In this document: one piece after another, positions 1-64,000 of the stretch
How the letters are laid out: each line of letters begins with the position of its first letter
Position numbering within the stretch: the first letter of the stretch is position 1
Source of the DNA: Rhodanobacteraceae bacterium
GTDB lineage: Bacteria; Pseudomonadota; Gammaproteobacteria; Xanthomonadales; SZUA-5
Assembly (NCBI GenBank): GCA_031409855.1
Contig: JANNYA010000226.1
Coordinates: 5,192-69,191, forward strand
Direction: 5' to 3'
Length of the DNA stretch: 64,000 nt
Position numbers and translations under genes: made by a program
Notes under the pieces: generated by a model
What the model was told of the DNA's origin: nothing
The model's input: only the letters and a program-made list of their open reading frames with translations
The model's database searches: none

Positions 1-1286
1 CCAAGTTGTGCAGAGATTTCGATTTTGCCAGCAGGCTTGATTGCAAGAATCTGAAGCACCCGATTTTTGAGCGGCTGTGACTCTGACTCTGGCTGCGACT
101 CTGGCTGCGACTCTGGCTGCTGCCTATCTTCGCTACCGATTTGACGCCAAACCACCGCACGAAACTGATTCGCCTCGCGTTCGTCAATCAAATCGATCTT
201 CGGCCAAGCTTGCAAAGCCCGTGGAATGCCAGTCCCTAAGCCGCGATACGGCAAAATGTGCGCCGCGTGTTCGGCCAGCACTTTGTTGCGCCGGTTCGAT
301 TGCCCAGCGCGAATCTGCGCCGGTGTCAGCGTGTCGGGCAAGTGCCCTGGACTGATAATTTCTACGCGATCAGAAAATACGAACAGGCGAACGGTAGCAC
401 TAATAAAGAAATCCCTATGCACCAGAGCATTGACCAATAGTTCGACAAACGCGGCCTCCGGTATTTCCAACTGGCCTAGGCTGTTGAAGCCTTGTTCGCC
501 CTGAACATGGTGCAAATTGCGTTTGATGAAGGCCATACCGCGTTGATATTGCTCTTCCAAAGTGCCGTCGATGTTTTCGCTGTCCAGATAGCGGTTGTCG
601 TATAGCACCGTGCCTGGAAAGCACACGGCAGCAATGAAGCACACCTGCAAACGGCGCTGCGGGTGTTTGCCGAACAGCAGCATGCCCGCCAAGTTGGGCA
701 CGTCATTTTGCGCTAGCTCCACATTCTCCAATAAGCGCATTAATGGCAAACCCGTTTGTTCAACGCTTTCGCCGTAGCGGCGCTCAAAATAACGCGCGAA
801 TGCACGTTCGTCGATATCGCTCGCAGTGGCATCGCGAACCGGCACTTGATCCGCCTGCAGCAGCCCGGATTGCTGAAACATGCGCTGCAGCTCCTCGCGC
901 GCCGTAACTTGGCGTTTGTCCGCACCACTTTTCACCCACACACGGCCCTGCAAATCCATGTAAGGCTTGTTGATGCCCTGCGCAACATCGACGACTAGGA
1001 CTAGTCCTTGTTCGGTTCGAATATTCTGGCTGGTAGGATTGAGCGGAGGACGCAAATGTTGGCTTGCCGCGTTGGACAGCAACTGATTGATGCGCCCGAT
1101 ATCCTGCTGCGTCAGGCCAATTAGCTGACCATCGTCGGCAACACCAATCAAGATCTGACCACCCGTGCCATTTGCAAGCGCCGCCAATTCGGCTGCCAGT
1201 GAATCAACGTTGCTGAAGTCACGTTTGAACTGGTGGCGACTATCTTCGCCACGCGCAAGAATGGCGTGCAGTTCAGCGGCGTCCAT
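1..1286 (-). CDS. AlbA_2/Schlafen-type putative DNA-binding domain + HATPase_c_4-like ATP-binding regulator (family often mis-annotated as RecG-like helicase). The 3' end runs off the window.
   Basis: Not in the supplied track because the frame stays open to position 1. Hand translation from the ATG at 1286-1284 gives MDAAELHAILARGEDSRHQFKRDFSNVDSLAAELAALANGTGGQILIGVADDGQLIGL...LVLVVDVAQGINKPYMDLQGRVWVKSGADKRQVT...LVNALVHRDFF...NRRNKVLAEH. This is followed by a PESQ-repeat linker and the start of a wHTH-like tail (LKNRVLQILAIKPAGKIEIS). The start overlaps the upstream stop (1273) by 14 nt. Confidence 0.7.
   Translation of the reverse strand, partial: MDAAELHAILARGEDSRHQFKRDFSNVDSLAAELAALANGTGGQILIGVADDGQLIGLTQQDIGRINQLLSNAASQHLRPPLNPTSQNIRTEQGLVLVVDVAQGINKPYMDLQGRVWVKSGADKRQVTAREELQRMFQQSGLLQADQVPVRDATASDIDERAFARYFERRYGESVEQTGLPLMRLLENVELAQNDVPNLAGMLLFGKHPQRRLQVCFIAAVCFPGTVLYDNRYLDSENIDGTLEEQYQRGMAFIKRNLHHVQGEQGFNSLGQLEIPEAAFVELLVNALVHRDFFISATVRLFVFSDRVEIISPGHLPDTLTPAQIRAGQSNRRNKVLAEHAAHILPYRGLGTGIPRALQAWPKIDLIDEREANQFRAVVWRQIGSEDRQQPESQPESQPESESQPLKNRVLQILAIKPAGKIEISAQL
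79..120. repeat. 12-bp tandem repeat GACTCTGGCTGC, 3 full copies (85-120) plus a partial copy (79-84)
   Basis: Read directly from the sequence. It lies inside the CDS at 1-1286 and encodes QPESQPESQPESES on the minus strand. Confidence 0.9.
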
Positions 1287-3420
1287 GGGCTTCACCGCCA
1301 CGCGGCCAATGCTTGATTTCCACCGGCGTGATCGTATCGGCCGGTTTGAAGCCAAAAATCTGGCCGTAAAAATACAGCTCCGCCTCTTGCGCCCGAATAA
1401 TGTTTTCTGACTTTCTAAAGCCGTGCTGTTCGCCTTCAAATTCAATATAGGCATGCGGCACGCCGCGCTGATCAAGGGCGGCAACAATGGCGCGTGACTG
1501 CGCGGGCGGCACGACTTTGTCCTCGCTGCCTTGCAGGGTAATCAGTGGTTCCGTGAAGCCTGCCAAATGATACAGCGGCGAACGTGCTCGATAGCGTTCT
1601 GCGTTCGGTGGGCCAACCAGGGACACATCATAATGGCGCTCAAACTTGTGGCTGGTGGCTGCCAATGCCGCAATGTCCGCGACGCCGTATAAGTTCGCGC
1701 CCGCTTTAAAGCGATCATGAAACGCCAGCGCCGCCAAGGTGGTGAAGCCGCCCGCACTGCCGCCGCGTATCGCGATGCGGTTCGCATCGACCTTTCCCTC
1801 AGCAATCAAAAAATCCACCGCCGCAATCGCATCGTTAACATCTACGACGCCCCACTCACCATGCAATCGTTCGCGGTAGGCGCGCCCGTAACTGGTGGAT
1901 CCGCCGTAATTCACATCTACCACAGCAAAACCGCGCGTAGTCCAATATTGCCGCGCTAAATTCAACGTCGATCGTGCTACCCCGGTTGGTCCGCCGTGGA
2001 TGGTCACAATTAACGGTGGCAGCTCGCCCTCGGCACCTTGCAGCGTCGCGTGCGTCGGCGGATAAAACCACGCATGCGCAGTGCGCACCAGCTTATCGGC
2101 ACCGGCCACCGTGGCAAATTCAATCGCCTCAGCGCGCGCCAAATAATCCTCCGGCAGCGTATTTTGCTTGGGTTGATGCAATACGCGCCAAACACCGCTC
2201 GCCAACGTGATCTCGATCAATACGCCGGTGTCATCGCTGGCTTGCGCCAAGGCCACCGCGTGCTCCGCATCGAGCAGTTGCACTTCTGAAAACGCGACAA
2301 AGGGCAGATCAAAGGCTTGATAGCGGCCCGTGCTTAAATCGATCACGCCCAACGCATCCATCGCGCTTTTAGTGCTGCGCACCAGCGCCCGGCCATCACT
2401 GGTCAACACATAACTGCTGACGCCCAAATTCCACATCGGCCCCGCAAATTCATGCGGCATCGTGCTAACCGACTGCACAGCGCCATTCTGCCAGCGCTGC
2501 AAATTCCACCAGTCAGCGACAGCGCGGGACTCGCCCAGTGCAGCATGGTCAGCGACAAAATACAGCGTGCCGTCGCTTGCGTATTTCGGCTCCAGCGCCG
2601 CCACCGATTCCGCATCCAGTAGCGTCGCCGCCGCCCCCAAGCCAGTCGCGCTGAGTTTGGCTTGCTTCAAGCGCGTGCGTTCCCACGGCATGTGCGGGTG
2701 ATTCCATTCTACCCACGCCATCATGCCATCAGCGCTGACGCTGGGTGAAGCAACAAAATCCGAGCCGGTGACTAGAATTTGCGCTTCAGCCGCTGCCGAA
2801 CTTGGCAAGGCGAGCGCGACGATTTCATTGCGTTCCTCACCGCCATTTGCGGCCATCGTCGTTGCGCGGTGGTCTTCACGCACCCAAATCATACGTTGAT
2901 GCCGCACATCCAATACTGCATCGGCGAACTGAAAGCCGCCCTCCGTCAAGACCACCGGAGCGTTTGCACCGGCATCAGTTTGTTCTGGGAACGCCTGACT
3001 ATAAAGCCGCTGATCAGCAAAATTGGCAAACACCACGCCGCTATCGGTCACCAAATAAGCGTTGCCGCCATACTCATGCACCCGCGTGCGCACATTAAAT
3101 CCAGCCGGTGTCAGCGCATCCACAGCACCATTGGCATTGCGACGCATCAACACCTGCCGCCCGCCCTCCGCCGGCCGGCTCTCACGCCAAAAAACCGCAC
3201 CCGCATGTGTGCGCAAATCGCTCATAGCCACCGAAGCCTGCGCCAAACTGGCCGCGCTGATCGGGCTCGGCCAACTGCCGTACGGTGCACTGGTTTTAGG
3301 CATGGTATCGCTAACCTTAGAGGGTGAAAGATCGCCCGGCGTGGTCGGTACCGGTGCGCAGGCGCTGAGTAAAAGCCAGGCGTTGAGTAAAAGTAATGGC
3401 AGATAGGTTTTAGCGCGCAT
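1273..3420 (-). CDS. S9 family serine peptidase (prolyl oligopeptidase / dipeptidyl aminopeptidase-acylaminoacyl peptidase type), probable lipoprotein
   Basis: The C-terminal alpha/beta hydrolase part has the nucleophile elbow IRGGSAGGF, then GSEDKVVP and GEQHGF (Ser-Asp-His). The N-terminal part is propeller-like. I place the start at MRAKTYLPLLLLNAWLLLSAC (ATG 3420-3418), which gives a signal peptide plus lipobox. The 55-codon upstream extension in the track has no support. Confidence 0.85.
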   Translation of the reverse strand: MRAKTYLPLLLLNAWLLLSACAPVPTTPGDLSPSKVSDTMPKTSAPYGSWPSPISAASLAQASVAMSDLRTHAGAVFWRESRPAEGGRQVLMRRNANGAVDALTPAGFNVRTRVHEYGGNAYLVTDSGVVFANFADQRLYSQAFPEQTDAGANAPVVLTEGGFQFADAVLDVRHQRMIWVREDHRATTMAANGGEERNEIVALALPSSAAAEAQILVTGSDFVASPSVSADGMMAWVEWNHPHMPWERTRLKQAKLSATGLGAAATLLDAESVAALEPKYASDGTLYFVADHAALGESRAVADWWNLQRWQNGAVQSVSTMPHEFAGPMWNLGVSSYVLTSDGRALVRSTKSAMDALGVIDLSTGRYQAFDLPFVAFSEVQLLDAEHAVALAQASDDTGVLIEITLASGVWRVLHQPKQNTLPEDYLARAEAIEFATVAGADKLVRTAHAWFYPPTHATLQGAEGELPPLIVTIHGGPTGVARSTLNLARQYWTTRGFAVVDVNYGGSTSYGRAYRERLHGEWGVVDVNDAIAAVDFLIAEGKVDANRIAIRGGSAGGFTTLAALAFHDRFKAGANLYGVADIAALAATSHKFERHYDVSLVGPPNAERYRARSPLYHLAGFTEPLITLQGSEDKVVPPAQSRAIVAALDQRGVPHAYIEFEGEQHGFRKSENIIRAQEAELYFYGQIFGFKPADTITPVEIKHWPRGGEAHGRR

Positions 3421-3490
3421 TGGCTTGACTCGGGGGTTTGCTGCGGAGATTAGCCGGGATTCCTTGGCTACGATACATTTAAAAACGTGT

Positions 3491-3501
3491 GACATCATGT
3501 C
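3491..3501. promoter_or_regulatory. Perfect 11-bp palindrome GACATCATGTC in the upstream region of the S9 peptidase gene; possible operator
   Basis: Read directly from the sequence. It sits about 70-80 nt upstream of the 3420 start. A T9 (minus strand: A9) homopolymer lies at 3520-3528. Confidence 0.2.
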
Positions 3502-3673
3502 CAAAAGGCGGAAAGAGGCTTTTTTTTTCTGGGGCAAGGCTCGCTCATACGAAGCCGGACGCGCACCTGCCTTGCTTGCCTCCACATAGGAACGCAGTAC
3601 AGCATTGATACGCGATTGATAGCGCTTGCCTCTGCGCGGAAATTCGATAAGTGCAGCACCGATTGAGCCTTAC

Positions 3674-4654
3674 TCACCCGGCCCGCAACATACCCGCAGC
3701 ACGCATCCAAGCACAGGTATCCCGCACCAATTGCGGCAATGGCGTGACCTGCAGACCAAGCTCAGCCTGTGCTTTACTGATGTCGCAACGCATCGCATGC
3801 GTGACAAACGCCACGGACTCGGGCGTGATATGCGGCTCAACGCCGGTGAACGCGGCGGCAATCACCTTAAGGCGCGCCAGTGCTGCAATCAAAAATGCGG
3901 GGGTCGCGCGGCTGGGCGCTTTGCGGCCTAGCTCGGCGGCGATTAGCTGCACTAATTCCAAAAAACTGGCCTGGACACCGCCCAACAGATAGCTTTCACC
4001 ACTGCGGCCGACTTCAAATGCGCGTAAATGTGCCGCCGCCACTTGCCTGACATCGGCAAATGAGCCCTTTCCCGGCGGTGCACCGGGCAGTTTTTCGGTG
4101 TCCACCAGCTGAATTAGCCGGGCCCAGTTATGCTGATCTTGCGGCCCAAGCAAATGCGTCGGGTTCAGTATTATTGCGTCCAAACCGCTTTCCAGCACCA
4201 ATGCCTGCGCCACAGCCTTGGTGTGCGCATAATTAATCCAGCTATTTAACCCCAGGTGCGGTGAATTTTCGTCAATTGTCTGATCAGTCAAGCCATACAC
4301 CGCCACCGTTGAGGTATCGATAAAGCGCCCGACTTTGCCTTTCGCTGCGGCTAAAACATGGGCAATACCCTGCACATTTACCTGCGTTTGAGCGGCATTG
4401 TTGCGCGCCCACATATTCGTGCTGGCAGCGACATGAAATAGCGCATCCACGGGGGAGCGGAGTGCGCGATTCAGCGAATCGGCATCTACTACATCGCCCA
4501 AATGCACAAACAATTTCGGGTGTTTCGCCAGTTCAGGCTGCAGTTTGCCAGGGTCACGCACTAAAACGGCGACGTCGTGCCCAAGATCCAGCGCCTGCGC
4601 CAGTACATGACCGCCTAAAAAGCCCGTCGCTCCGGTTAAAAATAGCTTTGCCAT
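3674..4654 (-). CDS. NAD(P)-dependent epimerase/dehydratase family (extended SDR) oxidoreductase
   Basis: The N-terminal Rossmann motif is MAKLFLTGATGFLGGHV, and a YxxxK-type segment (YAHTKAVA) is present. The start is set at ATG 4654-4652 at the Rossmann fold. The longer track ORF adds 54 unsupported codons. Confidence 0.8.
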   Translation of the reverse strand: MAKLFLTGATGFLGGHVLAQALDLGHDVAVLVRDPGKLQPELAKHPKLFVHLGDVVDADSLNRALRSPVDALFHVAASTNMWARNNAAQTQVNVQGIAHVLAAAKGKVGRFIDTSTVAVYGLTDQTIDENSPHLGLNSWINYAHTKAVAQALVLESGLDAIILNPTHLLGPQDQHNWARLIQLVDTEKLPGAPPGKGSFADVRQVAAAHLRAFEVGRSGESYLLGGVQASFLELVQLIAAELGRKAPSRATPAFLIAALARLKVIAAAFTGVEPHITPESVAFVTHAMRCDISKAQAELGLQVTPLPQLVRDTCAWMRAAGMLRAG

Positions 4655-4781
4655 ACAGCACTCAAGTTCAAAAATTGATCGTGTGGCGAATATACCCTGG
4701 TGCGACGCAGCGGCGACAAATCGACATTTACTGAATCCAGAAACTGCGCGCCTTTGCATTCGCACGCTACACTTAGCGCCT

Positions 4782-5060
4782 ATGCGAATTTTCATGCAAG
4801 CTTTACCGGCTGCCAACGAGGCACCTAAATATCTTCAGCTCGTGCTGCAGCAAGATTTGCTGGGCGGCTGGACGTTAATCAAAGAATCCGGCCAGCAAGG
4901 CGGCAAAATTCAAGTCAAACGTGAGCTTTTTCTCGACTTGGCGGCGGCGCAAGCGGCACTGACCAGCGCCCGTGATCAGCAGCTCAAAAAGGGCTTCAAT
5001 ATTATGTTTGCCGAGGGCGAAGACCTGCGCGCGCAAGGTGGATTGCGTGCCTATGGCTAG
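4782..5060 (+). CDS. Small WGR-domain-like protein (degenerate WGR motif)
   Basis: KYLQLVLQQDLLGGWTLIKESGQQGGKIQVKRELFLDLAAAQAALTSARDQQLKKGF follows the pattern of small bacterial WGR proteins (FY.L...DLFGGW.L.R.WGRIG..G....F....A...........K.KRGY). WGR itself is replaced by SGQ. The start is ambiguous (ATG 4782 or 4794). Confidence 0.5.
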   Translation: MRIFMQALPAANEAPKYLQLVLQQDLLGGWTLIKESGQQGGKIQVKRELFLDLAAAQAALTSARDQQLKKGFNIMFAEGEDLRAQGGLRAYG

Positions 5061-5649
5061 ATTTTGCTCGGCTGCCCTACTTTTGCTAACCGCAATCGCT
5101 GCAAACGCTGAATCGGAGCGCTGCGTACCGGCGCCAGATGGCCGCTGGCTCTGTGGCAAAGATGTCAGCGAAGCCGATGCCGCGCCCTTGCCCGAGCCCC
5201 AGTCACGGAGCCTACCGCCGGTGATGCTGATCGACCCAGCGCGCTTTGGCGAAGGTGATATTGAGACGGAGTTACCGCCAGATATGCCCGAGGCCGCCAT
5301 TGCTGAAGCGTCAGAAATTGCAAAGCCCGCAACGGCTCAAATGCCGGTAGCTGCGGCAAAGTCAGCCAGCATGGATGAGCGAAGTACAATGCCCACCGCC
5401 CTACCCGAGCTGGCTACAAGCAGCAATTTTGCGGTGCAGCTAGCACTTGCCAGCTCACCGCGCGGTTTTGACGCGTTGCTGGCTAAACTTGGGCTCGCCG
5501 CGCGCAATTCCCAGCGTCGGCAATTGGCAAATGGCAGCTGGGTGCTGCTATTAGGTAGTTTCAATTCAATCGCGCAAGCGCGTGATGCCATTCCGAGCGG
5601 CGTTGACGGTGCTTTCGCGCGTGACACGTCCACGCTAAATTTTAGATAG
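5053..5649 (+). CDS. SPOR domain-containing (peptidoglycan-binding) secreted protein
   Basis: Signal peptide MARFCSAALLLLTAIAANA. The C-terminal SPOR-like segment is NFAVQLALASSPRGFDALLAKLGLAARNSQRRQLANGSWVLLLGSFNSIAQARDAI. The start ATG at 5053 overlaps the WGR-like gene stop by 8 nt. Confidence 0.7.
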   Translation: MARFCSAALLLLTAIAANAESERCVPAPDGRWLCGKDVSEADAAPLPEPQSRSLPPVMLIDPARFGEGDIETELPPDMPEAAIAEASEIAKPATAQMPVAAAKSASMDERSTMPTALPELATSSNFAVQLALASSPRGFDALLAKLGLAARNSQRRQLANGSWVLLLGSFNSIAQARDAIPSGVDGAFARDTSTLNFR

Positions 5650-5658
5650 CCTCTTACT

Positions 5659-5698
5659 TTTAAAGAAACTATGAAAAATTTAAAGAAACTATGAAAAA
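5659..5698. repeat. Perfect 20-bp tandem duplication (TTTAAAGAAACTATGAAAAA x2) spanning the hemE start codon
   Basis: Read directly: 5659-5678 is identical to 5679-5698. Each copy carries an ATG (5671 and 5691). Confidence 0.95.
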
Positions 5699-6761
5699 CA
5701 ATCGATTCTTAGCGGCACTCGCACGCCAGCCAGTAGACCGGGTGCCCGTGTGGCTGATGCGCCAAGCTGGGCGCTATTTACCGGAATATCGCGCCACCCG
5801 CGAACGCGCAGGCAGCTTTTTGGCGCTGGCGCAAAACCCGGAATTCGCCTGCGAAGTAACGCTGCAGCCGCTCGCGCGCTTTCCTCTTGATGCCGCGATT
5901 TTGTTTTCTGACATCCTGACCATTCCCGATGCGTTCGGATTAGGCCTGCACTTTATCGACGGCGAAGGCCCGCGTTTTGCACGCCGAATTGAATCCGCCA
6001 GCGATGTCAGCGCCCTGCCCTCGGCAAACGTCGTGGACTCGTTGCGCTATGTCAGCGATGCGGTTTCGCTGATTCGCAAAGAACTCAACGAGTCCGTGCC
6101 GCTGATTGGCTTTTCCGGGGCGCCGTGGACGCTGTTTTGCTACATGTTAGAGGGCGGCGGCAGCACAAATTATCATCGCGCCAAGCGCTTTATGCTGGAC
6201 GAAGCCAAAGCCGCACACCTGCTACTCGATAAATTGGCCGATGCCGTAATTGAGTACTTAATCATGCAGGCGAAAGCCGGTGCGCAAGTGCTGATGCTGT
6301 TTGACAGCTGGGCCGGGCTATTGGCCGCGCCACACTATCAAGAATTTTGTGAGCGCTATTTGCGCAAAATCACGCACGCGATTAAAGCAGACCCGGCCAG
6401 CGCGAACTTGCCGCTGATTGTGTTTGCCAAGGGCGCAAATATGCACCTGGAAAGCTTGAGCTTGTTGGGCAGTGATGCGCTTGGGCTGGATTGGACGGTG
6501 CCGATTAGCCAGGCGCGTCAATTAACCGGCGGGCGCGTCGCGCTGCAGGGCAATCTCGACCCCGCCGTGCTCTACGCGCAGCCGGATCAAATTCGCGCGG
6601 AAGTGGCGCTGTTGCTGGAAGACGCAACGACGGCACCCGGCCACATTTTCAATCTCGGCCACGGCATGAACCCGGATATGTTGCCCGAGCACGCGGCGGT
6701 TGTGGTTGATGCGGTGCATAGCTACTCCGCCGCGCAACGTGCGCGCATCAGTTTGGCTTAG
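5691..6761 (+). CDS. hemE: Uroporphyrinogen decarboxylase
   Basis: Near-colinear similarity to E. coli HemE as recalled: PVWLMRQAGRYLPEYRATR, LQPLARFPLDAAILFSDILTIPDA, LIGFSGAPWTL, ALQGNLDP, FNLGHG. Confidence 0.95.
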   Translation: MKNNRFLAALARQPVDRVPVWLMRQAGRYLPEYRATRERAGSFLALAQNPEFACEVTLQPLARFPLDAAILFSDILTIPDAFGLGLHFIDGEGPRFARRIESASDVSALPSANVVDSLRYVSDAVSLIRKELNESVPLIGFSGAPWTLFCYMLEGGGSTNYHRAKRFMLDEAKAAHLLLDKLADAVIEYLIMQAKAGAQVLMLFDSWAGLLAAPHYQEFCERYLRKITHAIKADPASANLPLIVFAKGANMHLESLSLLGSDALGLDWTVPISQARQLTGGRVALQGNLDPAVLYAQPDQIRAEVALLLEDATTAPGHIFNLGHGMNPDMLPEHAAVVVDAVHSYSAAQRARISLA

Positions 6762-6776
6762 GCTAGGCGTAGGTCA

Positions 6777-7463
6777 ATGAGCAACCCACATTTCACCCCC
6801 GAGTCGCTGCAATTTCTGCGGGATTTGGCAGAGAACAACAGCCGGGAATGGTTCACCCCGCGCAAGGCGCAATACGAAGCGCTAGTGCGGGATCCATTTT
6901 TGGCGCTGATTGAAGTCATGCAGCCCGCACTTGCGAAAATCAGCCCACACTTTCGCGCCGATCCCAAACCGATTGGCGGCAGCCTATTTCGGCTGTATCG
7001 CGACGCGCGCTTTTCCAACGACAAATCCCCCTACAAACCCTGGGCCGGTGCGCGTTTTTTCCACGAACGCGCAAAGCAAACCCCAGCGCCCAGCTTTTAT
7101 CTGCACATCGCCCCCGGCGATTGCTTTATCGGCGGCGGAATTTGGCACCCGGAACCACCCACTCAGCGCAAAATTCGCGAATTCATCCTGGAAAACCCCA
7201 GCAGCTGGATCGAAGCCACGCAAGTCGCGCCGTTCAACAGCCACTTCACGCTCGGCGGTGACACGCTAGTGCGCCCACCGCGCGGATTCGATGCCACGCA
7301 TCCGCTCGTCAACGACATCAAACGCAAAGACTTCGTTGCGCTAAGGCCCCTAACCGACGCACAAGTTTGTCATAGTGGCCTGCTGACCCAAGTTGCAACC
7401 TGCTTTAGCAGCTGCGCACCGTTGATTGATTATTTGTGTGCGGCGTTGGAATTGGAGTTTTAG
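6777..7463 (+). CDS. DUF2461 (TIGR02453) family protein
   Basis: FTPESLQFLRDLAENNSREWF...GGSLFRLYRDARFSNDKSPYKPW matches the family's typical N-terminal and central motifs. Confidence 0.85.
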   Translation: MSNPHFTPESLQFLRDLAENNSREWFTPRKAQYEALVRDPFLALIEVMQPALAKISPHFRADPKPIGGSLFRLYRDARFSNDKSPYKPWAGARFFHERAKQTPAPSFYLHIAPGDCFIGGGIWHPEPPTQRKIREFILENPSSWIEATQVAPFNSHFTLGGDTLVRPPRGFDATHPLVNDIKRKDFVALRPLTDAQVCHSGLLTQVATCFSSCAPLIDYLCAALELEF

Positions 7464-7482
7464 AGGTTTTCGCGATGTGGAT

Positions 7483-8814
7483 ATGTCGTACGATGCGGCA
7501 TTAAATCAGCAGTACAACCCGACCAGAATGCGGCAAATTGACCTACAACTACCATCCCCAAAACGTGATCGTTCATCGTCCACTGGACGTGCGGGCTGGT
7601 ATCCCTACTATGCAGGTTTTTCGGCTGGTTTTGCGGGCGCAATCATGGATCGCTTTTGCACAAAGCAAGATGCGCGCATTTTGGACTCATGGAACGGCAG
7701 CGGCACGACGACAGCCGTTGCCGCTTCGCGTGGGATAGAGAGTTTTGGCTTTGATCTCAATCCGGTTATGTCTATCGTGGCTAGGGCGCGGTTATTGAGT
7801 AAGCGCGAACGATCCAGTTTGATTTCTTTAGCACGAGCAATTAATTCACTCGCACCAAAGGTCTCGTTTGACCAGTCCGACGCGTTAGCGACTTGGTTCA
7901 AACCAGCAACTGTCACAACGATTCGCAGCATTGAAAGCGCGATTCAACGACTATTCTTTGGTGATGATCGCCTGACGATGGCAACGCATATGCAAGAGCG
8001 CCCATTTTCAGATCTAGCCGCCTTTTTTTATGTCGCTCTATTCCGAACGGTTCGCGGGCTTTTGTCGACGTTGCAAAGCTCCAACCCTACCTGGATGAAG
8101 CGCCCAAAATGCGCCGCTGATCGCATTCAACTGCCCAGAAACTTAATTTTTGACGAATTTTTAGCGAACGCAGTACTTATGGAAGCCGCGCTAGACGCAG
8201 ATGCGTTTGAGATGGATGGCAAAGTGCATATCCAAGTAGCTGCGTCGGCAAATATACCGATGGCATCGAATTCCATCGACTTCGTGCTTACCTCTCCGCC
8301 CTATTGCACCCGAATTGACTACGCAGCAGCAACGCGAATAGAACTCGCAATTCTAGGGATTTCCGATGGCGAGCCTTTTGAGTCCCTGCGTCGAAAGCTT
8401 ATGGGCACAACCACAGTCCCCCGTATTGCGCCAGTACGCAAAGATTCGTGGGGCACCCTTTGCAACGAATTTCTGCAAGCTGTGGAATCCCACTCTTCCC
8501 GAGCATCAGCTGTTTACTATCTGAAAGGCCACTGCCAGTATTTTGATGGTCTTCAAGCATCGGTCAATGAGCTACACCGTTGCCTTAAAACATCTGGGCA
8601 AGTTTGCATGGTCGTGCAAGATTCGTTTTACAAAGACATACATATTGATCTTGCTGGCATTTGCATCGAAATGGCTCAACCATTAGGTATGGAGCTAAGC
8701 TTTCGCCAGGATTTTATTCAATCAAGAAATCGGGCCCAGGCCCATCCAAACGCTAAGCCCTATCGAAACAGCGCGCAAGCGACAGAAAGTGTGTTGGTGC
8801 TTACTAAGCACTGA
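7483..8814 (+). CDS. Amino (N6-adenine or N4-cytosine) DNA methyltransferase with no cognate classical endonuclease
   Basis: The AdoMet-binding motif is ILDSWNGSGTTTAVAASRGIESFGFDLNP (GSGTT at 7696-7710). The catalytic tetrapeptide SPPY lies in DFVLTSPPYCTRIDY (8293-8304). The start is ATG 7483 or the in-frame GTG 7477. The track ORF start at 7426 would overlap the upstream gene. GC is lower than in the flanks. Confidence 0.75.
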   Translation: MSYDAALNQQYNPTRMRQIDLQLPSPKRDRSSSTGRAGWYPYYAGFSAGFAGAIMDRFCTKQDARILDSWNGSGTTTAVAASRGIESFGFDLNPVMSIVARARLLSKRERSSLISLARAINSLAPKVSFDQSDALATWFKPATVTTIRSIESAIQRLFFGDDRLTMATHMQERPFSDLAAFFYVALFRTVRGLLSTLQSSNPTWMKRPKCAADRIQLPRNLIFDEFLANAVLMEAALDADAFEMDGKVHIQVAASANIPMASNSIDFVLTSPPYCTRIDYAAATRIELAILGISDGEPFESLRRKLMGTTTVPRIAPVRKDSWGTLCNEFLQAVESHSSRASAVYYLKGHCQYFDGLQASVNELHRCLKTSGQVCMVVQDSFYKDIHIDLAGICIEMAQPLGMELSFRQDFIQSRNRAQAHPNAKPYRNSAQATESVLVLTKH

Positions 8815-8861
8815 TTCGCCCGAAAGTTGCTGTTAGTCATGACAAGAAAGGAATTTTTATT

Positions 8862-10043
8862 ATGGCAAAGCCCGTCAAAACACCGGCTATTTCATCAAAA
8901 GAAAATCCATCGCTGCGGGAGATAGTAGATCGCACAGCGGTAATGGCTAAGACTCGGCGATTGGATATTTCTTTCAATGAGCTTATGGATATGGCAGAAA
9001 ATGGTGAACTGGAGATACGCCCGGAATTCCAACGAATTTTCGTTTGGACTGAAGCGCAACAGTCCAGATTCATTGAATCGTTATTACTTGAATTACCCGT
9101 GCCTCCGATATATGTAATTGAGCAGGGTGAGGAAGGACACTACCTATTAATTGATGGCTTACAACGACTTTCTACCTACCTACATTTTCGAGGTTGTTTA
9201 ACTAACAAATACCGAGACGTTGAACATGGTCAATATCTAAAACTTGAGTCCTGTGACATCGTTACACAACTTAACGGCATTACATGGGATCAACTCGACA
9301 CGGCGTTACAAATCAGACTCAAGCGTTCATTCATAATTATTCAAGTTATTCGAAAGGAAAGTAACAACGACCTCAAGTTCCATATGTTTAAACGTTTGAA
9401 CGCAGGCGGAGCGAGTTTGTCCCCCCAGCAATCGCGCAATGCATTTATGCGAATACTTCCAAATGGCGATCAAGTCATGGACTTCGCCGAATCAGTTGCT
9501 AAGACTCCCGATTTTATCGCGACTTGCACATCTGTACTTTCGGACAAGCACATGGATGGTCAAAATGATGCGGGCTTTGCCTTAAGATTTTTTGCCTTCA
9601 AAAATGCGCGCGCCAATTACATCCACGACGTCGATTCCTTTATTGATGATTTCGTTGAGGAAATTGCACGTGAAGGTGCATCAAAGAAGACGAGTTTTGA
9701 CTACATAAAAGAGAGAAAACATTTTCTGAAGACCTTTGAAGTACTTAACACTGCAACTGCGGACCGTTCATTTACTTTCCCTAATCGTGACTATACGGAG
9801 TTGACTTTAGGTTTTTCTGTCTATCACTTTGAAGGCGTAACGTTAGGCATTCAGCCTTACCTAGAACACTTGGACGCCACCGATTCGAGACAAATGTTAC
9901 GATTGGGCAGGGCACTGACCGAAGCACGGCTATCTTCTAAGTTCAAAACGGTTTCCGCAGGCGGCGGCAAAAATACGAAACGGCAACTCGACGCGCGTAT
10001 CGCAATAATTGGCTTAGCAGTTAAATCGATGTTGAAATTGTAA
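8862..10043 (+). CDS. DUF262 (ParB/GmrS-like nuclease/NTPase superfamily) protein lacking a DUF1524 tail
   Basis: Signature motifs are RPEFQRIFVW (PEFQR at 9021-9035) and LLIDGLQRLSTY (DGLQR at 9153-9167). GC is about 40% by hand count. An RBS-like AAAGGAA lies upstream. Confidence 0.85.
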   Translation: MAKPVKTPAISSKENPSLREIVDRTAVMAKTRRLDISFNELMDMAENGELEIRPEFQRIFVWTEAQQSRFIESLLLELPVPPIYVIEQGEEGHYLLIDGLQRLSTYLHFRGCLTNKYRDVEHGQYLKLESCDIVTQLNGITWDQLDTALQIRLKRSFIIIQVIRKESNNDLKFHMFKRLNAGGASLSPQQSRNAFMRILPNGDQVMDFAESVAKTPDFIATCTSVLSDKHMDGQNDAGFALRFFAFKNARANYIHDVDSFIDDFVEEIAREGASKKTSFDYIKERKHFLKTFEVLNTATADRSFTFPNRDYTELTLGFSVYHFEGVTLGIQPYLEHLDATDSRQMLRLGRALTEARLSSKFKTVSAGGGKNTKRQLDARIAIIGLAVKSMLKL

Positions 10044-10048
10044 ATATA

Positions 10049-10744
10049 ATGAATGCTGAAGATGCCGCGACTCAATTAGAGGACGATAAGCGCAGTCGGC
10101 TTAATGAGTTGACTTTCCTAGAAAACATCTGCAACTCATTGCCCGACGAAATTCAACAAAACCGTATGCGTAAAGCAGTAATTCTTATGCTCTATGCACA
10201 ATTGGAGGGGTTTACCAAAACGGCCTTAGAAATTTATTGCCGACATATCAACGAGGCAGCATTGAGATGCGGTGATGTATTACCTGAGCTCGCGACCAGC
10301 GCATTTTCCGAAGTTTTTAAGGCATTACAAGGTTCGGATAAAGCTACAAAAAAATTCTTACCTAATGAGCTTCACGAACTGAAAGAAGACTTGCGAACGT
10401 TTGCAATTCAAAAAACATTAGTCTCATTGTGTGCCAATTTTATGCAGGCTGAACTTAAAATTCCCGACAAGTACGTCGATATGGAATCAAATCTAAAGCC
10501 TATGGTGCTTAAGAAAAATCTGTACCGTTTAGCTCTACCGTTCCAAATGTTCAACGAACACATCGGCATATTAGACCGGCTTTTGAATCAGCGAAACACA
10601 ATAGCGCACGGAGGACTGGTAGCCGGAATTGGCGCGGTCGACTATGCAGAAATGCGTCAAGCCGCGTTAAATATAATTGACGCACTTCAGGAAAAAGTTA
10701 TTCAGGCAATTTCAACTCGAAGCTATTTGCGGGACCAGGTTTAA
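10049..10744 (+). CDS. HEPN-like nuclease. Its size and architecture resemble the MAE_28990/MAE_18760 (RiboL-PSP-HEPN) family.
   Basis: A 231-aa helical protein with the C-terminal motif LLNQRNTIAHGG (Rx4H, 10592-10609). It starts 5 nt after the DUF262 stop. GC is about 40%. Confidence 0.65.
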   Translation: MNAEDAATQLEDDKRSRLNELTFLENICNSLPDEIQQNRMRKAVILMLYAQLEGFTKTALEIYCRHINEAALRCGDVLPELATSAFSEVFKALQGSDKATKKFLPNELHELKEDLRTFAIQKTLVSLCANFMQAELKIPDKYVDMESNLKPMVLKKNLYRLALPFQMFNEHIGILDRLLNQRNTIAHGGLVAGIGAVDYAEMRQAALNIIDALQEKVIQAISTRSYLRDQV

Positions 10745-10746
10745 AT

Positions 10747-13032
10747 CTAAACCACCAAAGCCCTAGCCGCCGCCAACACCGTGTCATCCGAAGGCAGCAC
10801 CAACGTCGCCGCACCCGCCAGCGGCGTAAACGTATCAGCACCCACGACGCGCTTGCAGGCTTTGGCGCCTAGGCCGGCTTCAACAATCGCGGTGAATACG
10901 CCTTCACTGATACCGGCGCTTTCACGGCCTTCGTCGACGATCAATACCGCCCTGCATTCGCGCGCGTGTTCGGCGATTTGCTTGGCGTTGAGCGGCTGCA
11001 GCCAGCGTAGGTCCAGCACCCGCACTTTTTTGCCTTCCATCGCTAACTGCTTCGCGGCGCGCAGGCTCATCAATACGCCATTGGCATAGCTAATAATGAG
11101 TAAGTCAGTGGCCTCGCCAAAATAAATTCGGCCTTCGCCTAGTTTCATTGCTTGCGTCGGTGCTGGATAGGCGAACTGCCACTGGCCATCGCCCGGTTCA
11201 TGCAAATCTTTCGTCATGTACAGCGCGATGGGCTCCAAGAATGCGCAGACGCGGCCATCCACATGCGCCAATGCCATCAGCGTACGCAGCATCATCGCTG
11301 CGTCATCGCCCCGGCTGGGGCAGCCGATAACCAATGCCGGAATATCGCGCAGCGCGGTGATCGAGTTATCGTTATGAAAATGCCCACCAAAGCCTTTTTG
11401 ATAGCCTAGGCTGGCCATGCGCATCACCATCGGGTTGCGAAATTGGTTATTGCTGAAAAATTGCAGGCTGGACGCCTCGCCGCGAATTTGATCGCAGGCA
11501 TTATGAAAATACGCCAAATACTGGATTTCCGGCATCGGCAATAGCCCGACATTGGCAAAGCCCTGCGCCAAGCCCAAGATCGTTTGCTCATCCAATAGGG
11601 TATTGAAAACACGGCTGCCTTTGAAGGTTTTGAACAAATTCTTGGTGACCGTGTAAACGCCACCTTTGAGCGCCACGTCTTCGCCAAAGATCACCGAATT
11701 CGGGTATTTCAGCAGTAAATCATGCAGCGCCAAATTGATATTGACGGCCAAATGTTTCGGCGCAGCTGCTTCTGGCAACTGCTCGCCCCACAGTGCAACG
11801 CGCTTATCCGCATAGTCGCAGCGTATGGATTCGGCTTTGACCGCTTCCGGTGTGTAAGGCGCTAACGGTGCCATGACTGCCGCAAGCGTGGTCAATTTCG
11901 GCGACTGATCCGCCGCTTCAGCGGCAGCAAAGCATTTTTTGCGGATCGATTCGTACAGCGCAATCAACTCATCCGGCGTCAACGCACCGGAATCGAGCGC
12001 AAGCGCCGCACTTTTGAGTATAGGATCGGCGGCCTCGCCCGCCAGCACATCCTCAAGCGCGCGATATTCGATTTCAAAATCGGTGCCCGCGTGGCCCATC
12101 AGCCGCACGGTTTTTAAGTGCAAAAAGGTTGGACGACGGCTACTGCGGCAGTGATTGACTGCCGCCTGCACTGCCGAGTACCCCGTGCCCAAGTCCAAGC
12201 CATCGGCATAAAAATAATCCAGCGCATTACGGTTTTTGAAACTCGCCGCGATCCAATTGCTGGGCGAGCGCACGGAAATACCAATGCCGTTGTCTTCACA
12301 GACAAATAAACACGGTGCGCTCAGGCCCTGATACGCAGTCCACTGCGCGGCATTAAAAGCGCCCTGCGCGGTGGAATGGTTGGCGCTGGCGTCGCCAAAG
12401 GAGCAAATTGAAATGCTGTCGTCTGGAATGGGTAGCTTGTGATTCAAGCGTTTCGCAAGCTCAATGCCCAGAGCGGTGCCGTAGGCTTTCGGCAAATGGC
12501 TGGCAATCGTGGACGTTTGTGGCAACACCCATAGCGGTTTCGAGCCCCAAACTTTGTGCCGGCCACCGCTGGCGGGATCTAAGCTCGAGGCAGCAAAGCT
12601 GTAGGCGGAATCCATGATTGGATCCATGCCCGGCAGCTTGCGAAAACGCTCCGCCATAAAACCGCCGGAACGATAGTGCAAAAACGCCGGGTCGGTGTGG
12701 CGCGCAGCACGCGCGACCATCGCGTTACCTTCATGGCCGGAGCTACCAATGGTGTAAAACACTTTATTTTGCACGCGCAACACGCGCGCCATCAAATCTA
12801 GGTGCCGTGAAATCAGCTGCGATTCTAAAAGTTCTAACAAATCAGCAACTTGCAGCGAACCGTCAGCAACTAGATCATGGCGGCCTAAGCGCACAGTAGC
12901 GCCTGCGTGTTGGCGACAAAACGCGAGAAAATTCGCATCGACGGCTTCTGCGCGGTTTACGCCACGGCTTGTGGACAGATAGCTTGGTAAAGGCAGGGGG
13001 CTAGGTAACGGCACGGGGCTAGATAAAGACAT
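10747..13032 (-). CDS. Thiamine-diphosphate-dependent 2-oxoacid dehydrogenase E1 component, fused alpha+beta subunits
   Basis: The N-terminal half is E1-alpha-like (GSSGHEGNAMVA, FGDASANHSTAQGAFN = TPP-binding GDG..N region). The C-terminal half is E1-beta/transketolase-like (FGEDVALKGGVY, LDEQTILG, ASLGYQKGFGGHFHNDN). Confidence 0.85.
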   Translation of the reverse strand: MSLSSPVPLPSPLPLPSYLSTSRGVNRAEAVDANFLAFCRQHAGATVRLGRHDLVADGSLQVADLLELLESQLISRHLDLMARVLRVQNKVFYTIGSSGHEGNAMVARAARHTDPAFLHYRSGGFMAERFRKLPGMDPIMDSAYSFAASSLDPASGGRHKVWGSKPLWVLPQTSTIASHLPKAYGTALGIELAKRLNHKLPIPDDSISICSFGDASANHSTAQGAFNAAQWTAYQGLSAPCLFVCEDNGIGISVRSPSNWIAASFKNRNALDYFYADGLDLGTGYSAVQAAVNHCRSSRRPTFLHLKTVRLMGHAGTDFEIEYRALEDVLAGEAADPILKSAALALDSGALTPDELIALYESIRKKCFAAAEAADQSPKLTTLAAVMAPLAPYTPEAVKAESIRCDYADKRVALWGEQLPEAAAPKHLAVNINLALHDLLLKYPNSVIFGEDVALKGGVYTVTKNLFKTFKGSRVFNTLLDEQTILGLAQGFANVGLLPMPEIQYLAYFHNACDQIRGEASSLQFFSNNQFRNPMVMRMASLGYQKGFGGHFHNDNSITALRDIPALVIGCPSRGDDAAMMLRTLMALAHVDGRVCAFLEPIALYMTKDLHEPGDGQWQFAYPAPTQAMKLGEGRIYFGEATDLLIISYANGVLMSLRAAKQLAMEGKKVRVLDLRWLQPLNAKQIAEHARECRAVLIVDEGRESAGISEGVFTAIVEAGLGAKACKRVVGADTFTPLAGAATLVLPSDDTVLAAARALVV

Positions 13033-13117
13033 GCGTAAGATTTCGTGAAAATTGACAGGCGCGAAGTGTAGCTTGGCTGGCAGGCAGATACAGCCGCACG
13101 CCGATTTACCAGCCTCG

Positions 13118-13153
13118 GCCTTCAGGCCGAACTAGGCACCGCCTTCAGGCCGA
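13118..13153. promoter_or_regulatory. Two copies of the 13-bp direct repeat GCCTTCAGGCCGA (13118-13130 and 13141-13153) in a divergent promoter region
   Basis: Read directly. Each copy contains a short inverted repeat (GGCC-TTCA-GGCC). The repeats lie between the divergent E1 gene and the HEAT-like gene. Confidence 0.25.
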
Positions 13154-13186
13154 TGACACGGAACTGCGCCGTGTTAGCTTAGTCAC

Positions 13187-15214
13187 ATGCGTTTCGCAGC
13201 ATTCATCAAACAAACAGGGCTTCAGATGACCATTCCGCTAATCCGGTTTCAACTAGGACACCATCGAAGACTCGCAGCGCTGCTGTTCGCGCTGAGCGTT
13301 GCACCCGCGAGCTTTGCCAAGATGTTGATTCCAATGCCTATCAATTTGGATTCACTAGCGAATGTGGAGGATAAAGGACTGTGCTTGATCGCTGGCTGCG
13401 ATGACTTTGGCTCGTCGGTACGCCTACCGCCGCATGAAGTGGCGCAAATGCCACTTTGGAAAACCGATTCGCGGGCGTGGGCGCGGGCACTATTTTGGTT
13501 TTGCAATGCCGATGGTTATTGCGCAAAGTCAAATGATCAGGTGCCTCCTGTGGGCGCATGGGGCGAAATAAACGTGCCAATTCCTGCAAAAGAAAATCTG
13601 ATCGTACACTTGCCATACTCACTACTGTCGTCGGTGTTGAAGGATCCGGCGCCGCAAGTTCGCGCCGCCGCGTTAATGCGTATGGATCTAACCAGCCCGG
13701 GCGCACGCATAGCCGCCGAAGCGTTGCTGAGCGACGCCGCTTGGGTTGAACCGCTGGCGCACACAGTGGCAGACCACGCCTATTCGGTGCTGAATGCCGC
13801 GTTTCCAGAGCGCTTTTCGACGCGCGGCAAAATCGCGCTAAACCGGGAGCGTGGCATTAAAGCCCTGGCCGACATACGCATGCCCTACGCCAAACTAGCG
13901 ACCGATTGGTCAAGCAAAATTGCGAACTACCCGCACACGACCGGTGTGAACGCGACGCCTGACTGGGCGCAAAAAAACGTCACCAGCTTTTGGCTAGATC
14001 GCGGCGCGCTGGCAGGGTTTTGGCATTTAGCCAGCCCACAGCAACTGGAGGCGGCGCTTGCGCATCAAGATCCAACGATACGCCTGACGGCATTCGACGC
14101 CTTGTCGATCCGCGAACGGCGTAAAGACTTAAGCGCACTTGCGATTCGAGCTAACAAATTAGGTGGCGCGAGCAGTATCGGCAGCTGCATTCCCCAAATG
14201 CAATCGATTGGCTTTGATTTGTTCACTGCGATCCTGCAAAGCGGTCAAATGCATGAAACAACGCTGTTTATGGACTCCTTGGACTATCAAACCAAAACGC
14301 GTTTATCGTTAGAGCTTGCCGGCAACCCAGTCACAGAAATCGCTGCGTATTTGACTCAACATCCGAACAATGCAGCGCAGTTCGCGCCGATTCTGCGCCG
14401 CTGGGCGCAGGCAGACACACGATATTCAGTGTCAGCACTGGCCGCTGCGGGCTTGAGCGCAGACTTGCCACGTTTGAAAACCGTTGCCGACGCCGGTGAC
14501 TTTTCCCAGCTGCTGGGGCGCGATGATGCAGCGATCTATCAATCAGCACAGTCATACTATGTGGCGCGGCGCACCTTTGATTCGACGCAAAAGCGCAGCG
14601 AAATCGACAATCAGAGCAGGCGCGAGGGCGTTTCTAGCCAATGGTTCCAATACGCGTATTCCTTAGCAGATGATAAGGCTGCGGCGCTGTTCGCCGAAAT
14701 TTTTGCAGCTGCCACCCCCAAGGCCGCACGTACGGAACAATTGCGCACCTTGCATGCGGCACTTATTTACTCGGCAAACCGAAAGTCCATGAATGCATTG
14801 CTTTGGCGGCAGCACGAAATCTTGCTGCCGCAACACGCTGCAGCGATCTTGGCGGCAGACCCAAACGCAGCGAAAACTGCCTTGCGGTTGCTCAGCAACA
14901 CAGAGTGGTCAAGTCAAATCACCGATCTAGCGAAGCTACAAACGACGGACTATTGCTATGACTACGCTAGCATCATGACGCCACTGATGAACCTGCTACC
15001 ACTCAAACCACAAGAAACCTATCTGCTGTATGCACTAGACAACGAACCGGCGTGCGCGATTGCAAGTTATCTAACAAGCGCCAATGTAAAACCGCTCACC
15101 GCAGCTCAGGTGTTGAGCGCACGCATCGCGCGCGAACGTGGGAAGAGTCAGGTGCTGCTGGCAGCGGCACTTCAGACGGCACGTTACCAATGGCCGGAAC
15201 TGGACGGGCGCTAG
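13187..15214 (+). CDS. Hypothetical secreted alpha-helical protein with HEAT/ARM-like repeats
   Basis: The signal peptide is clearest from the alternative start at 13226 (MTIPLIRFQLGHHRRLAALLFALSVAPASFA). HEAT-like segments are DPAPQVRAAALMRM and HQDPTIRLTAFDAL. I recognised no catalytic motif. Confidence 0.55.
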   Translation: MRFAAFIKQTGLQMTIPLIRFQLGHHRRLAALLFALSVAPASFAKMLIPMPINLDSLANVEDKGLCLIAGCDDFGSSVRLPPHEVAQMPLWKTDSRAWARALFWFCNADGYCAKSNDQVPPVGAWGEINVPIPAKENLIVHLPYSLLSSVLKDPAPQVRAAALMRMDLTSPGARIAAEALLSDAAWVEPLAHTVADHAYSVLNAAFPERFSTRGKIALNRERGIKALADIRMPYAKLATDWSSKIANYPHTTGVNATPDWAQKNVTSFWLDRGALAGFWHLASPQQLEAALAHQDPTIRLTAFDALSIRERRKDLSALAIRANKLGGASSIGSCIPQMQSIGFDLFTAILQSGQMHETTLFMDSLDYQTKTRLSLELAGNPVTEIAAYLTQHPNNAAQFAPILRRWAQADTRYSVSALAAAGLSADLPRLKTVADAGDFSQLLGRDDAAIYQSAQSYYVARRTFDSTQKRSEIDNQSRREGVSSQWFQYAYSLADDKAAALFAEIFAAATPKAARTEQLRTLHAALIYSANRKSMNALLWRQHEILLPQHAAAILAADPNAAKTALRLLSNTEWSSQITDLAKLQTTDYCYDYASIMTPLMNLLPLKPQETYLLYALDNEPACAIASYLTSANVKPLTAAQVLSARIARERGKSQVLLAAALQTARYQWPELDGR

Positions 15215-15340
15215 GCGCGCGCGCTGTATACTTATTCATCTATCGTCGGACGATGCCGCCCATTCATGACGATTCACAAAACTTCGGGCCTGCTATTAAA
15301 CCTGCGAGTGGGTTAAAGTGAGGAAAGGGAAATTAATTGG

Positions 15341-18300
15341 ATGGGATCTGAAATGCGCGATAAATTCGCTCGACGTTTTCAATATTTGCGTGTGGCACTG
15401 CTGACATTAGGCATGGTGGGAACGGCGATGGGTCAGTCGTTCACGCTTTCCGTGCCTGCAAACCCAAATGGATTGCCAGTAGCAGCCGGTGCAGACGTCG
15501 GTTTTAGCGTCGGTGGGGCGACTGCAGGTGTTTCAATAATCATTAACAAAAGCGCAGACGTTACCTATCTCGCGAGCTTAACCACTCCTGGCTGGACTTG
15601 CACTGGTAGCGTTGCTTTGGTCTGCTCCGGCCCTGGTAACGGTTTCAATTTTACCTTGACAATGCCGCCGGAAGCCCCGTTAAACCCAATCACTTCAGCA
15701 ACTGGTGTGCGCACCATAACTGCAGGCCAGGGAACGGTTTCGGCTTCCAAGGATGTAACCTACAGCGTAGTCAGCGATATCGTCATCCAGCCCCCAACTG
15801 TTGCTGCACTTGCCGTTGGTGCATCCTCCCAGCTAAATTTTGTCGTCATTAATGGCGGGCCTGCCGCACCCTACAACTGGTTTTACCAAACGCGCGTGCT
15901 TTTTACCTTGCCGAGCGATCTCGTTTACGCCGGTTCCAACACCGCGCCTTGGTCTTGCACTGCTGCAGGTGCAAACGTTACTTGCTTGCTTGATGAAGCA
16001 TCGACGCCTAGCCCAGTGTCCCGCCCAATCCCTTTGACAGTGCGCCGAAGTTCCGCGCCAGCAGGGCAGTCGCTCATCAGTTATTCGGTAGGCACGTTAA
16101 ATAATGACCCCAACCCCAGCAATAATCAGGGTTCGGTTTTGGTGCCGCTTGGCGTGGCGGCAACGGTAGATTTACGCCTGGCCGGTACTAATCCTGGCCC
16201 ACAGGACAGCGGCACAGCTTTTACAACACGCTTTACACTTGATGCTGTGCAAGGCCCAGGGGCGGCGAATACCGAGGTTCGCTTTAGTCAACCCAGCAGT
16301 TCGACCCAGCAAATTCAGGCCGTTAGTGCTTCGTCCTCTCAGTTTACCTGCTCCGTCGATGTGGGCGGCCTCGGCGGCAATTGCGTCGCCAGTGTTTATG
16401 GCACTTTGGGCGTTACAACCACGCCAGCACCGGTTGAGTTTAGCGTCACCGGAGTTGCGCCGGTCGTAGCGACATCCCAGTCGAATTCAATCGTATTGCG
16501 TGGCGTCGTCAGCAGCGCAACGTCGGATACAAATCCTGGCAATAACGCTGCTGATGTCGGCATTACGGTCCTTGGGCCAGCGCCAGTCGCCGCGCAGTTA
16601 CAAATTAGCAAAAACGCTAGCGCAAGTTCGGTCAGCAGTGGCCAGGAATTCACCTATGCCTTAAATGTTTCAAACGTTGGTTCTGTGCCCGCGACTAGCG
16701 TAATTCTTGAAGATCAATTGGCTTCAAGTTTGACCTTTCTAGCCATAGAACAAGCGTCGGCAGGGCTTAGCTGCAACCAATCTGCGGGCCTAGTGCGCTG
16801 TATACAAACCCAGTTGAATCAGGGCGCACAAGCCACAGTAACTTTGCGTGTCCGCGCGCCAACGGCTCTGGGAACCATCGCCAATACCGCCACCGTCACT
16901 TCCAACAACTCAAGCGCGAGTCAATCGGCCAGCGCGAACGTGCAAGTCAGCTCAGGCCTAGATTTGGTATTGGTAAAATCAGACAGCGTTGATCCGGTCA
17001 ATGTCGGCGGCGAGTTTGACTATTTATTAAGCGTTAGCAACCAAGGCACAAGTGTTGCTAGGTCGCTGATTTTGAGCGATGACTTGCCTAACTCAACAAG
17101 TTTTGTTTCCGCAAATGGCGGCGGTTTTAGCTGCAGTGGCGGGCAGAATCTGCGTTGCACTTTAAGCAGCCTTGCGGCAGGCGCAACTGCCACGGTTCAG
17201 GTAAGAGTGCGTGCATTATCAGCAGGTCAAGCACTCAACACAGCCAGTGTCACGACGCCAGATGTAGAAGTTACTTTGGCAAATAATTCTGATTCTGAAA
17301 CAACTACATTCGCCATCGTTAGCGTCGATACCGACCTAGTGCTAACCGCACCCAGCACGCAAAATGCAACGGTCGGCAGTGATACCGCCGTCATCTACAC
17401 CGTGCGCAATGCGGGGCCAGCGAATTCCAACTGCGGCACATTAAATTTATCGCTGAGTGGCGGCGTTGCCGCCGCTTTTTCACTGAAATCGGTGTCCGGA
17501 TTAGGCGCAACTTGCTCCGTCGCCGGTAGCACAGCGACTTGTCAGCTGCCGCCTATTAATGCATTCGCGCAAACGCAAATAAGCGCCACTTTGGGCGCAA
17601 TTGGCGCGGCAAGCTCGACGCTGACTGCCACGCTTAACTGTGCGACCGACACAAATCCAAGCAACAACACCGCCACCACGGCGCTTACCGGCATTTTGGC
17701 GCCCGGCGCAGATTTAAAGTTGACCGTACGCGATGACGATCCAGTTGTTCTTGCTAGTGAATACAACTATGTCGTCAGCGCGGATAACTTTGGCCCCGAG
17801 GAAGCGCGCGGAGTCGCTGTCAAATTCACCCTACCCGAAGGCACGGATTTTGTCAGCTTCACGGGCGCTAACTTTAGCTGTTTGGCGCAAGCTCAAATCA
17901 TTACGTGCCCGTATTCCGTAAATTTAAGCGCGTTGGCAACCCAACGCACCGCGCGTCTGACCGTTCGGGTTCGTGCGCGTGCCGAAGTGGGTCAAGTGAC
18001 GGCAGTTATTGAACTCAGCAGTGTAAGTCGTGACTCAAATCCCAGTGACAATACGATCCGCGAAACCACGCAAATCAATGCCAAAGACGCAGAACAAGTG
18101 GCCGGCGTGATTTTACCGCAACTTACCGATCAATTTGCACTTGATGCAGCACCCGTGGTGGCCGATATTTGTGCAAAGCCCGTGCCTGAACTCGTCGCGC
18201 AATGTGAAGCCATTATCGATGCGGCTTTGGATCGCGACATCGGCGCATTGCAGAGTGGTCTACGCGCGGTATTCCCGGAAGAGGTTCTATCTGAACGTCT

Positions 18301-19357
18301 AGCCCTGATTCAGCAGTCCGCGACCCAGTTTAGTAACGTTGATTCCCGCCTGAGCGAGTTGCAAAACGGCGGTGGTTCGGGTTTGAGTTTGAGCGGACTT
18401 AACTTGGCGTTTGGCAAAACACTGATACCGCTGGGCCTGCTGCAACCCTTGTTAGACGACGACGACGAAGCCGAGGTCGGCGGCAGCGGTGATCTTATTT
18501 CACCGTGGGGTTTCTTTGTCAACGGCACTTACAGCCGTGGCGATCAAACCCTAGACCGTACGCTTCGCACCGTCAGCTCGGATTTCAGCAACATTGGCGT
18601 CACTGCCGGTGTCGATTACCGTCTGAGCATCCGTACCGTGCTCGGTGCGGCATTAGGGTATTCCAAGTTCGACACGGATCTTTCCGATGACGGAAGCACC
18701 AGCAGCAAAGCGATCACGCTGACCGGCTATGGCTCGCACTACTTTACAGACAATTTATACGCCGATGCTCGCATCACCCTTGGCAACGCAAGTTTTGATT
18801 CGATTCGTAGGATTCGTTTTAACTATCAAAACTTCAGCGTTGATAAAACCGCGTTAGGCAGCAACGATGCGCGTCAGTATGCTCTTGCGGTTGGTATGGG
18901 CTACAACCTGCAAAAAGGTGCCTGGTCGATTACCCCGAATGCGAACATTCGATACTTCCGCAGCAATGTCGACGGCTACACTGAAACCGGTGCCGGTGCA
19001 AACAACGTGATATTCGACGACCAGCAGGTTAGCTCGTTGCAATATAACTTGGGCGTCCAGGTGTCGCGTCCGATTAGCATGAGCCACGGGGTCTTAGCGC
19101 CACAGTTTGACATCAGCTTCGGACATGAGTCCCAAGACGCAAATTTTGCGCTAAATGCACGATTGGTCGATGCCACCGCGACTCAGGTCTTCGTAGTGCG
19201 CGCGCAAGAACCGGATAAGAGCTTTGGCAACATCGGTTTGGGCTTTGTCTACGTTACCAGCAATGGCCGTCAGGGTTATTTGACGTACCGAAGGTTATTC
19301 GGGAATGACTCGATTCAACGCGACTCCATTAATTTGGGTGCCCGCTTTGATTTTTAG
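15341..19357 (+). CDS. Autotransporter (type Va) with a DUF11-type repeat passenger
   Basis: Signal peptide LRVALLTLGMVGTAMG. The passenger carries repeated modules of the DUF11 type, for example LQISKNASASSVSSGQEFTYALNVSNVGSVPATSVILEDQL and LVLVKSDSVDPVNVGGEFDYLLSVSNQGTSVARSLILSDDLP (about 16590-18060). The C-terminal ~285 aa (about 18500-19354) is beta-barrel-like with alternating hydrophobics and ends in ...INLGARFDF. Confidence 0.8.
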   Translation: MGSEMRDKFARRFQYLRVALLTLGMVGTAMGQSFTLSVPANPNGLPVAAGADVGFSVGGATAGVSIIINKSADVTYLASLTTPGWTCTGSVALVCSGPGNGFNFTLTMPPEAPLNPITSATGVRTITAGQGTVSASKDVTYSVVSDIVIQPPTVAALAVGASSQLNFVVINGGPAAPYNWFYQTRVLFTLPSDLVYAGSNTAPWSCTAAGANVTCLLDEASTPSPVSRPIPLTVRRSSAPAGQSLISYSVGTLNNDPNPSNNQGSVLVPLGVAATVDLRLAGTNPGPQDSGTAFTTRFTLDAVQGPGAANTEVRFSQPSSSTQQIQAVSASSSQFTCSVDVGGLGGNCVASVYGTLGVTTTPAPVEFSVTGVAPVVATSQSNSIVLRGVVSSATSDTNPGNNAADVGITVLGPAPVAAQLQISKNASASSVSSGQEFTYALNVSNVGSVPATSVILEDQLASSLTFLAIEQASAGLSCNQSAGLVRCIQTQLNQGAQATVTLRVRAPTALGTIANTATVTSNNSSASQSASANVQVSSGLDLVLVKSDSVDPVNVGGEFDYLLSVSNQGTSVARSLILSDDLPNSTSFVSANGGGFSCSGGQNLRCTLSSLAAGATATVQVRVRALSAGQALNTASVTTPDVEVTLANNSDSETTTFAIVSVDTDLVLTAPSTQNATVGSDTAVIYTVRNAGPANSNCGTLNLSLSGGVAAAFSLKSVSGLGATCSVAGSTATCQLPPINAFAQTQISATLGAIGAASSTLTATLNCATDTNPSNNTATTALTGILAPGADLKLTVRDDDPVVLASEYNYVVSADNFGPEEARGVAVKFTLPEGTDFVSFTGANFSCLAQAQIITCPYSVNLSALATQRTARLTVRVRARAEVGQVTAVIELSSVSRDSNPSDNTIRETTQINAKDAEQVAGVILPQLTDQFALDAAPVVADICAKPVPELVAQCEAIIDAALDRDIGALQSGLRAVFPEEVLSERLALIQQSATQFSNVDSRLSELQNGGGSGLSLSGLNLAFGKTLIPLGLLQPLLDDDDEAEVGGSGDLISPWGFFVNGTYSRGDQTLDRTLRTVSSDFSNIGVTAGVDYRLSIRTVLGAALGYSKFDTDLSDDGSTSSKAITLTGYGSHYFTDNLYADARITLGNASFDSIRRIRFNYQNFSVDKTALGSNDARQYALAVGMGYNLQKGAWSITPNANIRYFRSNVDGYTETGAGANNVIFDDQQVSSLQYNLGVQVSRPISMSHGVLAPQFDISFGHESQDANFALNARLVDATATQVFVVRAQEPDKSFGNIGLGFVYVTSNGRQGYLTYRRLFGNDSIQRDSINLGARFDF

Positions 19358-19462
19358 GGTCTAAGCTTTCCAAGTAGTTTGTTTGCAATCGCAAACAAAT
19401 GGATGAAAGACTTATTCGAACATTTGAAGTATTTTTTGGTGAAGTTTTTTAGGAGTGCGACA

Positions 19463-21451
19463 ATGTTTCAAATCGGTAAATTGCAGACGATGGTTCTGGC
19501 TTTTTCAATCGCCATTTTGGCTGCATGGCCAAGTTCGGCGAAAAAATTGACCGGCGCGGATATTCCTGAAGGCGCAATCAAAATCGACGATTTGATGATT
19601 GTAGACTGCTTATTGCCCGGCCAAGTGCGGCAAATGGGCACAGAGTTTACCTACTTGTCCGCGCGTCGCCCGATCCGCACTAGCGCCAAAGACTGCGCTA
19701 TACGCGGCGGCGAATACGTTGCGTTTGATCGCGCTAATTACGGCACCGCATTAAAAATTTGGCTGCCAGCGGCGAATCAAAACGACGCCAACGCGATGAA
19801 TTACGTCGGTGAAATCTATGAAAAAGGCTTGGGCGTGGCGCCGGATTACGCGCTCGCAAAAAGTTGGTATGAAAAGTCAGCCGCGAAAGGCAATTCCAGT
19901 GCAATGATCAATTTGGGCTCCATGTTTGAGCGCGGCCAGGGTGTCAGCGCCGATATGGTGCAGGCGATGAACTGGTACCGCAAGGCATCGGGCTTAAAAG
20001 GCTCTGATCTGGAAGTGGTGACTGAGGCTGATCGAGTATCGCGGCGCGCGCAAGCGGAAGAACTCGATCAGTTGCGTATTCAAACGCTTGATTTAAAGCA
20101 ACAGTTAAGCGATGCGCGCGGCGCTCTAAAAGCCAAACAAGATTTATTGGCGGCAACGCAAGCGACGCTGGGTGCGACGCAAGCCAAAGTCGCGACCCTG
20201 AAAGCTGCAAGCGCAGAAGCGCAGGCGGCGCGCACACAAATTGCGGCGTTGCAAACCCAGCTCGCCGAACAACAAAGCTCGGTCGACACCGCACGCATGA
20301 GCACCGGCGTGGCGCTGTCAAAATTAGGCGTAGATTTCAGCAAAACCGGCGCTGCACCTCCGGGCACAAAGCCTACGATCAACGTTATTTCGCCCAAATT
20401 GGCACTTACTCGGGGCGGTGTACTTGCGGCACCGCTATTGACGCAGTTACCAACCTACCAAATTATCGGCCGCGTCTACCCTTCCAAAGGGCTGCGCGCG
20501 CTGAAAGTCAATGACCAAAACGTATTGGACAAAATTGACGAGGACGGTATTTTTGAAGTCACCGTCAGTGTCGCGAACGCCAATCAGCCGGTCGCCATCG
20601 ACGCCGTGGCACAAGATGGTTTAGAAACCACCGAAAGTTTTGTACTGACCTCTGAATCCCAAGCGGCTGCCACCGCAAAACGCGTCACCAGCAAAATGTT
20701 TGCGCGCCGCATGCGTGGCGATTTGGGCAATTTTCAGGCGCTGGTGATTGGCAACGACAATTATGACGGCTTTGCCAAACTTGCCTCAGCCAGTTCCGAT
20801 GCGACTGAAATTGGCAGCATTCTAAGCACGCGCTATGGCTTTAAGGTCGACGTGTTAACCAACGCGACGCGCGCACAGTTGCTGCTGAAGCTTTCAACGC
20901 TCGCCACCACACTCAAAGCAAATGACAATTTGGTCATATATTATGCCGGCCATGGGCAAATCGATACCGCCGGAAAGGGCTATTGGGTGCCGATTGATGG
21001 TAAAGAAAATGACCCGACAAGCTGGGTGGGCAACGATGTAATCACCGACTTTTTAGGTGCGGCGCTTGCCAAACACGTCATGGTGATTGCAGATTCCTGC
21101 TATTCAGGAACGCTTAGCGGTGCAGCCACCCGGCCCATTCCAGCCACCGCAAAGGATGAAGACGTCCTGTTTATCTCGCGCGTCAAGTCGCGAACGGTGC
21201 TGGCCTCGGGTGGCTTGGCACCCGTATTAGACAGCGGTGGCAACGGCCATTCGATTTTTGCGTCCGCCTTTATCAGAGCGTTAAACACTGGCGACGGTTT
21301 GATGGACGGCTACCGATTATTTGAAGATATCAACACGCAAGTAGTGCAGCGATCCGCAGCCGCACGTCTGCCGCAGCGCCCGCAGTATTCGGCGCTGAAA
21401 CACGCCGGGCATGAAGGCAGCGAATTCTTCTTCTTACCGAAAGATGCATGA
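19463..21451 (+). CDS. Secreted Sel1-repeat / coiled-coil / caspase-like (peptidase C14, orthocaspase) protein
   Basis: An AGGAG RBS at 19451-19455 lies 8 nt before ATG 19463. The signal peptide is MFQIGKLQTMVLAFSIAILAAWPSSA. Sel1 repeats are NAMNYVGEIYEKGLGVAPDYALAKSWYEKSAAKGNSSAMINLGSMFERGQGVSADMVQAMNWYRKA. An Ala/Gln-rich coiled coil spans about 20055-20300. The C14 domain runs from about 20730, with the catalytic His in YYAGHG (cat 20951-20953) and Cys in ADSCYSG (tgc 21098-21100). Confidence 0.85.
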   Translation: MFQIGKLQTMVLAFSIAILAAWPSSAKKLTGADIPEGAIKIDDLMIVDCLLPGQVRQMGTEFTYLSARRPIRTSAKDCAIRGGEYVAFDRANYGTALKIWLPAANQNDANAMNYVGEIYEKGLGVAPDYALAKSWYEKSAAKGNSSAMINLGSMFERGQGVSADMVQAMNWYRKASGLKGSDLEVVTEADRVSRRAQAEELDQLRIQTLDLKQQLSDARGALKAKQDLLAATQATLGATQAKVATLKAASAEAQAARTQIAALQTQLAEQQSSVDTARMSTGVALSKLGVDFSKTGAAPPGTKPTINVISPKLALTRGGVLAAPLLTQLPTYQIIGRVYPSKGLRALKVNDQNVLDKIDEDGIFEVTVSVANANQPVAIDAVAQDGLETTESFVLTSESQAAATAKRVTSKMFARRMRGDLGNFQALVIGNDNYDGFAKLASASSDATEIGSILSTRYGFKVDVLTNATRAQLLLKLSTLATTLKANDNLVIYYAGHGQIDTAGKGYWVPIDGKENDPTSWVGNDVITDFLGAALAKHVMVIADSCYSGTLSGAATRPIPATAKDEDVLFISRVKSRTVLASGGLAPVLDSGGNGHSIFASAFIRALNTGDGLMDGYRLFEDINTQVVQRSAAARLPQRPQYSALKHAGHEGSEFFFLPKDA

Positions 21452-21477
21452 TCAGCCGTTAGCCCGTAGGACTAAGT

Positions 21478-21525
21478 AGTTCTGGTGCCCCGATTAGCCC
21501 CGACGGCATCAGAACTAGGTTTTAA
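21478..21525 (+). terminator. Candidate rho-independent terminator after the caspase gene
   Basis: A 12-bp stem, AGTTCTGGTGCC (21478-21489) with GGCATCAGAACT (21505-21516), contains one G-U pair and has a 15-nt loop. It is followed by AGGTTTTAAAT. The loop is large and the U-tract is short, so confidence is low. Confidence 0.3.
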
Positions 21526-21695
21526 ATCCCGCCCGGCCGCCCTGGAATCGTTTGGCATTAATTGTGATCGCCTAGGCCAGCGTCTGCCTTGCTGCACTGA
21601 GTGCTACTTTGGGGTGCTACACTTGATCGTCTTAATCTTGTGAATTATCTTGCCAAGCGTGCTTTTAAATTGCTCAAACCAACTCGCGCCAGCCT

Positions 21696-24359
21696 ATGAC
21701 GCTTCCTGAAATTCCCGGCTACCAGCTTGAGCGAGAAATTGGCGTGGGCGGGATGGCACGCGTCTATTTAGCTATTCATACCGCACTAGACCGGCGCGTG
21801 GCTATGAAGGTTATGGCACCTGCGCTAGTGGCTGACCCGGCATTTTCCAAGCGGTTTTTACGTGAAGCACGTACCTTAGCTGGGCTGACGCACCCGAACA
21901 TCGTTGCGGTTTACGATGTTGGCGCGACGGATGCGCTGCTGCATTACTTTGCGATGCAGCACCTAGAAAACGGTGATATGTCCGCGCGCATCACGCGCGG
22001 CATCCCGGAAACAGAGGTCGTGCGGATTATTTCAGTGATCGCCAAAGCACTGGGCTTCGCGCATCAGCGGGGCGTGATCCATCGCGACGTGACACCCGGC
22101 AACATTATGTTTGATGGTGCGAATAATCCGGTCTTGACGGATTTCGGTATCGCACGCAGCGAACATGGCTCGACACGCATCACCCAAACCGGCGTCAGTA
22201 TCGGCACGTCAAGCTATATGAGCCCCGAGCAAGCGCGTGGTGGTGAAATTGACCAGCGCAGCGATTTGTACAGTTTGGGCGCGTTGACTTTTGAAGCTCT
22301 CACGGGGCATCCACCGTACAAAGGTGCTGATGGCTTTGCCGTGGCTTATGCACACGTGTTTGAGCCCATACCTAGATTGCCCGCCTATGTTTCACATTGG
22401 CAGTCTTTCATAAATAAGGTGCTTGCCAAAGACCCAAACGAACGCTTTGACAATGCTGAGCAATTCGCCATGGGCTTAAGCGATGTCGGCGTCAGCGCGC
22501 AGCGCATCGTGCCGCAACGGGTGTTGAATAAAGTCTCGCCAGCGATGCCCGTTACTGCCGCAAATTTGCCGCGACCGGCTGCGTTGCAAAAGCCGCTCAA
22601 TGTCGATGCGCGCGCACTTGCGCCAATTAAACAAGTGATCGCACCGAGCGCTAGTACGGCAGATCGACCTACCCTGCCATTGCGCGCTATGCCAATGCCA
22701 GCACAAAGGAACACCGAACAAATCGCTGACAACCAAGTCGCATCTAAACGTGCGATTTGGCCATTGGCCCTGGCTGCATTAACCGCGATCGGTCTAGGTG
22801 TCGGCGGATGGTGGCTACAACAGCAAAAGCCAAACAAGGAATTCGATCCGATTGTGGCTGAAGCGGATCCCGGATCGATTAAAACTGAACTTGATCGAAC
22901 AGCCATCACCAGTCCCACATTGGATAAAGATTCAGACAGTGTCGACCCATTAGCTACCGACCCCAGAGCTACCGACCCTAGCGCGCCTGAGTTTACGGAT
23001 CCGCTTGATCCAATGGCGTCAGATTTAGTGGATGGCGCGGAAGCACTTGATCCTGCGGCGGGCCCACCGTTGGCCTCGCAATTTGGCCCACCCACACGCG
23101 CGACTTTTGTTAAACCTTGGCTCTTTACCGGCGCTGCATTGGCAAAAAAGAATCAGTGTTTTCTGGTGCGCAGTGGCGCGGTTGATTTCTATCGCTTGGC
23201 ACTATCGATCGATACCTACTCTAGCATTGCACAAAAAGGTATTGCCGATTGTTTTGCCACGATTACGCCCAAAATTGATGCGCTGCTGGCGCAAGATGCA
23301 CCCGACGTTGTTGCATTTTTAGCCGAGCTAAGCTTGATCGAAAAATCAGCGTTGGCCGCAGGCACTGGTTCGAAAGAAGCGCTCCTGCTGGCCTCGGAGC
23401 GCAAACGAATCGTTACGTCCTTGCTTGCCCGTGGCAAACCGCTTGAAGTTAAATGGCAGGGCAGTGCGGCCGAGAAGCTGTATCAGAACGTATTGCTATT
23501 AGAACCAACGAACGCGGTTGCACTGGCAGGCGTAAAACGCGCGCCTGGCATTGGCAAACCTGGCTTTGCTTTTAGCGATAGCATGAAATCAGGCGGAAAA
23601 TCATCGGCCATGAGCATCATTGGCGCTGGCGAGGTAATCCTACGCGACGCCAAGGGTGGCACTGCCAGGGTTATAATTTCAGATAATTTTGCGGTTGCCA
23701 GATCTGAAGTGACCTTTGGCGAGTACCGCCGGTTTGCCCAAGCCAGTGGTTATCGCGGTAGCACGCAGGGTTGCAAGAACATCGAAGGTTTTGCCTTATT
23801 TGTCTCGAAAGATCGCACTTGGCAAAAGCCGGGGTTTGAGCAGACTGATCGACATCCCGTAGTTTGTGTGGATTTTGCCGATGCCCAAGCCTATGCGCGC
23901 TGGTTGAGCAAGGAAACCGGCGAAAATTATCGCCTGCTCAGCGAAGCTGAGTGGCAGTTGCTTGCGAAAGCGGCTCCGGCACCTGGCTGTCGCAGTGGCA
24001 ACATCGGTGATAGCAAATTTGGCACGCAATTTGATGAGCGTAAAGTTTATGGCTGTAGCGACAATTTTGCTGCCACAGCGCCTGCTGGCAATTTTGGCGC
24101 AGATCGCAATAATTTGGTTGATTTAACCGGCAACGCGCGCGAATGGGTTGAAGATTGCTGGAACCCCAGCCTAGCCCTACACCCTAAAGGCGGTGCCGCG
24201 TGGCAAACCGGTCGTTGCGGCAATCGCATCGCCATGGGCACATCGTGGATAAGCACGCCATCAGAAACCAGCACGGTCATTCGTACGTCCTTTGATAGCG
24301 ATGCGCGCAATAATACCGTTGGATTTAGGGTGGCGCGCACAGTTGCACAAATCCCATAA
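21696..24359 (+). CDS. Hanks-type Ser/Thr protein kinase - TM - periplasmic FGE-sulfatase (SUMF1/formylglycine-generating-enzyme-like) domain fusion
   Basis: Kinase motifs are GVGGMARVY, VAMKV, HRDVTPGN (22080-22103), DFGIA and YMSPEQ. A TM helix AIWPLALAALTAIGLGVGGWW spans about 22755-22817. The C-terminal FGE-like domain (about 23605-24356) has FAVARSEVTFGEYRRF, HPVVCVDFADAQAYARWLS, YRLLSEAEW, GNAREWVEDCW and NTVGFRVAR. Confidence 0.9.
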   Translation: MTLPEIPGYQLEREIGVGGMARVYLAIHTALDRRVAMKVMAPALVADPAFSKRFLREARTLAGLTHPNIVAVYDVGATDALLHYFAMQHLENGDMSARITRGIPETEVVRIISVIAKALGFAHQRGVIHRDVTPGNIMFDGANNPVLTDFGIARSEHGSTRITQTGVSIGTSSYMSPEQARGGEIDQRSDLYSLGALTFEALTGHPPYKGADGFAVAYAHVFEPIPRLPAYVSHWQSFINKVLAKDPNERFDNAEQFAMGLSDVGVSAQRIVPQRVLNKVSPAMPVTAANLPRPAALQKPLNVDARALAPIKQVIAPSASTADRPTLPLRAMPMPAQRNTEQIADNQVASKRAIWPLALAALTAIGLGVGGWWLQQQKPNKEFDPIVAEADPGSIKTELDRTAITSPTLDKDSDSVDPLATDPRATDPSAPEFTDPLDPMASDLVDGAEALDPAAGPPLASQFGPPTRATFVKPWLFTGAALAKKNQCFLVRSGAVDFYRLALSIDTYSSIAQKGIADCFATITPKIDALLAQDAPDVVAFLAELSLIEKSALAAGTGSKEALLLASERKRIVTSLLARGKPLEVKWQGSAAEKLYQNVLLLEPTNAVALAGVKRAPGIGKPGFAFSDSMKSGGKSSAMSIIGAGEVILRDAKGGTARVIISDNFAVARSEVTFGEYRRFAQASGYRGSTQGCKNIEGFALFVSKDRTWQKPGFEQTDRHPVVCVDFADAQAYARWLSKETGENYRLLSEAEWQLLAKAAPAPGCRSGNIGDSKFGTQFDERKVYGCSDNFAATAPAGNFGADRNNLVDLTGNAREWVEDCWNPSLALHPKGGAAWQTGRCGNRIAMGTSWISTPSETSTVIRTSFDSDARNNTVGFRVARTVAQIP

Positions 24360-24433
24360 ACAGACACAATGCGAAACACGCGCTGTATTCACTCAATAAC
24401 CTGTATTCACGTCGCAACCTGATCGAGAAGCCC

Positions 24434-25264
24434 ATGAGACTCCTTTTCCCGAATGCCGAACATGCGCAAATTGAACTTGGCAATGGTTTGCACACCATCG
24501 GCAGCGCTCCAGGCGCCAAAGTCAAGCTTTTTGCCCCAGGCGTATTGGCAAATCACTGCGAACTGCAGGTCAACGGCGAAACCGGGATGCTCTCGCCGGT
24601 GCCTGGTGCCGCATTAACGCTCAATGGCGCGCCAATCACCCGCAGCACTGAAGTTCGCGCTGGCGACGTCATTCAAGTAGCAGACGTGCGGGTGCGCATT
24701 GTCGCCGTTGATAAGGCCGGGGCATCTGCAGTGCCCATGGTGCAAAAGCGCCAGGAAGAAGCGGATGATGGCCGCACCCGCGTGCGCTCGGCGCTACCAA
24801 AATTCATGCTGCGCGGCGTTTCTGGTGCAACGTTTGGCAAAGTGTTCCCACTCACGGGGGTTACCGTGATTGGTCGCAACCCGGAATGCGACATTTCAAT
24901 TCCGACTGATGAAGTTTCACGACGCCACGCCGAGCTGCGCCCTAGTCAAGATGGCGTCATGGTTGAAGATTTGGGCTCGGCGAATGGCACTTTTGTCAAT
25001 GATCGCCGGGTAACGCGCGAGCTGCTTAAACATGGTGATGAGCTGCGCTTTGATCAATTACGGTTTCAACTCATTTCACCGGGGCGCGAGATGATGGGCG
25101 GCGCGGGTGCCAGCACAGGTTCCGCATCGTCGAACTCGTCGTCAAACTCAAATTCGGCTGTCCCTGCGTCTAACGGCGGTATCTCCACTACGGTATGGAT
25201 CGTGCTACTAGTGGTTGCATTGGCGCTGCTGCTCGGTGCGATGAAATTTGCCGGAGTGTTTTGA
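24434..25264 (+). CDS. Tandem FHA-domain protein with a C-terminal membrane anchor
   Basis: FHA2 is canonical: VIGRNPECDISIPTDEVSRRHAEL...LGSANGTFVN. The N-terminal FHA-like domain is degenerate: TIGSAP...LANHCEL...LTLNGAPI. A Ser/Asn-rich linker follows, then the TM helix TTVWIVLLVVALALLLGAMKFAGVF. Confidence 0.85.
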   Translation: MRLLFPNAEHAQIELGNGLHTIGSAPGAKVKLFAPGVLANHCELQVNGETGMLSPVPGAALTLNGAPITRSTEVRAGDVIQVADVRVRIVAVDKAGASAVPMVQKRQEEADDGRTRVRSALPKFMLRGVSGATFGKVFPLTGVTVIGRNPECDISIPTDEVSRRHAELRPSQDGVMVEDLGSANGTFVNDRRVTRELLKHGDELRFDQLRFQLISPGREMMGGAGASTGSASSNSSSNSNSAVPASNGGISTTVWIVLLVVALALLLGAMKFAGVF

Positions 25265-26280
25265 TGTCGGGTGATCCAGCATCCTCTGACGCTTCTGCTT
25301 CGTTCCACGCTTTTCGTATTCACAATGATAGCCAAGGCTACCGGGCAGATATTGAATCGCTAGTGCTGGATGATTTGAATGCGGGTGAAGTCACGATCAA
25401 AACGGCCTTTTCATCGGTCAATTTTAAAGATGCCCTCGCTGGTACCGGCAAGGGCAAAATTTTGCGCCAGTTCCCGCTAGTTGGCGGTATCGATATCGCC
25501 GGACACGTTAGCGAAAGCCGCGATGCACGTTTTCGTGAAGGTGATGCGGTTTTAGTGACCGGCTGCGGGCTTTCCGAAACCCGCGACGGTGGTTACTCAC
25601 AAGTGCAAAGGCTGGATGCAAATTGGGTCGTACACTTGCCAGCGGGGCTGACGCTGCGGGACGCGATGGCTTTAGGTACTGCAGGCTTCACCGCCGCTTT
25701 GAGCCTTTGGCGCATGCTGGCAAATGGTCAGCGCCCTGAAATGGGGCCGGTGGTGGTTACCGGTGCAACGGGTGGTGTCGGCTCCCTCGCGATTGATTTA
25801 TTCACGGTTGCTGGTTTTGAGATGCATGCTATTACGGGAAAAATCGAGCAGTTCGATTTCCTTAAACAAATTGGTGCTCGCCAGTGTGTTGCCCGGAGTG
25901 GTTTAAGTTTTGGTGGTCGTCCGCTCGAAGCCGCGTCCTGGTCGGGTGCGGTGGATAATGTCGGCGGCGAAATGCTCGACATGCTCACCCGCGTGATTCA
26001 GCCCTGGGGCAATATCGCCAGCTGCGGTATGGCCGGTGGGCACGAGCTACACACGACCGTGATGCCCTTTATTATTCGCGGCATCTCCCTGCTTGGCATC
26101 AATTCTGCCAACACCCCCTACCCGCTACGTGCGCAAATCTGGCAGCGCCTAGCCAGCGATTGGAAGCCAAAGCATTTGGAATTGATCGCCGCTAAAGAGA
26201 TCACGCTGGATCAGCTTCAGGACACGTTCGCGACGATGCTCGCGGGTGGTGCACTCGGGCGCACGGTGGTTCGGCTTTAG
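25264..26280 (+). CDS. acuI: Acrylyl-CoA reductase AcuI / YhdH-type MDR quinone oxidoreductase
   Basis: Colinear with E. coli YhdH as recalled: SSVNFKDALAGTGKGKILRQFPLVGGIDIAGHV, GTAGFTAALS, VVVTGATGGVGS, TTVMPFIIRGISLLGI, GRTVVRL. The start ATG at 25264 overlaps the FHA stop (TGATG). Confidence 0.85.
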   Translation: MSGDPASSDASASFHAFRIHNDSQGYRADIESLVLDDLNAGEVTIKTAFSSVNFKDALAGTGKGKILRQFPLVGGIDIAGHVSESRDARFREGDAVLVTGCGLSETRDGGYSQVQRLDANWVVHLPAGLTLRDAMALGTAGFTAALSLWRMLANGQRPEMGPVVVTGATGGVGSLAIDLFTVAGFEMHAITGKIEQFDFLKQIGARQCVARSGLSFGGRPLEAASWSGAVDNVGGEMLDMLTRVIQPWGNIASCGMAGGHELHTTVMPFIIRGISLLGINSANTPYPLRAQIWQRLASDWKPKHLELIAAKEITLDQLQDTFATMLAGGALGRTVVRL

Positions 26281-26307
26281 CAGATTTTAGCGCTATTGCG
26301 AGCCCAA

Positions 26308-29300
26308 TTAATCCTTGCTAGGGTGTTTTTCTTGGCTCCTCTCCTGTTCGCGAAATTTTGCTGGCCCTGAGCTAATTTTTATCGCTGTTGTTATTTCAAC
26401 TAGCTCTGCGCGATTTCGCCCGGCTTGTTTGGCTTGATATAGCGCGGCATCAGCAGTACGAATCACCTGTTCGAAGTGACTAGCCTGTGCTTGATTTTCT
26501 GTGTGCTCGGAGGGCGGAGAAAAACACGCGGCGCCGATGGAAGTAGTGACACGAATTTTTTGCCCACCCAAATCAAATTCTTGCAGGGAGATTAAGCGCA
26601 GAATTTTTTCTAGTAGCGCCTGTTGCGCAGGTGCCGATTCCGCGAACTCCAAAATCATGAACTCTTCACCGCCCATGCGAAATACCGGTTTACAGGCTTG
26701 CTGCAAACGCAAAGCAAATTGCACCAGCACGGCATCACCACCAGCGTGCCCAAACTCGTCATTTATTTTTTTGAAATAATCAATATCAAGCAAAATAATC
26801 AACAACGGCTTATTTTGCGGCACGTGCAAATAGCGCTCATAAAAACATCGGCGGTTATAACAACCCGTCAATGGGTCAGTCAGCGCAAGTGTTTCAAGTT
26901 GGACGTTGGCATCAGCAAGCTCTTGCGTGCGGGTGCGCACTTGCGCTTCTAGTGATTGTGCCAAATTGAGTGCTTTACGTTTGAGCGCATCTGCCCGCAG
27001 ACGGCCCAGCCATGTGCCGGAATAAATTAAAGCCACCGCCGCGATCACTGCTAGCCACGGGTTACGCCACCACGGCAGCATGACTGAGAAGGAATGCTCA
27101 ATCGGACCATAAGGGCGACCCAAAGCATCTTGCGCCCAGACTTTAAGGACATATTCGCCGCCAGGTAGTCGGGCAAAATTACGGCTCGCGTCGGCCGTCC
27201 AAACACTGGGCATCGCCTCAAGCCCTAGCAGCTGGGTGCGATAGCGAATTCGCGATTCACGCGAATACGAAAGCAGCCGATAGCGTGCATGCAATTCGGC
27301 ACCGTTGGGTAGAACTTCATTCGCTAAATAGGCTTTATTTGCCACTCGCAGCGCAGTGAAAATTAGCGGCGCGTTTGGCTGCAAATTAGCTTGCGGCTTA
27401 GGATCAAAAATTGCAGCACCACCGACATTTGATGCCCAAATTCGCCCGTAGTTGTCCAACATTACACCCCGATTAAATTCCAAATCCGGCAAGCCATCGA
27501 CTTGGTCAAAACGCTCAATTTGCAACTTTTTAAGCGGATTTTCCCGGCCACTGCCGCGCTGCAGATCCGGCTCAAGGGCGTTCAACGCCGCAACTTGCAG
27601 GCGCAGTGCACCGTTGTAGCCGAACGCATATAAGTCTCCACGTGCGTCAAATTTGACCTCGAAAATCCAGTTAGATCCTAGCGTCGCCGCATCAATTTGA
27701 TCACACTGAATCGTTACATCATGCGGGCGCAAATCCGGCTTGGACGAATCACCTTGACCAGGGTCAAATCGCAGCCGACTAATACCGGCGCGGCCGCCTA
27801 CCCAAATCTCAACTGGCTTGCCAACGGCAGGCGCTGCCAACGCCATCGAATAAATTGCCGGATGCGCCAAACACGGCTGGCGAATCACTTGAATACTGCC
27901 ATCGCCCTTGATCCAGCGCAGCCTATCCATTCCTGCAACAAACATAGAGCCGCCTGCAAGAGCGTCCACATAGAGCAAGTTGCGCGCACCGGCGGCGCCT
28001 TCAATAGCGCTGACTTGATCTCCCTCAATTTTTGCCAAGCCATGCCGCAGCGCCAACCAGAGCGCACCCGTCTTGCCATTTTGCTCGATGTCCAACACCG
28101 TAAACCCCGGAAGGTCGGAGTTGTCAGAGGAAAACTTATTGAGTGTCTTGCCATCCCAATTAAATAAGCCGACGTCACTTGCCAGCCAAAGGCCTCCAGC
28201 AATTCGCGGCGCAATATCATAAATCGGGCGCGCCGCAATTGCGCTCGGTAAAAAAGCTTGCCAACGCCCATTTTCAAGCCTGACAGCGCCGGAAATTGTG
28301 CCCAGCCAATAGCTTTCCACGCCGTCTGGAAAGCGTGCTTTGCCGACACCAATAACCGAGCGATGCGGCAAACCGTGGCGTTCGGTGTAGGCCACCCACG
28401 CCCCAGGATCCGCGCGTGCTATGCCACTGCTTGCGGTGCCGATCCAAATCGGCCCGGCACCTGGAGATTGCAGCAAACTGCGCAGATGATTTTCCGGTAA
28501 CCCTTGCGCCACGGTAAGCGCGCTCCAGCGATCCTGAGCATCCATCTGGATTAGGCCACCACCGAATGTCGCAGCATGCAATATCGGCCGTTGTTGCGAA
28601 TCTAGACTGGGCAATAGATCAAATACACCGGCTGCGATTGCGGAATCATCACGGCCCCATAAAGTCATTTCGTCTTGGCCAGCCGCATCTTGGCGCAATC
28701 TTGACAAGCCGCGCCCGGTTCCGATCCACAGCGCGCCTTGCCAATTCGCCAGCGCGCGTATCAAGGTATTCCCTAACCCTTGCGCGATGCCAAATTTGGC
28801 TTTGACTGCCGCCAAATTTGCGTCAGGCGTGATCTCAAAAGCCAATACTCCCTGATCTTCAGCGGCAACCCAAAGCACCGCTTGATTGTGATATCGACCT
28901 TCTAATATTTCCGGCACATCCAAACCTGCCGTAACCTGCTGAAATACGCAATTGTGGCCCGTGCAACGAAACACGCCCGCCGTTGTCGCAACCCAAACGC
29001 CACCGCCGCTGCGGGTTCTAATCCCGGTTACGCCGATTGTCGCAGTTGCAGTCTGAGTCGCACTAGCGGTTACGCTCCGCGCGCCAACTTCAAACGCGCC
29101 ATTCAATGCAATTTTTTGCCAACGCTCGCCATCGCCATGCCAGAGCCCCGCTTCATCCGTGCCGACCCAAATCTGCGCGCCAAGCACAGCAATGGCGTTC
29201 ACCGCGGCCGGCATTTCGGCTTCGCGCGGTGCTTGCGTCAGGCTTAAGCGCGTAAAACCAACACCGTCAAAACGCGAAAGCCCATCCTCTGTGCCCACAT

Positions 29301-29562
29301 AAATACGTCCATCCGGGCCAGTTGCCATGGCGTAAACCGTATTTTGCGGCAGGCCATCTGTGGAATTAAGCACCCGATAGGGGCTAAGCAAGGCACTATT
29401 GGGTGTTGCTGCGGCCCCCTGCAGCACGACAACTTCATTGGCAAATGCAGAGCAAGAAAGCAAACACCCCAGAAAAGCAAAAATTAGCGCGCCTACACGG
29501 TTAATTCGGCGCTGAGTCCGAATGACAGTGTTACAGACGACTCCTTTTTTCCAGCGCTGCAT
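26308..29562 (-). CDS. Ligand-binding sensor diguanylate cyclase (two-component-regulator propeller repeats + Y_Y_Y-like region + TM + GGDEF)
   Basis: Periplasmic propeller repeats are of the type GLPQNTVYAMATGPDGRIYVGTEDGLSRFDG. A TM helix WLAVIAAVALIYSGTWLG follows. The C-terminal GGDEF domain has DPLTGCYNRR, DIDYFKKINDEFGHAGGD and the active-site GGEEF. Confidence 0.85.
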   Translation of the reverse strand: MQRWKKGVVCNTVIRTQRRINRVGALIFAFLGCLLSCSAFANEVVVLQGAAATPNSALLSPYRVLNSTDGLPQNTVYAMATGPDGRIYVGTEDGLSRFDGVGFTRLSLTQAPREAEMPAAVNAIAVLGAQIWVGTDEAGLWHGDGERWQKIALNGAFEVGARSVTASATQTATATIGVTGIRTRSGGGVWVATTAGVFRCTGHNCVFQQVTAGLDVPEILEGRYHNQAVLWVAAEDQGVLAFEITPDANLAAVKAKFGIAQGLGNTLIRALANWQGALWIGTGRGLSRLRQDAAGQDEMTLWGRDDSAIAAGVFDLLPSLDSQQRPILHAATFGGGLIQMDAQDRWSALTVAQGLPENHLRSLLQSPGAGPIWIGTASSGIARADPGAWVAYTERHGLPHRSVIGVGKARFPDGVESYWLGTISGAVRLENGRWQAFLPSAIAARPIYDIAPRIAGGLWLASDVGLFNWDGKTLNKFSSDNSDLPGFTVLDIEQNGKTGALWLALRHGLAKIEGDQVSAIEGAAGARNLLYVDALAGGSMFVAGMDRLRWIKGDGSIQVIRQPCLAHPAIYSMALAAPAVGKPVEIWVGGRAGISRLRFDPGQGDSSKPDLRPHDVTIQCDQIDAATLGSNWIFEVKFDARGDLYAFGYNGALRLQVAALNALEPDLQRGSGRENPLKKLQIERFDQVDGLPDLEFNRGVMLDNYGRIWASNVGGAAIFDPKPQANLQPNAPLIFTALRVANKAYLANEVLPNGAELHARYRLLSYSRESRIRYRTQLLGLEAMPSVWTADASRNFARLPGGEYVLKVWAQDALGRPYGPIEHSFSVMLPWWRNPWLAVIAAVALIYSGTWLGRLRADALKRKALNLAQSLEAQVRTRTQELADANVQLETLALTDPLTGCYNRRCFYERYLHVPQNKPLLIILLDIDYFKKINDEFGHAGGDAVLVQFALRLQQACKPVFRMGGEEFMILEFAESAPAQQALLEKILRLISLQEFDLGGQKIRVTTSIGAACFSPPSEHTENQAQASHFEQVIRTADAALYQAKQAGRNRAELVEITTAIKISSGPAKFREQERSQEKHPSKD

Positions 29563-29648
29563 CAGCTTCCAGTGAACGTCGAACGGAATTGCACCCGCTG
29601 AGCATACAATTCACAGCATCACACCGCTATGCGCGCTGCACTTTAACC

Positions 29649-30134
29649 CTACAACAAATTTAGATTTTCATCGGCAAGCGCCACCATCACTGCTTCGCCG
29701 CTATCAGGATCCAAGCGAAACGCGCCAAAGCGCGCGGCTTCGTATTTTTTTGCGCTGCCTTCTTCAAAAAAATAGCCGTTGGTGCCCAGCCAAATCTGCT
29801 CGCCACGCAGTTTGTAGCGCAGCGCTGGTTTGGCGTTTGCCACATTAGAAAGTACAGCAATACCGCGTTGATCAATTTGCAACGGCGCCCGGAACGTGCC
29901 GCCCCGCTGCCGCTGGGTATCGGTCAATACTGCGCTGAGCTTGCGCGCCAATTCAAAGTTCAGCGTCATGTAGTCGCCCTGCATCAGCGATCTCGGATCC
30001 ACCGGTGCCAGGCCTAAAAAAATCAGCTGCCCGTGCGCGCGAATTCCTTCTTTGTGCGCGATCAAGTAATGCACTTGCCCGAGCACCAACAGCCCGGCTG
30101 CAACGATGGCAGCTCGCATCCAAACTAGCTTCAT
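29649..30134 (-). CDS. GDYXXLXY domain-containing protein
   Basis: An N-terminal TM helix is present, and the eponymous motif lies in SLMQGDYMTLNFEL. There is an ATGA overlap with the upstream gene. Confidence 0.85.
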   Translation of the reverse strand: MKLVWMRAAIVAAGLLVLGQVHYLIAHKEGIRAHGQLIFLGLAPVDPRSLMQGDYMTLNFELARKLSAVLTDTQRQRGGTFRAPLQIDQRGIAVLSNVANAKPALRYKLRGEQIWLGTNGYFFEEGSAKKYEAARFGAFRLDPDSGEAVMVALADENLNLL

Positions 30135-31132
30135 AATGCCCCCGAGTTTTGCTGACTGACAGCAGATTCAGTGCGTGAACGCCCGAGCGCAAACGACAGT
30201 AACAGCGCCAGCACGCCTATAGCCACGGCCCAGGCGGATTTCTGCAACAAGCTGTTTCCTAAGGCGTAATACAAACTCAACAGATTAAAAAATGCGCAGG
30301 CGAAGGCAAACGCCATGAGCCAGTTCGTACGCAATTGATACGCCGCCACCGCACCAAAAAGTGCGCATACGATGCCTATGATCGGTACGCTACTGCTCAT
30401 GTATTTTAGCTCGCCAAAAAATTCAGCCGACAGGAATAAAATGCCGGGCAGCAATGCCACGGCGATCACCAATGCCTGCATCAAGGGGCGCATGACAACG
30501 GCGTAACCCTCGGCAATCCAATCCGCCTCGCGCTGCAACAGCAGTGTCAGCAAAGCTAGCATCGGGAAAATTGCAATGCCCATGCGTATATGGGTGCTGG
30601 CAAAGCTGATCGCGCGCGTTGAGGTGTCCCAATTTTGATCCCAGAAGCGCACGGCGCAAGTCCACGCAGTCGCAGCAAACAAAAAGCTCAAAACACGGTG
30701 CACTCGATACGGCAGCAGCAGTCCCAACAACAGCTGAAATGCAAACAGCTGGGCGAAAAACAGGCTGGGCTGCTGATCCCCGGCGTATTCAAACATCGGC
30801 CAACACATTAATCCCTGCGCCGTCAAACTCAGGGCAAAGGCCACTTGCTGCAGGAAAAATACATGGCGCGCCTGGACCATCAGCAGTGCTGCGATAACCA
30901 GTAACAAAATGGCAATCACGCCTGCAGCTCCCGGGCTTTCCGGGCGCACCGCCAAGGCCACAAAGAACAGCAAAAACACCGCTGAAAACCACGCGCTCAA
31001 CGCCAGAATCAACGTCAAATACCACGGCCGTTCACCCGCATCAGCCGCCATCAACGCCGTCGCATCGACCGCATGGCCTGCGCCGCGCAAAACCTCGAGC
31101 CAATCCCGCCCCGTGTTTGCATTTGTGCTCAT
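30131..31132 (-). CDS. Polytopic membrane protein, DUF4401-like
   Basis: It has about 9 hydrophobic helices. It occupies the middle position of the recurrent DUF2157 / DUF4401 / GDYXXLXY gene trio. The family assignment is by synteny and topology only. Confidence 0.65.
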   Translation of the reverse strand: MSTNANTGRDWLEVLRGAGHAVDATALMAADAGERPWYLTLILALSAWFSAVFLLFFVALAVRPESPGAAGVIAILLLVIAALLMVQARHVFFLQQVAFALSLTAQGLMCWPMFEYAGDQQPSLFFAQLFAFQLLLGLLLPYRVHRVLSFLFAATAWTCAVRFWDQNWDTSTRAISFASTHIRMGIAIFPMLALLTLLLQREADWIAEGYAVVMRPLMQALVIAVALLPGILFLSAEFFGELKYMSSSVPIIGIVCALFGAVAAYQLRTNWLMAFAFACAFFNLLSLYYALGNSLLQKSAWAVAIGVLALLLSFALGRSRTESAVSQQNSGAL

Positions 31133-32148
31133 GACTGTTTACTCCACGCCCGGTGCCAGCCGGTCAGTACCGTGACTGAAACCCAGGCGCTCGCCAAAAT
31201 CCAAATTCCGGCCAGCAAGGCACCGCCTATGTCAAAATTGGGTACCAGCTTCACCAGCCAAACGGTGCTCAGTACAATCCAACTTGCCGCCAACATTGCT
31301 AATACGGCTAACGCGCGTTTTTGCTGTGCCCAATAGGCAAAGGCAATGTAGACGGCGGTTTGCAGGATGAATAGCAACGGGTTTATGGATGCCCATGGCC
31401 GTGTGGCACGCTCCGCAAAATGCACGCCTTCCAATGTCGCAAACGTAATCGCCGTCGCGATCGCTATTTGCGTCATGCGCGCCCGCACATCGCGCGGCAC
31501 GATGCGATCCGAAATAAAGGCGAACAGCGCCGCCATGGCCGTACAAATCAGGCCCGGCACCAGCCAATGCAGTTGCAGCCGGCCGGCATCAGAGGGCCAG
31601 AACCCAAACACCAAATGCGCGGGCGCATACAACACCATCGCCACTACCAATACCACCCACCAAAGCAACCAAGCCGACAGCGCACGCGCCAGTATCACCA
31701 AAGGTACGCCGAGCGCGGCCCAGCCAAAAAATAGCTCGTAGGTATTGGCACCGGTTTGATAAGTCATACCAAAAAGCGCCAACATTGCCCCGGTCACCAC
31801 AAAAGCAACCGTCAGCGCAGAACGCCCCAGCACATGTTGATGCCGAGAGTGCTGCCAAGGCAGCACGTGCATCGGCGGGCGCCAGCAGGCCAAGCCGATG
31901 CAGGTAATTAGCAGCGCATCAAGGGCAAAAAATTTGACCATGGCACCAAAATGCTGCCAATTTGCCGCAATCCAAAAAATCACCGCCGCCGACAAAGACA
32001 CGATGCCCACGCCGCGCAGCACCCGCACACCAAATTGCCGCCAGCCTGCAAGTGTGGGCCACGCCTGACTCGCAACGAGCAAAGTGCGCACAGCAGGCGC
32101 ACTGAGCCGATAGTGCTCAGCAAATCGATCCAACTCTAAACGTTCCAT
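31129..32148 (-). CDS. Polytopic membrane protein, DUF2157-like
   Basis: Multi-pass membrane protein and the first gene of the trio. There is an ATGA overlap with the next gene. The family assignment is by synteny and topology only. Confidence 0.65.
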   Translation of the reverse strand: MERLELDRFAEHYRLSAPAVRTLLVASQAWPTLAGWRQFGVRVLRGVGIVSLSAAVIFWIAANWQHFGAMVKFFALDALLITCIGLACWRPPMHVLPWQHSRHQHVLGRSALTVAFVVTGAMLALFGMTYQTGANTYELFFGWAALGVPLVILARALSAWLLWWVVLVVAMVLYAPAHLVFGFWPSDAGRLQLHWLVPGLICTAMAALFAFISDRIVPRDVRARMTQIAIATAITFATLEGVHFAERATRPWASINPLLFILQTAVYIAFAYWAQQKRALAVLAMLAASWIVLSTVWLVKLVPNFDIGGALLAGIWILASAWVSVTVLTGWHRAWSKQS

Positions 32149-32333
32149 GCGACCTCCAGGTAATGCTTGGATGCTAGCAAAGTTAGGGGCTGCGGCTGAT
32201 TGGTTTGCAGAAGCGGTCTAATTGAGGCCGCACGGTATTACTTATTGCGACGCTTCTTGGGCTTGGTGACAGAACCCTTCATACGCTCGTCCCTAGTAGA
32301 CTTGTGTCGTCACGATCAGCACGCTGAAATCAC

Positions 32334-32840
32334 ATGTCAGAAACGCATCAACCTCCAATTTGGCTTACGCTGCTCGGTTGCGGCGTCGCGGGATTAATCT
32401 GTGGCTCGCCGCATGGGGGATTTATGCTGTGGATGCTGGCGCCATTTGTCTGTTTTTGGCTGGTGCGCTGCGGCTACTTTTTTTTGACCGACGCACGACA
32501 GGACGAAACGAAGCCAAAGCGTGCGCGGCTTGCAAGCTTGAAGCTTGGGCTTTGGCTATCAACGATAGGCGTTTGCTTGTGTCTGCATTTGTATTATGCA
32601 AAATCGGCGCGAACAGCTGCGAATGCTTTGCGCGCGCAGATTGAAAGTTATCGAAACACGCATGGCGTCTATCCCAAAACGATAGCGGCGCTACGCTCAC
32701 CAGCAAGACCAAATCGTTGGCGCATTATGTATTTCTATCACAACGGCGAACCGTCGCTGCTATATCCAGCGACGTCTATTATCTTTGACACCTACAAATA
32801 TAACTTTGAGACTCGCCAATGGGACTATTGGGCTGACTAA
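32334..32840 (+). CDS. Hypothetical small membrane protein
   Basis: Three predicted hydrophobic helices are followed by a soluble C-terminal ~80 aa. I recognised no motif. Confidence 0.5.
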   Translation: MSETHQPPIWLTLLGCGVAGLICGSPHGGFMLWMLAPFVCFWLVRCGYFFLTDARQDETKPKRARLASLKLGLWLSTIGVCLCLHLYYAKSARTAANALRAQIESYRNTHGVYPKTIAALRSPARPNRWRIMYFYHNGEPSLLYPATSIIFDTYKYNFETRQWDYWAD

Positions 32841-32966
32841 ACCTCAGGCGCTGAGTCTGAGGGCTTCTAAGCTACTTTGGCCGATTTGTGACCGCTTTTG
32901 ACCAATGAAGCGCGGCGCACTGTTCAGCAGGTCGCACGACTATTTTGTGCGCCATGTTTGCGCTAA

Positions 32967-35423
32967 CTACCTCGCCCGAATCGAAAACGCTCGGTGAATT
33001 TTGGCGTTGCGTTCAAAGTCTGGCGGGATGCTTTTGGCACTGAAATCCTCGACGGAAAAGTGCTCGGCGATGACGGGGTCAAGCTTGAAGCGCTGCGCGT
33101 TGGTAACAAATAGCAGTTCGCCTTGCTTGCTCAGCAAAGTCATACAGAGTGCAATCATGCTGGCGTGATCGCGTTGAATATCCAGCACGCTGTCGGTGCG
33201 TTTGGAATTGCTAAACGTCGGCGGATCCAGATAAATCAAATCGAACGCGCCCTTGGCGTTCGGCTGGGCAGCGGCCCAATCCAACCACGCCAGCGCGTCC
33301 GCCTGCTCAATCACATGCGCGTCCTGATCGATCTGGTTCAGCTCAAAATTCTGCGCCGCCCAGTGCGTGTAGGTTGGCGACAAATCAATCGAAAGCGAAC
33401 TCACCGCGCCGCCGTTGGCGGCATATACGCTGGCGCTGGCGGTGTAGCAAAACAAGTTCAGAAAGCGCTTGCCGTTACATGATTTGGCAATGCGCTGGCG
33501 CAACATTCGGGAATCCAAAAACAGGCCGGAGTCCAAATAGTCATCCAAATTCACCCAGAATTTCTGCGCGCCTTCACTGACTTCAAAGTATTCGCCGGTT
33601 GCTTGGCGATCACGCCGATATTTGCCGCCGCCTTTTTCCCGGCGTCGAGTCTTCAAATAGACAAACTCCCGCCCGAGGCCAAACGCGGCTTGCGCACCCG
33701 CCACCAATTCGCGCAAACGCCCCGCCGCAACGTCTTCCGGGATATCCATCGGGGCCAAATACTCTTGAATGTGCAGCCTGCCTTCGTACACATCAATCGC
33801 TGCGGAATATTCCGGTAAATCCGCATCATAGGCGCGAAAACAGCTGAGACGGTGATCAGCCAAATAGCTTTTCAAGCGCCGCAAATTTTTCTCAATACGA
33901 TTCGCCACCATCTGCGCGCCGGGGCTTAACGGTGGGCCGGATTTTGTTGGACTGGGCTTGGTTTGAGCCGACTTCACCGGTTCCAACAATGCCGTTTCGC
34001 TGCGCGCCTGTTTGCTGCGCACGGACTCATCGCTTTGCGTTTCCCTGGCATTAAATTCGCTCAAAGTCAGCATGAGGTCTTTAGGTAAATCCAGGTTTTC
34101 TAGGGCCGCCGGTACAAGTTTTGCGGAAGCGGGCTTGGCAGCGGCGGGCTTAGCGGGCGATTCGCTAACTGCCTTGGTTGCCAGCGGCGTCGGTTTAGGC
34201 TCAGTCGAATCTTCCGGCAACGCACGCTGGCCTCGGCTGGCATCAAAAAGCGCCAGCGTGCAGTCCAGCGCGCCGTTTTTTACCGCATAGCGCTTAATAA
34301 TGGGCAAATTGACTGCGGTTAATAGCTCAACATCGCTACTGATCAAGGCCGCGCCAAAGCTAGGGAATTCGCGTGCCAGCATGGCACCAACGGCACGATA
34401 CACCGGTACCAAGGCACGCGCATTGCCCATCCGCTCGCCATACGGTGGATTGCCCAAAACTAAACCGGCGCTCACATTCGGCGGGCACTTTAAGGTGCGG
34501 GCATCAGCAACGCTTAAGCGCACAAAGCCAGAAAAACCGGCGGCTTGCAAATTGCGCTTGGCAATTGCGATTAGGCTGGCGTCGTCATCGAAGCCATAAA
34601 AGCGTGGCTCAACACTCAATGCTTTCAAACCCGCAGCCGCCACAGTTTTTGCTGCAGCAAGCTCAATTTCTTCCGCGTCCCGGGTATAACTTGGGTGCGC
34701 GTAATAGCCAAAGTTGCCGTCTTCAGCGCGCTTTAGGCCGGGCGCAACGTTTGCTGCGATTGCCACCGCTTCCAATAAAATGGTGCCCGCGCCGCACATC
34801 GGGTCAATGAAGCATTCACCGCGTGCGGCACGTTCAGGCCATTTGGCGCGCAGCAGCAGCGCCGCCGCTAAGTTTTCCTTGATTGGTGCTTCGCCCTGCC
34901 CTGTGCGCCAACCGCGTTCGTGCAGCGCATGGCCGCATAAGTCCCACATAATCGCCGCTTCGTGCGGATGCAAATACAAACGCAGGCGCACCGCCGGGTT
35001 TTCCGGGTCGATATTCGGCCGTTCGACGCTATGATCACGATGCTGATCGATAATCGCGTCTTTCACCCGCAGTGCGGCAAAGCCAGTATGTGCAATACCC
35101 GGCGCACTGCCGCTGACGTCGACAATAAAACTGTGCTTTGGCCCCAGCCATTCCTGCCAGGGCAGCTTTTTCGCGGCTTCATATAGCGCGTCGGTGTCGG
35201 GCGCGGAAAAGCGCGTCAACACCACCAAAATGCGCGACGCCAAACGCGAATGCAGGCAGGCGCGCATCGCGAATTGAAAATCGCCGCTGAATTTCACCCC
35301 GGCCAGTGCCTCACGCGCATCCGGCGCACCAAGCGCAATCAACTCGTCGCGCAACAGATATTCCAGGCCTTTTGGACAGGGCGCGAACAGCTCTAAGCCG
35401 TGTTTGTGCGAGCTTCGGCTCAT
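32967..35423 (-). CDS. rlmL: Bifunctional 23S rRNA m2G2445 / m7G2069 methyltransferase RlmL/RlmK (RlmKL)
   Basis: The N-terminal THUMP + MTase part has DPMCGAGTILLEA and the NPPYGER motif. The C-terminal SAM-MTase part has RFLNLFCYTASASVYAA and LDPPTFSNSK. A low-complexity A/K/P-rich linker lies between the halves. Confidence 0.9.
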   Translation of the reverse strand: MSRSSHKHGLELFAPCPKGLEYLLRDELIALGAPDAREALAGVKFSGDFQFAMRACLHSRLASRILVVLTRFSAPDTDALYEAAKKLPWQEWLGPKHSFIVDVSGSAPGIAHTGFAALRVKDAIIDQHRDHSVERPNIDPENPAVRLRLYLHPHEAAIMWDLCGHALHERGWRTGQGEAPIKENLAAALLLRAKWPERAARGECFIDPMCGAGTILLEAVAIAANVAPGLKRAEDGNFGYYAHPSYTRDAEEIELAAAKTVAAAGLKALSVEPRFYGFDDDASLIAIAKRNLQAAGFSGFVRLSVADARTLKCPPNVSAGLVLGNPPYGERMGNARALVPVYRAVGAMLAREFPSFGAALISSDVELLTAVNLPIIKRYAVKNGALDCTLALFDASRGQRALPEDSTEPKPTPLATKAVSESPAKPAAAKPASAKLVPAALENLDLPKDLMLTLSEFNARETQSDESVRSKQARSETALLEPVKSAQTKPSPTKSGPPLSPGAQMVANRIEKNLRRLKSYLADHRLSCFRAYDADLPEYSAAIDVYEGRLHIQEYLAPMDIPEDVAAGRLRELVAGAQAAFGLGREFVYLKTRRREKGGGKYRRDRQATGEYFEVSEGAQKFWVNLDDYLDSGLFLDSRMLRQRIAKSCNGKRFLNLFCYTASASVYAANGGAVSSLSIDLSPTYTHWAAQNFELNQIDQDAHVIEQADALAWLDWAAAQPNAKGAFDLIYLDPPTFSNSKRTDSVLDIQRDHASMIALCMTLLSKQGELLFVTNAQRFKLDPVIAEHFSVEDFSAKSIPPDFERNAKIHRAFSIRAR

Positions 35424-35950
35424 GGTGTTTTACTCTTTTCAGATTCAAGCTCAGAAAGAAACAGCGCGAATTCATGCTCGATCGCGGCCATCGAATTTTT
35501 TAGCCGGTGATCATCGTTCAGCAGCACCAATTTGGCACCGTATGCACGCGCAAAGCCAATCACTTCACTGGGGTCAATCAGCTCGTCCTTCCAGCCATGA
35601 ATGATCGTGACCGTGGCGCAACGCATACGCATCGGGGGTTCTGTGCCGCGAAAAAAGATTGGCGGTGCTAATAAAAATAACCCGGCCACGTCGACCTGAA
35701 GCGATGCCATCGCGCTGATGTAGGCGCCCATGCTGGACCCAACTAGCACCCGATTCGCCTCGCCGGCACTACACAAGTTTAGTAATTTTTCGATGCGTTC
35801 TGGAGCGCCCGCCTCAGTGCCGTAATCTGGCCGCTGGCAGCGGTAATTGCGCGCGCTGGCGATCTCGTCCAAACGCGTAATTTTCGTTGCATTTGGGCCC
35901 GATTCGCTGCCATGCGACAGGATCATTTGGTTAAGGCTGGCTTGCTTCAC
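35420..35950 (-). CDS. Small alpha/beta-fold hydrolase (YqiA/esterase-like)
   Basis: The nucleophile elbow is VGSSMGAY. It is 176 aa. A C-terminal DDH segment (LLNDDHRL) is present. The alternative start is MILSHG at 35923. There is a 4-nt overlap with rlmL. Confidence 0.55.
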   Translation of the reverse strand: MKQASLNQMILSHGSESGPNATKITRLDEIASARNYRCQRPDYGTEAGAPERIEKLLNLCSAGEANRVLVGSSMGAYISAMASLQVDVAGLFLLAPPIFFRGTEPPMRMRCATVTIIHGWKDELIDPSEVIGFARAYGAKLVLLNDDHRLKNSMAAIEHEFALFLSELESEKSKTP

Positions 35951-35960
35951 TTATTCGTCC

Positions 35961-36521
35961 TTAAAGTGGCGCAACAGGCACCAATGCCAACATGATTTGC
36001 TGCAGGCCCAGCGCACCCAACTGATGCACCACGGTCAGCGTCAACATCAACACGCCAACCGATAAATCCAGCGGCCCAATCGGTGGAATCAGGCGACGAA
36101 ACGGCACCAGCATGGGCTTTACCAGGGCGTTAACCACGTGCATAACTTCGTTATGCGGGCTGGCTTGAACAAAGCTGGCGATTACAAACACCACCAGCAG
36201 CAAAAACAACAGCCAGTAAAGCGATTGCCAGACTAAAACTGTACCCAGCACCAGCGATAGCAGGCCAAAACTCATACTCAAAGCCGAGGCCCAAATTACC
36301 CCAACAAGCACGACCAGAAAAGCCGCTGAAATATTGAAATTGCCATAGCGCGGAATAACTTTCTCAAACGGGCGCAGTACCGGCGCTAACGCCATATACA
36401 AAGCCTGCACAAAGGAATTATTGAACGGTGCCCGTGCAAGCTGCAGCAGCAGACGCAGCAGTAGCAACCAAACCACGGTGCCAAACACGAAATTAATTAC
36501 CAAAGCGTAAATACCGTACAT
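35961..36521 (-). CDS. yggT: YggT family membrane protein
   Basis: It has two YggT-like repeats (LLLRLLLQLARAPFNNSFVQALYMALAPVLRPFEKVIP ... VVNALVKPMLVPFRRLIPPIGPLDLS). It occupies the conserved position downstream of proC. The start is set at ATG 36521. The track ORF extension overlaps proC. Confidence 0.8.
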   Translation of the reverse strand: MYGIYALVINFVFGTVVWLLLLRLLLQLARAPFNNSFVQALYMALAPVLRPFEKVIPRYGNFNISAAFLVVLVGVIWASALSMSFGLLSLVLGTVLVWQSLYWLLFLLLVVFVIASFVQASPHNEVMHVVNALVKPMLVPFRRLIPPIGPLDLSVGVLMLTLTVVHQLGALGLQQIMLALVPVAPL

Positions 36522-36552
36522 AGGATTCCTGTAATTGCGACTGGCGTATTCA

Positions 36553-37371
36553 TCAGCCAAATTGTGCTGACAACGTCTTGCCGCGTGCCGTTGCCGCAGC
36601 GATTGCATCACTAACATGGCTGCGAAAACCCACTTGCTCAAACACCGCCAACGCCGCTGCCGTGGTACCACCCGGGCTAGTCACGCGCTCCCTTAAAATG
36701 CTGGCGGGCTCGTCACTTTCAAGCGCCATTTTAGCCGCACCATAAGCGGTATTCAGCACCAGCGCGCGCGCCACCGCGGGGCTTAGTCCTTGCGCCATCG
36801 CCGCCGCCTGCATCGCTTCGATCAACAAAAAGAAATACGCCGGGCCCGAGCCCGAGGTTGCGGTTACCGCGTCCATCAACGCCTCGGCGTCCACCCAAAC
36901 GCTGGCACCGGCAGCATTCAGCAAATTTTGTGCGCTGCTGCGCTGCTCGGCGTTGACATCATTTTCCGCAAATAACGCGGTGATTCCCGCACCAATCAGC
37001 GCCGGCGTGTTGGGCATGCTGCGCACCAGTTTCGCCTTCGGCCCTAGCCACTCGCGCAAACTCGCTAGCGAAATCCCCGCCGCAATTGAAATTACCAGTG
37101 GCTCAGCTGCCTCGACCTGCGCGCGCAAGCTTTCGCAGACTTCGCGCATCATTTGCGGCTTAACCGCCAGCAGCCAAATACCCTTTCCTGCAACCGCCGA
37201 AGCACTGTCGCTATGCACCGCGACGCCAAAATCCCGTGCCAAAGCCTCTGCGGTGGCGGCAAAAGGCTCCGCAACCGCAATGCTCGCGGCCGTCTGCCCA
37301 CGCTTGAGCAAGCCGCCAATAAGCGAGCGCGCCATATTGCCACCGCCGATAAATGCAATAGTTGTGTTCAT
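36553..37371 (-). CDS. proC: Pyrroline-5-carboxylate reductase
   Basis: IAFIGGGNMARSLIGGL (Rossmann), VRSMPNTPALIG and SPGGTTAAAL are classical ProC motifs. Confidence 0.92.
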   Translation of the reverse strand: MNTTIAFIGGGNMARSLIGGLLKRGQTAASIAVAEPFAATAEALARDFGVAVHSDSASAVAGKGIWLLAVKPQMMREVCESLRAQVEAAEPLVISIAAGISLASLREWLGPKAKLVRSMPNTPALIGAGITALFAENDVNAEQRSSAQNLLNAAGASVWVDAEALMDAVTATSGSGPAYFFLLIEAMQAAAMAQGLSPAVARALVLNTAYGAAKMALESDEPASILRERVTSPGGTTAAALAVFEQVGFRSHVSDAIAAATARGKTLSAQFG

Positions 37372-37470
37372 AGTTCACGCACCAAATTTACAGCGCGCGA
37401 GTGTGCCACGTGCACCGCAGATCGCGCTGGTTTTGGCTAAATGTGTTTTGATGCAAGCGAAAATGGCGCA

Positions 37471-38352
37471 CTACTCATCAGCCCCTGCATAAATTACACG
37501 CCGACTAACACCCGTCAGTTTCGCCGCCAACTTCGCTGCCTGACTTTTCGACATGGATTCGCTGAGGATGGCAAAAGTGCGCCGGGCTTGAACTTCGGCG
37601 TCACTTTTTTCCGGTGCGCCTTGAATGATCACAACAAATTCGCCGCGCTGCAGATTGCTGTCGCTGGCGATTTTCTCAGCAATGACGGATGCTGGGCCGG
37701 TAAACGCGTTTTCAAAGTGCTTGGTGATTTCTTTTACTACCGAAATGGCGCGATCCGCACCGAAAACCGCAACAACATCGGCCAACATCTCAGTAATTCG
37801 GTGCGTAGACTCATAAAACACTAGCGTCCGTGGTTCGTCTTGCAGCGCGGTCAATTTGTCGCGGCGGCCTTTATTATTCGCAGGCAAAAAACCTTCAAAG
37901 CAAAAGCGCTCGCAGGGCAAGCCACAAATGCTCAACGCCGCAATCAGCGCACATGGGCCTGGCACCGCGCGGACGGTAAATCCAGCCGCGCGCGCAGCGG
38001 CAACTAAAATATAGCCTGGGTCACTGATGAGCGGGGTACCGGCGTCGCTAATCAACGCCAGCGTTTGCCCGGCTTCCAGTTTTTGCAATATCCCAGTGGT
38101 TTTATGGGTTTCGTTGTAGTCGTGCAAAGAACTTAGCTTGGCTTGGATACCGTAATGGCGCAAAAGCACATTAGAAGTACGAGTGTCCTCACACAAAATT
38201 TCATGTGCACTGCGCAAAACCTCCAGCGCACGCGGTGATATGTCATGCAAATGCCCGATCGGCGTGGCCACAATGTAGAGCGTGGGCGTGCCAGAAACGC
38301 TTTGCGCTGTATGATCCAGCGCAGTTTCACTAGATTGTTGAGTTGAGTTCAT
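37471..38352 (-). CDS. rsmI: 16S rRNA (cytidine1402-2'-O)-methyltransferase
   Basis: LYIVATPIGHLHDISPRALEVL, CEDTR, SDAGTPLISDPG and FCFEGFLP are RsmI signatures. The gene is divergent from lpoA, as in E. coli. Confidence 0.92.
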   Translation of the reverse strand: MNSTQQSSETALDHTAQSVSGTPTLYIVATPIGHLHDISPRALEVLRSAHEILCEDTRTSNVLLRHYGIQAKLSSLHDYNETHKTTGILQKLEAGQTLALISDAGTPLISDPGYILVAAARAAGFTVRAVPGPCALIAALSICGLPCERFCFEGFLPANNKGRRDKLTALQDEPRTLVFYESTHRITEMLADVVAVFGADRAISVVKEITKHFENAFTGPASVIAEKIASDSNLQRGEFVVIIQGAPEKSDAEVQARRTFAILSESMSKSQAAKLAAKLTGVSRRVIYAGADE

Positions 38353-38395
38353 GCGGATAGTCCTAAATTCTAGCGGCCCGGTTTTGCGCGGCGCA

Positions 38396-40264
38396 ATGTT
38401 GATGGCAAAGAATGCGCGGGCAGTTACGCTTGCCGCGATGCTGCTAGTGGCGCTTGCGGGTTGTGGGAGTATGCCGCTACTCGGGCCATCTGTAGATGAG
38501 TCGGGTGCAAAAGTGTTGATGGATAACGGCCAATTTCGCGATGCGGCAGCCGCATATCAGCGTCTTGCACGAAAAAATGGTGAGCAACGCGCGCGCTATC
38601 AATTGTTAAGCGCGGATGCCTGGCGTGAAGAAGGTGACTTTAATAGCGTGCAAACGGCGTTAAAAGCGATTGATCGCAATGGCCTGACGAGCAATCAATC
38701 GGTACAGTTTGACTTACTCGACGCGGAAATTTTATTGAGCCGTGGCGATGCACAGGGCGCACTGAATTTATTAGTCGCGGACCCGCAAAAATTGCCGCCA
38801 GAACTTGCTTCATCGTATTTCGAGCTGCGCGCGCAAGCGTTTGAAAAAAATTCCGATTTCGCCGACGCAGCGTCCGAGCGCGCGTCGTTGAACAGCCTGC
38901 TTGACCCGGTAGAACGTGCAGCGAATGAACATGATTTACGCGCGCTTTTGCAAAAACTTAAACTTGATGAGCGTCGGAATTTGATGCGAGCCACAGCGCG
39001 CACCAATCCCCTATTCCCTTTTTTGGCAGCACTCGGTGGCACTGCGCGTGAAGGCAGTGCAAGTTCCTATACAGATTCGGTCACGGCGGCACCCGCCGCA
39101 TCAAGAACCACCCGTTTGAGTGGTGCTGCGCGCGAGAACATCAGCAAAATCGCCCTACTTCTACCAAGTACCGGGCCAATTGCGCCTGCTGCGCGCGCAG
39201 TACAGGACGGTATTTTTGCCGCTTATTTTTCCGATACTTCGGAAACTCGCCCAGAATTGGCGATTATAGACAGCGGCCTGAGCGCAGCCAGCGGCAAAGC
39301 CGCCTATGACAAGGCGATAGCCGATGGCTTTGATCACGTGATTGGCCCCTTACAGCGTGATCAGGTCACCGCGATTTTTCAGTCCAATACAGCAATTTTG
39401 CCCACGCTTGCGTTGAACTTTGCCGACTCGCCTACCCTGCCACCGAAAGGCAGTCTGCAATTTGCGCTATTGCCAGAAGAGGAAGCCGTTGCCGCTGCCG
39501 AACATATGGCACAAAGAGGCTTAAAGCGTGTCGCGGTGCTGGTACCAGACGATGAATTCGGTCGCCGCTCGGCAGAAGCGTTTGAGGCGCGTTTCACTGC
39601 CTTAGGTGGCGAAATCGGTGAACGCGCGTTTTTTTCCATCACCGGCACAGATAAATCGGCCGCCATCCAGAGCGCCATGGGCGTGACAGAAAGCCAGGCG
39701 CGCATCCAGCTCGTACGTGGCATCGTTGGCATCCCTTTTACTGCGCTAGCGGCGCGGCGATATGATCTAGAAGGCATTTTCCTAGCGGCAAAACCACCGC
39801 AAGGACGTTTACTGTTGCCGCAATTGCGCGCGTTTGACGCCGAAGACTGGCCCATTGTTGCCACCAGCAATATCTATGCGGGCAGCCCAAATACAGCATT
39901 AGATCGGGATTTAAACGGGCTAGAATTTTGCGATGCGCCGTGGGTATTGAACGCCAATGCCGGTGATGATGTGCCAACGCGTGAAAGCATCCGCAGTTTG
40001 AATAGCACGGTGGGTGCTGGCGCACGCCTAGTCGCGTTCGGCATTGATGCGTATCGCACGCTGACGCACTTAAGTTGGCTCGAAAGCAATCCAGACACCG
40101 CCATTTCCGGCGCGACTGGCCTGTTGAGTGTCGATCAAAACGGCAGCGTGCGCCGCAAACCCAGCTGGGCGGTGATGCGGGCAGGCATACCGGTGGTTAT
40201 TGCTGCCGATGCAAATGCCGAAGACACGGCTGTCGTCTCGCCTGATCGGCGAGACTTAAACTAG
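38396..40264 (+). CDS. lpoA: Penicillin-binding protein activator LpoA (LppC/YraM family lipoprotein)
   Basis: A lipobox lies in MLMAKNARAVTLAAMLLVALAGC. The N-terminal part is TPR-like, and the C-terminal part resembles a periplasmic-binding-protein domain. The rsmI<>lpoA-yraN synteny is conserved. Confidence 0.8.
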   Translation: MLMAKNARAVTLAAMLLVALAGCGSMPLLGPSVDESGAKVLMDNGQFRDAAAAYQRLARKNGEQRARYQLLSADAWREEGDFNSVQTALKAIDRNGLTSNQSVQFDLLDAEILLSRGDAQGALNLLVADPQKLPPELASSYFELRAQAFEKNSDFADAASERASLNSLLDPVERAANEHDLRALLQKLKLDERRNLMRATARTNPLFPFLAALGGTAREGSASSYTDSVTAAPAASRTTRLSGAARENISKIALLLPSTGPIAPAARAVQDGIFAAYFSDTSETRPELAIIDSGLSAASGKAAYDKAIADGFDHVIGPLQRDQVTAIFQSNTAILPTLALNFADSPTLPPKGSLQFALLPEEEAVAAAEHMAQRGLKRVAVLVPDDEFGRRSAEAFEARFTALGGEIGERAFFSITGTDKSAAIQSAMGVTESQARIQLVRGIVGIPFTALAARRYDLEGIFLAAKPPQGRLLLPQLRAFDAEDWPIVATSNIYAGSPNTALDRDLNGLEFCDAPWVLNANAGDDVPTRESIRSLNSTVGAGARLVAFGIDAYRTLTHLSWLESNPDTAISGATGLLSVDQNGSVRRKPSWAVMRAGIPVVIAADANAEDTAVVSPDRRDLN

Positions 40265-40265
40265 C

Positions 40266-40628
40266 GTGCATAACACGCGCGATATCGGTCAGGCGCATGA
40301 AAGTCGGGCGTTAGCGCATTTGCAAAACGCTGGCTTGAGCCTGGTTGTGCGTAACTACACAGCAAAAGTGGGCGAAATTGATTTAATCATGGCGCAACAA
40401 GAAACCCTGGTGTTCGTGGAAGTGCGCTTTCGCTCGGCCGGTAGTTTCGTTGATGGCTTAAGCACCGTTGGTGACAGCAAACGCAAGCGTTTTATTAAAG
40501 CCGTCAAATACTATTTACTGACGCATCCGAAAGACGCGCAACGGGTGCTGCGTTTCGATGTAATGAGTATGAGCATGCAAGATATCGACTGGCATCAAAA
40601 CGCATTTGATGCGGGTAGCGGCTGGTAG
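40266..40628 (+). CDS. yraN: YraN family (UPF0102) endonuclease-like protein
   Basis: GEIDLIM...LVFVEVRFR is the PD-(D/E)xK-like YraN core. The start is GTG at 40266. The gene sits immediately after lpoA. Confidence 0.8.
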   Translation: MHNTRDIGQAHESRALAHLQNAGLSLVVRNYTAKVGEIDLIMAQQETLVFVEVRFRSAGSFVDGLSTVGDSKRKRFIKAVKYYLLTHPKDAQRVLRFDVMSMSMQDIDWHQNAFDAGSGW

Positions 40629-40635
40629 CCAAGCT

Positions 40636-41565
40636 ATGCTGCAGTCCACGATGTCGGCGATGCGCGCACGCTTCAAACTCTATCGGATAATTCGCGACTA
40701 TTTCGCGCAGCGCGGTGTGTCGGAAGTTGAAACGCCAATCCTAGCCAGCAGTGGCAATACCGATCCGGCGATTGATAGCTTTATAACGTTTGATGCGCAC
40801 GAGCAAGCGCACTGGCTGCGCACCTCGCCCGAATTTTTTCATAAGCGCCTGCTCAGTGCCGGCTCGGGGGATATTTTTGAGATTGCCAAGGTATTTCGGC
40901 GTGGCGAAGTGTCCACGCGCCATCGCCAAGAATTCAGCATGCTGGAATTTTACCGGCTTGGCATGGATGAGTTTGCCCTAATCGATGATTTAACCCGCCT
41001 TATTTCGGCGGTTTTTAGCGGCTTTGGCCGAACGCCACCCGCGTGTGAACGATTGAGCTATTGCACTTGGTTCGAGCGTGACGCAGGTTTCCAGCCACTC
41101 GCCATTGCCATGGAGCCGCTGCGCGCGCGCATTGCGGAGCTTGGTGTGATTAAGCCTGCAGGCGTGGAATTCAACCGCGACGATTGCCTAGATTTGATCC
41201 GCACACACCAGCTTGAAGCGCTGCTGCCCGCCGATCAATTGAGCTTTATCTATGACTTCCCAGCCAGCCAGGCCGCACTCGCACAGCTCAACACCGATGG
41301 CAAAACTGCACGCCGCTTCGAGCTATTCGTCGGCGGATTTGAGCTTGCGAATGGCTATTTTGAATTGACCGATGCCGCCGAGCAAACTCAACGCTTTAGC
41401 CGCGATTGCGCGCTGCGTGCGGAGCGCGGCATGCCGGCGGTGAAAATGGATCAGGATTTGCTTGAATCATTAAACAGTGGCTTACCAAGCTGTGCGGGCG
41501 TTGCTGTTGGGCTAGACCGGCTGTTGATGGTTTTGCTGGGCGTGCGCGACATCAACCAAGTTTGA
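40636..41565 (+). CDS. epmA: Elongation factor P--(R)-beta-lysine ligase (EpmA/PoxA/GenX)
   Basis: Colinear with E. coli EpmA as recalled: RGVSEVETPIL, TSPEFFHKRLL, RRGEVSTRHRQEFSMLEFYR, YDFPASQAALAQ, RFELFVGGFELANGYFELTD, LPSCAGVAVGLDRLLM. The start is set at ATG 40636. Confidence 0.88.
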   Translation: MLQSTMSAMRARFKLYRIIRDYFAQRGVSEVETPILASSGNTDPAIDSFITFDAHEQAHWLRTSPEFFHKRLLSAGSGDIFEIAKVFRRGEVSTRHRQEFSMLEFYRLGMDEFALIDDLTRLISAVFSGFGRTPPACERLSYCTWFERDAGFQPLAIAMEPLRARIAELGVIKPAGVEFNRDDCLDLIRTHQLEALLPADQLSFIYDFPASQAALAQLNTDGKTARRFELFVGGFELANGYFELTDAAEQTQRFSRDCALRAERGMPAVKMDQDLLESLNSGLPSCAGVAVGLDRLLMVLLGVRDINQV

Positions 41566-41624
41566 TTACTTGATCGTGTCGCACCAAAGGTGGCCCCAAG
41601 TTTCTGAAGCCGAAGAAGCTCTAG

Positions 41625-44531
41625 CTACTCAAAGCCGTTCTTTAGCAGTGCGTCACGGAAATAAGCTGGCCCGCCGCGAAATAGAATGCCACTGGTGCCA
41701 GAGCGATAGCTTCCTAACTGCCCGGCGTTGATGGTCAAACGCCAACGTTCGCTATCTAGGCGCTGTGCACCAGCAAACGTGTACCAATCAAGCGTGCTGT
41801 CATTGCCAGGGGTCGTCGGGCCGTAGTTGCGCCAAGTCCAATCTGCGGGATTGGTGAAAAAGCCATCATGAAAGCGCACCACGACATCGGTACGGGCGCA
41901 TCCTGGCAGCTCAAAACTGATGATCCCGCGATCAGAGGTGTCGTAGTTTTCGCCCAGCGGGCCGATGTCTTCTGGATAAATACGCGAATCAATGCCGTAT
42001 ACATCAACAAACTGATCGCAGCTGGCACCGCCGCGCAGCAACACATTTTCGCCGGTGGTCGAGGTGTGATTGGAACGACCGAGCGCATTTTCCGTGGCGC
42101 GCGCGGGTGCATCCGCCGACAAACCCTGGGTGCGAATCAGAAAGCCGGTGACGAATCGCTGCGTGCTGTCCAAAATGCCGTCACTGTTGCTATCGCCCGC
42201 ATTTGGGCCGGCGTTTTCCACCGTGTCCAGCGAGCCATCATTGTCCGTGTCGGGCAGTTGTTCAAACTCGTACACACCGGCGTTGGTGCCGGCACGAATG
42301 ACCGCTCCAGGCCCATCTTGCAGGGCAAACACCGCATCTGCTGGCAATCCGGTACTGATCGAACGCCAAATACCGCCGCCATTGGTGGTGCGAAAGACAC
42401 CACCGGGGTTGGAATAGGTGCCGGTGCCTGCAGCAACTAAAGTGTCGGGAAGCGAACTATCCACCGCAAGCGAAGTGATTGAGGCGCCCAACAGACCATT
42501 GCTGACATTAGTCCAGTTCGCACCGGCGTCCGTGCTTTTATAAACGCCGTTGAGGGGTGAGCCATCAATAATACCGGTACCGGTTGCGGCATAAATAGTG
42601 TTCGAGTTCGCCATGACCAAGGCGTAAACATTCACGGTGCTTCCGGCAAATGGGCCGCTCGTAAAGGTGGGTAAGCCGTTACTCGAATGCGTCCAATTTG
42701 TGCCACGGTTGCTGCTTTTGAAGACGCCGTTCAAATGCACGGTAGGTGTCCCCGTGCCGGAGCCGGAAAGATTGGTGGCCAGATACAGCGTTTGCGTCGC
42801 GAATACATGGGTCGTCAAAACTTTTCCCTGCAGCCTGGCATTGCTGGCAGCCGGGGATTGCGGCAAGCCAACATTCGCCAGGGCGAAGCGCGCCCCTGCA
42901 TCCGTCGATTTGTAGACGATCAGCGCATTGCCCGCAGTGACGCCGCCGCCGTTTCCCGTGTTGACGAGATACACCGTTTCCAAAGTGTTGCCAGTAGCGC
43001 ACGCCCCAATGATTGGCGGTGCAGCGCAGGACCTTGGGTCTAATTTGACATCGCTGACGATGCCCATTGGTGACACTGAGCCGACCATCGCTGGCAGGCC
43101 GCTGTCCAAAATACTCCAGCTAGATCCGCCATTCACGGATTTGTAGACGCCTTGGTTACCCGTCATCAGTCGCGATTCGGAAAAACCGACGGCGTAAAGA
43201 GTCTGGCCAGTCAGCGGGGTGGTAAAATCCACGGCAATCGCACGTATCAAACCAGCGCGGACGCTGCTTAAGTTGAGCTCACTCCAGCTTGAGCCAGCGT
43301 TGGTCGATTTGAAAACACCGTGGCTTTGCGCGGAACTGTCTGATTGCGCAGCGTAGAGCGTGGTGGACGTGGGGCTAGCGCTTGCGATTGCATAAACGCC
43401 CACCGAATTAAAGCCGGCGTTGATCGGCGTGAATGAAACGCCATTGTTGGTTGATTTAAACAAACCCGAAGCCTGCGAGGCCGAATACAGCACGTTGCTG
43501 CCGGGGTAGCCATTGTCACCGCTGATATCGGACATTTGCGGCTGTGTATTGGTGGGGCCCAACACCGAGGTAAAAGTAACGCCTGAATTGCTGGAGCGAT
43601 CCACGACGCTGACAAAACCATCGGTTGGATTATCGGTTTGCAATTGCAGAATACTGGTCGAGCTGACTGGGGAGATCCAGTTCACCGCGACTAGATTGCT
43701 GGTCAGCCAATTGGCACCAAAATCATTGCTGAAAAAACCGAGCGTTCCACCGCTTGCACGCAGGCTTGCGTAAAGTTTGCCCGCAGGGCTTGCCGAGATA
43801 GGCGCGAACTGCAGCGAAAAGACAGCAGACGCGGTACTGGGCGCGGTAAAGCTTGGACTAAAGTTCAGGCCATTGTTGCTGCTGCGATAAAACTGCACCG
43901 GCGCGGGCGCGGAACTGATGAGCGCCATATCGTTCGCTAGCCACGCCACTTTGGAAACCGTTGCGGTGCCCGGATAGCCACTGAATGCTGTGGGGAAGCT
44001 AAACGTGGAGCCGCCGTTTCGGCTAATCGCTAAACTCGCATTGCCGGTCGTGCTGGACAAAATCGCAACACCCACGACACCGGTGCTTTGCACGGTGACG
44101 GCGATATCCCGCACCGATGTGGCACCCGATGGCAAAGTGAAACGCGTGCGAGCCCAGCGATCGCCGCGGTTGGAACTGACAAACACTTGATTGATTGGAT
44201 CAGGGCTGCTGCGCCTAATGTTTAATGCAAGCACATCGCCGTTGTTTGGTGCGAGCGTAAAAAAGCCAGTCCAGCGAACCCCAGCAGGCAAACCAGCCTC
44301 AATGCGTTTCCAACTTAGGCCTGCGTTGTCCGAGCGAAACATGCCGCTTTGGCCCAAGGCATAAACCACATTGTTATTGCTCGGGTGCACCAAAATTTGC
44401 GCGGAAACGCCGCCGAAAGGACCGTTTCCTGTCCAAACGCCAGCGCCAGCATTGGCCCGCTCGACGGGAAAAATCAGCAACAGTGCCAAAACTAACGAAA
44501 CCAGATAGGCGCGAAACATGGTGAACTCCAA
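41625..44531 (-). CDS. Secreted BNR/Asp-box (sortilin-Vps10 / Ycf48-like) multi-propeller repeat protein with a TSP3-like Ca-binding segment and an unassigned C-terminal domain
   Basis: Signal peptide MFRAYLVSLVLALLLIFPVERANA. There are at least 8 Asp-box-type repeats, for example MFRSDNAGLSWKRIEAGLP, GVFKSTNAGSSWSELN, GVYKSVNGGSSWSILDSGLP, GVFKSSNRGTNWTHSSNGLP, GVYKSTDAGANWTNVSNGL and GVFRTTNGGGIWRSISTGLP. These are followed by DTDNDGSLDTVENAGPNAGDSNSDGILD. Confidence 0.75.
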   Translation of the reverse strand: MEFTMFRAYLVSLVLALLLIFPVERANAGAGVWTGNGPFGGVSAQILVHPSNNNVVYALGQSGMFRSDNAGLSWKRIEAGLPAGVRWTGFFTLAPNNGDVLALNIRRSSPDPINQVFVSSNRGDRWARTRFTLPSGATSVRDIAVTVQSTGVVGVAILSSTTGNASLAISRNGGSTFSFPTAFSGYPGTATVSKVAWLANDMALISSAPAPVQFYRSSNNGLNFSPSFTAPSTASAVFSLQFAPISASPAGKLYASLRASGGTLGFFSNDFGANWLTSNLVAVNWISPVSSTSILQLQTDNPTDGFVSVVDRSSNSGVTFTSVLGPTNTQPQMSDISGDNGYPGSNVLYSASQASGLFKSTNNGVSFTPINAGFNSVGVYAIASASPTSTTLYAAQSDSSAQSHGVFKSTNAGSSWSELNLSSVRAGLIRAIAVDFTTPLTGQTLYAVGFSESRLMTGNQGVYKSVNGGSSWSILDSGLPAMVGSVSPMGIVSDVKLDPRSCAAPPIIGACATGNTLETVYLVNTGNGGGVTAGNALIVYKSTDAGARFALANVGLPQSPAASNARLQGKVLTTHVFATQTLYLATNLSGSGTGTPTVHLNGVFKSSNRGTNWTHSSNGLPTFTSGPFAGSTVNVYALVMANSNTIYAATGTGIIDGSPLNGVYKSTDAGANWTNVSNGLLGASITSLAVDSSLPDTLVAAGTGTYSNPGGVFRTTNGGGIWRSISTGLPADAVFALQDGPGAVIRAGTNAGVYEFEQLPDTDNDGSLDTVENAGPNAGDSNSDGILDSTQRFVTGFLIRTQGLSADAPARATENALGRSNHTSTTGENVLLRGGASCDQFVDVYGIDSRIYPEDIGPLGENYDTSDRGIISFELPGCARTDVVVRFHDGFFTNPADWTWRNYGPTTPGNDSTLDWYTFAGAQRLDSERWRLTINAGQLGSYRSGTSGILFRGGPAYFRDALLKNGFE

Positions 44532-44650
44532 TTTTCAGCCGATTCTGCGAAGCCTAAACCTGCTCGCACAACTAAAGCTAAGGACAATTGCGCAAGTGTA
44601 GAGCACCGCTTGGTTCCGCTATACCTGAAAACTGGGGTCATTTAGGCGCG

Positions 44651-47600
44651 CTAGCGCGGTGCGGTTTGCCGTAAACGTTGCTGCAGCTCCGTTAGCAGTT
44701 CCCGCGCACGGGCGAGATCTTTTGCGGGCTCAAGCAATGTCTGCGCCTGTGCAAGCAATGCGCGTTTTTGCGCCGCATCACTTGCCAGATCAGCGGCAAG
44801 CATACGCAGCGCTGCGCGTTCCGTGCGCAAGCGCAAATCGCGCGCATCGGCGGTGGCAATCACACTTTCGCCAAATTCCAGCCAACGTTGGCTTTCGGCT
44901 CGATCATTTAACCTTAAATTGACTTCTGCCAAGCGCGCCGCAGCAGCAGCAAGCGAGGGATGGCGCTCGCCGACGCGCGTTTGGGCAAATGCCAGCGCTT
45001 GCGCCAGGGTGGTACGTGCCGCCGCTAGCTCCGTGTCGCTGTGCGCGTTGAGCAGCGCCAGCCGCCCTAGCCCAAGTAACGCGCCCGATTGCTGTGGGCT
45101 GTCGACGCCAAACATGGCCTTTTGTGCTGCCCAAGCCGATTGATAAAGCCGCTCGGCACGCGGCAAATCGCGTTCCAGCATTGCACACGCAGCGCGATTT
45201 GTCGCCAACGAGGCAAACAAAGGATGCGGTTGGGTGGCATCGAGCAGCTTGCGCAAAATGACTTCGGCGGCGTCATAGTGCGTGCGCGCGGCGCTAAATT
45301 GCCCTAGATCGCGCTCAACGTTGCCAAGATTCATCTGGGCGATGGCGAGTTCGGTGTGCAGCGGACCAAGCAGCTTTTGTCGCTTCTCTAATACCGCTAA
45401 AAAATGCAGGCGCGCGTCTTTGGCACGCCCCATTTGTAGCAGCGCAAAACCCAAGTTATTGTGTGCGGTAACAATATCGACTTCGCTGGCGCCGTTTTGC
45501 CGCAGCGCCAGAGTTTGCTCAAGTAATGGTGCGGCTTCGGCGTAGCGATTTTGGTCGTTATAAATGCTGGCAATAATGTTCATGGTTACCGCCCGTGCAA
45601 GCGGCGCCGCACGATTTTCTGCCTGCATCGCACGCACGCGTTCCAACACCGCAAGCGCTTCCTCAGGGCGCGCTAAATCGGCCAATATCCGCCCGCGCTC
45701 CAGCCCAAGTTCGCTGACTAGCTCCGCTTGAGTGCGATCCTGCTGCAAAATGCCGAGCGCTTTTTGTGCCTGATCCAGTGCGGCAAGTGAACGCTCAAGC
45801 TTACCCAGTGAGCGCAGGCTTTGGCTCATCTGCAACAGCAGCTTCGCTTGAACTGCAGGCGTTTCTGAAAGCAGCGCGGCTTTGTCAATGCCTAGCTCTA
45901 AAACTTCCTTCACCGTCGGGTCGCGGCCTTTGGCTTGGTTTGGATCTGCGGTGGCAAATAGGCTGCGCCAAAATTCGCTCAGCGCATTCGCGCTGCGCGC
46001 TTCGACATTGGCCCGATCCGTTTGCACCTGCAGCGCTTTTCCGCGCTCGTTCAAGCGCGCGGTTTGCCACACAGCAACCGCAAGAATCAATGACAGCAAG
46101 GCGGCAATCCAGCGCAAACGGCGCTTGCTGCGGGAATCCGCATCGGCACGCTCAAGCGCGGCGCGAGCGATCTTGCGCTCCTGCTCGGCCAAGGCTTGGG
46201 CTTGCATTAGTTCGCGCTCATTTCGCTCGCGCGCCATTTCTGCAGCAGCCTGCTCGTGCGCAAAGCTTGCGTCCAAAAATTGTGTCTCAGGCTCGGTCAA
46301 ACGTACCAAGCCACGCTCCCGTACCGGCAGATACTGTGCCAGCCGCGCACTGCTCGCTAAAAATCCAGCCGCGTCTTTGCCCTCAGCAGGTGCTTCTTGC
46401 CACTGCTTGGTCGCCTCGGCTAGCTGGCGTTGAAGGCGCAAATCCGCACGTGAGCCGGCCAGCCAATCTTGCAGCAGCGGCCAACTGCGCAGCAGCGCCT
46501 CGTGCGCTACTTCTACAGTCGCTAGCCTTTCGCCCTGGAATTCATTGGCGATCAGCGCACTGGCCTGATCGCGATCATGGCTCAGCAAACGCGCGTCGGA
46601 GTAAGCATTGATCGCTTTCTGTAGCGGCGTGGGGTCGGTGAACAGGGCATTGAGTTCATGCAAAAAAGCGCGTCTGCGGGTGTCTTCACGGCCTTCGCCA
46701 AGCGTGGTCAAACGCAGAAAAAGCTGTTGCGTGGCCAACTGCGCCGGTGCATCTAAAGCTTCAAACGTCGATTGCGCACGATTTGCCAGCGCGCCGCGAA
46801 TGCCGCCCATTTGGCGAAACGCGCTGAGCGTCAGCTCGAACCCAGCTCGGCGGCGAAAAAGCTCCGCGAGCGAGTACTGCAGCATCGGCAAAGCGCTCGC
46901 TTGCCCGCCCATGTCGGCCAAAATTGCCGCGACTAACCCTGGCTCAAAAACTAAGCCTGCACGTTTGGCGGGTCCAACGATCGCGCGCTCCAGCTCCTCC
47001 ATCGTCATCGCCGGAATCATTTCGGTACGCGCGCGCAACAACTCGGCTAAGTCCACATGCTGGAGCGGGCGATCAAGAAAATCTGCGCGCAGGGTAAACA
47101 CCGCGCGCAGCCTAGAATACGGCTCCAGCAGCGCGTTACAAAGCTGGGCAATAAAAAGTTCACGTTCACTGGTGTCTGTGCACAGCGTGAAAAGCTCTTC
47201 AAATTGATCAATCACCAACAGCAGCTCAGTTCCCGGTGCCAGGCTGCGATCTATCGCGCGGGAAAAACCGGTGCGTTCTTGCATCAAGGCATCAAGCCCA
47301 TCGGGCGCGATCGAGGCCACCCGCAGCAGGGCCGCCTGCAGCGCCTGCAAAGGCTGTGCGCCGGGCATGAAGGTGCTAATCAACCACCGATCCGCACCTT
47401 TGATCTGACCCGCACGCAGTGCCGGGATTAAGCCCGCGCGAACCACCGATGACTTTCCGCTGCCCGAGGCGCCGACGACAAAAAGCGCACGCGAAAGCCC
47501 CTGGGCGCGCGCCTCGACACTTTCGCGCAGGCGATCCAACAAGCACTCAATCATCGCTTCGCGGCCGAAAAATTGCCGCGCATTGCTTTCATCGAAGGCG

Positions 47601-48934
47601 GACAAACCCACGAAAGGGTTGTCCTGTTCGCTCAGCTCAGCTGAAATTGATGTGGTCAGCCCGGAATTTCCGGCATCATCGTGGGTGCCCATCCAGCCGG
47701 ATTTGGCCCCGCGCATTTCCGCTTCAAGCTCGATGACAAAACTGGTGGCGTCGGAAAAGCGATCCTCAGGGCTTTTTGCCAACGCTTTTTTCAACACTGC
47801 ATCCACGCGCTCTGACAGCTGCGGGGAAAACTCACGCACACTCGGTGGCGGCTGATTTAGATGTTGATAGATGATTGCCTCGCGCGTGCTGCCAGAAAAT
47901 GGCCGCCGCCCGGTAAACAGCTCAAACGCCAGCAGCCCGAGCGCGTAAATATCACTGCTCGCGTTGACCACAGTGCCGCGCAGCTGTTCGGGTGAGCAAT
48001 AGGCGATGGAACCTACAATCTCGCCAATTTGCGTGCGTCCACTATCGTTATCTAGTTTTTTCGCCACGCCAAAATCAGCCAGACAGCAATTACCTAGTTC
48101 ATCCAGCAAGACATTGGCAGGCTTGAGATCGCGATGCACGACACAAGCTTTGTGCGCGGTGCTCAGCGCCATCGCAACTTGACGCAAAATGGCCAGCGGA
48201 TTTGCCAGCGGCGTTGCTTTTTGCAGCGCTTGCGCGAGCGAGCCGCCCTTGAGCAGGCGCATCACCATAAAAGCAGCACCCGGTTCGCGCCAAAAATCAT
48301 AGAGCGGCACAATGCACGGGTGTTCAAGCTGGTCGACGAGCTCAGCTTCCGCTTCGAAGCGACAAATGAATTCGGGATCGTCGGCAAGCTCGGGATTAAT
48401 CACCTTAATCGCGACATCGCGCCCAACGCTGAGCTGCCTAGCGCGAAACACCGAACCAAAACCGCCTCGGCCGATTTCCTCGTCAAAGCGGTAGCCGCGT
48501 CGGGTCGTGCCGAGCAGGTGCACTTCGGCGTTCTGCGCTGGGCCAGCCAACGTGTGTTCTGCCAGGAAATCTGGTGCAACGTTGCCCGCAAAAGACTTGG
48601 CTGATGCCGGCTCGTGCTGGATCAGCGTAGTTGCACCGTCGTAGTCCGTGGCAAACCGTGCACTGTTGCGCGGCACCACGCGCGGAAAATGCCTTGGCGC
48701 ATCGGTTAAAAGCTGTTCATCTGCAAGCACATTCGCTAAGCGCGCCTGCACTTCTGGCTCAGGCTCAAGCTCAGCTTGCTCAAGCTTGCGCAACAAAAGC
48801 AAGACCACCTCAGCACGCTTGGCTAGCTCTTGCTGCGTAAGCCCCAACCGCGCACGTGCTGCGATCAAACGGCTAGCAAAACTCTCAGTGCCAGCTGGAT
48901 TAAAGGGGTGAATAGAGGTGGACAGTATCGACAT
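44651..48934 (-). CDS. HTH(XRE-like) - Hanks Ser/Thr kinase - STAND P-loop NTPase (nSTAND/NACHT-like) - TM - TPR multi-domain signalling protein
   Basis: The HTH is RLIAARARLGLTQQELAKRA (about 48719-48880). The kinase has IGRGGFGSVF, VAIKV, HRDLKPANVLL, DFGVAK and CSPEQ (about 47720-48496). The STAND N-terminal signature is NPFVGLSAFDESNARQFFGRE. Walker A is VVGASGSGKSS (47450-47473) and Walker B is LLLVIDQFEELF (47195-47224). The TM helix is RWIAALLSLILAVAVWQT (46061-46114). About 440 aa of TPR-like repeats follow to the C-terminus. Confidence 0.85.
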   Translation of the reverse strand: MSILSTSIHPFNPAGTESFASRLIAARARLGLTQQELAKRAEVVLLLLRKLEQAELEPEPEVQARLANVLADEQLLTDAPRHFPRVVPRNSARFATDYDGATTLIQHEPASAKSFAGNVAPDFLAEHTLAGPAQNAEVHLLGTTRRGYRFDEEIGRGGFGSVFRARQLSVGRDVAIKVINPELADDPEFICRFEAEAELVDQLEHPCIVPLYDFWREPGAAFMVMRLLKGGSLAQALQKATPLANPLAILRQVAMALSTAHKACVVHRDLKPANVLLDELGNCCLADFGVAKKLDNDSGRTQIGEIVGSIAYCSPEQLRGTVVNASSDIYALGLLAFELFTGRRPFSGSTREAIIYQHLNQPPPSVREFSPQLSERVDAVLKKALAKSPEDRFSDATSFVIELEAEMRGAKSGWMGTHDDAGNSGLTTSISAELSEQDNPFVGLSAFDESNARQFFGREAMIECLLDRLRESVEARAQGLSRALFVVGASGSGKSSVVRAGLIPALRAGQIKGADRWLISTFMPGAQPLQALQAALLRVASIAPDGLDALMQERTGFSRAIDRSLAPGTELLLVIDQFEELFTLCTDTSERELFIAQLCNALLEPYSRLRAVFTLRADFLDRPLQHVDLAELLRARTEMIPAMTMEELERAIVGPAKRAGLVFEPGLVAAILADMGGQASALPMLQYSLAELFRRRAGFELTLSAFRQMGGIRGALANRAQSTFEALDAPAQLATQQLFLRLTTLGEGREDTRRRAFLHELNALFTDPTPLQKAINAYSDARLLSHDRDQASALIANEFQGERLATVEVAHEALLRSWPLLQDWLAGSRADLRLQRQLAEATKQWQEAPAEGKDAAGFLASSARLAQYLPVRERGLVRLTEPETQFLDASFAHEQAAAEMARERNERELMQAQALAEQERKIARAALERADADSRSKRRLRWIAALLSLILAVAVWQTARLNERGKALQVQTDRANVEARSANALSEFWRSLFATADPNQAKGRDPTVKEVLELGIDKAALLSETPAVQAKLLLQMSQSLRSLGKLERSLAALDQAQKALGILQQDRTQAELVSELGLERGRILADLARPEEALAVLERVRAMQAENRAAPLARAVTMNIIASIYNDQNRYAEAAPLLEQTLALRQNGASEVDIVTAHNNLGFALLQMGRAKDARLHFLAVLEKRQKLLGPLHTELAIAQMNLGNVERDLGQFSAARTHYDAAEVILRKLLDATQPHPLFASLATNRAACAMLERDLPRAERLYQSAWAAQKAMFGVDSPQQSGALLGLGRLALLNAHSDTELAAARTTLAQALAFAQTRVGERHPSLAAAAARLAEVNLRLNDRAESQRWLEFGESVIATADARDLRLRTERAALRMLAADLASDAAQKRALLAQAQTLLEPAKDLARARELLTELQQRLRQTAPR

Positions 48935-48980
48935 TGCGCGAGCTTAGCCCATGCGCATTACCCTGAACACCACGGGCAAC

Positions 48981-51900
48981 TTACCGAACCCGCATTGCCG
49001 GATCCCCAAACAGCGTAATTGAATAATTCGATTCCATATGTTCCGGCGCATTCGTTGCTAAATCTGCCTTCGCCGCCTGCAATGACTCGCCTAAGGTATT
49101 AATTGCCACGCCGCCGCGATCATCAATACGGCCATCCTCGATCAGATCAAAAAAGCGTGTGCCCAGTGCCAAATGGCTGGCGTCTTCCGCCAAGCTGGTC
49201 GAGCCGATTACCGCTGCCGCCAGTTGATTGCTGCGCAGCATCAGCGCGTGGCTCATGGTGTCAAGATTCGGCATCACGAAATAGCTGTTCCAGCAGCCCC
49301 ACTGGCTGACGATGGCGGGCAAGCCGCTGCGCTGTAGGCTTGCTAACTGCGTGGTGTCGAGCAGATTTTGCGCAGCCCAGCGATTCGGGCTGGAGTGGCC
49401 GAGATAGTTGATCCAATCGCTGCCGCCTGCTAACGCGGCTTTGGCGGAAATTCGCGCATCGTTGATGCCAATCTCATCGCTCAAACCAAACTCCACGGTT
49501 TGATTTTGACGTAGATAACTCAGCAGTGCGCGGCTGTGCACGGCGAAATGTTCGCTAGCATTGGAGCCGCCCGCGCTGGCGAAAAATTTGGCTGCGGGTG
49601 TATCGCCGCGCTGCACGATTGAGCTGATAGCGCGGCGTAGCTCTTCCACCGTGCGCGCCGGAATGCGCCCGAGCGCGCGCTCAGGAATGCCATCGCTGTT
49701 GGCATCCGCAAATAGTGCATCGCTGGCGGCAAAACGCACGATCAGGCTAGCCACGCGATAAAAGGTAGGAAGATAACTTTGTGAGCCAGCGCCTAAATTG
49801 TCGTCATAGTCGTAACTATCACCACCGACCAGCAGCACGAACTTGGGATTGACTTGCGCTATTGCTTCGCGAATGGCTTGTGGGCTGCGTTGATGCGCGC
49901 TGCTTGCGGCATAGATCGCGTCGGTGCGCATGACTTTCACGCTGTAGCCTCGGCTTTGCTGTAGCGCGATTATTGGTGCCAATTCGGCCTCAAATAGCGG
50001 ATGCGTGACGATCAAATAATCTACCGGGGCAAAGTCGATTTGCGGCGCTGCGGCTGGCGCAAGCGCAGGCGTTTGCAGGTGCGCCAGATCACTGACATAC
50101 GCAGCGCTCACGCGAAGGTCGAGCGCGGCATTCGCAGCCACTTGATCGCGCTTAATCGTGCCATCAACTTGGCTCCAGATCGTGCTGGCGGTGTTGATGC
50201 CGGTGAGCGCAAAGCCGCTGACGGACTCAAAACTATTTCGCATCAGCGCATCGCCCGCGCTGTTGGCGCTGAAGCTGCCGAACGCCAATTCGCCGTCGCT
50301 CATGCTGGTGCTGCGCGTGTAGCTGACGCTAAAACCATCCAGCAGCACAACATCGGCGGCGTAGCCGGTATCGCCCAACACGCGCAGAGTCAGCGTGTTA
50401 TTTGCCTGCAGCTGGGCCGCGCTTAAGCTCAGCGTGATCGTTTGTAAGCTCAGGCCATCAAAACGGCGCTCGGCGATTGTTTCGCCGTTGAGCAAGAGCG
50501 CAACGCTGTGATCTGGCGTGTTGCCCGGGTAGTCAAGTCCGCCCCACAAATTCACTTTCAAATTCACCGCGCCGACAGTGCGCGCGGGCAAGCTAAAGCT
50601 GCGTGTCAATGCAACCGGTGCTGTGGTCGCGACTAGGCGTTGGTCAAACCAAGGGTCGTTACCCGGTGCGCTAAAAGTATATTCGCGATTCGGCGCTTGT
50701 TTGATTTCGGCACTCACGGTGCGCGCAAGCACAGCGCCATCAACAACCGCGCCAGAGCCCACATTTTGCGCCGCTGCCGCATCGTGCTTGATTTCATAAA
50801 CTCGTTCGCTGCCGTACAAGCTTGGCCGCGTGCTCGCAAGCCATTCCACGCTGCAGCCGGGGCCAAACGTTGCGCTTAAGCAATCGACAAAGCGCGGCAC
50901 AGGCACACTATTTTCTATGACCGCGATCTCGCCCGTATTTACGCCGCTAGCAAAACCCGCCGCGCTCATTTGCGCAAAGCTCACGCGTTGAATACCGGTT
51001 TTGCGCACGCTGGCAAGCACCGACGTCGCAGCCGTTCCGCGCGCACTGCGCACCGGCGTGGCGGCATTTGAGGCGCGAATTGCGGCCCAATTCAGCGGTT
51101 GATCGAGCGCTGGTGCGCCTACCGAGGCAGCGCCATTGGCGTCTGGTTTGATTTCTGGGTGAAAGCGCGAAACGCCTGTTAAATCAATATCTTCCAGACG
51201 AATTTCGGTGATGCCAGCGGCTTCAACAGTGCGCTGATAGGACTTCGCTGACATGCCATCGCCAGTACGATTGACAATCAAATCCTCATGCAGCGCGCGC
51301 CAGTCTTTCGTGCTATCCGCCCTGCCCCACAACCGATAACCCAAATGCCCGGCTTCGGTGGCGCTGCCAAATTGCACATTGAGCTGGGTGCCCGAACGGG
51401 TGGTGTTGACGAACGCTAGGCTGACGGGTGTGGTGGCAAACTCGCCACCAAAAATCGCAGTGCCGACAGTTTCTAGCGTGGTGTGACTGCGATCCGAACT
51501 TAGATCCGCATCTTCATCCACCCGCACCGTCATACTGACATTGGTGCCGCTCGCATTGCCCAAAGCGCAGCGCCGCAGCCAGCCGCCGTCATCCTCACCA
51601 CGGCTCATCAAGCCCGCAAAACCACGCAAATTCGCAGCCACCGTCGCGGTGCCCGCCGGGAACGCCAAATCAATGATCGAGCAGCTGCCGTTCACCACAT
51701 TGGCACTACTGATACTGGCACTGGTCGCAAGGCCAACCAAGCTGCCACCGGAAACCGCTAGCTGCGTGGAAACACCGGATTCAATCGCGATATAGCCAAT
51801 GGTTTCCGGGTTGAGCAGGCCGGGAATCGTGCCACCCGTATCGTCTGAGCTGGAACTTTCCAGCGCCGCTTCAAAACCGCTGCTGGACGCGTTGCGTATC

Positions 51901-54900
51901 GCCGTGGTTAGCCAAATTCTGGACACGCCGTTCAACGCCGGAATCCCGGGCAATGCGGGTACATTCAAGTTGCTGCCTTCATTCGGCAAACCCCAGCTTT
52001 GCAGCGTGCTCAACACCACCGGTGTCGCGCTAAAGTCAAAGCCCGCAAGTGTCGGGAAGTTCACGGTTTCCCAGCCCGCCGTTGGGTAACCCGCAAAACC
52101 GCCAAAGGTCGTGGCGCGTTGACTAGCTGAGCTGAGCACACTGCCAACTTTGACTAGCACGCCCGTGCCAGGAACATTAGGTGCAAGGCCGCGCATCGCC
52201 ACATCATTCGGTAAGCGATAGCTGCCCGGCAAAGCCGCCAACCAATGCACCGACATCGTGCCACCCGCACCCGTACAGCCGGCGCAACCTTGCGGCTCGA
52301 CTTGCGAGACATCGAAACTGCTGGCGTTGATATTGCTCAAGCGCACGGCTTTAGGATCGGCGTCGGTGTTATCCGGCTGCACAATCACAATTGGCGTGGC
52401 GCTAAAAGGCTGCGGGAAAAACACGCGCGTGGCGGCGTTTGCACCGGCACCGGTGGCGGGCAAAGTAATTGCGCCGACCGCCAATTTACGGCTCACCGGT
52501 GGCGTGCTGGTGCGTGCGATGAAATTGCCGATGGCGTACACCAAATCGGTGGCCTCACCCCCCATGTTAATGGTGGCGACTGTCGTCATGCCAAGTGTTT
52601 CCAGCACGGTCATGGTGCCATTGTTATTGCCGACGTAAACGCGACTACCGTTCGGGTGTATATCGACCCCTAGTGCCTTGCCGCCAGTGCTGCCGGTGGC
52701 AAGCACGCTTAAGCTCGCGGCGTCGATTTGCGACACGGACAACCCGTTGAAATTGCTGGCATAAATTCGCGTGCCATCGCTACTCACATTGACCGCAAGC
52801 GGTGTGTTGCCGATGCTGGCGCTGCCAACAATGGTATCGGTGGCGGTATTGAGCGCGGTCAAGCGCCCGGTGGCCTGACCATTGACGAAATACACACGGC
52901 TGCCATCTGGACTGATCGCCAAAGCATGACTGGTTGTTGCCACGTTCACTTGCGTGACCACGTTGCCTGGCAAGCTAACCACAGAAACATTCGTGGTGTT
53001 TGCGCTGCCGACATAGAGCTTGCTGCCATCGGGCGTGACGGCTAAACCCGTTGGTGCCGCGGCCACGCCAAACGTTGCCAGCACAGTATTGCTAGCGGTA
53101 TCAATCACCGACACTGTGCTGGCATTGCGATTGCTGACATACAGCCGCGTGCTGTTCGCCGATACCACGCCGCTCCAAGGCCCGGCACCCACGGCAATCG
53201 AAGTAATCAGGGTTTTCGTGGCGGTATTAATCACCTTCACGCTATTGCTTGCCTGATCAATGGCATAAGCGCGCAGGCCATTGGGCGCTACCGCCGCACC
53301 GATACCGGCACCACCGCTAATCGAATGGGTAATGCTGTTGGTGCCCAAATCCAGCACCGCCATTTGTCCGGTGTTATTGCGCGGCACATACGCAAAGGGG
53401 CCAACCAGCGTTTGCCCGCCCGGCGTGACGCTGTTGGAGGCTTGCGATGCGACACTATCGCCAACCGAATTGCGCGCGATCACAGTGCAACTCACCGGGA
53501 CGCCATTCGCCAGCCCTGTCACGGTGACCGGTGCTGTGTTGCTAAAGATGCTGGATGCGCCGCAGGTCACGGTATAGCCAATAATCGCGGCACCGCCGTT
53601 GTCGCTTGGTGCAATGAAACTCAAACGCACTTCGCCATTGCCAGCGGTGGCGGTGCCAATGTTTGGCGCACGCGGCACGATCGGTAAAACCGTGTGGATC
53701 ACCGCAGGCGAAACTGACGCACCGTGGCGTAAATCACCGCTGAAAGTCGCGGTTAAAGTTTTTGCCCCGACCGTCGTTGGCGTCAACAAGCATTGCCCAA
53801 GCCCGGTACCGTTCGTCATTGTACCTTCGCAGAAATCGGTGCCATCGCTAATGCGCATGCTGCCGGTGGTTGGTGCATTGCCACTGCTGGGGAGAACTTC
53901 GGCCTGAACTAAATACGCTTGGTCACGCGGCGAGGGGTTCGGTGCGTGGGTGATGATCGTGTTGGTGGTGGCAATCGGCGCGCTCAATGTGTATCGGTTC
54001 AAAAACACATCGCTCAGCGCGTCATTATTAGCGGCAATTAAATTGCTGCTATCGCTGCTAAACACGAGTTCACCGGTATCAGAAATGGCACGCGCGCTCA
54101 TTGTGGACAGGGCATTCGCTTGCGTTCCCAATTCGGTCATCGAGCCGCGCGCAATGGTGCCGGTCACCTGATCTTTCACGAACGCATCCGCGAGCCCATT
54201 GCTGTCGCCGCTGACCAAGTTGGTCATGGCGCAAACAAAGCCTAGGTTGCGCCCGTTGCTGCTGATTGAAGGCGCGCTGCAATCGCCGCCCAGCCCTTCG
54301 GCGCCGCCTGCATCGGTGCTGACGCGGGTGGTGGTATTGAGCGTTAAATCACGGACAAAAATATCGGTCACGCCGTTGCTGTCGCCAGCCACCAAATTGC
54401 TGGCGGCTGAGCTAAACGCGACAAAGCGGCCATCGTGGCTAAGTGCGGGGCTATCGCTTGCTGCGTTTGCCTGCGCCCCGAGCGTTGAGATACTGACGCG
54501 CACAAGTGTGCCGTCGCTTAGGGTTTTTACATAGATATCGCGCACGCCGTTGCTATCGCTGGCGATCAAGTTGGTCGATTCAGAAACGAACGCCACGCGG
54601 CTGGCGTCATCGCTGATTTGCGCGCTCAGGTTATTGCCATCGCCCAATCCGCCAGCAGCGTTGGTGCTGATGATTGTGGTGGCGTTGGTGCTGCGGTTTT
54701 TCAGGAACACATCTTCTCTCAGATTGTTGTCACCCGCGACCAAAGTGCTATCGGCGCTGTGGAAAATGACTAGATTGCCATCGCTGCTGATCGAGGTGCC
54801 TGCGCGCAACGCCGTACTGCTGATCTGTGTGCCCGCGCTGCTGGAGCTGACTAGATCAATCGTGCCAGTCACGCGCTGCTTGACGAACACATCGAATGCG

Positions 54901-57900
54901 CCGTTGCCATCGCTGGCCACCAAATTGCTGGCGGTACTGCGAAAGACCACCGACAGGCCATCGCCGCTAACGGTCGGGAAATCGCTAGCGGCATTGGCCG
55001 CCACCGCGCTCGCGCTTTGACTGATGCGGATGTTGCTGCCATCGTTTCGGTCGGTCAGGAAAACATCGCTGGACAGATTGGTATCGCCATTGATGAGCGT
55101 GCTGGACGCTGACGAATAACTAACAAAGCGGCCATCGCGGCTAATGCTGGCATCCATACTTGCGCCCTCGCTGCGTGCGCCAGGATTGGCGGCACTGGCA
55201 CGCACGCTGGCAACGCTCAAGCGATCCCGCACAAATATATCCACCTGCGCATTGCTGTCATTTGCCACCAAATCAGTCGCCGCAGACTGATAGCTAATGA
55301 ATCTTCCATCGGCGCTGATTGCGGGGAATTCGCTCAGTCCACTCAAGGTTTGCGTGCCATTCGCCAACACATTGATGCGTGTGGTCGCATTGGTTTGCCG
55401 ATCTTTGAGAAAGATATCGCTTAAAACGTTGGTATCACCTGGGACCAGATTATTTGCACTGCTGTAGAAAGCAATATAGCGCGCATCGCTGCTCATGGAT
55501 GCCAGCTGCGAGCCTGCCACACCATACACACCGGTGCTATTAGTGCTCACCATCGCAATCGCGCCGGTATTCATATCTTTCAAAAAAACGTCGTAGTTGT
55601 TGTTGACGTCATTGACTACCAAGCGCCGATTCAGCGAACTAAACGCGACATAGCGGCCATCGGCACTGATGGCGGGGCGGCCAAAACTCGGATCTGTGGG
55701 GTTTGCCCCGCCAACACCAGCGGCGTCGACGCTAACAATTTGGATCGCGCGGGTGAGTCGATCTTTGCGAAAAATGTCCACGGTATCGTTGCTGTCGCCA
55801 ACGTAAAAATTGAACGCCTGCGACTGGAACGCGACATAGCGGCCATCGGCACTCAGCACCGGATTGAAACTGCGAAAGTCGCCTAAAACGTCCGCGCTGT
55901 TGCTGCTGACGATATCGAGCGTGTTGCCCAGCAAGTCACGCACATAAATGTCATTGTGGATGCTGGTGTCACTGGGTAAAAGTTGCCCACCGGTTTGAAA
56001 CGCGACAAAGCGGCCGTCGGCGCTTAAACTTGGTGCCAACTGGTCAAAACCTGCACCCGTATTTGGCGTGCTGTCTTGGTTGCCGTTGGACTTCAGCGTG
56101 GCGCGCACGATGCTGCCGTCGCTTAAGTCTTTAACAAAAACATCGACCACATTATTGGTATCGCCAGACACCAAATTGCTAGCTAACGAACTAAATGCAA
56201 CAAAACGGCCATTCGCGCTTATCACAGGCTCAGCGCTGGCACCGTCGCTTTGCAGGCCGCCAGCGCTGGTACTAATTCGACGCACTAGACCGCTGCGCTG
56301 ATCGCGAATGAAAATATCCCGCAGCGCATTGCTATCATTAAGCACCAAGTCGCTGGCGCTGCTCGCAAAGACTACAAAGCGGCCATCCCCACTTAAGCTG
56401 AGCGCGTTGTTCACCGATGCACCGTTGCTTTCGCTGTAGCCCAATCGCGGGTTTGAAATAAGCACTGGGTAGCTTTCCGGCAAAACCGTTTGCACTACGG
56501 GTATTGAGGTACGCGGCGCATAATTTGCATCGCCCGGCCAGTTTGCGATCAAATTGCGCGCACCTGACGTGCTGGCGCTCCAGAAACATTGATTCGCAGG
56601 CAGCACGATCAGGCATTGATCGACGCCATCGCTGACCGTGATCGTGCCGGTTGGCGCTGGCGTGCTTAGGAAACTTGACACGTCCAAATCCACCGTAATG
56701 TGCACGCCTTGGCGCAAGCGGCTGGTAGCAGGCATATTGCGGACAATGGCAAAGTTCGCGACCGCTTGCGTGGCGGACACCTGACTGGCTGCCCAAATGC
56801 CGCTGGCGCTGTAGCTGGCAGTCAAGCTGCGCGTGCCAGCACGCAATGGCTGCAGCGTGCAGCTGCCTACTTCAGCTGCAGTCCCAACTAAAGCGACGCT
56901 ACAGCGCGCGGTTAATGGATCACTGGCTGGGCCGTCAAGAACCTGCACCGCGCCGCTTGGGAAATCGCCCAAATCCGGCGTTTCCCGCACGTTGAGTTGC
57001 ACCACAACCGGTGCCAGCGGCAGCGAAGGATTCGGCAAATTGCTGCTGATGCTGGTGGTTGTAGCGCGGCCGGCATTGACCAGATGACTGGTGCTCGCCA
57101 TTGCCGCCGGATGCGCGCCATCGCCGGAATAACACAGCTGCAGCGTCTTGTTGCCGACGCTGTTAAAGCTGATGGCGCAACTATTGCCGGGCAAAGTCAC
57201 CGTGCACTGATGCGCCGGATCAATCGGCGCACTGGCGCAATCGACAGCCTCTTTTACTGTGACGGTGCCAGTGGCAGAGGCGGCTGGATTTCCCGCTGGC
57301 GGCGCTAAAGTCCAACTCAAGGTGATCGGTGCACCATTGACCGACGGATCAGGTGTGTCATTGATGGCGCTGAACTCCACCGCGCCAGTGCTGATGTGGG
57401 TTTCGCTGTCGCTACCGCCATCAAAACCACCGTAGCCCAAGTAATCTGCCACCAGAGTTTTATTGCCGGTGCGCAACGGCGTCAAAATACATTCGCCGAT
57501 TTCGCCCGGTGTACCCAAAAGTGTCATCGTACAAAAAGCTGTTGTTGCCTCGTGGCGCGGGCCATCGCGCACTTCTACTAAACCTTTTGGCAAGGCCGCA
57601 ATCGGGTTGCCCGCGGTTTTGACCACCTGCGCGCGCACCGTGATCGGCGCTAGCAAACTCGAAGAATCGGGCAAGTCCGAAATGATGGTGGTGACGGTGT
57701 TTGGGCCGGGGCTCATGTACCAATTGACCGCCGGGTTAAAACGTATTCGCGCTTCAAACAGCGCCCAGTGATTTGGCGTTGCGGTGGATAACCTAAAGCT
57801 GCCCAAACTCGTCGTTGCAAATCCAGTGGAGTTATCAAAGCGCACCGCGATGGAGCAGGCAACGCCCTGTGGATTGACCACTCGGCCACGATATACCAAT

Positions 57901-58715
57901 AGCGTGCGGTAATCATCCGCTGTGCCCTGCACGCCATCTAGCCCTGCCCGGGTGAAGCGCAAAGTGGCCAAATCATCATGTTGCAGATGCCGTTGCGCCT
58001 CATCGGCGCCTGCGCCCTGCTGCATAACCGCCTCAGCATTCGCAAAGCCCAGCGCTGCCAGCACTTGCTGGCCGGCATTGGCGGCGTACAGGTGGCCTGC
58101 GGGCAAAAAGCTCAAGCTGCGCGCATACGTCGACTCATCAATAATGCTTGGCAGCAGGCCAGGATTATTGACACCCTTGCCATACCAGTGCAGGTTTTGA
58201 TCGTCACCGCGAACATCGTCACTGGAGCCGTGTAGGCCATCCACACCTGCGCCTTGGTCAAACACATTGTTCGGGCCATTCGCGCTTTTCGTGCCGTCGT
58301 TCAACGGGCTTGGCAAACCCGATTCACTGGCGTGATTCGGATGCGCCAAGCCTTGCCCGTGCAGCATTTCGTGCAGCAGCACCGATTCGAAATCATACTG
58401 GCCGCTTGGCACGTCGGTTTGCGCGCTGAGGGCTTTGGTTTGCTCAGCCAATGATCGAAAGCGATTAATGGTGGCAATCGCTTTGAGCAATGCTGGCTCT
58501 GCTGACTCAGCCAAAGCCTGATTCGCGCCTATATCCAAACACACGCGAATCGAGCTTAGCTCGCCACCGTTGCCGTCAAAGTTGTGCGGATGCGTGCGAA
58601 TATCGGGAAAGCTTTCGTCAGCCACCACATAAGCACCCGGGCTGCAAATACTCGGCAGCGCTAAGGCGACGCTCAGCAGGCTCAGTTTACAGAACTGACT
58701 GATTACGCGGCTCAT
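48981..58715 (-). CDS. Giant (3244 aa) secreted multidomain protein: N-terminal metzincin-like Zn-protease, Ig-like modules, 14 PD40/TolB-like blades, FN3, YVTN beta-propeller, lectin-like modules, C-terminal peptidase C25 (gingipain-like) domain
   Basis: A signal peptide is present. The Zn motif is HEMLHGQGLAH (58341-58373). There are five Ig-like modules, each with a conserved Cys pair. Fourteen ~57-aa repeats of the type SADGRFVAFSSLASNLVSGDTNNVVDVFVKDL span about 53990-56410. An FN3 domain (GEVRLSFIAPSDNGGAAIIGYTVTC) follows. YVTN repeats (LYVSNRNASTVSVIDTASNTVLATFGVAAAPTGLAVTPDGSKLYV) span about 52470-53500. The C25-like domain (about 48981-50030) has VDYLIVTHPLF, VLLVGGDSYDYDD, GRIPART, the catalytic His in INYLGHSSP (about 49395-49397) and Cys in SQWGCWNSYF (49293-49295). 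Confidence 0.85.
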   Translation of the reverse strand: MSRVISQFCKLSLLSVALALPSICSPGAYVVADESFPDIRTHPHNFDGNGGELSSIRVCLDIGANQALAESAEPALLKAIATINRFRSLAEQTKALSAQTDVPSGQYDFESVLLHEMLHGQGLAHPNHASESGLPSPLNDGTKSANGPNNVFDQGAGVDGLHGSSDDVRGDDQNLHWYGKGVNNPGLLPSIIDESTYARSLSFLPAGHLYAANAGQQVLAALGFANAEAVMQQGAGADEAQRHLQHDDLATLRFTRAGLDGVQGTADDYRTLLVYRGRVVNPQGVACSIAVRFDNSTGFATTSLGSFRLSTATPNHWALFEARIRFNPAVNWYMSPGPNTVTTIISDLPDSSSLLAPITVRAQVVKTAGNPIAALPKGLVEVRDGPRHEATTAFCTMTLLGTPGEIGECILTPLRTGNKTLVADYLGYGGFDGGSDSETHISTGAVEFSAINDTPDPSVNGAPITLSWTLAPPAGNPAASATGTVTVKEAVDCASAPIDPAHQCTVTLPGNSCAISFNSVGNKTLQLCYSGDGAHPAAMASTSHLVNAGRATTTSISSNLPNPSLPLAPVVVQLNVRETPDLGDFPSGAVQVLDGPASDPLTARCSVALVGTAAEVGSCTLQPLRAGTRSLTASYSASGIWAASQVSATQAVANFAIVRNMPATSRLRQGVHITVDLDVSSFLSTPAPTGTITVSDGVDQCLIVLPANQCFWSASTSGARNLIANWPGDANYAPRTSIPVVQTVLPESYPVLISNPRLGYSESNGASVNNALSLSGDGRFVVFASSASDLVLNDSNALRDIFIRDQRSGLVRRISTSAGGLQSDGASAEPVISANGRFVAFSSLASNLVSGDTNNVVDVFVKDLSDGSIVRATLKSNGNQDSTPNTGAGFDQLAPSLSADGRFVAFQTGGQLLPSDTSIHNDIYVRDLLGNTLDIVSSNSADVLGDFRSFNPVLSADGRYVAFQSQAFNFYVGDSNDTVDIFRKDRLTRAIQIVSVDAAGVGGANPTDPSFGRPAISADGRYVAFSSLNRRLVVNDVNNNYDVFLKDMNTGAIAMVSTNSTGVYGVAGSQLASMSSDARYIAFYSSANNLVPGDTNVLSDIFLKDRQTNATTRINVLANGTQTLSGLSEFPAISADGRFISYQSAATDLVANDSNAQVDIFVRDRLSVASVRASAANPGARSEGASMDASISRDGRFVSYSSASSTLINGDTNLSSDVFLTDRNDGSNIRISQSASAVAANAASDFPTVSGDGLSVVFRSTASNLVASDGNGAFDVFVKQRVTGTIDLVSSSSAGTQISSTALRAGTSISSDGNLVIFHSADSTLVAGDNNLREDVFLKNRSTNATTIISTNAAGGLGDGNNLSAQISDDASRVAFVSESTNLIASDSNGVRDIYVKTLSDGTLVRVSISTLGAQANAASDSPALSHDGRFVAFSSAASNLVAGDSNGVTDIFVRDLTLNTTTRVSTDAGGAEGLGGDCSAPSISSNGRNLGFVCAMTNLVSGDSNGLADAFVKDQVTGTIARGSMTELGTQANALSTMSARAISDTGELVFSSDSSNLIAANNDALSDVFLNRYTLSAPIATTNTIITHAPNPSPRDQAYLVQAEVLPSSGNAPTTGSMRISDGTDFCEGTMTNGTGLGQCLLTPTTVGAKTLTATFSGDLRHGASVSPAVIHTVLPIVPRAPNIGTATAGNGEVRLSFIAPSDNGGAAIIGYTVTCGASSIFSNTAPVTVTGLANGVPVSCTVIARNSVGDSVASQASNSVTPGGQTLVGPFAYVPRNNTGQMAVLDLGTNSITHSISGGAGIGAAVAPNGLRAYAIDQASNSVKVINTATKTLITSIAVGAGPWSGVVSANSTRLYVSNRNASTVSVIDTASNTVLATFGVAAAPTGLAVTPDGSKLYVGSANTTNVSVVSLPGNVVTQVNVATTSHALAISPDGSRVYFVNGQATGRLTALNTATDTIVGSASIGNTPLAVNVSSDGTRIYASNFNGLSVSQIDAASLSVLATGSTGGKALGVDIHPNGSRVYVGNNNGTMTVLETLGMTTVATINMGGEATDLVYAIGNFIARTSTPPVSRKLAVGAITLPATGAGANAATRVFFPQPFSATPIVIVQPDNTDADPKAVRLSNINASSFDVSQVEPQGCAGCTGAGGTMSVHWLAALPGSYRLPNDVAMRGLAPNVPGTGVLVKVGSVLSSASQRATTFGGFAGYPTAGWETVNFPTLAGFDFSATPVVLSTLQSWGLPNEGSNLNVPALPGIPALNGVSRIWLTTAIRNASSSGFEAALESSSSDDTGGTIPGLLNPETIGYIAIESGVSTQLAVSGGSLVGLATSASISSANVVNGSCSIIDLAFPAGTATVAANLRGFAGLMSRGEDDGGWLRRCALGNASGTNVSMTVRVDEDADLSSDRSHTTLETVGTAIFGGEFATTPVSLAFVNTTRSGTQLNVQFGSATEAGHLGYRLWGRADSTKDWRALHEDLIVNRTGDGMSAKSYQRTVEAAGITEIRLEDIDLTGVSRFHPEIKPDANGAASVGAPALDQPLNWAAIRASNAATPVRSARGTAATSVLASVRKTGIQRVSFAQMSAAGFASGVNTGEIAVIENSVPVPRFVDCLSATFGPGCSVEWLASTRPSLYGSERVYEIKHDAAAAQNVGSGAVVDGAVLARTVSAEIKQAPNREYTFSAPGNDPWFDQRLVATTAPVALTRSFSLPARTVGAVNLKVNLWGGLDYPGNTPDHSVALLLNGETIAERRFDGLSLQTITLSLSAAQLQANNTLTLRVLGDTGYAADVVLLDGFSVSYTRSTSMSDGELAFGSFSANSAGDALMRNSFESVSGFALTGINTASTIWSQVDGTIKRDQVAANAALDLRVSAAYVSDLAHLQTPALAPAAAPQIDFAPVDYLIVTHPLFEAELAPIIALQQSRGYSVKVMRTDAIYAASSAHQRSPQAIREAIAQVNPKFVLLVGGDSYDYDDNLGAGSQSYLPTFYRVASLIVRFAASDALFADANSDGIPERALGRIPARTVEELRRAISSIVQRGDTPAAKFFASAGGSNASEHFAVHSRALLSYLRQNQTVEFGLSDEIGINDARISAKAALAGGSDWINYLGHSSPNRWAAQNLLDTTQLASLQRSGLPAIVSQWGCWNSYFVMPNLDTMSHALMLRSNQLAAAVIGSTSLAEDASHLALGTRFFDLIEDGRIDDRGGVAINTLGESLQAAKADLATNAPEHMESNYSITLFGDPAMRVR

Positions 58716-59260
58716 GGCGCACTCACTTTCACAGCGTCAGCCCGCGTTTCTAAGGCCAGCAGCGCCTGCACCATCACACTCATCGCCTGCAAATCGGCGT
58801 TATCGGGCTGAACTTCGGCACCGGCGAGCACGCCGAATGCACTCTGTTTGATCGCATCCGCGCCAACGCCCGCTTCCAACACATACAAATCGGCGTCCTG
58901 CACCTGGAAAACCTCAACCCGCGCCACACTGCTGCGCGCATTTGCCGATGCCATTAACGCCGCGCGATCAATATGCCGCACCCGCTCCGGCGTGATGACT
59001 TGCCGCAACCCCGTCAGTTCGGTAGCCGTTAGCGTGACGCGAAAATCCCCGGCCGCGCGATAAAAGCTGGGCCGATGCAGCGCCACGCAGCCATTATCGT
59101 AAACCTGCAGCGTCAGCGTGCGATCCGCAACGCTGACTTGCGCTGCGGTAACACTCAACGCCAAAGTCGGCGCACCGATGGGCGTGCACGCGGCGAACGC
59201 CGACTTATACAAACCGAGCAAAATAATTGCGGATAGACAGCGGAACAGTGTTTGCGACAT
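58712..59260 (-). CDS. Hypothetical small secreted protein / probable lipoprotein; first gene of the giant-protein operon
   Basis: The signal peptide with Cys is MSQTLFRCLSAIILLGLYKSAFAAC. There is an ATGA overlap with the giant gene start (58712-58715). I recognised no family. Confidence 0.6.
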   Translation of the reverse strand: MSQTLFRCLSAIILLGLYKSAFAACTPIGAPTLALSVTAAQVSVADRTLTLQVYDNGCVALHRPSFYRAAGDFRVTLTATELTGLRQVITPERVRHIDRAALMASANARSSVARVEVFQVQDADLYVLEAGVGADAIKQSAFGVLAGAEVQPDNADLQAMSVMVQALLALETRADAVKVSAP

Positions 59261-59435
59261 GGCACAAGCCTCAATAATCCAGGCCGAAAGTTGGCCTTGA
59301 TGGGGCTTGCGTATTTTTTAGGGGGAAACTGTCAGGGGGTTGGAAAAAATATTTTCGCGGTCAGCGGGAACGCGTGCAAAATCCAGGAAACTGCGGGCCA
59401 ACAATGGATCATCGCGTGAGAAAGAAGCGAAACTG

Positions 59436-59687
59436 TCAATTCCCCAAGACTCCACGGGCGCGGCCGACTGCGGCGGTTCTGCTGAATGGTTGTAACAAGC
59501 CAGTTTCAGTCAACAGTTTTAGCTAGCGATGCAGAGAGCCAACAGAAACATCGGTCAAACGGGCGATCGCGCGCAGATAAAAATTTTCGTCAGGACGCAG
59601 CAGCAGCAATGCGAGTATCTTGCGGCGGTAGGCACCGAACAAAATCTCAATGAGCTGTGGGACTTCGGCAGTTTCAATTGATCTCAT
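59436..59687 (-). pseudogene. Small winged-helix (ArsR/MarR-like) transcriptional regulator interrupted by an in-frame TAG
   Basis: Hand translation from ATG 59687-59685 gives MRSIETAEVPQLIEILFGAYRRKILALLLLRPDENFYLRAIARLTDVSVGSLHR*LKLLTETGLLQPFSRTAAVGRARGVLGN*. The TAG (59523-59525) sits where wHTH proteins of this type normally have E or Q (..RELKRL.E.GLL..). The homology-like pattern continues in the same frame after the stop. Confidence 0.5.
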
Positions 59688-59757
59688 AATGAGAATAATC
59701 GTAGCAAAAATGAGAACAATTAGAGAGTGCGTGCAACTTTCCGCTTAACCACAATCT

Positions 59758-61050
59758 TCATTGCGCCAAACGATAGTCCACCTGCACCGATCGCGCTGGC
59801 CCGGCATTGGTGCTGGGCAAACTTAAGATTGCACGTGCTGGTGGTGATTCGCTGATCACTTTGCCTGCCCGCAAAACATGGGTGCGGGTGGCGCGTAGCC
59901 GAATCGCTTCAATCGCATTCGCAGCGTCCAAAATCACCAGATCCGCATTGCAGCCTGGCCTGATGCCGTAATTTTGCAGGCCTAAAATGCGCGCAGGGTT
60001 TTCGGTTACTGCTGCAAAACACTGCCGCATCGCCGCTTGCCCGGTCATTTGCGCCACGTGCAGGCCCATGTGCGCCACTTCCAGCATATCGCCCGAGCCT
60101 AGGCTATACCAAGGATCCATCGCGCAGTCTTGCCCAAACGCCACTTCAATCCCCATCGCTAACATCTCGGGCACACGCGTCATGCCACGCCGTTTTGGAT
60201 AGCTATCGTGGCGGCCTTGCAGCGTGATATTGATCAATGGATTGGCAATTGCGGCAACACCGGCTTCTTTGATTAAGGGCAGCAATTTGCTGACGTAATA
60301 GTTGTCCATCGAATGCATGGATGTTAGGTGCGAACCGGTCACCCTGCCCTGCATGCCTAAGCGCTGCGCCTGATATGCCAAAGTTTCGATGTGTCTGGAC
60401 ATGGGATCGTCGGACTCATCACAGTGCATATCAACGCGCAAACCGCGCTCGGCGGCGAATTCGCACAAGAGCCGAACCGATTCCGCACCTTCGGCACTGG
60501 TACGTTCAAAATGGGGAATGCCGCCAACTACATCCACGCCCAAGCTGATCGCTCGCGCCAAGTTTTCGAACGCGGTTTTGCTGCGCAAGATGCCGTCTTG
60601 CGGAAATGCGACTAGCTGTAAGTCCAGATACGGCGCGACCTGCTTTTTGACCTGCAGCAGCGCTTCGACAGCAAGCAGGCGGTCGTCACAAATATCCACA
60701 TGCGAGCGGATCGCTAACAAACCGCGCGCGACTGCCCAATCGCAATAATGCAGGGCGCGCGCAATCAGCGCGTCCTGGGTCAGCGATGGTTTCAGCTCGC
60801 CCCACAGCGCAATGCCTTCCAGCAAAGTGCCGGATTGATTCACACGCGGCAAACCGTAGCTTAAGGTCGCGTCCATATGAAAATGCGCGTCGACAAACGG
60901 TGGCGTAACCAAATTGCCAGCGGCGTCAATCTCAGCCAGCGCGGAGGCTTGAATCGCGGGCTCGACGGCAATAATGCGGCCATCCTGAATCGCAATATCA
61001 ACGCCCTCGGTGCCATCAGGCAAGTTGGCATTACGAATGATTAAATCCAT
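59758..61050 (-). CDS. codA: Cytosine deaminase-family amidohydrolase (CodA-like)
   Basis: Strongly colinear with E. coli CodA as recalled: PPFVDAHFHMD, NQSGTLLEGI, LQLVAFPQDGIL, VVGGIPHFE, VDMHCDESDD, TGSHLTSMHS, ANPLINITLQGRHDSYPKRRGMTRV, DPWYSLGSGDMLEVAHMGLHV. The HDD segment reads QDC here. Confidence 0.8.
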   Translation of the reverse strand: MDLIIRNANLPDGTEGVDIAIQDGRIIAVEPAIQASALAEIDAAGNLVTPPFVDAHFHMDATLSYGLPRVNQSGTLLEGIALWGELKPSLTQDALIARALHYCDWAVARGLLAIRSHVDICDDRLLAVEALLQVKKQVAPYLDLQLVAFPQDGILRSKTAFENLARAISLGVDVVGGIPHFERTSAEGAESVRLLCEFAAERGLRVDMHCDESDDPMSRHIETLAYQAQRLGMQGRVTGSHLTSMHSMDNYYVSKLLPLIKEAGVAAIANPLINITLQGRHDSYPKRRGMTRVPEMLAMGIEVAFGQDCAMDPWYSLGSGDMLEVAHMGLHVAQMTGQAAMRQCFAAVTENPARILGLQNYGIRPGCNADLVILDAANAIEAIRLRATRTHVLRAGKVISESPPARAILSLPSTNAGPARSVQVDYRLAQ

Positions 61051-61053
61051 CAG

Positions 61054-62307
61054 CTAAGCCGCAACCTTAGCTAAATTCAACATTGCATGCAGCAAAACAT
61101 TACAGCCCGCTTCCAGATGTTCCGGCTTGGCATCTTCGATCTCGTTGTGGCTAATGCCATCTTTGCACGGCACGAAAATCATTCCCGAAGGCGCTAAGCG
61201 CGCGGTATAGATTGCATCGTGCCCAGCGCCGGAAACCACGTCCATGTTCGAATAACCCAAGGCAGCAGTGGCACTGCGAACTGCGTCCACACAATCAACA
61301 TGAAACGGACAGGGCGGATAGTAAGAAACGCGCTCAATGGTAATTTTCAGGCCGCTTTCAAGCGCCGTTTTTTCAACAAAGGCCAAAATGGCTTCATGCA
61401 TCGTGGATAAAAGTTCGCTATTGATATTGCGTAGGTCAATACTAAATTTGACCTCGCCCGGAATCACGTTGCGGCTGTTCGGAAACACCTGCACCATGCC
61501 CACCGTGCCACGGCCATAGGGCGGATAGCGATTTCCGATGTGCACGACTTCCTGCATGATTTTGGTCGCCACCTGCAGCGCATCTTTACGCAAATGCATG
61601 GGCGTTGGCCCGGCGTGCGCCTCCATACCCGTGACTACACAGTCGTACCAGGAAAGCCCCATAACCGCCGGTACGACGCCAATCACTTTATCGGCATCTT
61701 CCAACACCGGCCCCTGTTCGATATGGGTTTCAAAATACGCGCCGATCGGGTGCTGACCCGGCACTTGCGTGCCTAGATAACCTATGCGGGTCAGTTCGTC
61801 CTTGACCGTTTTACCGTCCACATCTTTCGCCGCATACGCATGTTCAAGGCTAAACGCGCCGCAAAAAACTCCAGAGCCCATCATCACCGGCACAAAGCGG
61901 CTGCCCTCTTCATTGGTCCAAAACGCCACTTCAATCGGCGCCTGCGTCTGAATTTGATGCTCGTTGAGCGTGCGCACCACTTCTAAGGCCGCCAACACGC
62001 CGTAATTGCCGTCAAACTTACCGCCGGTCGGCTGAGTATCAATATGGCTGCCGGAAACGATCGGCGGCAAATTCGGATCGCAGCCTTCGCGGCGCATAAA
62101 GACGTTGCCAATCTGATCGACGGTGATGCTTAAGCCCGCCTCTTTCCCCCATTGCAGCACCAAATCCCGCCCCTGTTTATCCAAATCCGTCAACGCCAGC
62201 CGTTTGACTCCACCCTTCGGCGTGGCACCAATTTGCGCCAGAGTCATTAAAGAACCCCAAAGTCGGGAGCCGCTGATGCGCAGATTTTGAGGTTTCACGG
62301 AGTTCAT
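61054..62307 (-). CDS. M20-family Zn-dependent amidase (allantoate amidohydrolase / N-carbamoyl-L-amino-acid or beta-ureidopropionase type)
   Basis: LWGSLMTLAQIGATPKGGVKRLALTD, SGSHIDTQPTGGKFDGNYGVLAALEV, FWTNEEGSRF and SGAGHDA are hallmarks of the AmaB/AllC group. The start is set at ATG 62307 (MNSVKPQNLRISGSRLW). The track ORF adds 64 unsupported codons. Confidence 0.85.
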   Translation of the reverse strand: MNSVKPQNLRISGSRLWGSLMTLAQIGATPKGGVKRLALTDLDKQGRDLVLQWGKEAGLSITVDQIGNVFMRREGCDPNLPPIVSGSHIDTQPTGGKFDGNYGVLAALEVVRTLNEHQIQTQAPIEVAFWTNEEGSRFVPVMMGSGVFCGAFSLEHAYAAKDVDGKTVKDELTRIGYLGTQVPGQHPIGAYFETHIEQGPVLEDADKVIGVVPAVMGLSWYDCVVTGMEAHAGPTPMHLRKDALQVATKIMQEVVHIGNRYPPYGRGTVGMVQVFPNSRNVIPGEVKFSIDLRNINSELLSTMHEAILAFVEKTALESGLKITIERVSYYPPCPFHVDCVDAVRSATAALGYSNMDVVSGAGHDAIYTARLAPSGMIFVPCKDGISHNEIEDAKPEHLEAGCNVLLHAMLNLAKVAA

Positions 62308-62670
62308 TGGACTTTGGCTCAGCTGATGGGGTGGGTAGATGTTTGATCTTAATCGCAAAACACACCGAATGAGCGCATTGAAACTTCGCCTGATTTGATG
62401 GCTAGACTTTGCATGCAGTTGAAATAACTGTGGAGTTTGCCCTCCCCCGGAATCAGAGGGTTTTGCCCTGAGTACGGGCACGCTATCGTTTGCCAACATC
62501 TATGCTCACGGAGCAAATTCAACCCGCAACTTGAAGAGGGCGAGCTACGCGACATCCCGATTACCGGAGCCTGCATGACGTTCATTGATGACATTTTCTG
62601 CAATGGCTATGAGGGTGCGCCATAGCGGTGTCTACCCTTTGGCCTACAACGCCCCATTTCGCTATTAATC

Positions 62671-62710
62671 AAGCCAGTTCTACATAAATTTCGGGTTACT
62701 GGCTTTTTCC
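62671..62710 (+). terminator. Terminator-like hairpin with an 8-bp stem (AAGCCAGT / ACTGGCTT) followed by a T-run, in a long intergenic region
   Basis: Read directly. The stem is 62671-62678 with 62698-62705, and the loop is 19 nt. The sequence GGCTTTTTCC follows. No + strand gene lies upstream to terminate. Confidence 0.25.
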
Positions 62711-62771
62711 GTGGCACTTAGGCGAACATCACTTTATTATGACGCATCTTTTACGCGCTTGAGACTGCCTT

Positions 62772-64000: not shown

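Follow-up and report, generated by a model that had tools for sequence, protein, structure and literature searches.

The three low-GC genes at positions 7,483 to 10,744 of the window (the whole 64,000-nucleotide stretch analysed, from a Rhodanobacteraceae bacterium) form a real and widely conserved cassette, consisting of an amino-methyltransferase (MTase) gene (g1), a DUF262 gene (g2) and a HEPN gene (g3). The locus is typical of an already known family: its core matches the phage defence system PD-T4-2, and its neighbourhood was listed in 2013. The trio is best read as a defence locus, and we put at about one in two the probability that it is an anti-phage or anti-mobile genetic element cassette combining a methylation mark with g2 as the predicted sensor and g3 as the predicted RNase effector.

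The genes are co-directional, and their coordinates and spacers, together with the five motifs GSGTT, SPPY, PEFQR, DGLQR and RNTIAH, lie exactly where the original prediction had placed them (Table 1). Pfam likewise confirmed its domain calls (MTase, DUF262/GmrSD_N and Rx4H HEPN) and showed that a DUF2461 gene and a gene for a fused E1 dehydrogenase flank the trio. Only 5 nt separate g2 from g3, and the single promoter-like match in the g1-g2 spacer is not above chance in a promoter scan, in which shuffled sequence gave more sites than the real one. The predicted low GC content was also borne out: values of 0.497, 0.433 and 0.424 for g1, g2 and g3, compared with a window mean of 0.552 (sd 0.031, 1-kb windows), make the trio the deepest GC dip in the whole 64 kb. 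No direct repeats, integrase or tRNA flank the cassette, and an ORF and domain survey of the trio and its neighbours found no adjoining restriction endonuclease (REase), helicase, integrase or ATPase, as had been anticipated for the REase, helicase and integrase.

Table 1. Features of the cassette and its junctions (positions in the window; invariance counted over 62 sequences)
Feature	Position	Strand	Description
Left junction	7464-7482		19 nt, from the DUF2461 stop (7461-7463) to the g1 ATG
g1	7483-8814	+	443-aa predicted DNA amino-methyltransferase, a circularly permuted member of the β-class N4/N6 family; start ATG, in-frame alternative starts GTG 7477 and TTG 7426
AdoMet motif I, DxWNGSGTT (aa 68-76)	GSGTT 7696-7710 (aa 72-76)	+	D68, W70, N71, G72, G74 and T75 invariant (62/62)
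Catalytic motif IV, SPPY (aa 271-274)	8293-8304	+	S, P, P and Y each invariant (62/62)
g1-g2 spacer	8815-8861	+	47 nt, contains a GGA-rich ribosome-binding site
g2	8862-10043	+	393 aa; ParB/Srx-fold DUF262 (GmrSD_N) NTP-binding domain, about aa 30-195
DUF262 motif PEFQR (aa 54-58)	9021-9035	+	P54, Q57 and R58 invariant (62/62)
DUF262 NTP-pocket motif DGLQR (aa 98-102)	9153-9167	+	Invariant (62/62)
g3	10049-10744	+	231-aa HEPN, MAE_28990/RiboL-PSP family, predicted RNase effector
HEPN motif RNTIAH (Rx4H, aa 182-187), then G188	10592-10609	+	R182, H187 and G188 invariant (62/62); N183 in 61/62
Right junction	10745-10746		2 nt, from the g3 stop (10742-10744) to the convergent E1 stop (10747-10749)

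In the g1 protein motif I precedes motif IV, and a helical insert of about 145 aa separates β2 and β3 (AF2 model, pLDDT 86). It matches Pfam N6_N4_Mtase (8e-10), PADLOC MTase_II models (up to 7e-23, some collinear across the full length) and, strongly, PHROG DNA-methyltransferase models. When a profile of the g1 family was searched against the PDB, the only significant matches were β-class DNA MTases, aligned in permuted order through the family signatures vlDPWnGSGTT and SSPPY; the top matches carry SPPY, and two of them are cytosine-N4 MTases. On these grounds the substrate of g1 is probably DNA and its product probably m4C.

The only Pfam domain in g2 is GmrSD_N (9e-24), and the rest of the protein (about aa 196-393) is an all-helical C-terminal domain (AF2 model, pLDDT 82). 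Foldseek returned weak matches to ParB/Noc/KorB and to BrxU. Neither DUF1524/HNH nor PD-(D/E)xK nor any other nuclease domain was found in g2 by Pfam, in the AF2 model or by Foldseek, and the suggestion that the DUF262 protein acts as a nickase is therefore poorly supported. The motif DGLQR corresponds to DGQQR, the canonical form of the NTP-pocket motif in GmrSD, BrxU and SspE, and the GmrSD-like HEC-06 no longer defends when its corresponding Q and R are mutated. The g3 protein matches PF18735 (4e-26) and PF18737 (1.5e-24), and its type is named by NCBI as "MAE_28990/MAE_18760 family HEPN-like nuclease". No solved structure was detectable by sequence for the g1, g2 or g3 families.

To what extent the trio co-occurs in other genomes was tabulated over 80 genome loci from many phyla, 77 of them assessable for an upstream MTase, and the result establishes a genuine conserved unit. 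The HEPN gene lies directly downstream of the DUF262 gene in 79/80 loci, and in 65/77 (84%), drawn from more than 10 phyla, the gene immediately before DUF262 is a g1-type MTase, usually with overlapping or abutting ORFs. Sampling from the MTase side gave the same picture, with the DUF262/HEPN pair or its remnant present in five of five contexts. The three proteins also co-diverge (correlation of pairwise distances, Mantel r 0.69-0.77, p=0.001). Most common in the well-sampled subfamily is the architecture with a linked MTase; this subfamily has at least 563 relatives, spread over many phyla, in a set of representative genomes covering 185,579 species. Intact pairs with no adjacent MTase account for 6/77 loci in four independent clades, and two further loci of the 77 have a split or truncated MTase; at another locus one MTase is followed by two DUF262-HEPN pairs. 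On E. coli IncF plasmids the pair stands alone, and plasmid-borne pairs adjoin replication and partition genes. Distant pairs on plasmids and temperate phages adjoin C5, Eco57I-type or β-class N6/N4 MTases or whole restriction-modification (R-M) systems, and some related loci have an REase nearby, for example XhoI or BsuBI/PstI.

The cassette occupies one shared chromosomal site in four related populations. It is not a recent strain-specific insertion: at least three other related populations (loci L174, L177 and L178) share the site, all with the E1 neighbour. Similarity to cassette-less relatives stops at position 7,466, within the left junction, and the corresponding spacer in L174 is 420 nt long. 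At these orthologous loci the MTase has been inherited vertically, and the C-terminal half of g2 together with g3 has been exchanged without it; these segments are exchanged or ancient alleles whose synonymous divergence is saturated. Allele exchange and saturated divergence in a sensor/effector part are typical of immunity genes. In L177 the DUF262-HEPN pair has been cleanly deleted and the MTase retained at full length, an order of decay that a protective role of the MTase would predict. The series amounts to a natural experiment, and its outcome favours an asymmetry between a protector and an effector. In a pair that can be swapped without its MTase, a sensor closely matched to the sequence specificity of that MTase is unlikely.

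We propose that g1 would write a sequence-specific mark, probably m4C, on host DNA. With a ParB-like NTP-binding domain, a helical and putatively DNA-binding domain and no nuclease, g2 may serve as an NTP-dependent DNA sensor whose output depends on the g1 mark, firing on unmodified incoming DNA; alternatively, it may be licensed or restrained by modified self DNA, as in SspE. The HEPN protein would then cleave RNA as an RNase, so that phage gene expression is stopped or the infected cell is arrested. Such a logic, in which methylation marks self and HEPN is the effector, had been suggested originally and is plausible, although it is weakened by the existence of pair-only loci and by the activity of PD-T4-2 without a methylase. 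If methylation is indeed read out, the cassette would link an epigenetic self mark to RNA cleavage, and it would be the first such link to be demonstrated. A more specific formulation, which we regard as possible but hold only tentatively, is an "RNA-restricting R-M system" in which a dedicated permuted methylase writes a DNA mark, probably m4C, that tells self from non-self, a nuclease-less, NTP-gated ParB-like clamp or sensor reads it and HEPN cuts RNA rather than DNA, the sensor/effector part being exchangeable and the methylase fixed. If true, this model would account as well for the sensing of infection by PD-T4-2-type systems.

The cassette could also be read with an MTase that is independent of the pair, in which case the DUF262 and HEPN proteins would, like PD-T4-2, sense a phage cue, and the MTase would be an orphan or regulatory enzyme or a hitch-hiking counter-restriction gene. 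The methylase-free activity of PD-T4-2, the occurrence of the pair alone in four clades, on plasmids and on phages, and the exchange of the pair without the MTase at orthologous loci are consistent with such independence. However, a single unusual MTase family adjoins 84% of the loci across phyla, mostly through overlapping or abutting ORFs, the five contexts sampled from its own side all hold the pair or a remnant, its catalytic motifs are invariant, and the three proteins co-diverge; we consider an unconnected MTase unlikely. A somewhat smaller probability is assigned to an R-M system with a PrrC-like failsafe, the model of Anantharaman 2013, in which g1 and g2 would make up the R-M pair, the ParB-like domain would cut or nick unmodified DNA, and HEPN would be a latent suicide RNase held by DUF262 and freed once a phage anti-restriction factor disables it. 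The partner is a "ParB nuclease" in that work, which suggests that HEPNs lying within R-M systems are controlled in the manner of PrrC, and the decay in L177 resembles that of an R-M system. Against this, the closest folds to g2 are CTPase-type domains of the ParB/Noc/KorB kind, the protein has neither PD-(D/E)xK nor the DUF1524/HNH domain through which BrxU, GmrSD and SspE cut, and pairs survive at loci that have no MTase.

An addiction or toxin-antitoxin-like stabilisation module, with HEPN as toxin, DUF262 as antitoxin or regulator, the MTase as an epigenetic addiction element and a role that is not primarily anti-phage, seems improbable. HEPN toxins are common in toxin-antitoxin systems in the literature, the plasmid pairs sit beside replication and partition genes, and the cassette persists at one chromosomal site through host divergence; yet the homologous PD-T4-2 architecture is a phage defence in its native strain, the lineage of L177 survived clean loss of the pair, and the sensor/effector alleles have the exchange and saturated divergence noted above. 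Least probable is that g1 is an RNA MTase, placing a Trm11/RlmKL-like exocyclic-amine mark on tRNA or rRNA that would shield a host RNA target from HEPN. This idea draws on the Foldseek ranking of the g1 model, in which RNA amino-MTases (Trm11 and TrmN, tRNA m2G methyltransferases) stand above DNA MTases, on a match above cutoff to Pfam UPF0020 (RMKL-like, aa 230-283) and on the label Trm11 given by JGI to some g1 homologues. The I-to-IV motif order of g1 accounts for the Trm11 fold matches, whereas the family profile, with both of its permuted signatures, is significant for β-class DNA MTases only, and the PADLOC type II MTase and PHROG models match strongly.

Compared with characterised systems, the proposed defence cassette shares with GmrSD, BrxU and SspE, which are DUF262-DUF1524 type IV and PT-sensing enzymes, an N-terminal DUF262 NTP-binding domain bearing the DG(Q/L)QR motif, but g2 lacks their C-terminal DUF1524 His-Me/HNH domain, which does the cutting in BrxU, GmrSD and SspE, and is 393 aa long as opposed to about 580-770 aa. 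In SspE the DUF262 domain senses host DNA modification and switches the effector domain on (review); there the modification module is SspABCD, whereas here it is a single MTase and the effector is a separate HEPN protein. Type II R-M systems resemble the trio in having a solitary-looking amino-MTase tightly linked to a potentially toxic partner, and the loss of the partner with retention of the MTase in L177 follows their order of decay; they differ in that no REase domain was found in the trio or its neighbours and in that the partner module here is exchangeable without the MTase and also exists with none adjacent. PrrC itself has an ABC-ATPase domain, and its guard is a complete type I R-M enzyme. 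The EcoprrI-PrrC pair is similar in the genetic coupling of a HEPN RNase to DNA modification and in the proposed logic of a self mark and RNA suicide, but the trio has no REase and its HEPN partner is a ParB-like protein.

The original prediction could match the trio to no named system, a view that does not hold: the core has the PD-T4-2 architecture, g2 matches PD-T4-2_A and NsnA, the trio appears in Anantharaman 2013, and the g3 type has an NCBI name. The PADLOC and Pfam searches proposed as a check placed g2 near NsnA and PD-T4-2_A and named the g3 family, and they left g3 unmatched by PD-T4-2_B. The best PADLOC hit of g2 is NsnA of Menshen (NsnABC), at 3e-54 and aligned only over aa 30-308. 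Like NsnA, g2 has a ParB-DUF262 domain; its C-terminal half is helical in the AF2 model, and in NsnA the second domain is the DNA-binding ParBDB. The effector is a predicted RNase in both systems. However, the trio has neither the NsnB ABC-ATPase (AAA_15 + DUF3696) nor the NsnC inPIN-nuclease; HEPN comes directly after g2, the E1 dehydrogenase gene follows, and an MTase precedes g2. Where a solitary methylase adjoins, the Menshen paper suggests, ParB-DUF262 may be directed at genomes that are not modified. The exact neighbourhood (MAE_28990/RiboL-PSP HEPN, ParB(DUF262) and DNA methylase) is listed in Table 1 of Anantharaman 2013, and our locus is a member: it has the same three components, an Rx4H HEPN matching PF18737 and PF18735 with a DUF262 gene and a DNA methylase gene adjacent. 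That entry is a single table line without experiment, census or mechanism, and the nuclease role it gives the ParB protein is not supported by our models of g2.

The phenotype of DUF262-HEPN systems such as PD-T4-2 is proven. PD-T4-2 from E. coli ECOR65, described as "DUF262, HEPN" (1,540 bp), guards against T4 both in the native strain and in K-12, and a 1.8 kb clone without a methylase is active and non-toxic (Vassallo 2022). Its DUF262 and HEPN genes are adjacent and co-directional in the same order as g2 and g3, and g2 matches PD-T4-2_A (PDLC04027) nearly full length (2e-32, aa 39-380 against 41-354 of 363 profile positions). The relation is nevertheless distant, because NsnA outscores PD-T4-2_A on g2 and because PD-T4-2_A scores all relatives tested alike (1e-28 to 1e-37). 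Relatives of the pair on E. coli plasmids and phages share only 24-31% identity with g2, and their HEPN partners have no PD-T4-2_B match at E<=0.01. The PD-T4-2 HEPN is, like g3, of the PF18735 type; g3 has no match to the PD-T4-2_B model at E<=0.1. The two systems also differ in that two genes suffice for PD-T4-2, whereas the trio described here has a dedicated MTase in the conserved unit, and this MTase provides a concrete, testable hypothesis of sensing, namely that a ParB-like NTPase reads the methylation state.

The original prediction described a low-GC run of three co-directional genes encoding a DNA amino-methyltransferase (g1), a ParB-like DUF262 protein (g2) and a HEPN protein (g3), and our analysis finds this cassette to be real and conserved. 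The coordinates, strand, spacers and flank distances of the three ORFs all agree with that description, and each of the five motifs it named (GSGTT and SPPY in g1, PEFQR and DGLQR in g2, RNTIAH in g3) was recovered at the position assigned to it. The genes are separated by spacers of 47 nt (g1-g2) and 5 nt (g2-g3); g1 starts 19 nt past the stop of the DUF2461 gene on the left, and 2 nt separate the right edge from the stop of the convergent gene for a fused E1 dehydrogenase, both flanks being verified by Pfam. The claim of low GC likewise held, with values of 0.497 for g1, 0.433 for g2 and 0.424 for g3 against a window mean of 0.552 (sd 0.031), and the cassette is the lowest compositional trough within the 64-kb window. 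The second-lowest patch (18.5-20 kb, ~0.49-0.50) covers the end of an autotransporter gene and the start of a caspase gene, which belong to a group of three large genes downstream of the cassette. The 675-aa ORF adjoining the E1 gene has an apparently signal-peptide-like N-terminus and gave no Pfam match at E<=0.001.

Positions of the genes and loci discussed
Sequence	Feature	Position	Strand	Length
Window	g1 (ORF)	7483-8814	+	
Window	Upstream extension of the g1 frame	7426-7482		
Window	Spacer 5' of g1	7464-7482		19 nt
Window	g2 (ORF)	8862-10043	+	
Window	g3 (ORF)	10049-10744	+	
Window	ORF adjoining the E1 gene	13187-15214		675 aa
Window	DUF11-repeat autotransporter	within 15341-24359		1,338 aa
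Window	Sel1-repeat + caspase (Peptidase_C14) protein	within 15341-24359		690 aa
Window	Ser/Thr kinase fused to FGE-sulfatase domain	within 15341-24359		887 aa
L174	Non-coding spacer 5' of the methylase	199-617		420 nt
L177 (ERZ27314334)	g2-g3 fusion (= window 9033-10295)	2132-2766		
L171 (Termitidicoccus mucosus CP109796)	Methylase and two pairs	4001-9023		
L002	Locus with broken HEPN gene	6019-7835		
L055 (Bradyrhizobium nitroreducens)	HEPN-free locus	7944-10122		
L087 (E. coli IncF plasmid NZ_CP081195)	Distant pair	3890-5590		
L175 (Peduovirus P24B2, NC_049387)	Distant pair	140-3041		

The MTase-DUF262-HEPN order was present in 3/3 contexts first looked at, and the trio is a unit. A census that scanned one genome per species returned at least 563 relatives, of which the 80 best, at 41-56% identity with g2, were tabulated; these include, without being exhaustive, Verrucomicrobiota, Acidobacteriota, Alpha-, Beta- and Gammaproteobacteria, Bacillota, Bacteroidota, Planctomycetota, Cyanobacteria, Chloroflexota, Actinomycetota, Myxococcota and Deinococcales. 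Among these best 80 loci, a g3 homologue lies immediately 3' of g2 in 79, and a complete g1-type MTase lies immediately upstream of g2 in 65 of the 77 assessable (84%), a percentage that applies only to this well-sampled subfamily. The g1 gene is split or truncated in two loci, another MTase or a whole restriction-modification (R-M) system adjoins in four (β-class N6/N4, XhoI R-M, Eco57I/MmeI type), and six loci from four independent clades have intact catalytic motifs and no adjoining MTase. Approached from the MTase side, the DUF262/HEPN pair or a remnant of it was found in 5/5 contexts. In the 62 complete trios compared, none of the three proteins varies in its catalytic motifs, and the distance matrices of g1, g2 and g3 correlate with one another (Mantel r 0.69-0.77, p=0.001).

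Several individual loci depart from this layout. For example, Termitidicoccus mucosus has, 3' of an integrase-like gene, a single g1-type MTase and then two DUF262-HEPN pairs in tandem, which suggests that one methylase serves both sensor/effector modules. In L002 the HEPN gene is broken into two ORFs (98 and 119 aa), with an XhoI-family restriction endonuclease gene directly downstream on the opposite strand, and in a further locus (L043) the pair directly follows an N6_N4 MTase and an XhoI REase. The sole HEPN-free locus among the best 80, from Bradyrhizobium nitroreducens, has a g2 that ends early at about residue 342-353 and is followed by an unrelated 378-aa ORF, possibly an insertion; its g1-like region lies inside a far longer ORF. 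On plasmids and temperate phages, pairs of lower similarity (24-33% identity) are without a g1-type MTase and often adjoin other methylases or R-M systems: a BsuBI/PstI R-M, the C5 MTase of a P2-like coliphage and, in a Terrisporobacter phage, an MTase of the Eco57I type. The coliphage, Peduovirus P24B2, carries its DUF262 (381 aa) and HEPN (239 aa) genes at the genome end, adjoining a short C5 cytosine methylase gene (234 aa) on the opposite strand. A distant pair with no methylase (DUF262, 353 aa; MAE_28990 HEPN, 211 aa) lies on conjugative qnrS1-bearing IncF plasmids of E. coli such as NZ_CP081195, and copies identical to it were found on plasmids in 9 of the 5,426 complete genomes of this species.

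The g1 protein matched N6_N4_Mtase in Pfam (8e-10) and many type II MTase models in PADLOC, some of them collinear along the full length. When a profile built from 25 family members was searched against the PDB, the significant matches were solely β-class DNA amino-methyltransferases and the motif order was permuted, with the family's motif IV falling, in the alignments, at the N-terminal end of the PDB chains and its motif I at their C-terminal end. Hence, g1 is predicted to be a circular permutant of N4/N6 DNA MTases. The top three matches, TTHA0409 and two DNA cytosine-N4 MTases, bear SPPY, and from this motif g1 is probably an m4C enzyme. The AF2 model (pLDDT 86) has a helical insert of ~145 aa between β2 and β3, and its best Foldseek matches are Trm11-type RNA amino-MTases, because the I-to-IV motif order is common to both. 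The alternative that g1 is an RNA MTase, which these matches prompted, was set aside in favour of the permuted β-class DNA MTase indicated by the profile search; the solved relatives of g1 by sequence are distant and exclusively of that class.

The g2 protein has a GmrSD_N (DUF262) domain (9e-24), and its top PADLOC matches are NsnA (3e-54) and PD-T4-2_A (2e-32). Its model (pLDDT 82) has an all-helical C-terminal half and matched the CTPase-type domains of ParB/Noc/KorB, and also BrxU, weakly yet consistently; no nuclease domain was found in g2. The g3 protein is a MAE_28990/RiboL-PSP HEPN (4e-26 and 1.5e-24), and PDB sequence searches with g2 and g3 returned no significant match. Six close g3 homologues (P0006, P0007, P0009, P0010, P0016 and P0017; 265-308 aa, 46-54% identical) carry an additional domain of the CBM48/AMPK1_CBM glycogen-binding type, fused N-terminally to the HEPN domain, a surprising fusion in a defence RNase.

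The borders and relatives of the locus bear on its history. Similarity to cassette-free relatives stops at 7466, and the nearest of these (L089 and L090) diverge 3 nt past the DUF2461 stop. A clean empty site in these two was considered and rejected; their downstream genes differ and are absent from the window, so that only a synteny breakpoint, not a precise insertion, can be demonstrated. No att-like direct repeats, tRNA or integrase were found at the cassette borders, and no rRNA or tRNA in the window. The g1 frame is open upstream to a TTG at 7426, overlapping the final 38 nt of the DUF2461 gene, and database gene calls start g1 at GTG 7477 (445 aa); conservation is poor over the first ~18 residues, which are also modelled with low confidence.

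The same chromosomal site was found in four contigs of related populations (protein identity ~95% for E1 and ~94% for DUF2461). In L174 the MTase is 89% identical, g2 61% and g3 66%; in L178 the MTase is not on the contig, and the g2 C-terminus and g3 are each 69% identical; in L177 the MTase is full length and 86% identical, and a 1,262-nt deletion joins g2 codon ~58 to g3 codon ~83, fusing the g2 N-terminus to the g3 C-terminus. Since the spacer 5' of the MTase is far shorter in the window than in L174, the window copy may no longer have a promoter region of its own and may rely on hemE-DUF2461 read-through; neither spacer showed a promoter-like site, and promoter and terminator scans of the window and of the L174 spacer gave nothing exceeding chance. 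Synonymous differences per site are 0.52-0.53 for E1, 0.54-0.58 for g1 and 0.66 for the N-terminal part of g2, and are saturated in the C-terminal half of g2 (0.72-0.77) and in g3 (0.77-0.81). The L174 g1 is by far the nearest to the window g1, and the g2 C-terminal half and g3 of L174 resemble the window copies no more closely than those of unrelated family members do. This pattern indicates that the methylase was inherited with the chromosome and that the sensor C-terminal domain and effector were replaced by recombination or represent ancient alleles. Accelerated in-situ evolution alone was rejected as an account of their divergence, because saturation is confined to the g2 C-terminal half and g3 and does not extend to g1 or the flanks. 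The cassette has thus long been resident at a synteny breakpoint and was not inserted recently.

A methylation-coupled DUF262-HEPN defence is the best-supported reading of the cassette, over alternatives in which the MTase is independent of the pair, in which the genes form an R-M system with a PrrC-like failsafe or an addiction module, or in which g1 modifies RNA. It is favoured because the MTase linkage is tight and dedicated, the catalytic motifs are invariant, L177 has lost its pair and retained its MTase, distant pairs are recurrently associated with other methylases, and there is a precedent in SspE, whose DUF262 domain reads host DNA modification. In such a defence g1 would put a mark on DNA, g2 would be an NTP-dependent DNA sensor with an output dependent on that mark, either firing on unmodified DNA or being licensed by modified DNA, and g3 would act as an RNase effector. 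The pair need not depend on the methylase as strictly as in R-M, since PD-T4-2 functions alone, pair-only loci occur, and the pair appears to have been swapped while the MTase stayed. The comparative results sharpen the attractive question of how the cassette works, and of what the methylase does in particular, through a dedicated permuted SPPY MTase, an exchangeable sensor/effector module and a natural variant keeping the MTase only.

Among known systems, PD-T4-2, from E. coli ECOR65, has the entry 'DUF262, HEPN'; it is 1,540 bp long, was cloned without a methylase and defends against T4 both natively and in K-12. A review ascribes a PF18735 HEPN to it, and proteins of the g3 type bear the NCBI name 'MAE_28990/MAE_18760 family HEPN-like nuclease'. 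Anantharaman et al. (2013) had already listed this three-gene neighbourhood in their Table 1. In the literature searched, no paper gave a PD-T4-2 mechanism or a test of the MTase-linked form. A distant blastn search with the g2-g3 pair gave no match in E. coli genomes, and the E. coli plasmid pair matched identical plasmid copies only. Membership in PD-T4-2 is based on profile matches from PADLOC and Pfam. The PD-T4-2_B model of PADLOC matched none of the HEPN partners tested and is non-discriminating here, so PADLOC would make no PD-T4-2 call. The locus lacks NsnB and NsnC and so is not Menshen; it also lacks DUF1524 and so is not a GmrSD/BrxU/SspE enzyme. As the family has already been catalogued computationally and its core experimentally validated, the cassette is a typical member of it and not a new kind of system.

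Follow-up and report, generated by a model that had tools for sequence, protein, structure and literature searches.

PknS of Xanthomonas citri is a kinase that is connected via a transmembrane (TM) segment to a periplasmic TPR domain and phosphorylates the ECF43 sigma factor EcfK (PMC13147305). The same architecture, namely an N-terminal cytoplasmic Hanks kinase, a single TM helix and a C-terminal TPR region, which is predicted to be periplasmic, is found in a STAND protein encoded on the stretch of 64,000 nucleotides analysed here (the window). The STAND protein originates from the same bacterial order as PknS and would likewise have a transcription factor as output; however, no ECF sigma gene adjoins its gene, and an XRE-type HTH is fused to the protein instead. 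In addition, an nSTAND1 NTPase of around 410 amino acids is located between the kinase and the TM helix, and outside of the kinase, the similarity to PknS is a weak TPR match (31-32% over around 178 amino acids). STAND NTPases of the nSTAND1 clade (PF20703) were described by Kaur, Iyer, Burroughs and Aravind (2021, PMC8195603); in the passages on this clade, nSTAND1 is named for STAND-FGS proteins, and Ser/Thr/Tyr kinase domains are listed among their N-terminal effectors. The window protein shows a strong match to PF20703, has intact Walker A and B motifs and follows the tripartite logic of these passages, with a kinase as N-terminal "effector" and superstructure-forming repeats at the C-terminus. 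It differs from the clade in that its repeats lie beyond the TM helix and are predicted to be extracytoplasmic, that it lacks EAD or death-like adaptor domains, and that its gene lies in a housekeeping context, evolves under strong purifying selection and has the gene of a secreted BNR propeller as its partner. The passages found by keyword search in two nSTAND1 papers contained no mention of a STAND-BNR pairing.

Peptidases of the C25 family are known from gingipains and PorU of Bacteroidota. The giant protein encoded upstream of the STAND protein shares the C25 catalytic domain and the conserved His/Cys dyad with them, and its pre-C25 and C25 regions align to the PorU profile NF033707 (E=3e-29) and weakly to the PorU structure 6za2. 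However, it scores 101 bits, compared to a PorU equivalog cut-off of 420 bits, its host is a gammaproteobacterium of a Xanthomonadales/Lysobacterales-like lineage, a C-terminal sorting domain for T9SS was not detected, and the C25 domain is located at the very end of the giant, which additionally has a domain with a zincin motif. Operons of serralysin-type metzincins encode a periplasmic inhibitor, as is the case for AprA/AprI and PrtA/Inh, and thus also combine a secreted HExxHxxGxxH zinc peptidase with a small partner that has a signal peptide. By analogy, a role as inhibitor would be logical for the 182-aa protein encoded next to the giant, for which neither sequence nor fold similarity to known inhibitors was detected. 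In contrast to the serralysin operons, the small gene comes first, and instead of the C-terminal signal for T1SS, the giant has a putative Sec signal. The fourth protein resembles propellers of the GH74/"BNR-repeat glycosyl hydrolase" and Sortilin-Vps10 families: it contains 13 Asp-box motifs and matches Sortilin-Vps10 of Pfam above the cut-off (E=4.7e-15) and PDB entry 3b7f ("glycosyl hydrolase, BNR repeat"; E=2e-8), but stays below the cut-off of the NCBIfam glycosylhydrolase model F510_1955 (79 vs 175 bits). To our knowledge, these families have not been associated with STAND receptor kinases in a conserved manner.

The 17.6-kb block that contains these four genes probably comprises two independent modules of two genes each, which are juxtaposed only in this lineage. 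All four ORFs are located on the minus strand and are tightly packed and co-directional, in agreement with the preliminary description of the locus. Module A consists of the genes for the small secreted protein (58712-59260, 182 aa, recognised as ORF) and the giant (48981-58715, 3244 aa; Pfam, NCBIfam and orthologs), Module B of those for the STAND protein (44651-48934, 1427 aa; Pfam and NCBIfam) and the BNR protein. The ATGA overlap of the small and the giant gene (58712-58715, GCGCCATGAGCCGC) and the 46 nt between the giant stop and the STAND start were also borne out. This spacer (48935-48980) is the boundary between a highly diverged cassette and a conserved STAND-BNR-epmA block; no promoter-like or terminator-like site was called in it, so co-transcription of the giant and STAND genes is possible. 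A gap of 119 nt between the STAND and BNR genes had been reported, which is correct for an ORF starting at TTG (41625-44531, 968 aa). The preferred start is an in-frame ATG at 44519 (41625-44519, 964 aa), which has a GGAG Shine-Dalgarno sequence 7 nt upstream; the TTG at 44531 overlaps the same sequence. Since the BNR ortholog in L094, a close relative with the same chromosomal locus, was also called at 964 aa with a distance of 131 nt to the STAND gene, the true gap is probably 131 nt. Defence-type genes (GmrSD_N) are present elsewhere in the window and in L094.

The STAND protein contains, from the N- to the C-terminus, an XRE-type HTH (aa ~17-70, nt 48725-48886, minus strand like all following features; NCBIfam matches), a Hanks Ser/Thr kinase (aa 148-394, nt 47753-48493; Pfam Pkinase, E=2.7e-50), an nSTAND1 NTPase (aa 440-848, nt 46391-47617; Pfam, E=4.7e-114), a coiled-coil and a predicted single TM helix (aa ~940-958, nt 46061-46117), which corresponds to the only hydrophobic segment (aa 940-956), and the predicted periplasmic TPR region of around 460 amino acids (nt 44654-46039; TPR_12, TPR_10). 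The kinase motifs VAIK174, HRD267, DFG287 and SPE314 as well as Walker A (GASGSGKS488) and Walker B (LLLVIDQFEE571) are intact and invariant across 30 homologs. The HTH, the active-looking kinase and the STAND NTPase of the preliminary description were confirmed. Five K/R residues precede the TM segment in the window protein and three follow it; a TM segment is present in 103 of 120 homologs, with on average 4.2 K/R on the N-terminal and 1.6 on the C-terminal side. The conserved TM segment and the positive-inside bias support the predicted connection of the NTPase to extracytoplasmic TPRs, and a membrane-spanning topology is likely a family-wide property. There are thousands of HTH-kinase-nSTAND1-repeat proteins (4871 homologs of the STAND protein at E<1e-10), and the novelty of composition claimed in the preliminary description was overstated in its case. 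The locus is flanked by the housekeeping genes epmA, yraN, lpoA and rsmI, and omega is 0.10 for the STAND protein and 0.13 for the TPR sensor (window vs L094). In view of the strong purifying selection and this neighbourhood, the STAND protein resembles a receptor kinase more than a sensor of immunity. Its partner is predicted to be a secreted BNR/Sortilin-Vps10-type beta-propeller, which also carries a single thrombospondin-type-3-like motif for Ca binding (aa 757) and a C-terminal domain of around 200 amino acids; signal peptides at this locus were assigned by eye from n-h-c regions.

The giant starts with a signal peptide and a putative metzincin-like zinc-peptidase domain (aa 1-340, nt 57696-58715), followed by Big_3_5 Ig domains, PD40 propeller repeats, Big/fn3 domains, a YVTN/YncE-type propeller, a conserved "mid" region, a PorU-like pre-C25 region and the gingipain/PorU-type Peptidase_C25 domain (aa 2900-3244, nt 48984-50018), all on the minus strand; Ig-like, fn3 and propeller repeats account for around 2,200 of its 3,244 residues. 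The most conserved segments are the N-terminal domain (67-87% identity to orthologs, omega 0.08) and the C25 domain (77-83%, omega 0.07; both omega values window vs L094). C25 matches the Pfam model with E=3.6e-46 (aa 2900-3243, 158.5 bits vs a cut-off of 23), and HMMER aligned it to gingipain R (1cvr), with NYLGHSS opposite NYTGHGS and QWGCWN opposite DVACVN; the catalytic residues His3107 and Cys3141 are invariant in the ortholog alignment. The motif H115-E-M-L-H119-G-Q-G122-L-A-H125 (nt 58341-58373), which is of the HExxHxxGxxH type, is invariant in eight orthologs and also in 32 orthologs and paralogs. In 12 of 13 members, the N-terminal domain matched Peptidase_M10 below the threshold (best E=0.0012), neither a sequence nor a profile match was obtained in the PDB, and an AF2 model (pLDDT 50) gave no significant Foldseek match. 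Thus, the "dual protease" of the preliminary description stands for C25 with its intact His/Cys dyad, whereas the N-terminal protease is a weaker assignment, supported by an invariant motif and sub-threshold Peptidase_M10 matches. There are seven full-length orthologs with 60-67% identity; around 25 paralogs match only the N-terminal 54%, and in paralogs this half is kept and the C25 end is swapped for fn3 and DUF11-type repeats. The most likely function of the giant is that of a protease and binding platform, either in the envelope or outside of the cell.

The small protein had zero matches in Pfam, NCBIfam and PADLOC and is without family assignment, and with a pLDDT of 45, its AF2 model was too poor to be used. 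It has a putative signal peptide and two cysteines, C25 and C58, which are invariant in 19 homologs and three further sequences from the loci. It had been described as a lipoprotein, and the F-A-A-C site of the window protein indeed fits a loose lipobox; however, the lipobox is broken in L090, L092 and L096, deeper orthologs have a Pro at -1, and C58 is invariant as well. As the lipobox is not kept and the second Cys is, a secreted protein with a disulfide bond is no less likely than a lipoprotein. A homolog is encoded upstream of the giant in all eight ortholog contexts (34-60% identity), in seven of them directly upstream with a 4-nt overlap; in L096, a gene for a 795-aa protein lies in between. 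The small protein is likely a periplasmic chaperone or inhibitor.

The distribution of the four genes was compared in a small sample of seven STAND and eight giant contexts, mostly metagenome contigs. The small and giant genes are paired in 8/8 giant-ortholog contexts, and in five of six informative contexts, the STAND and BNR genes are linked, with two different orientations. The STAND relative is accompanied by an adjacent full-length BNR ortholog in tandem in L094, L002 and L001 and divergently in L097, and the identities of BNR/STAND proteins decrease in step (91/94, 59/61, 40/50 and 36/49%, respectively). Among the eight giant contexts, Modules A and B are adjacent only in the window and L094. 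No giant or small-protein sequence accompanies the STAND gene in L001, L002, L003, L004-6 and L097, and 80 kinase-nSTAND1 loci from the genome collection contained zero giant, small or BNR matches. Conversely, the giant occurs without STAND in L090, L091, L092/93, L095 and the contig of P0128; in L096, no STAND gene is located upstream of the giant, and the contig stops around 650 nt past it. In the metagenome-assembled genome GCA_031422315.1, a STAND homolog and a giant ortholog are found on different contigs. Among the contexts compared, the four-gene synteny is therefore present in one other genome, so the lack of synteny named in the preliminary description as speaking against a common system largely applies, and a conserved four-gene system is not upheld: STAND and BNR adjoin the giant in 2/8 contexts, which represent one shared locus.

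The two modules also have separate histories. Between the window and L094, the STAND and BNR proteins and those of the flanking genes are 89-97% identical, the giant 66% and the small protein 60%. The dS values are 0.30 for STAND, 0.43 for BNR, 0.35 for epmA and 0.38 for yraN, and with 1.46 and 1.19, respectively, those of the giant and small genes are three to five times higher than those of STAND and BNR. At the DNA level, identity is 0.93-0.95 from the 46-nt spacer into the STAND gene, 0.75-0.90 over the last 300 nt of the giant gene and 0.52-0.68, up to 0.73, over most of its central part, with a step from around 0.93 to around 0.65 at the giant stop codon. This break and the dS difference (1.2-1.5 vs 0.3-0.4) identify the giant and small genes as a cassette with a history of its own. 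Gene order and the 46-nt spacer are identical in both genomes despite very different giant alleles; the position of the cassette upstream of STAND has thus been maintained, which could reflect function.

In the favoured explanation, Module B would be a resident, vertically inherited transmembrane signalling device. We infer that the secreted BNR propeller and the periplasmic TPR domain form its extracytoplasmic sensing side. By analogy to other STAND proteins, a signal passing through the single TM helix would drive NTP-dependent switching or oligomerisation of nSTAND1, which would then activate the Hanks kinase. The output would be transcriptional, via the fused XRE-type HTH and/or phosphorylated targets, making Module B akin to a PknS/EcfK-type receptor kinase with an inserted STAND switch and a fused DNA-binding partner. 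Module A would be a translationally coupled, exchangeable cassette for a presumably Sec-exported mega-protein, in which Ig and propeller arrays lie between two conserved peptidase domains.

Other readings of the locus have to be weighed against this. The preliminary description related the STAND domain to NLR/Avs-type immunity; STAND, together with BNR, would then be a conflict or anti-phage system, whose repeats recognise an invader-derived molecule, leading to STAND oligomerisation, with the kinase as dormancy or abortive-infection effector. The definition of nSTAND1 within predicted counter-invader systems, with S/T/Y kinases among the N-terminal effectors, in the passages on this clade (PMC8195603), matches of the kinase domain to the PADLOC models PD-T4-6 and mad6, and the GmrSD_N genes of the window and L094 fit such a role. 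However, apart from C3a189, a weaker candidate-system kinase model that reaches aa 1119, the PADLOC matches lie essentially within the generic kinase domain (aa ~140-430). According to the predicted topology, the sensor repeats are located outside the cytoplasm, whereas Avs or bNACHT sense phage proteins in the cytoplasm. The housekeeping flanks, 94% identity to L094 with a dS like that of the neighbours, and the low omega values, with no sensor diversification seen, also disfavour immunity, and the fused HTH suggests a transcriptional rather than a lethal output; we consider this reading quite improbable. It is also unlikely that the giant is a surface adhesin or biofilm matrix protein with vestigial or solely self-processing "protease" domains and the small protein its outer-membrane lipoprotein anchor. 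The large share of repeats and the high allelic divergence are typical of adhesins and surface antigens, respectively, and the exchange of the C25 end in paralogs and the lipobox-like site of the window protein are in line with this proposal. Nevertheless, both peptidase signatures are invariant and lie in the most constrained parts of the giant, which makes vestigial domains improbable, deeper orthologs do not keep the lipobox, the second invariant Cys points to a disulfide, and Pfam and NCBIfam searches detected no anchoring domain in the giant (autotransporter barrel, T9SS CTD, LPXTG motif).

A single integrated four-gene system, in which the STAND kinase responds via TPR and BNR to a cue from the envelope or the outside and governs how the giant and small protein are expressed, processed or released, the whole being a surveillance/effector or surface-remodelling apparatus, seems doubtful. 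[quoted passage not shown] Against it stand the five contexts with STAND but no giant, at least five with the giant but no STAND, and the raised dS of the cassette in L094, the sole other genome with this arrangement, all of which favour two independent modules. Analogous pairs of an ECF sigma factor and a kinase-TM-TPR protein are found within around 5 kb of the giant in five of six other giant-ortholog contexts, including the contig of P0128, where only the sigma gene is visible before the record ends; the pairs are co-directional in L092/L093 and convergent in L091, and in L090 the distance to the giant is 4 kb. There is no kinase near the giant in L095, and ECF43/kinase pairs are abundant in Xanthomonadales (343 representatives, PMC13147305), so the adjacency could be due to chance. 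Nevertheless, these pairs hint at a possible functional connection, perhaps a regulatory one, between giants and TM kinases. The ECF and 884-aa kinase pairs beside the giants of L090 and L092 have the PknS architecture, including an N-terminal extension of around 83 amino acids.

The block on the minus strand comprises four ORFs, which encode a small protein of 182 amino acids (58712-59260), a giant protein of 3244 amino acids (48981-58715), the STAND protein of 1427 amino acids (44651-48934) and a BNR-type protein of 968 amino acids, as counted from the listed TTG start (41625-44531). All four are present exactly as the preliminary description stated, including the overlap between the TGA of the small gene and the ATG of the giant gene (GCGCCATGAGCCGC) and the spacer of 46 nt between the giant and STAND genes. 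The most likely start of the BNR gene is the ATG at 44519: a GGAG precedes it by 7 nt, and the TTG of the original listing (44531) lies inside this Shine-Dalgarno sequence; the product would then have 964 amino acids and the gap between the STAND and BNR genes would be 131 nt. The same length and gap are found in the gene call of the BNR ortholog in L094, a locus of a close relative with all four genes. The giant-STAND and STAND-BNR spacers contain no called promoter-like or terminator-like site, and co-transcription of the predicted four-gene block is therefore possible. The block is flanked by housekeeping genes, with epmA-like, yraN, lpoA and rsmI genes on one side and genes for an amidohydrolase and an M20 peptidase on the other.

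It had been proposed that the four genes form a single surveillance/effector or surface-remodelling system. The four ORFs and the identical order in L094 speak for this proposal, but the synteny test largely failed elsewhere, and the block is best interpreted as a pair of modules: the STAND and BNR genes would form a resident receptor-type signalling pair, and the small and giant genes a translationally coupled, exchangeable cassette. Seven full-length orthologs of the giant were found at 60-67% identity, and the NCBI annotation of one of them reads 'C25 family cysteine peptidase [Xanthomonadales bacterium]'; the literature was searched for Peptidase_C25 in Xanthomonadales with no relevant result. 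The names given to the giant's homologs are the sole basis for an order-level placement of the window as Xanthomonadales/Lysobacterales-like. A homolog of the small protein (34-60% identity) is encoded upstream of the giant in every ortholog context, and the two genes share the 4-nt overlap in seven of eight contexts, the window counted. Among the other giant-ortholog contexts, STAND and BNR genes are located downstream of the giant in L094 only, which also has the epmA-yraN-lpoA flank of the window and is therefore the orthologous locus of a close relative. In assembly GCA_031422315.1, a STAND homolog and a giant ortholog are found on different contigs. An ECF sigma/kinase pair lies within about 5 kb of the giant in five of the six other giant-ortholog contexts. 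The sigma gene and a gene for an 884-aa kinase are directly downstream of the giant and co-directional in L092 and L093, the pair is convergent with the giant in L091 and about 4 kb away in L090, and next to the giant ortholog P0128 the sigma gene alone is visible before the contig record ends. The ECF-paired kinases of L090 and L092 resemble the receptor kinase PknS, with a TM segment at about aa 380-400 and C-terminal TPRs, and no kinase was found near the giant ortholog in L095.

Two of these loci show further particularities. In L091 (19798-29774), the ECF sigma and kinase-TPR pair separates the giant ortholog from another, distinct C25 protein of 2065 amino acids with FG-GAP and C25 domains, which shares the 'mid' segment of the giant at 57% identity; a further kinase-TPR gene is present at the opposite end of the locus. 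In L096 (5287-18177), a gene for a 795-aa Ig-repeat protein (Big_3_5, He_PIG) is located between the small homolog and the giant and overlaps the called start of the latter, which might reflect an insertion, a frameshift or an artefact of assembly.

When the comparison is made from the STAND side, a different partner emerges. BNR orthologs are encoded directly downstream of the STAND gene on the same strand in L002 (STAND 61%, BNR 59% identity) and L001 (50% and 40%), and a full-length BNR ortholog is encoded directly upstream and divergently in L097 (49% and 36%). No BNR ortholog adjoins the STAND gene in L004-6 (STAND 46%), and the upstream side of L003 (STAND 49%) is uninformative for BNR because the contig ends there. 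The giant and small genes are absent from all of these loci (L001, L002, L003, L004-6 and L097). The STAND-BNR pairing is thus conserved over 36-91% identity and in two gene orientations, which suggests that the BNR propeller is a periplasmic co-sensor of the TPR domain; the keyword-checked passages of two nSTAND1 papers do not mention such a pairing. A metagenome scan with the BNR seed yielded three loci only, and in L087 a BNR homolog (37%) has no STAND gene within 10 kb. A profile search of contigs from species-representative genomes, seeded with the STAND alignment, gave mainly the Chloroflexota/Actinomycetota kinase-nSTAND1 branch among the matches listed, rather than the close TPR-type relatives, and these loci serve only as a negative control for whether giant, small and BNR genes are linked to such STAND genes. 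At least 80 further kinase-nSTAND1 loci of these genomes had no tblastn match to the BNR protein, the small protein or segments of the giant; the sole match in the 80 listed loci was a weak generic propeller. The M20 peptidase genes upstream of STAND in L001 and in the upstream flank of the window were also considered as shared synteny, which was rejected because tblastn with the M20 peptidase and amidohydrolase of the window matched no locus.

The two modules also differ in their divergence between the window and L094. Amino-acid identity is 94% for STAND, 91% for BNR, 97.5% for yraN, 92% for lpoA and 89% for epmA, and drops to 66% for the giant and 60% for the small protein. At the DNA level, the stretch that begins with lpoA and includes the 46-nt spacer is about 0.90-0.95 identical, and the final 300 nt of the giant gene are 0.75-0.90 identical; in the remainder of this gene the value is mostly 0.52-0.68, with a maximum of 0.84 in the N-terminal peptidase domain. 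Accelerated protein evolution and positive selection were rejected as the source of the giant's divergence, since dS itself (Nei-Gojobori) is three to five times higher, with 1.46 for the giant and 1.19 for the small gene versus 0.30 for STAND, 0.43 for BNR, 0.35 for epmA and 0.38 for yraN, and omega is below 0.3 in every segment, both peptidase domains of the giant being the most constrained (0.07-0.08). These rates point to anciently diverged cassette alleles in the window and L094, which would have been acquired by allelic replacement or transfer; gene order and spacer are the same in both despite the allele swap. The C25 giant cassette beside STAND, which is uncharacterised but has an NCBI annotation, thus evolves as an exchangeable unit.

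The regions upstream of the cassette are entirely different in L094 and the window, and the left flank of the cassette is therefore variable and rich in defence genes. In L094 (1-9357), this region encodes a GmrSD_N protein, an AAA ATPase, an HTH protein and another kinase-TPR protein. In the window, the 498-nt gap upstream of the small gene contains a 54-codon ORF (59523-59687, minus strand) that by eye resembles the N-terminal stub of a winged-helix/ArsR-type regulator (…YRRKILALLLLRPDENFYLRAIARLTDVSVGSLHR*) and may be a remnant at the variable left edge of the cassette.

The STAND protein is best read as a predicted PknS-like receptor kinase with a fused DNA-binding domain and an inserted nSTAND1 switch. 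It starts with an XRE-type HTH at aa 17-70 (NCBIfam support), which is followed by a Hanks-type Ser/Thr kinase domain (Pkinase, 171.7 bits versus a cut-off of 31.7, E=2.7e-50) with the motifs VAIK174-177, HRDLKPAN267-274, DFG287 and SPE314, all of which are invariant in 30 full-length homologs. The nSTAND1 domain (PF20703) spans aa 440-848 and covers positions 1-374 of the 379 in the profile (382.4 bits versus 27.1, E=4.7e-114); its Walker A (GASGSGKS at 488) and Walker B (LLLVIDQFEE at 571) motifs contain G491, S492, G493, K494, S495, D576, Q577, F578, E579 and E580, which are likewise invariant in these 30 homologs. The best hydrophobic 17-mer of the protein, aa 940-956, has nSTAND1 on one side and the Pfam TPR_12 and TPR_10 repeats on the other. 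The protein has 4871 homologs at E<1e-10, and among the best 120 of these, 103 have their top hydrophobic 17-aa window, with a value of at least 2.0, at residues 700-1000, Chloroflexota HTH-kinase-nSTAND1-WD40 proteins being among the 103. In the 15 residues flanking the segment, the homologs have on average 4.2 K/R before and 1.6 after it. The predicted topology, N-in/C-out with the repeat sensor outside the cytoplasm, would therefore be a trait of the whole family rather than a peculiarity of this locus. The Chloroflexota/Actinomycetota proteins of HTH-kinase-nSTAND1-WD40 type (P0037-P0120) have a strong single TM segment (hydropathy 2.4-2.9) between NTPase and WD40, and their WD40 propellers would therefore be extracytoplasmic too.

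Among characterised proteins, the closest mechanistic analogue is PknS of Xanthomonas citri, in which a TM helix joins a kinase to periplasmic TPRs and whose substrate is the ECF43 sigma factor EcfK (PMC13147305). The kinase-TM-periplasmic TPR architecture of PknS/EcfK-type systems is also predicted for the STAND protein; however, the latter has a fused DNA-binding domain and an inserted nSTAND1 switch, and its gene is adjoined by the giant and BNR genes rather than by an ECF43 sigma gene. Sigma70_ECF had no match among the scanned ORFs flanking STAND. ECF43/kinase pairs are very abundant in this order, with 343 Xanthomonadales representatives cited in PMC13147305. The name nSTAND1 comes from predicted conflict systems whose N-terminal effectors include S/T/Y kinases (PMC8195603); the HTH-kinase-nSTAND1-repeat architecture is therefore catalogued but experimentally uncharacterised. 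The STAND protein is a variant of this catalogued family with a previously unremarked BNR partner.

An immune role of the Avs/NLR type had also been suggested for the STAND protein. The nSTAND1 switch fits this reading, and PADLOC did return matches for the protein, but these are essentially confined to the kinase domain (PD-T4-6, mad6 and MkoA, aa ~140-430), the exception being a weaker match of the C3a189 candidate-system kinase model to aa 154-1119 (E=9.6e-46); the giant, small and BNR proteins had no PADLOC match. In Avs/bNACHT systems, a cytoplasmic sensor and a defence-island or variable context are expected, whereas the TPR domain of STAND is predicted outside the cytoplasm from its TM segment and positive-inside bias, and the gene is flanked by epmA, yraN, lpoA and rsmI. 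It is found at the same locus in L094 with a dS equal to that of its neighbours, and the omega of 0.10 for the whole gene and 0.13 for the TPR sensor gives no indication of diversifying selection. Its housekeeping neighbours, purifying selection of this strength and the predicted extracytoplasmic sensor thus argue against an immune role and in favour of a receptor kinase. Such a position of the repeat sensor bears on the reach of the NLR analogy: should the TM helix prove real across the family, the kinase-nSTAND1 proteins would include thousands of STANDs that sense outside the cytoplasm, a departure from the cytosolic NLR model.

The giant would be exported through Sec and combines several propellers and Ig domains with two conserved peptidase centres. 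It carries five Big_3_5 domains, PD40 repeats and a YncE/YVTN-type propeller (Pfam, NCBIfam). Of the two proteases previously assigned to it, the C-terminal one is well founded: Peptidase_C25 matches over the full-length profile (1-374; 158.5 bits versus 23, E=3.6e-46), and HMMER alignment to gingipain R places the catalytic H3107 (NYLGHSS) and C3141 (QWGCWN), which are invariant in eight orthologs. While the giant shares the catalytic His/Cys with gingipain/PorU-type C25 proteins, a T9SS sorting domain was not found: T9SS CTD models had no match, the C25 domain runs to the last residue, and the PorU equivalog scores 101 versus a cut-off of 420. The N-terminal protease is suggested by the extended zinc motif of metzincins, HEMLHGQGLAH (HExxHxxGxxH) at aa 115-125, whose H115, E116, H119, G122 and H125 show no variation among 32 orthologs and paralogs, but the family profile stays below threshold. 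Peptidase_M10 matches 12 of 13 members sub-threshold (best E=0.0012; 14.7 bits versus 24 for the giant of the window), next to isolated weak matches to Reprolysin, M66, M57 and M54. PDB searches with the N-terminal domain, both as a single sequence and as a 13-sequence profile, gave no meaningful match. Its AF2 model is too poor to interpret (mean pLDDT 49.9), and Foldseek with this poor model found nothing at E<1 in the PDB, ADAM10 and a snake-venom metalloproteinase appearing at E~5 only.

The small protein has no family assignment in Pfam, NCBIfam or PADLOC, and its AF2 model (pLDDT 45.3) is too poor to interpret. Its earlier label as a lipoprotein is doubtful: the putative lipobox Cys is invariant, but the site reads F-A-A-C in the window, A-A-P-C in L090 and L092 and A-E-P-C in L096, and the Pro at -1 in these deeper orthologs misfits a lipobox. 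A signal-peptidase-I site is compatible with all sequences, and a second cysteine, C58, is invariant too, which suggests a disulfide. In metzincin-inhibitor operons, a metzincin protease is co-encoded with its inhibitor, and by analogy the small protein may be a periplasmic inhibitor or chaperone for the giant. The BNR protein matches Sortilin-Vps10 (55.7 bits versus 33) and contains 13 Asp-box motifs (S-x-[DN]-x-G-x-x-[WFY]) spaced by about 50 amino acids.

The division into two modules avoids a false 'new system' call on a candidate flagged as a four-component immunity/effector system, and the conserved association between a STAND receptor kinase that spans the membrane and a secreted BNR propeller provides a testable lead. 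The giant dual-peptidase cassette is swapped as a unit at a fixed chromosomal site and recurs beside TM kinase regulators, which points to a regulated role in proteolysis or interactions outside the cell in Lysobacter-like environmental bacteria. The unchanged order and spacer in L094, together with the nearby PknS-like kinases, make a regulatory link between the giants and transmembrane kinase-TPR sensors possible, although ECF43/kinase pairs are so abundant in this order that their proximity to the giants may be coincidental. We regard as improbable the broader proposal that the secreted C25/zincin mega-proteases of Xanthomonadales-like bacteria are dedicated outputs or ligands of adjacent TM Ser/Thr-kinase-TPR sensors, which would be PknS/EcfK-type kinase-sigma pairs in most lineages and would have been replaced here by an NLR-like version of the HTH-kinase-nSTAND1-TM-TPR type with BNR. 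If true, the STAND 'receptor kinase' would sense outside the cytoplasm and control an exchangeable extracellular protease cassette, with the secreted BNR protein as co-receptor.

Several other genes in the window deserve mention. A second co-directional cluster (13187-26280, plus strand) encodes a 675-aa protein with no Pfam match, a 1338-aa DUF11 autotransporter, a 690-aa Sel1 and caspase (Peptidase_C14) protein, an 887-aa Pkinase and FGE-sulfatase protein, a 276-aa FHA protein and a 361-aa ORF. Its caspase, kinase-FGE and FHA set resembles the predicted conflict systems of PMC8195603, and the cluster may be a better conflict-system candidate than the flagged locus. The genes at 7426-10043 (plus strand), which encode an N6/N4 DNA methylase and a GmrSD_N restriction-type protein, look like a small acquired restriction/defence islet; the GC content is 0.457 at 8001-10000 versus about 0.55 elsewhere. 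Another propeller-type sensor protein, with 1084 amino acids, Reg_prop (two-component regulator propeller) and a GGDEF diguanylate cyclase domain, is encoded at 26308-29562 (minus strand).

Follow-up and report, generated by a model that had tools for sequence, protein, structure and literature searches.

MalT and AfsR (SARP-NB-ARC-TPR) are soluble STAND regulators that join a DNA-binding domain, a STAND switch and a TPR-type sensor, and AfsR is controlled by a Hanks kinase (the AfsK/AfsR pair). ToxR and CadC (~300–500 aa) consist of a cytoplasmic N-terminal DNA-binding fold, a single membrane helix and a periplasmic sensor. The nSTAND1 NTPases (Kaur, Iyer, Burroughs and Aravind, eLife 2021; PF20703) were described in conflict systems of soluble type that have FGS/lectin sensors, EAD adaptors and diversity-generating retroelements, and an N-terminal S/T/Y kinase is among the effector domains fused to them (PMC8195603). 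We found nothing in that paper on a membrane helix separating the NTPase from the repeats (PMC8195603). The repeat sensors of antiviral STANDs are mostly TPR-like (PMC13581612). Among receptor kinases, PknS of X. citri is an experimentally studied kinase with one membrane helix and a periplasmic TPR domain, which modulates autophosphorylation (PMC13147305), and planctomycete kinases are predicted to bear periplasmic TPR/WD40 arrays (PMC11032199).

Domain organization and family

The gene analyzed here lies in a 64,000-nucleotide stretch of Rhodanobacteraceae DNA (the window). Its reading frame is unbroken from an ATG start, as seen in the ORF list and translation, and it encodes, in order, an XRE-type HTH, a disordered linker, a Hanks kinase, an nSTAND1 NTPase, a 52-residue helix, a hydrophobic helix and TPR repeats (Table 1). 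Motifs, Pfam and AlphaFold2 (AF2) agree on this order, which a preliminary description had proposed from motifs, and every motif named there was found at the residues given. One hydrophobic helix separates the HTH, kinase and NTPase, which precede it, from the TPR solenoid, which follows it. Colinear homologues match 97–99% of the protein length with 40–61% identity; the architecture is therefore not a product of chance.

Table 1. Features of the kinase-STAND gene and its surroundings (window coordinates).
Feature	Residues	Coordinates	Strand	Basis or remark
HTH-kinase-nSTAND1-TM-TPR gene		44651..48934	(-)	1427 aa + stop codon
TAAGCT, -10-like hexamer		48941..48946	(-)	6 nt upstream of ATG; also in L001, L006
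XRE/MBF1-type HTH	~19-72 (modelled helices 13-77)	48719..48880	(-)	profiles, AF2
Unconserved disordered linker	73-146	48497..48718	(-)	identity, AF2
Hanks-type Ser/Thr kinase	147-405	47720..48496	(-)	Pkinase, motifs, AF2
nSTAND1 NTPase module	438-848	46391..47623	(-)	PF20703, motifs
Long cytoplasmic helix	881-932	46139..46294	(-)	AF2
Predicted single transmembrane helix	940-961	46052..46117	(-)	hydrophobicity, conservation, charge bias
Juxtamembrane stalk helix and ADPNxAKG..TV.EVLD motif	962-1007	45914..46051	(-)	conservation
TPR solenoid, predicted extracytoplasmic sensor	1008-1424	44663..45913	(-)	Pfam, AF2, Foldseek
Secreted BNR/Sortilin-type propeller gene	964 aa from Met5	41625..44519	(-)	Sortilin-Vps10, BNR; downstream

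All catalytic residues of the protein are intact. Pfam Pkinase matches residues 148–394 (E=2.7e-50; AF2 pLDDT ~90), and the kinase motifs are GRGGFG (155–160), VAIK (174–177), HRDLKPAN (267–274), DFG (287–289) and SPE (314–316). In 29 clade members there is no variation at GxGxxG, K177, E196, HRDLKPAN (D269 and N274), DFG, SPE, D328 or R392; the kinase is not degenerate on alignment. PF20703 aligns to residues 440–848 over model positions 1–374 of 379 (E=4.7e-114, 382 bits against a cut-off of 27), with no Pfam match to NACHT or NB-ARC in the protein; the nSTAND1-type N-terminus suggested earlier is thereby confirmed. It opens with NPFVGLSAFDE (439–449) and has the P-loop or Walker A GASGSGKSS (488–496) and the Walker B LLLVIDQFEE (571–580). 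The module has K494 in Walker A, D576 in Walker B with E579/E580 after it, and R616, and these motifs are invariant in the clade. The helix after the NTPase is modelled as a single 52-residue unit (pLDDT 71–92) and contains the segment first called coiled-coil-like (ERNERELMQAQALAEQERK, residues 903–921). Mean pairwise identity in the clade is 66% for the kinase, 64% for nSTAND1 and 57% for residues 962–1007, compared to 38% for the HTH, among the least conserved of the folded domains, and 22% for the linker, whose residues 81–133 have pLDDT below 50. The TPR domain is the fastest-evolving folded part, with 42% identity that falls to 26% over the last 190 residues.

This architecture had been presented as unusual, and in fact it is common. 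A search with the nSTAND1-plus-helix region matched 42,866 cluster representatives, and a kinase is present in 118 of the 150 closest. Most of these 150 end in WD40 repeats and only five in TPRs; within a very large family, the window protein represents an uncommon branch that bears TPRs, not a one-off. Thousands of relatives thus exist, but the family proved to be common without being characterized, as our literature search found neither experimental work on any member nor a paper describing the topology.

Genomic setting and possible outputs

The gene lies between rsmI-lpoA-yraN-epmA-like genes and M20/amidohydrolase genes, and an M20 peptidase and an amidohydrolase are also upstream of the homologue at locus L002. 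Other homologues are found amid ccm, mur, recA, tRNA-synthetase and gatCAB genes. The gene immediately downstream encodes a protein with a signal peptide (MFRAYLVSLVLALLLIFPVERANA) and matches to Sortilin-Vps10 (E=4.7e-15) and BNR. It adjoins the kinase-STAND gene in five of 12 informative loci, the window included, and is missing from more than half of them. Full-length orthologues are located downstream at L001, L002 and L007 (59%, 40% and 35% identity) and divergently at L091 (36%), and these identities broadly track the divergence of the kinase protein. The BNR/Sortilin protein is, on this pattern of co-occurrence, a probable functional partner. Of the co-encoded secreted proteins proposed earlier as a source of TPR ligands, it alone is a conserved neighbor. 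Most relatives are stand-alone genes without conserved neighbors. One in Ruegeria arenilitoris has FHA-domain and PP2C phosphatase genes at its flanks, which indicates that kinase signaling is a real output in the family.

The protein could instead belong to a counter-invader (anti-phage or conflict) system, in which the repeats outside the cell would sense invaders or damage to the envelope and the kinase would act as a toxic or abortive-infection effector. nSTAND1 was defined in predicted conflict systems that include such N-terminal kinases (PMC8195603), stand-alone genes are typical of single-gene defense proteins, and relatives are plentiful in the filamentous or multicellular Chloroflexota, Actinomycetota and Myxococcota. 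A caspase-Sel1 protein and a kinase-FGE-sulfatase protein are encoded in the same window. Among PADLOC models, PD-T4-6 (E=1.6e-85) and mad6 (E=4.9e-69) match the kinase domain, and the candidate-defense model C3a189 'kinase' spans residues 154–1119. However, the PADLOC matches other than C3a189 cover only the generic kinase domain (residues ~137–458), and no Avs or NLR model is among the 25 families listed for the protein. The housekeeping flanks, together with synteny with a 50%-identical homologue, argue that the locus is not a mobile defense island, and the conserved secreted partner and the FHA/PP2C neighbors indicate ordinary phospho-signaling. We consider a defense function unlikely.

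A second alternative, which we regard as improbable to a somewhat greater degree, is a membrane-tethered one-component transcription factor in the style of ToxR/CadC, with the HTH as the main output and the kinase and NTPase only tuning it. The HTH is weak in the single sequence (HTH_3 E=0.069 on the full protein; HTH_31 25.7 bits on the isolated N-terminus, below the cut-off of 27), with better matches to NCBIfam aMBF1 (E=1e-6) and RstR (E=6e-6). HTH_31 is matched by all 15 clade N-termini examined, a profile of these 15 matches solved XRE/MBF1/434-repressor domains (E=3e-14 to 1e-6), and AF2 predicts five helices in residues 13–77 (pLDDT 81–97). The XRE-like fold, as predicted by profiles and modelling, is thus solid at the family level. 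Most TPR-clade members keep the domain, as do 29 of the 150 closest representatives, and soluble STAND transcription factors such as MalT and AfsR exist. Against this, 89 of the 118 kinase-bearing representatives lack an HTH, which marks it as accessory. The recognition helix (residues 45–52) reads LLLLRKLE; in our own alignment, Leu-Leu-Leu presumably replaces the base-reading Gln/Ser of the 434 repressor, and the matching positions are mostly hydrophobic throughout the clade. Because of this hydrophobic helix, and with MBF1 among the nearest models, DNA binding is doubtful and the DNA-binding output claimed in the preliminary description is unproven.

A conserved palindrome was sought upstream of eight homologues and none was found. 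Region 59261–59435, put forward as an operator, belongs to an upstream gene pair (182 aa and 3244 aa) that is absent beside homologues, and contains a broken wHTH gene remnant. In the window, L001 and L006 the hexamer TAAGCT occurs at -12 or -13, and L092 has TAAACT at ~-14; TAAGCT may be a -10-like element of the gene's own promoter, giving a leaderless mRNA.

The hydrophobic helix and the TPR module

Segment 940–961 is the sole membrane-helix candidate in the protein, with a Kyte-Doolittle 19-mer score of 1.84; the second-best hydrophobic segment (1.39) is within the NTPase. Among the 120 best homologues, 109 carry a homologous hydrophobic segment, and of the 50%-identity representatives, 141 of the closest 150 have a hydrophobic helix in the corresponding place. 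In a set of 242 relatives, the uncharged stretch has a median length of 21 residues and the N-side flank carries 4.76 Lys+Arg, compared to 1.91 on the C-side, with an N-side excess in 232. The window protein itself has six and three, respectively, with the basic stretch SRSKRRLR directly before the predicted helix. Such an excess is the expected signature of extracellular repeats. A modest score (1.72) is also seen for the membrane helix of the second kinase of the window (kinase-TM-FGE-sulfatase, 21696–24359).

Pfam identifies TPR_12 (E=3.5e-21) and TPR_10 (E=5.9e-13) in the repeats, which AF2 models as 20 helices with pLDDT above 93. Foldseek relates this solenoid to the TPR domains of LGN/Pins, kinesin light chain, OGT and NprR (E ~1e-8), that is, to peptide-binding TPR superhelices. 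Sequence comparison identifies the C-terminal module of ordinary kinase-TM-TPR receptor kinases (~800–870 aa) as a homologue of the helix-plus-TPR module (24–31% identity over 50–88% of length), as assessed on metagenomic proteins of PknS-like architecture and not on PknS itself. The conserved motif of residues 962–1007 also follows the membrane helix in those kinases, the common pattern being ..DP...G..T.RE.LD.

A soluble STAND with a cytoplasmic TPR sensor, in which the helix would be buried or serve oligomerization, is very unlikely. In its favor, the helix is marginal (1.4–2.0 in the TPR clade, with 10 of 35 members under the usual threshold of 1.6), its uncharged core is short (15 residues, W942 to W956), a crude Hessa-type sum is -2.1 kcal/mol for this core and positive (+2.6) for the 19-mer, a conserved Cys pair that could mark an oxidizing compartment is missing from the window protein, and TPR_12-type repeats are the usual sensors of soluble STANDs (PMC13581612). 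Against it, the segment aligns with unambiguous membrane helices (2.3–3.1, ~21–24 residues) of WD40 relatives and of clade members P0034–P0036, has Trp at both ends beside its N-side basic cluster, shares its module with receptor kinases, and in AF2 begins an isolated 54-residue helix (942–995) unpacked against any domain. The single membrane helix placing the repeats outside, as first proposed, is therefore backed by conserved position, positive-inside bias and receptor-kinase homology, and the repeat sensor probably lies outside the cell.

On balance, we lean toward a single-pass inner-membrane receptor Ser/Thr kinase with an nSTAND1 switch between the kinase and the membrane helix. The periplasmic TPR groove would bind a protein or peptide, the best candidate being the co-inherited BNR/Sortilin propeller protein or something released by it. 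The signal could run via the continuous stalk/TM helix (942–995) and the cytoplasmic helix (881–932) to nSTAND1, which would swap nucleotide and oligomerize. The clustered kinase domains would then trans-autophosphorylate at Thr300, within the conserved SGRT motif of the activation loop, and go on to phosphorylate cytoplasmic substrates. The XRE/MBF1-like domain would hang on a ~60-residue disordered tether, either as a membrane-tethered DNA binder dependent on clustering or, more likely given its hydrophobic recognition helix, as a protein-docking or autoinhibitory module. We infer the ligand, substrates, oligomerization and direction of signaling. We know of no precedent for a STAND module controlled through a single membrane helix. 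The role is likely envelope or environment sensing from a chromosomal, vertically inherited locus, rather than mobile anti-phage defense.

Comparison with known systems

The closest relatives, kinase-nSTAND1-TM-WD40 proteins of Chloroflexota, Actinomycetota, Myxococcota and others, are known as database entries only (JGI label 'WD40 repeat protein / serine/threonine protein kinase / DNA-binding XRE family transcriptional regulator'). With the window protein they have in common the kinase, nSTAND1, the helix after the NTPase and a membrane helix in the corresponding place, a subset also has the HTH, and identity from residue 1 to ~950 is 41–49%. In contrast, they carry WD40 propellers (one or more) outside instead of TPRs, have a much more hydrophobic membrane helix, and occur mostly in monoderm or filamentous phyla without a conserved BNR/Sortilin neighbor. 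Within the nSTAND1 clade, the window NTPase is a full-length, high-scoring member.

PknS-class kinases likewise combine a cytoplasmic Hanks kinase, one membrane helix and periplasmic TPRs, but lack the STAND NTPase and the HTH. PknS acts through a cognate ECF43 sigma factor (EcfK), whereas no sigma gene lies near the window gene; clade member L006 has an ECF-type sigma gene immediately downstream. The AfsK/AfsR pair resembles the window protein in that DNA-binding, STAND and TPR elements cooperate with a Hanks kinase. MalT and AfsR differ in being cytoplasmic, with LuxR or SARP wHTH folds, other NTPase clades, no membrane helix and a separate kinase. The topology of ToxR/CadC matches that predicted here, although these have an OmpR-type winged helix instead of an XRE fold and neither kinase nor NTPase. 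Avs, bNACHT and eukaryotic NLRs share the N-terminal output, central STAND NTPase and C-terminal repeats, but they respond to ligands in the cytoplasm and act through nucleases, SIR2, TIR and other such effectors, whereas the window protein has a sensor predicted to be outside the membrane and a kinase as its output.

Domain architecture and distribution

On balance, we slightly favor a mechanism in which the kinase gene encodes a receptor kinase that is gated by a STAND switch and has its sensor outside. The gene is a single unbroken open reading frame of 1427 codons with an ATG start. An XRE-type helix-turn-helix (HTH) is followed by a linker, a Hanks kinase, an nSTAND1 NTPase, a long helix, a predicted transmembrane (TM) helix and a TPR solenoid. 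The Pfam family Pkinase matches residues 148–394 (E=2.7e-50). The family nSTAND1 (PF20703) matches residues 440–848 with 382.4 bits against a cut-off of 27.1 (E=4.7e-114), spanning model positions 1–374 of 379, and Pfam matches of the protein to NACHT or NB-ARC are absent at E<0.1. Several TPR families match between residues ~1115 and 1223, and the TPR solenoid (1008–1424) supplies the repeat array expected of nSTAND1 proteins.

The catalytic residues were compared in A1, an alignment of 29 members of the TPR clade (relatives that also end in TPRs). The NTPase residues G488 and K494 of Walker A (GASGSGKSS, 488–496), D576, E579 and E580 of Walker B (LLLVIDQFEE, 571–580), and R616 are invariant. 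Equally present and invariant in the kinase are the Gly loop (G155/G157/G160), K177 of VAIK, E196 of αC, the HRD..N catalytic loop (H267-R268-D269, N274), D287-F288-G289, P315-E316 of the APE-like motif, the αF aspartate D328 and the late arginine R392. These are the two most conserved domains, with mean pairwise identities of 66% (kinase) and 64% (NTPase), and judging by their residues both are expected to be catalytically competent. The preliminary description had quoted these motifs, called the kinase intact and likened the start of the NTPase to nSTAND1. Each motif was found at the residue it had assigned, no conserved kinase subdomain residue is missing, and the PF20703 match bears out the assignment. 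The window protein is a full member of both nSTAND1 and the Hanks kinases.

A full-length search identified at least 4871 proteins at E≤1e-10 among 8000 scored candidates, and all of the 120 best homologues contain both Pkinase and nSTAND1. About 35 of these 120 share the TPR end (P0002–P0036, 40–61% identity; P0036 is recorded as 'Xanthomonadales bacterium'). The remaining ones have 1500–2400 residues with WD40 propellers at the end, and many carry the combined label 'WD40 repeat protein / serine/threonine protein kinase / DNA-binding XRE family transcriptional regulator'. With residues 438–1000 as query, the E≤1e-3 threshold admitted 42,866 representatives and the E≤1e-30 threshold 15,047. 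Among the closest 150, a kinase is present in 118, 29 of which also have an HTH; 135 have a WD40 end and 5 a TPR end. A scan of species-representative genomes with the window protein alone found no relative, and a one-genome-per-species scan with A1 brought up at least 576 loci. Its 80 best ones are from Chloroflexota (Anaerolineae, Promineifilaceae, Phototrophicaceae), Acidimicrobiia and other Actinomycetota, Myxococcota and Acidobacteriota, together with one cultured alphaproteobacterium, Ruegeria arenilitoris; no TPR clade member is among them. Members of the family abound in bacteria with a filamentous or multicellular habit.

The large counts thus indicate that the design is widespread. 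The window protein belongs to a small, apparently gammaproteobacterial branch with TPRs in place of WD40. The possibility that the architecture is common and already characterized had been raised beforehand: it is common, and no characterization was found. In the literature covered, admittedly incompletely, we found no papers on an nSTAND1 (PF20703), transmembrane STAND or NLR architecture of this kind. The central idea of the preliminary description, an NLR-like switch with an outside sensor, survives, but as a property of a very large catalogued family and not as something singular to this locus.

Genomic neighborhood and upstream DNA

Four co-directional genes lie between the flanking gene groups of the window (see table): those for a 182-residue secreted protein, a 3244-residue secreted protein, the kinase, and a BNR/Sortilin propeller with a signal peptide. 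The order rsmI-lpoA-yraN on the downstream side is a gammaproteobacterial one. The kinase gene begins 46 bp past the preceding stop, and the BNR/Sortilin gene lies 119 bp beyond the kinase gene (131 bp to its probable Met5 start).

Features of the window and their positions
Feature	Position	Strand	Remarks
Autotransporter	15341-19357		DUF11 repeats; just upstream of caspase gene
Caspase protein	19379-21451	+	Peptidase_C14 with Sel1 repeats; adjoins second receptor kinase
Second Hanks receptor kinase	21696-24359	+	Predicted TM residues 353-371; C-terminal FGE-sulfatase/C-type-lectin-like domain
1084-residue protein	26308-29562	-	N-terminal signal/anchor; hydrophobic segment near 837; C-terminal GGDEF
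rsmI, lpoA, yraN-family gene, epmA-like gene	37.4-41.5 kb		Downstream of kinase gene
Kinase gene	44651-48934	-	
TAAGCT(C)	48941-48946	-	
3244-residue secreted protein	48981-58715	-	C-terminal C25 (gingipain/PorU-like) peptidase domain
182-residue secreted protein	58712-59260	-	Without family match; 4-bp overlap with 3244-residue gene
Winged-helix ORF	59261-59757	-	ArsR/AbiEi-like; broken
Amidohydrolase and M20 peptidase	59.8-62.5 kb		Upstream of kinase gene

The BNR/Sortilin gene recurs at loci carrying homologues of the kinase gene. It follows that gene directly in L001, L002 and L007; in L091 it is the adjacent, divergent gene on the upstream side. With the window counted, this makes 5/12 informative loci. 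Each of the five proteins has a signal peptide, and they are colinear. The identities of the four homologues to the window copy are 59, 40, 35 and 36% (L001, L002, L007 and L091), compared to 61, 50, 46 and 49% for the kinase proteins; the divergence of the partner thus appears broadly parallel to that of the kinase protein. A more distant BNR paralogue lies 6 kb off in L003, where a PAS-GGDEF gene is immediately 3′ of the kinase homologue. At the level of the window, these genes would amount to a chromosomal two-gene sensing module of receptor kinase and secreted BNR/Sortilin protein, not to a new kind of system.

None of the 11 homologous loci that were examined has the two upstream secreted-protein genes, and the kinase gene of L002 comes directly after the M20 peptidase gene. 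For these reasons the pair looks like an insertion, and the 3244-residue C25-peptidase gene was rejected as a part of the system. The encoded protein further combines PD40/YVTN-type propellers and Big_3_5 domains with a zinc motif of the metzincin type at residue 115 (HEMLHGQGLAH). Large secreted proteins adjoin the homologues in L001 (RHS, 1698 residues) and L006 (>2911 residues).

Membership of an anti-invader system, the role predicted for nSTAND1 proteins in general, is favored by the literature on this clade and by its relatives, which are plentiful in multicellular bacteria, but we consider it unlikely. The synteny between the window and L002 is of a housekeeping kind, and the window neighbors of the kinase gene are housekeeping or secreted-protein genes. 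The 25 PADLOC matches listed of 35 are to kinase models, none of them an Avs or NLR model; those to PD-T4-6 and mad6 cover the kinase domain alone and were rejected as evidence for defense. Around the homologues, the remaining neighbors differ from locus to locus and are for the most part housekeeping genes (ccm genes, a mur ligase, recA, glycyl-tRNA synthetase, gatCAB), which argues against a mobile defense island. Gene clustering around 80 loci found no conserved neighbor of the WD40-type genes.

Ruegeria arenilitoris HKCCD6430, a cultured isolate, encodes a 1471-residue kinase-nSTAND1-TM-WD40 protein (NZ_WQCA01000005.1, around 26.1–30.5 kb; region 5493–12275 of L086) and is usable as an experimental model of the family. 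Flanking its kinase gene are one gene for an FHA and a cyclase-like domain and one for a PP2C phosphatase; FHA and PP2C genes are classic companions of Hanks-kinase signaling. The region of the window itself is rich in eukaryote-like signaling proteins, and the 1084-residue GGDEF protein is, by its predicted segments, another large membrane sensor.

A short hexamer is the only element found in common upstream of the kinase genes searched. In the window, L001 and L006, TAAGCT(C) precedes the start codon by 6–7 nt; TAAACT occurs around −14 in L092, and both L003 and L089 have GTTAAGCT at −46. Since these proteins are only 40–61% identical, sharing of the hexamer would not be expected by descent. 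Its spacing fits a −10 element that would make a leaderless mRNA; alternatively, it could be a regulatory site. Between 41.4 and 60 kb, a promoter and terminator scan predicted fewer sites than it did for shuffled sequence, with none falling in the intergenic gaps, and the window contains no RNA families of Rfam. In L007, the DNA before the P0012 gene (~2840–2916) contains a tandem duplication in which the inverted repeats GGCAAACAATT.CCT.TTAATTCGTTTGCC occur twice; this could be an operator in that lineage, the other loci being without it.

The helix-turn-helix and the membrane segment

The HTH is borderline in single-sequence searches. HTH_3 matches the full protein with E=0.069, and the isolated N-terminus scores slightly below the cut-offs of HTH_31 (25.7 bits against 27) and HTH_3 (18.7 against 23). 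The nearest NCBIfam models are archaeal MBF1 (E=1e-6) and phage RstR (E=6e-6). A profile of A2, an alignment of 15 homologous N-termini, matches solved XRE-type domains with E=2.9e-14, as well as MBF1, 434 repressor, P22 C2, SinR and HipB (all <1e-3), and all 15 members match HTH_31. The AlphaFold2 model of residues 1–440 has five helices (13–29, 34–40, 45–52, 60–70 and 74–77; pLDDT 81–97), followed by a disordered stretch (81–133, pLDDT <50) and a confident kinase.

Helix 3 reads LLLLRKLE (clade consensus PLxLxKLER), and our own alignment places Leu-Leu-Leu at the base-contacting Gln-Gln-Ser positions of 434 repressor. The HTH is one of the least conserved folded parts (mean identity 38%), and the majority of the kinase-bearing relatives have none. 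DNA binding is therefore possible but doubtful, and a protein-docking or autoinhibitory role seems, from these features, at least as likely. When the DNA upstream of 8 homologues was searched for palindromes and shared k-mers, the TAAGCT hexamer alone emerged, and no inverted repeat resembling an operator. A membrane-tethered transcription factor with the HTH as its main output, for which the XRE-like fold speaks, is somewhat less likely than an anti-invader role. The HTH fold of the preliminary description is secure at the family level and is not degenerate; the DNA-binding output that went with it is in doubt, given the hydrophobic helix 3 and the failure to find a shared operator upstream of the 8 homologues. 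The operator region that had been suggested upstream of the secreted-protein genes is unlikely: it is occupied by the broken winged-helix ORF, and the adjoining pair is not kept at the homologues. That ORF reads MRSIETAEVPQLIEILFGAYRRKILALLLLRPDENFYLRAIARLTDVSVGSLHR and then a stop, with the expected continuation LKLLTETGLLQ running straight through the stop, and is probably a pseudogene remnant.

Residues 940–961 form the only strongly hydrophobic segment, with a Kyte-Doolittle 19-mer score of 1.84 compared to 1.39 for the next best, inside the NTPase. The core is short (W942-IAALLSLILAVAV-W956), and the basic cluster SRSKRRLR lies ahead of it. By a crude Hessa-type sum, the 15-residue core comes to −2.1 kcal/mol and a 19-mer to +2.6; outside the segment, the best 19-mer of the protein reaches +7.6. 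Judged alone, the segment appears marginal. The TM helix of the second kinase of the window is likewise modest (1.72), with Trp at both ends.

The relatives are more informative. A hydrophobic segment lies ~440 residues past Walker A in 109 of the 120 best homologues, scoring 2.3–3.0 in those that bear WD40. Of the 150 closest cluster representatives, drawn from a 1.84-billion-cluster library, 141 have one 60–100 residues past the nSTAND1 end. Across 242 relatives, the uncharged stretch has a median length of 21 residues, and the 15 flanking residues contain on average 4.76 Lys+Arg on the N-terminal side compared to 1.91 on the C-terminal side. The N-terminal side is the more basic in 232 of the 242; the window protein has 6 versus 3, and the Ruegeria homologue has seven arginines ahead of its TM helix. 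Read as a topology signal, this family-wide bias is what the positive-inside rule predicts for a single-pass protein oriented N-in, C-out, and it fits the need for the ATP-dependent domains to be cytoplasmic.

The AlphaFold2 model of residues 831–1427 (mean pLDDT 89.5, pTM 0.75) has a 52-residue helix (881–932), a low-confidence break across the basic cluster, and a 54-residue helix (942–995) that runs through the hydrophobic segment and packs against nothing. The loop ADPNQAKGRDPT and 20 TPR helices (1008–1424, pLDDT >93) follow. A single TM helix with the sensor outside, as originally claimed, is likely in view of the conserved segment and the charge bias across relatives, and a soluble protein whose hydrophobic helix does not span the membrane, the reading that the marginal score would allow, is very improbable.

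Two cysteines ~20 residues apart in the C-terminal TPR region (A1 columns 1454/1455 and 1474, ~residues 1313 and 1331) occur in 22 of the 29 clade members and could form a periplasmic disulfide. As a marker of location the pair is weak: it is missing from the window protein and its closest relative P0002, and conserved cysteines also occur in the cytoplasmic domains. In L090 a DsbA gene is immediately 3′ of the kinase gene, yet that member also lacks the pair.

Proposed mechanism and relation to known receptors

In the proposed receptor kinase, the ligand of the TPR groove would be a protein or peptide in the periplasm, perhaps the BNR/Sortilin propeller. Foldseek with the TPR model finds only generic peptide-binding superhelices (LGN/Pins, kinesin light chain, OGT and NprR; E ~1e-8). 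Identity falls along the sensor, from 42% in the TPR core to 26% in the last 190 residues, compared to 64–66% for the enzymes. The signal would pass through the stalk and TM helix to the 52-residue cytoplasmic helix and on to nSTAND1, which would exchange nucleotide and oligomerize. The clustered kinase domains may then trans-autophosphorylate at a conserved SGRT loop (Thr300) before phosphorylating substrates. The tethered HTH would serve as a clustering-dependent DNA binder, or as a docking or autoinhibitory element.

STAND/NLR proteins are regarded as intracellular receptors, and activation of bacterial receptor kinases is mostly ascribed to ligand-induced dimerization. In plants, the receptor-like kinase and NLR designs reside in separate proteins. 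Our broader suggestion, a tentative one, is that the window protein and its thousands of WD40 relatives constitute an unrecognized class of transmembrane NLR-like receptors, in which sensor-driven STAND switching is fused to a kinase and, in the gammaproteobacterial TPR clade, a BNR/Sortilin protein acts as co-receptor or ligand source. If so, repeats on the outside would set, via one TM helix, the nucleotide state and oligomerization of a cytoplasmic STAND NTPase, and the class would unite the 'receptor-like kinase' and 'NLR' designs in one bacterial protein. A STAND switch wired to its sensor across the bilayer in a large family would show that trans-membrane driving is possible, and it would add an ATP-dependent threshold step to bacterial receptor kinases.

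Kaur et al. (eLife 2021; PMC8195603), who named nSTAND1, include S/T/Y kinases among the fused N-terminal domains and describe nSTAND1 within systems with FGS/lectin sensors and adaptor domains; no mention of a TM helix between NTPase and repeats was found there. A study of DGRs annotated nSTAND1 targets and predicted periplasmic lectin domains for some STAND targets, its nSTAND1 example being placed in the cytoplasm (PMC10907252). In a survey from 2026 (PMC13581612), prokaryotic STANDs are taken to sense phage proteins inside the cell. The described nSTAND1 members are without the predicted membrane helix that parts NTPase from repeats in the window protein. MalT/AfsR, ToxR/CadC and Avs are analogues only.

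Among simple kinase-TM-TPR receptors, the one that has been studied is PknS of Xanthomonas citri, whose 833 residues comprise a kinase, a TM helix and TPRs in the periplasm. The ECF sigma factor EcfK is a substrate of PknS, and autophosphorylation of PknS is modulated by the periplasmic domain (PMC13147305). For Planctomycetota, too, a kinase survey predicted cytoplasmic kinase domains with periplasmic TPR or WD40 arrays (PMC11032199). Residues 925–1427 match the C-termini of 'serine/threonine protein kinase' proteins of ~800–870 residues from Gemmatimonadota, Phycisphaerae, Woeseiaceae and others (24–31% identity over 50–88% of the query), in a search that missed the protein's own clade, its word index being swamped by TPR proteins. 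P0300, from 'Woeseiaceae bacterium', is a more distant kinase-TM-TPR protein with only the sensor module in common. The motif ..DP...G..T.RE.LD after the TM helix is common to both, as in REVSAFLVDLFQVSDPGRARGATVTARELLDAGA compared to ALSEFWRSLFATADPNQAKGRDPTVKEVLELGI of the window protein.

The shared helix and motif therefore allow two readings of origin. The window protein can be read as a kinase-TM-TPR receptor kinase with nSTAND1 inserted before the TM helix and an HTH placed in front or, equally, as a kinase-nSTAND1-TM-WD40 protein with a swapped sensor. None of the neighboring genes in the window encodes a sigma-factor domain, and among the loci examined one is present only in L006, where an ECF-type sigma gene (Sigma70_r4_2, 12288–12884) directly 3′ of the clade member P0034 recalls PknS-EcfK pairs. 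Because of the NTPase insertion and the missing sigma partner, which in the PknS-like class is a cognate factor of the ECF43 type, the window protein stands outside that simple class. In comparison with metagenomic proteins of the kinase-TM-TPR architecture, it shares the kinase, the single TM helix, the TPR module and the juxtamembrane motif. In that class, however, a short juxtamembrane linker alone joins kinase and TM helix in a total of ~800–870 residues, whereas the window protein has an HTH before the kinase and ~535 residues, comprising nSTAND1 and the long helix, between kinase and membrane.
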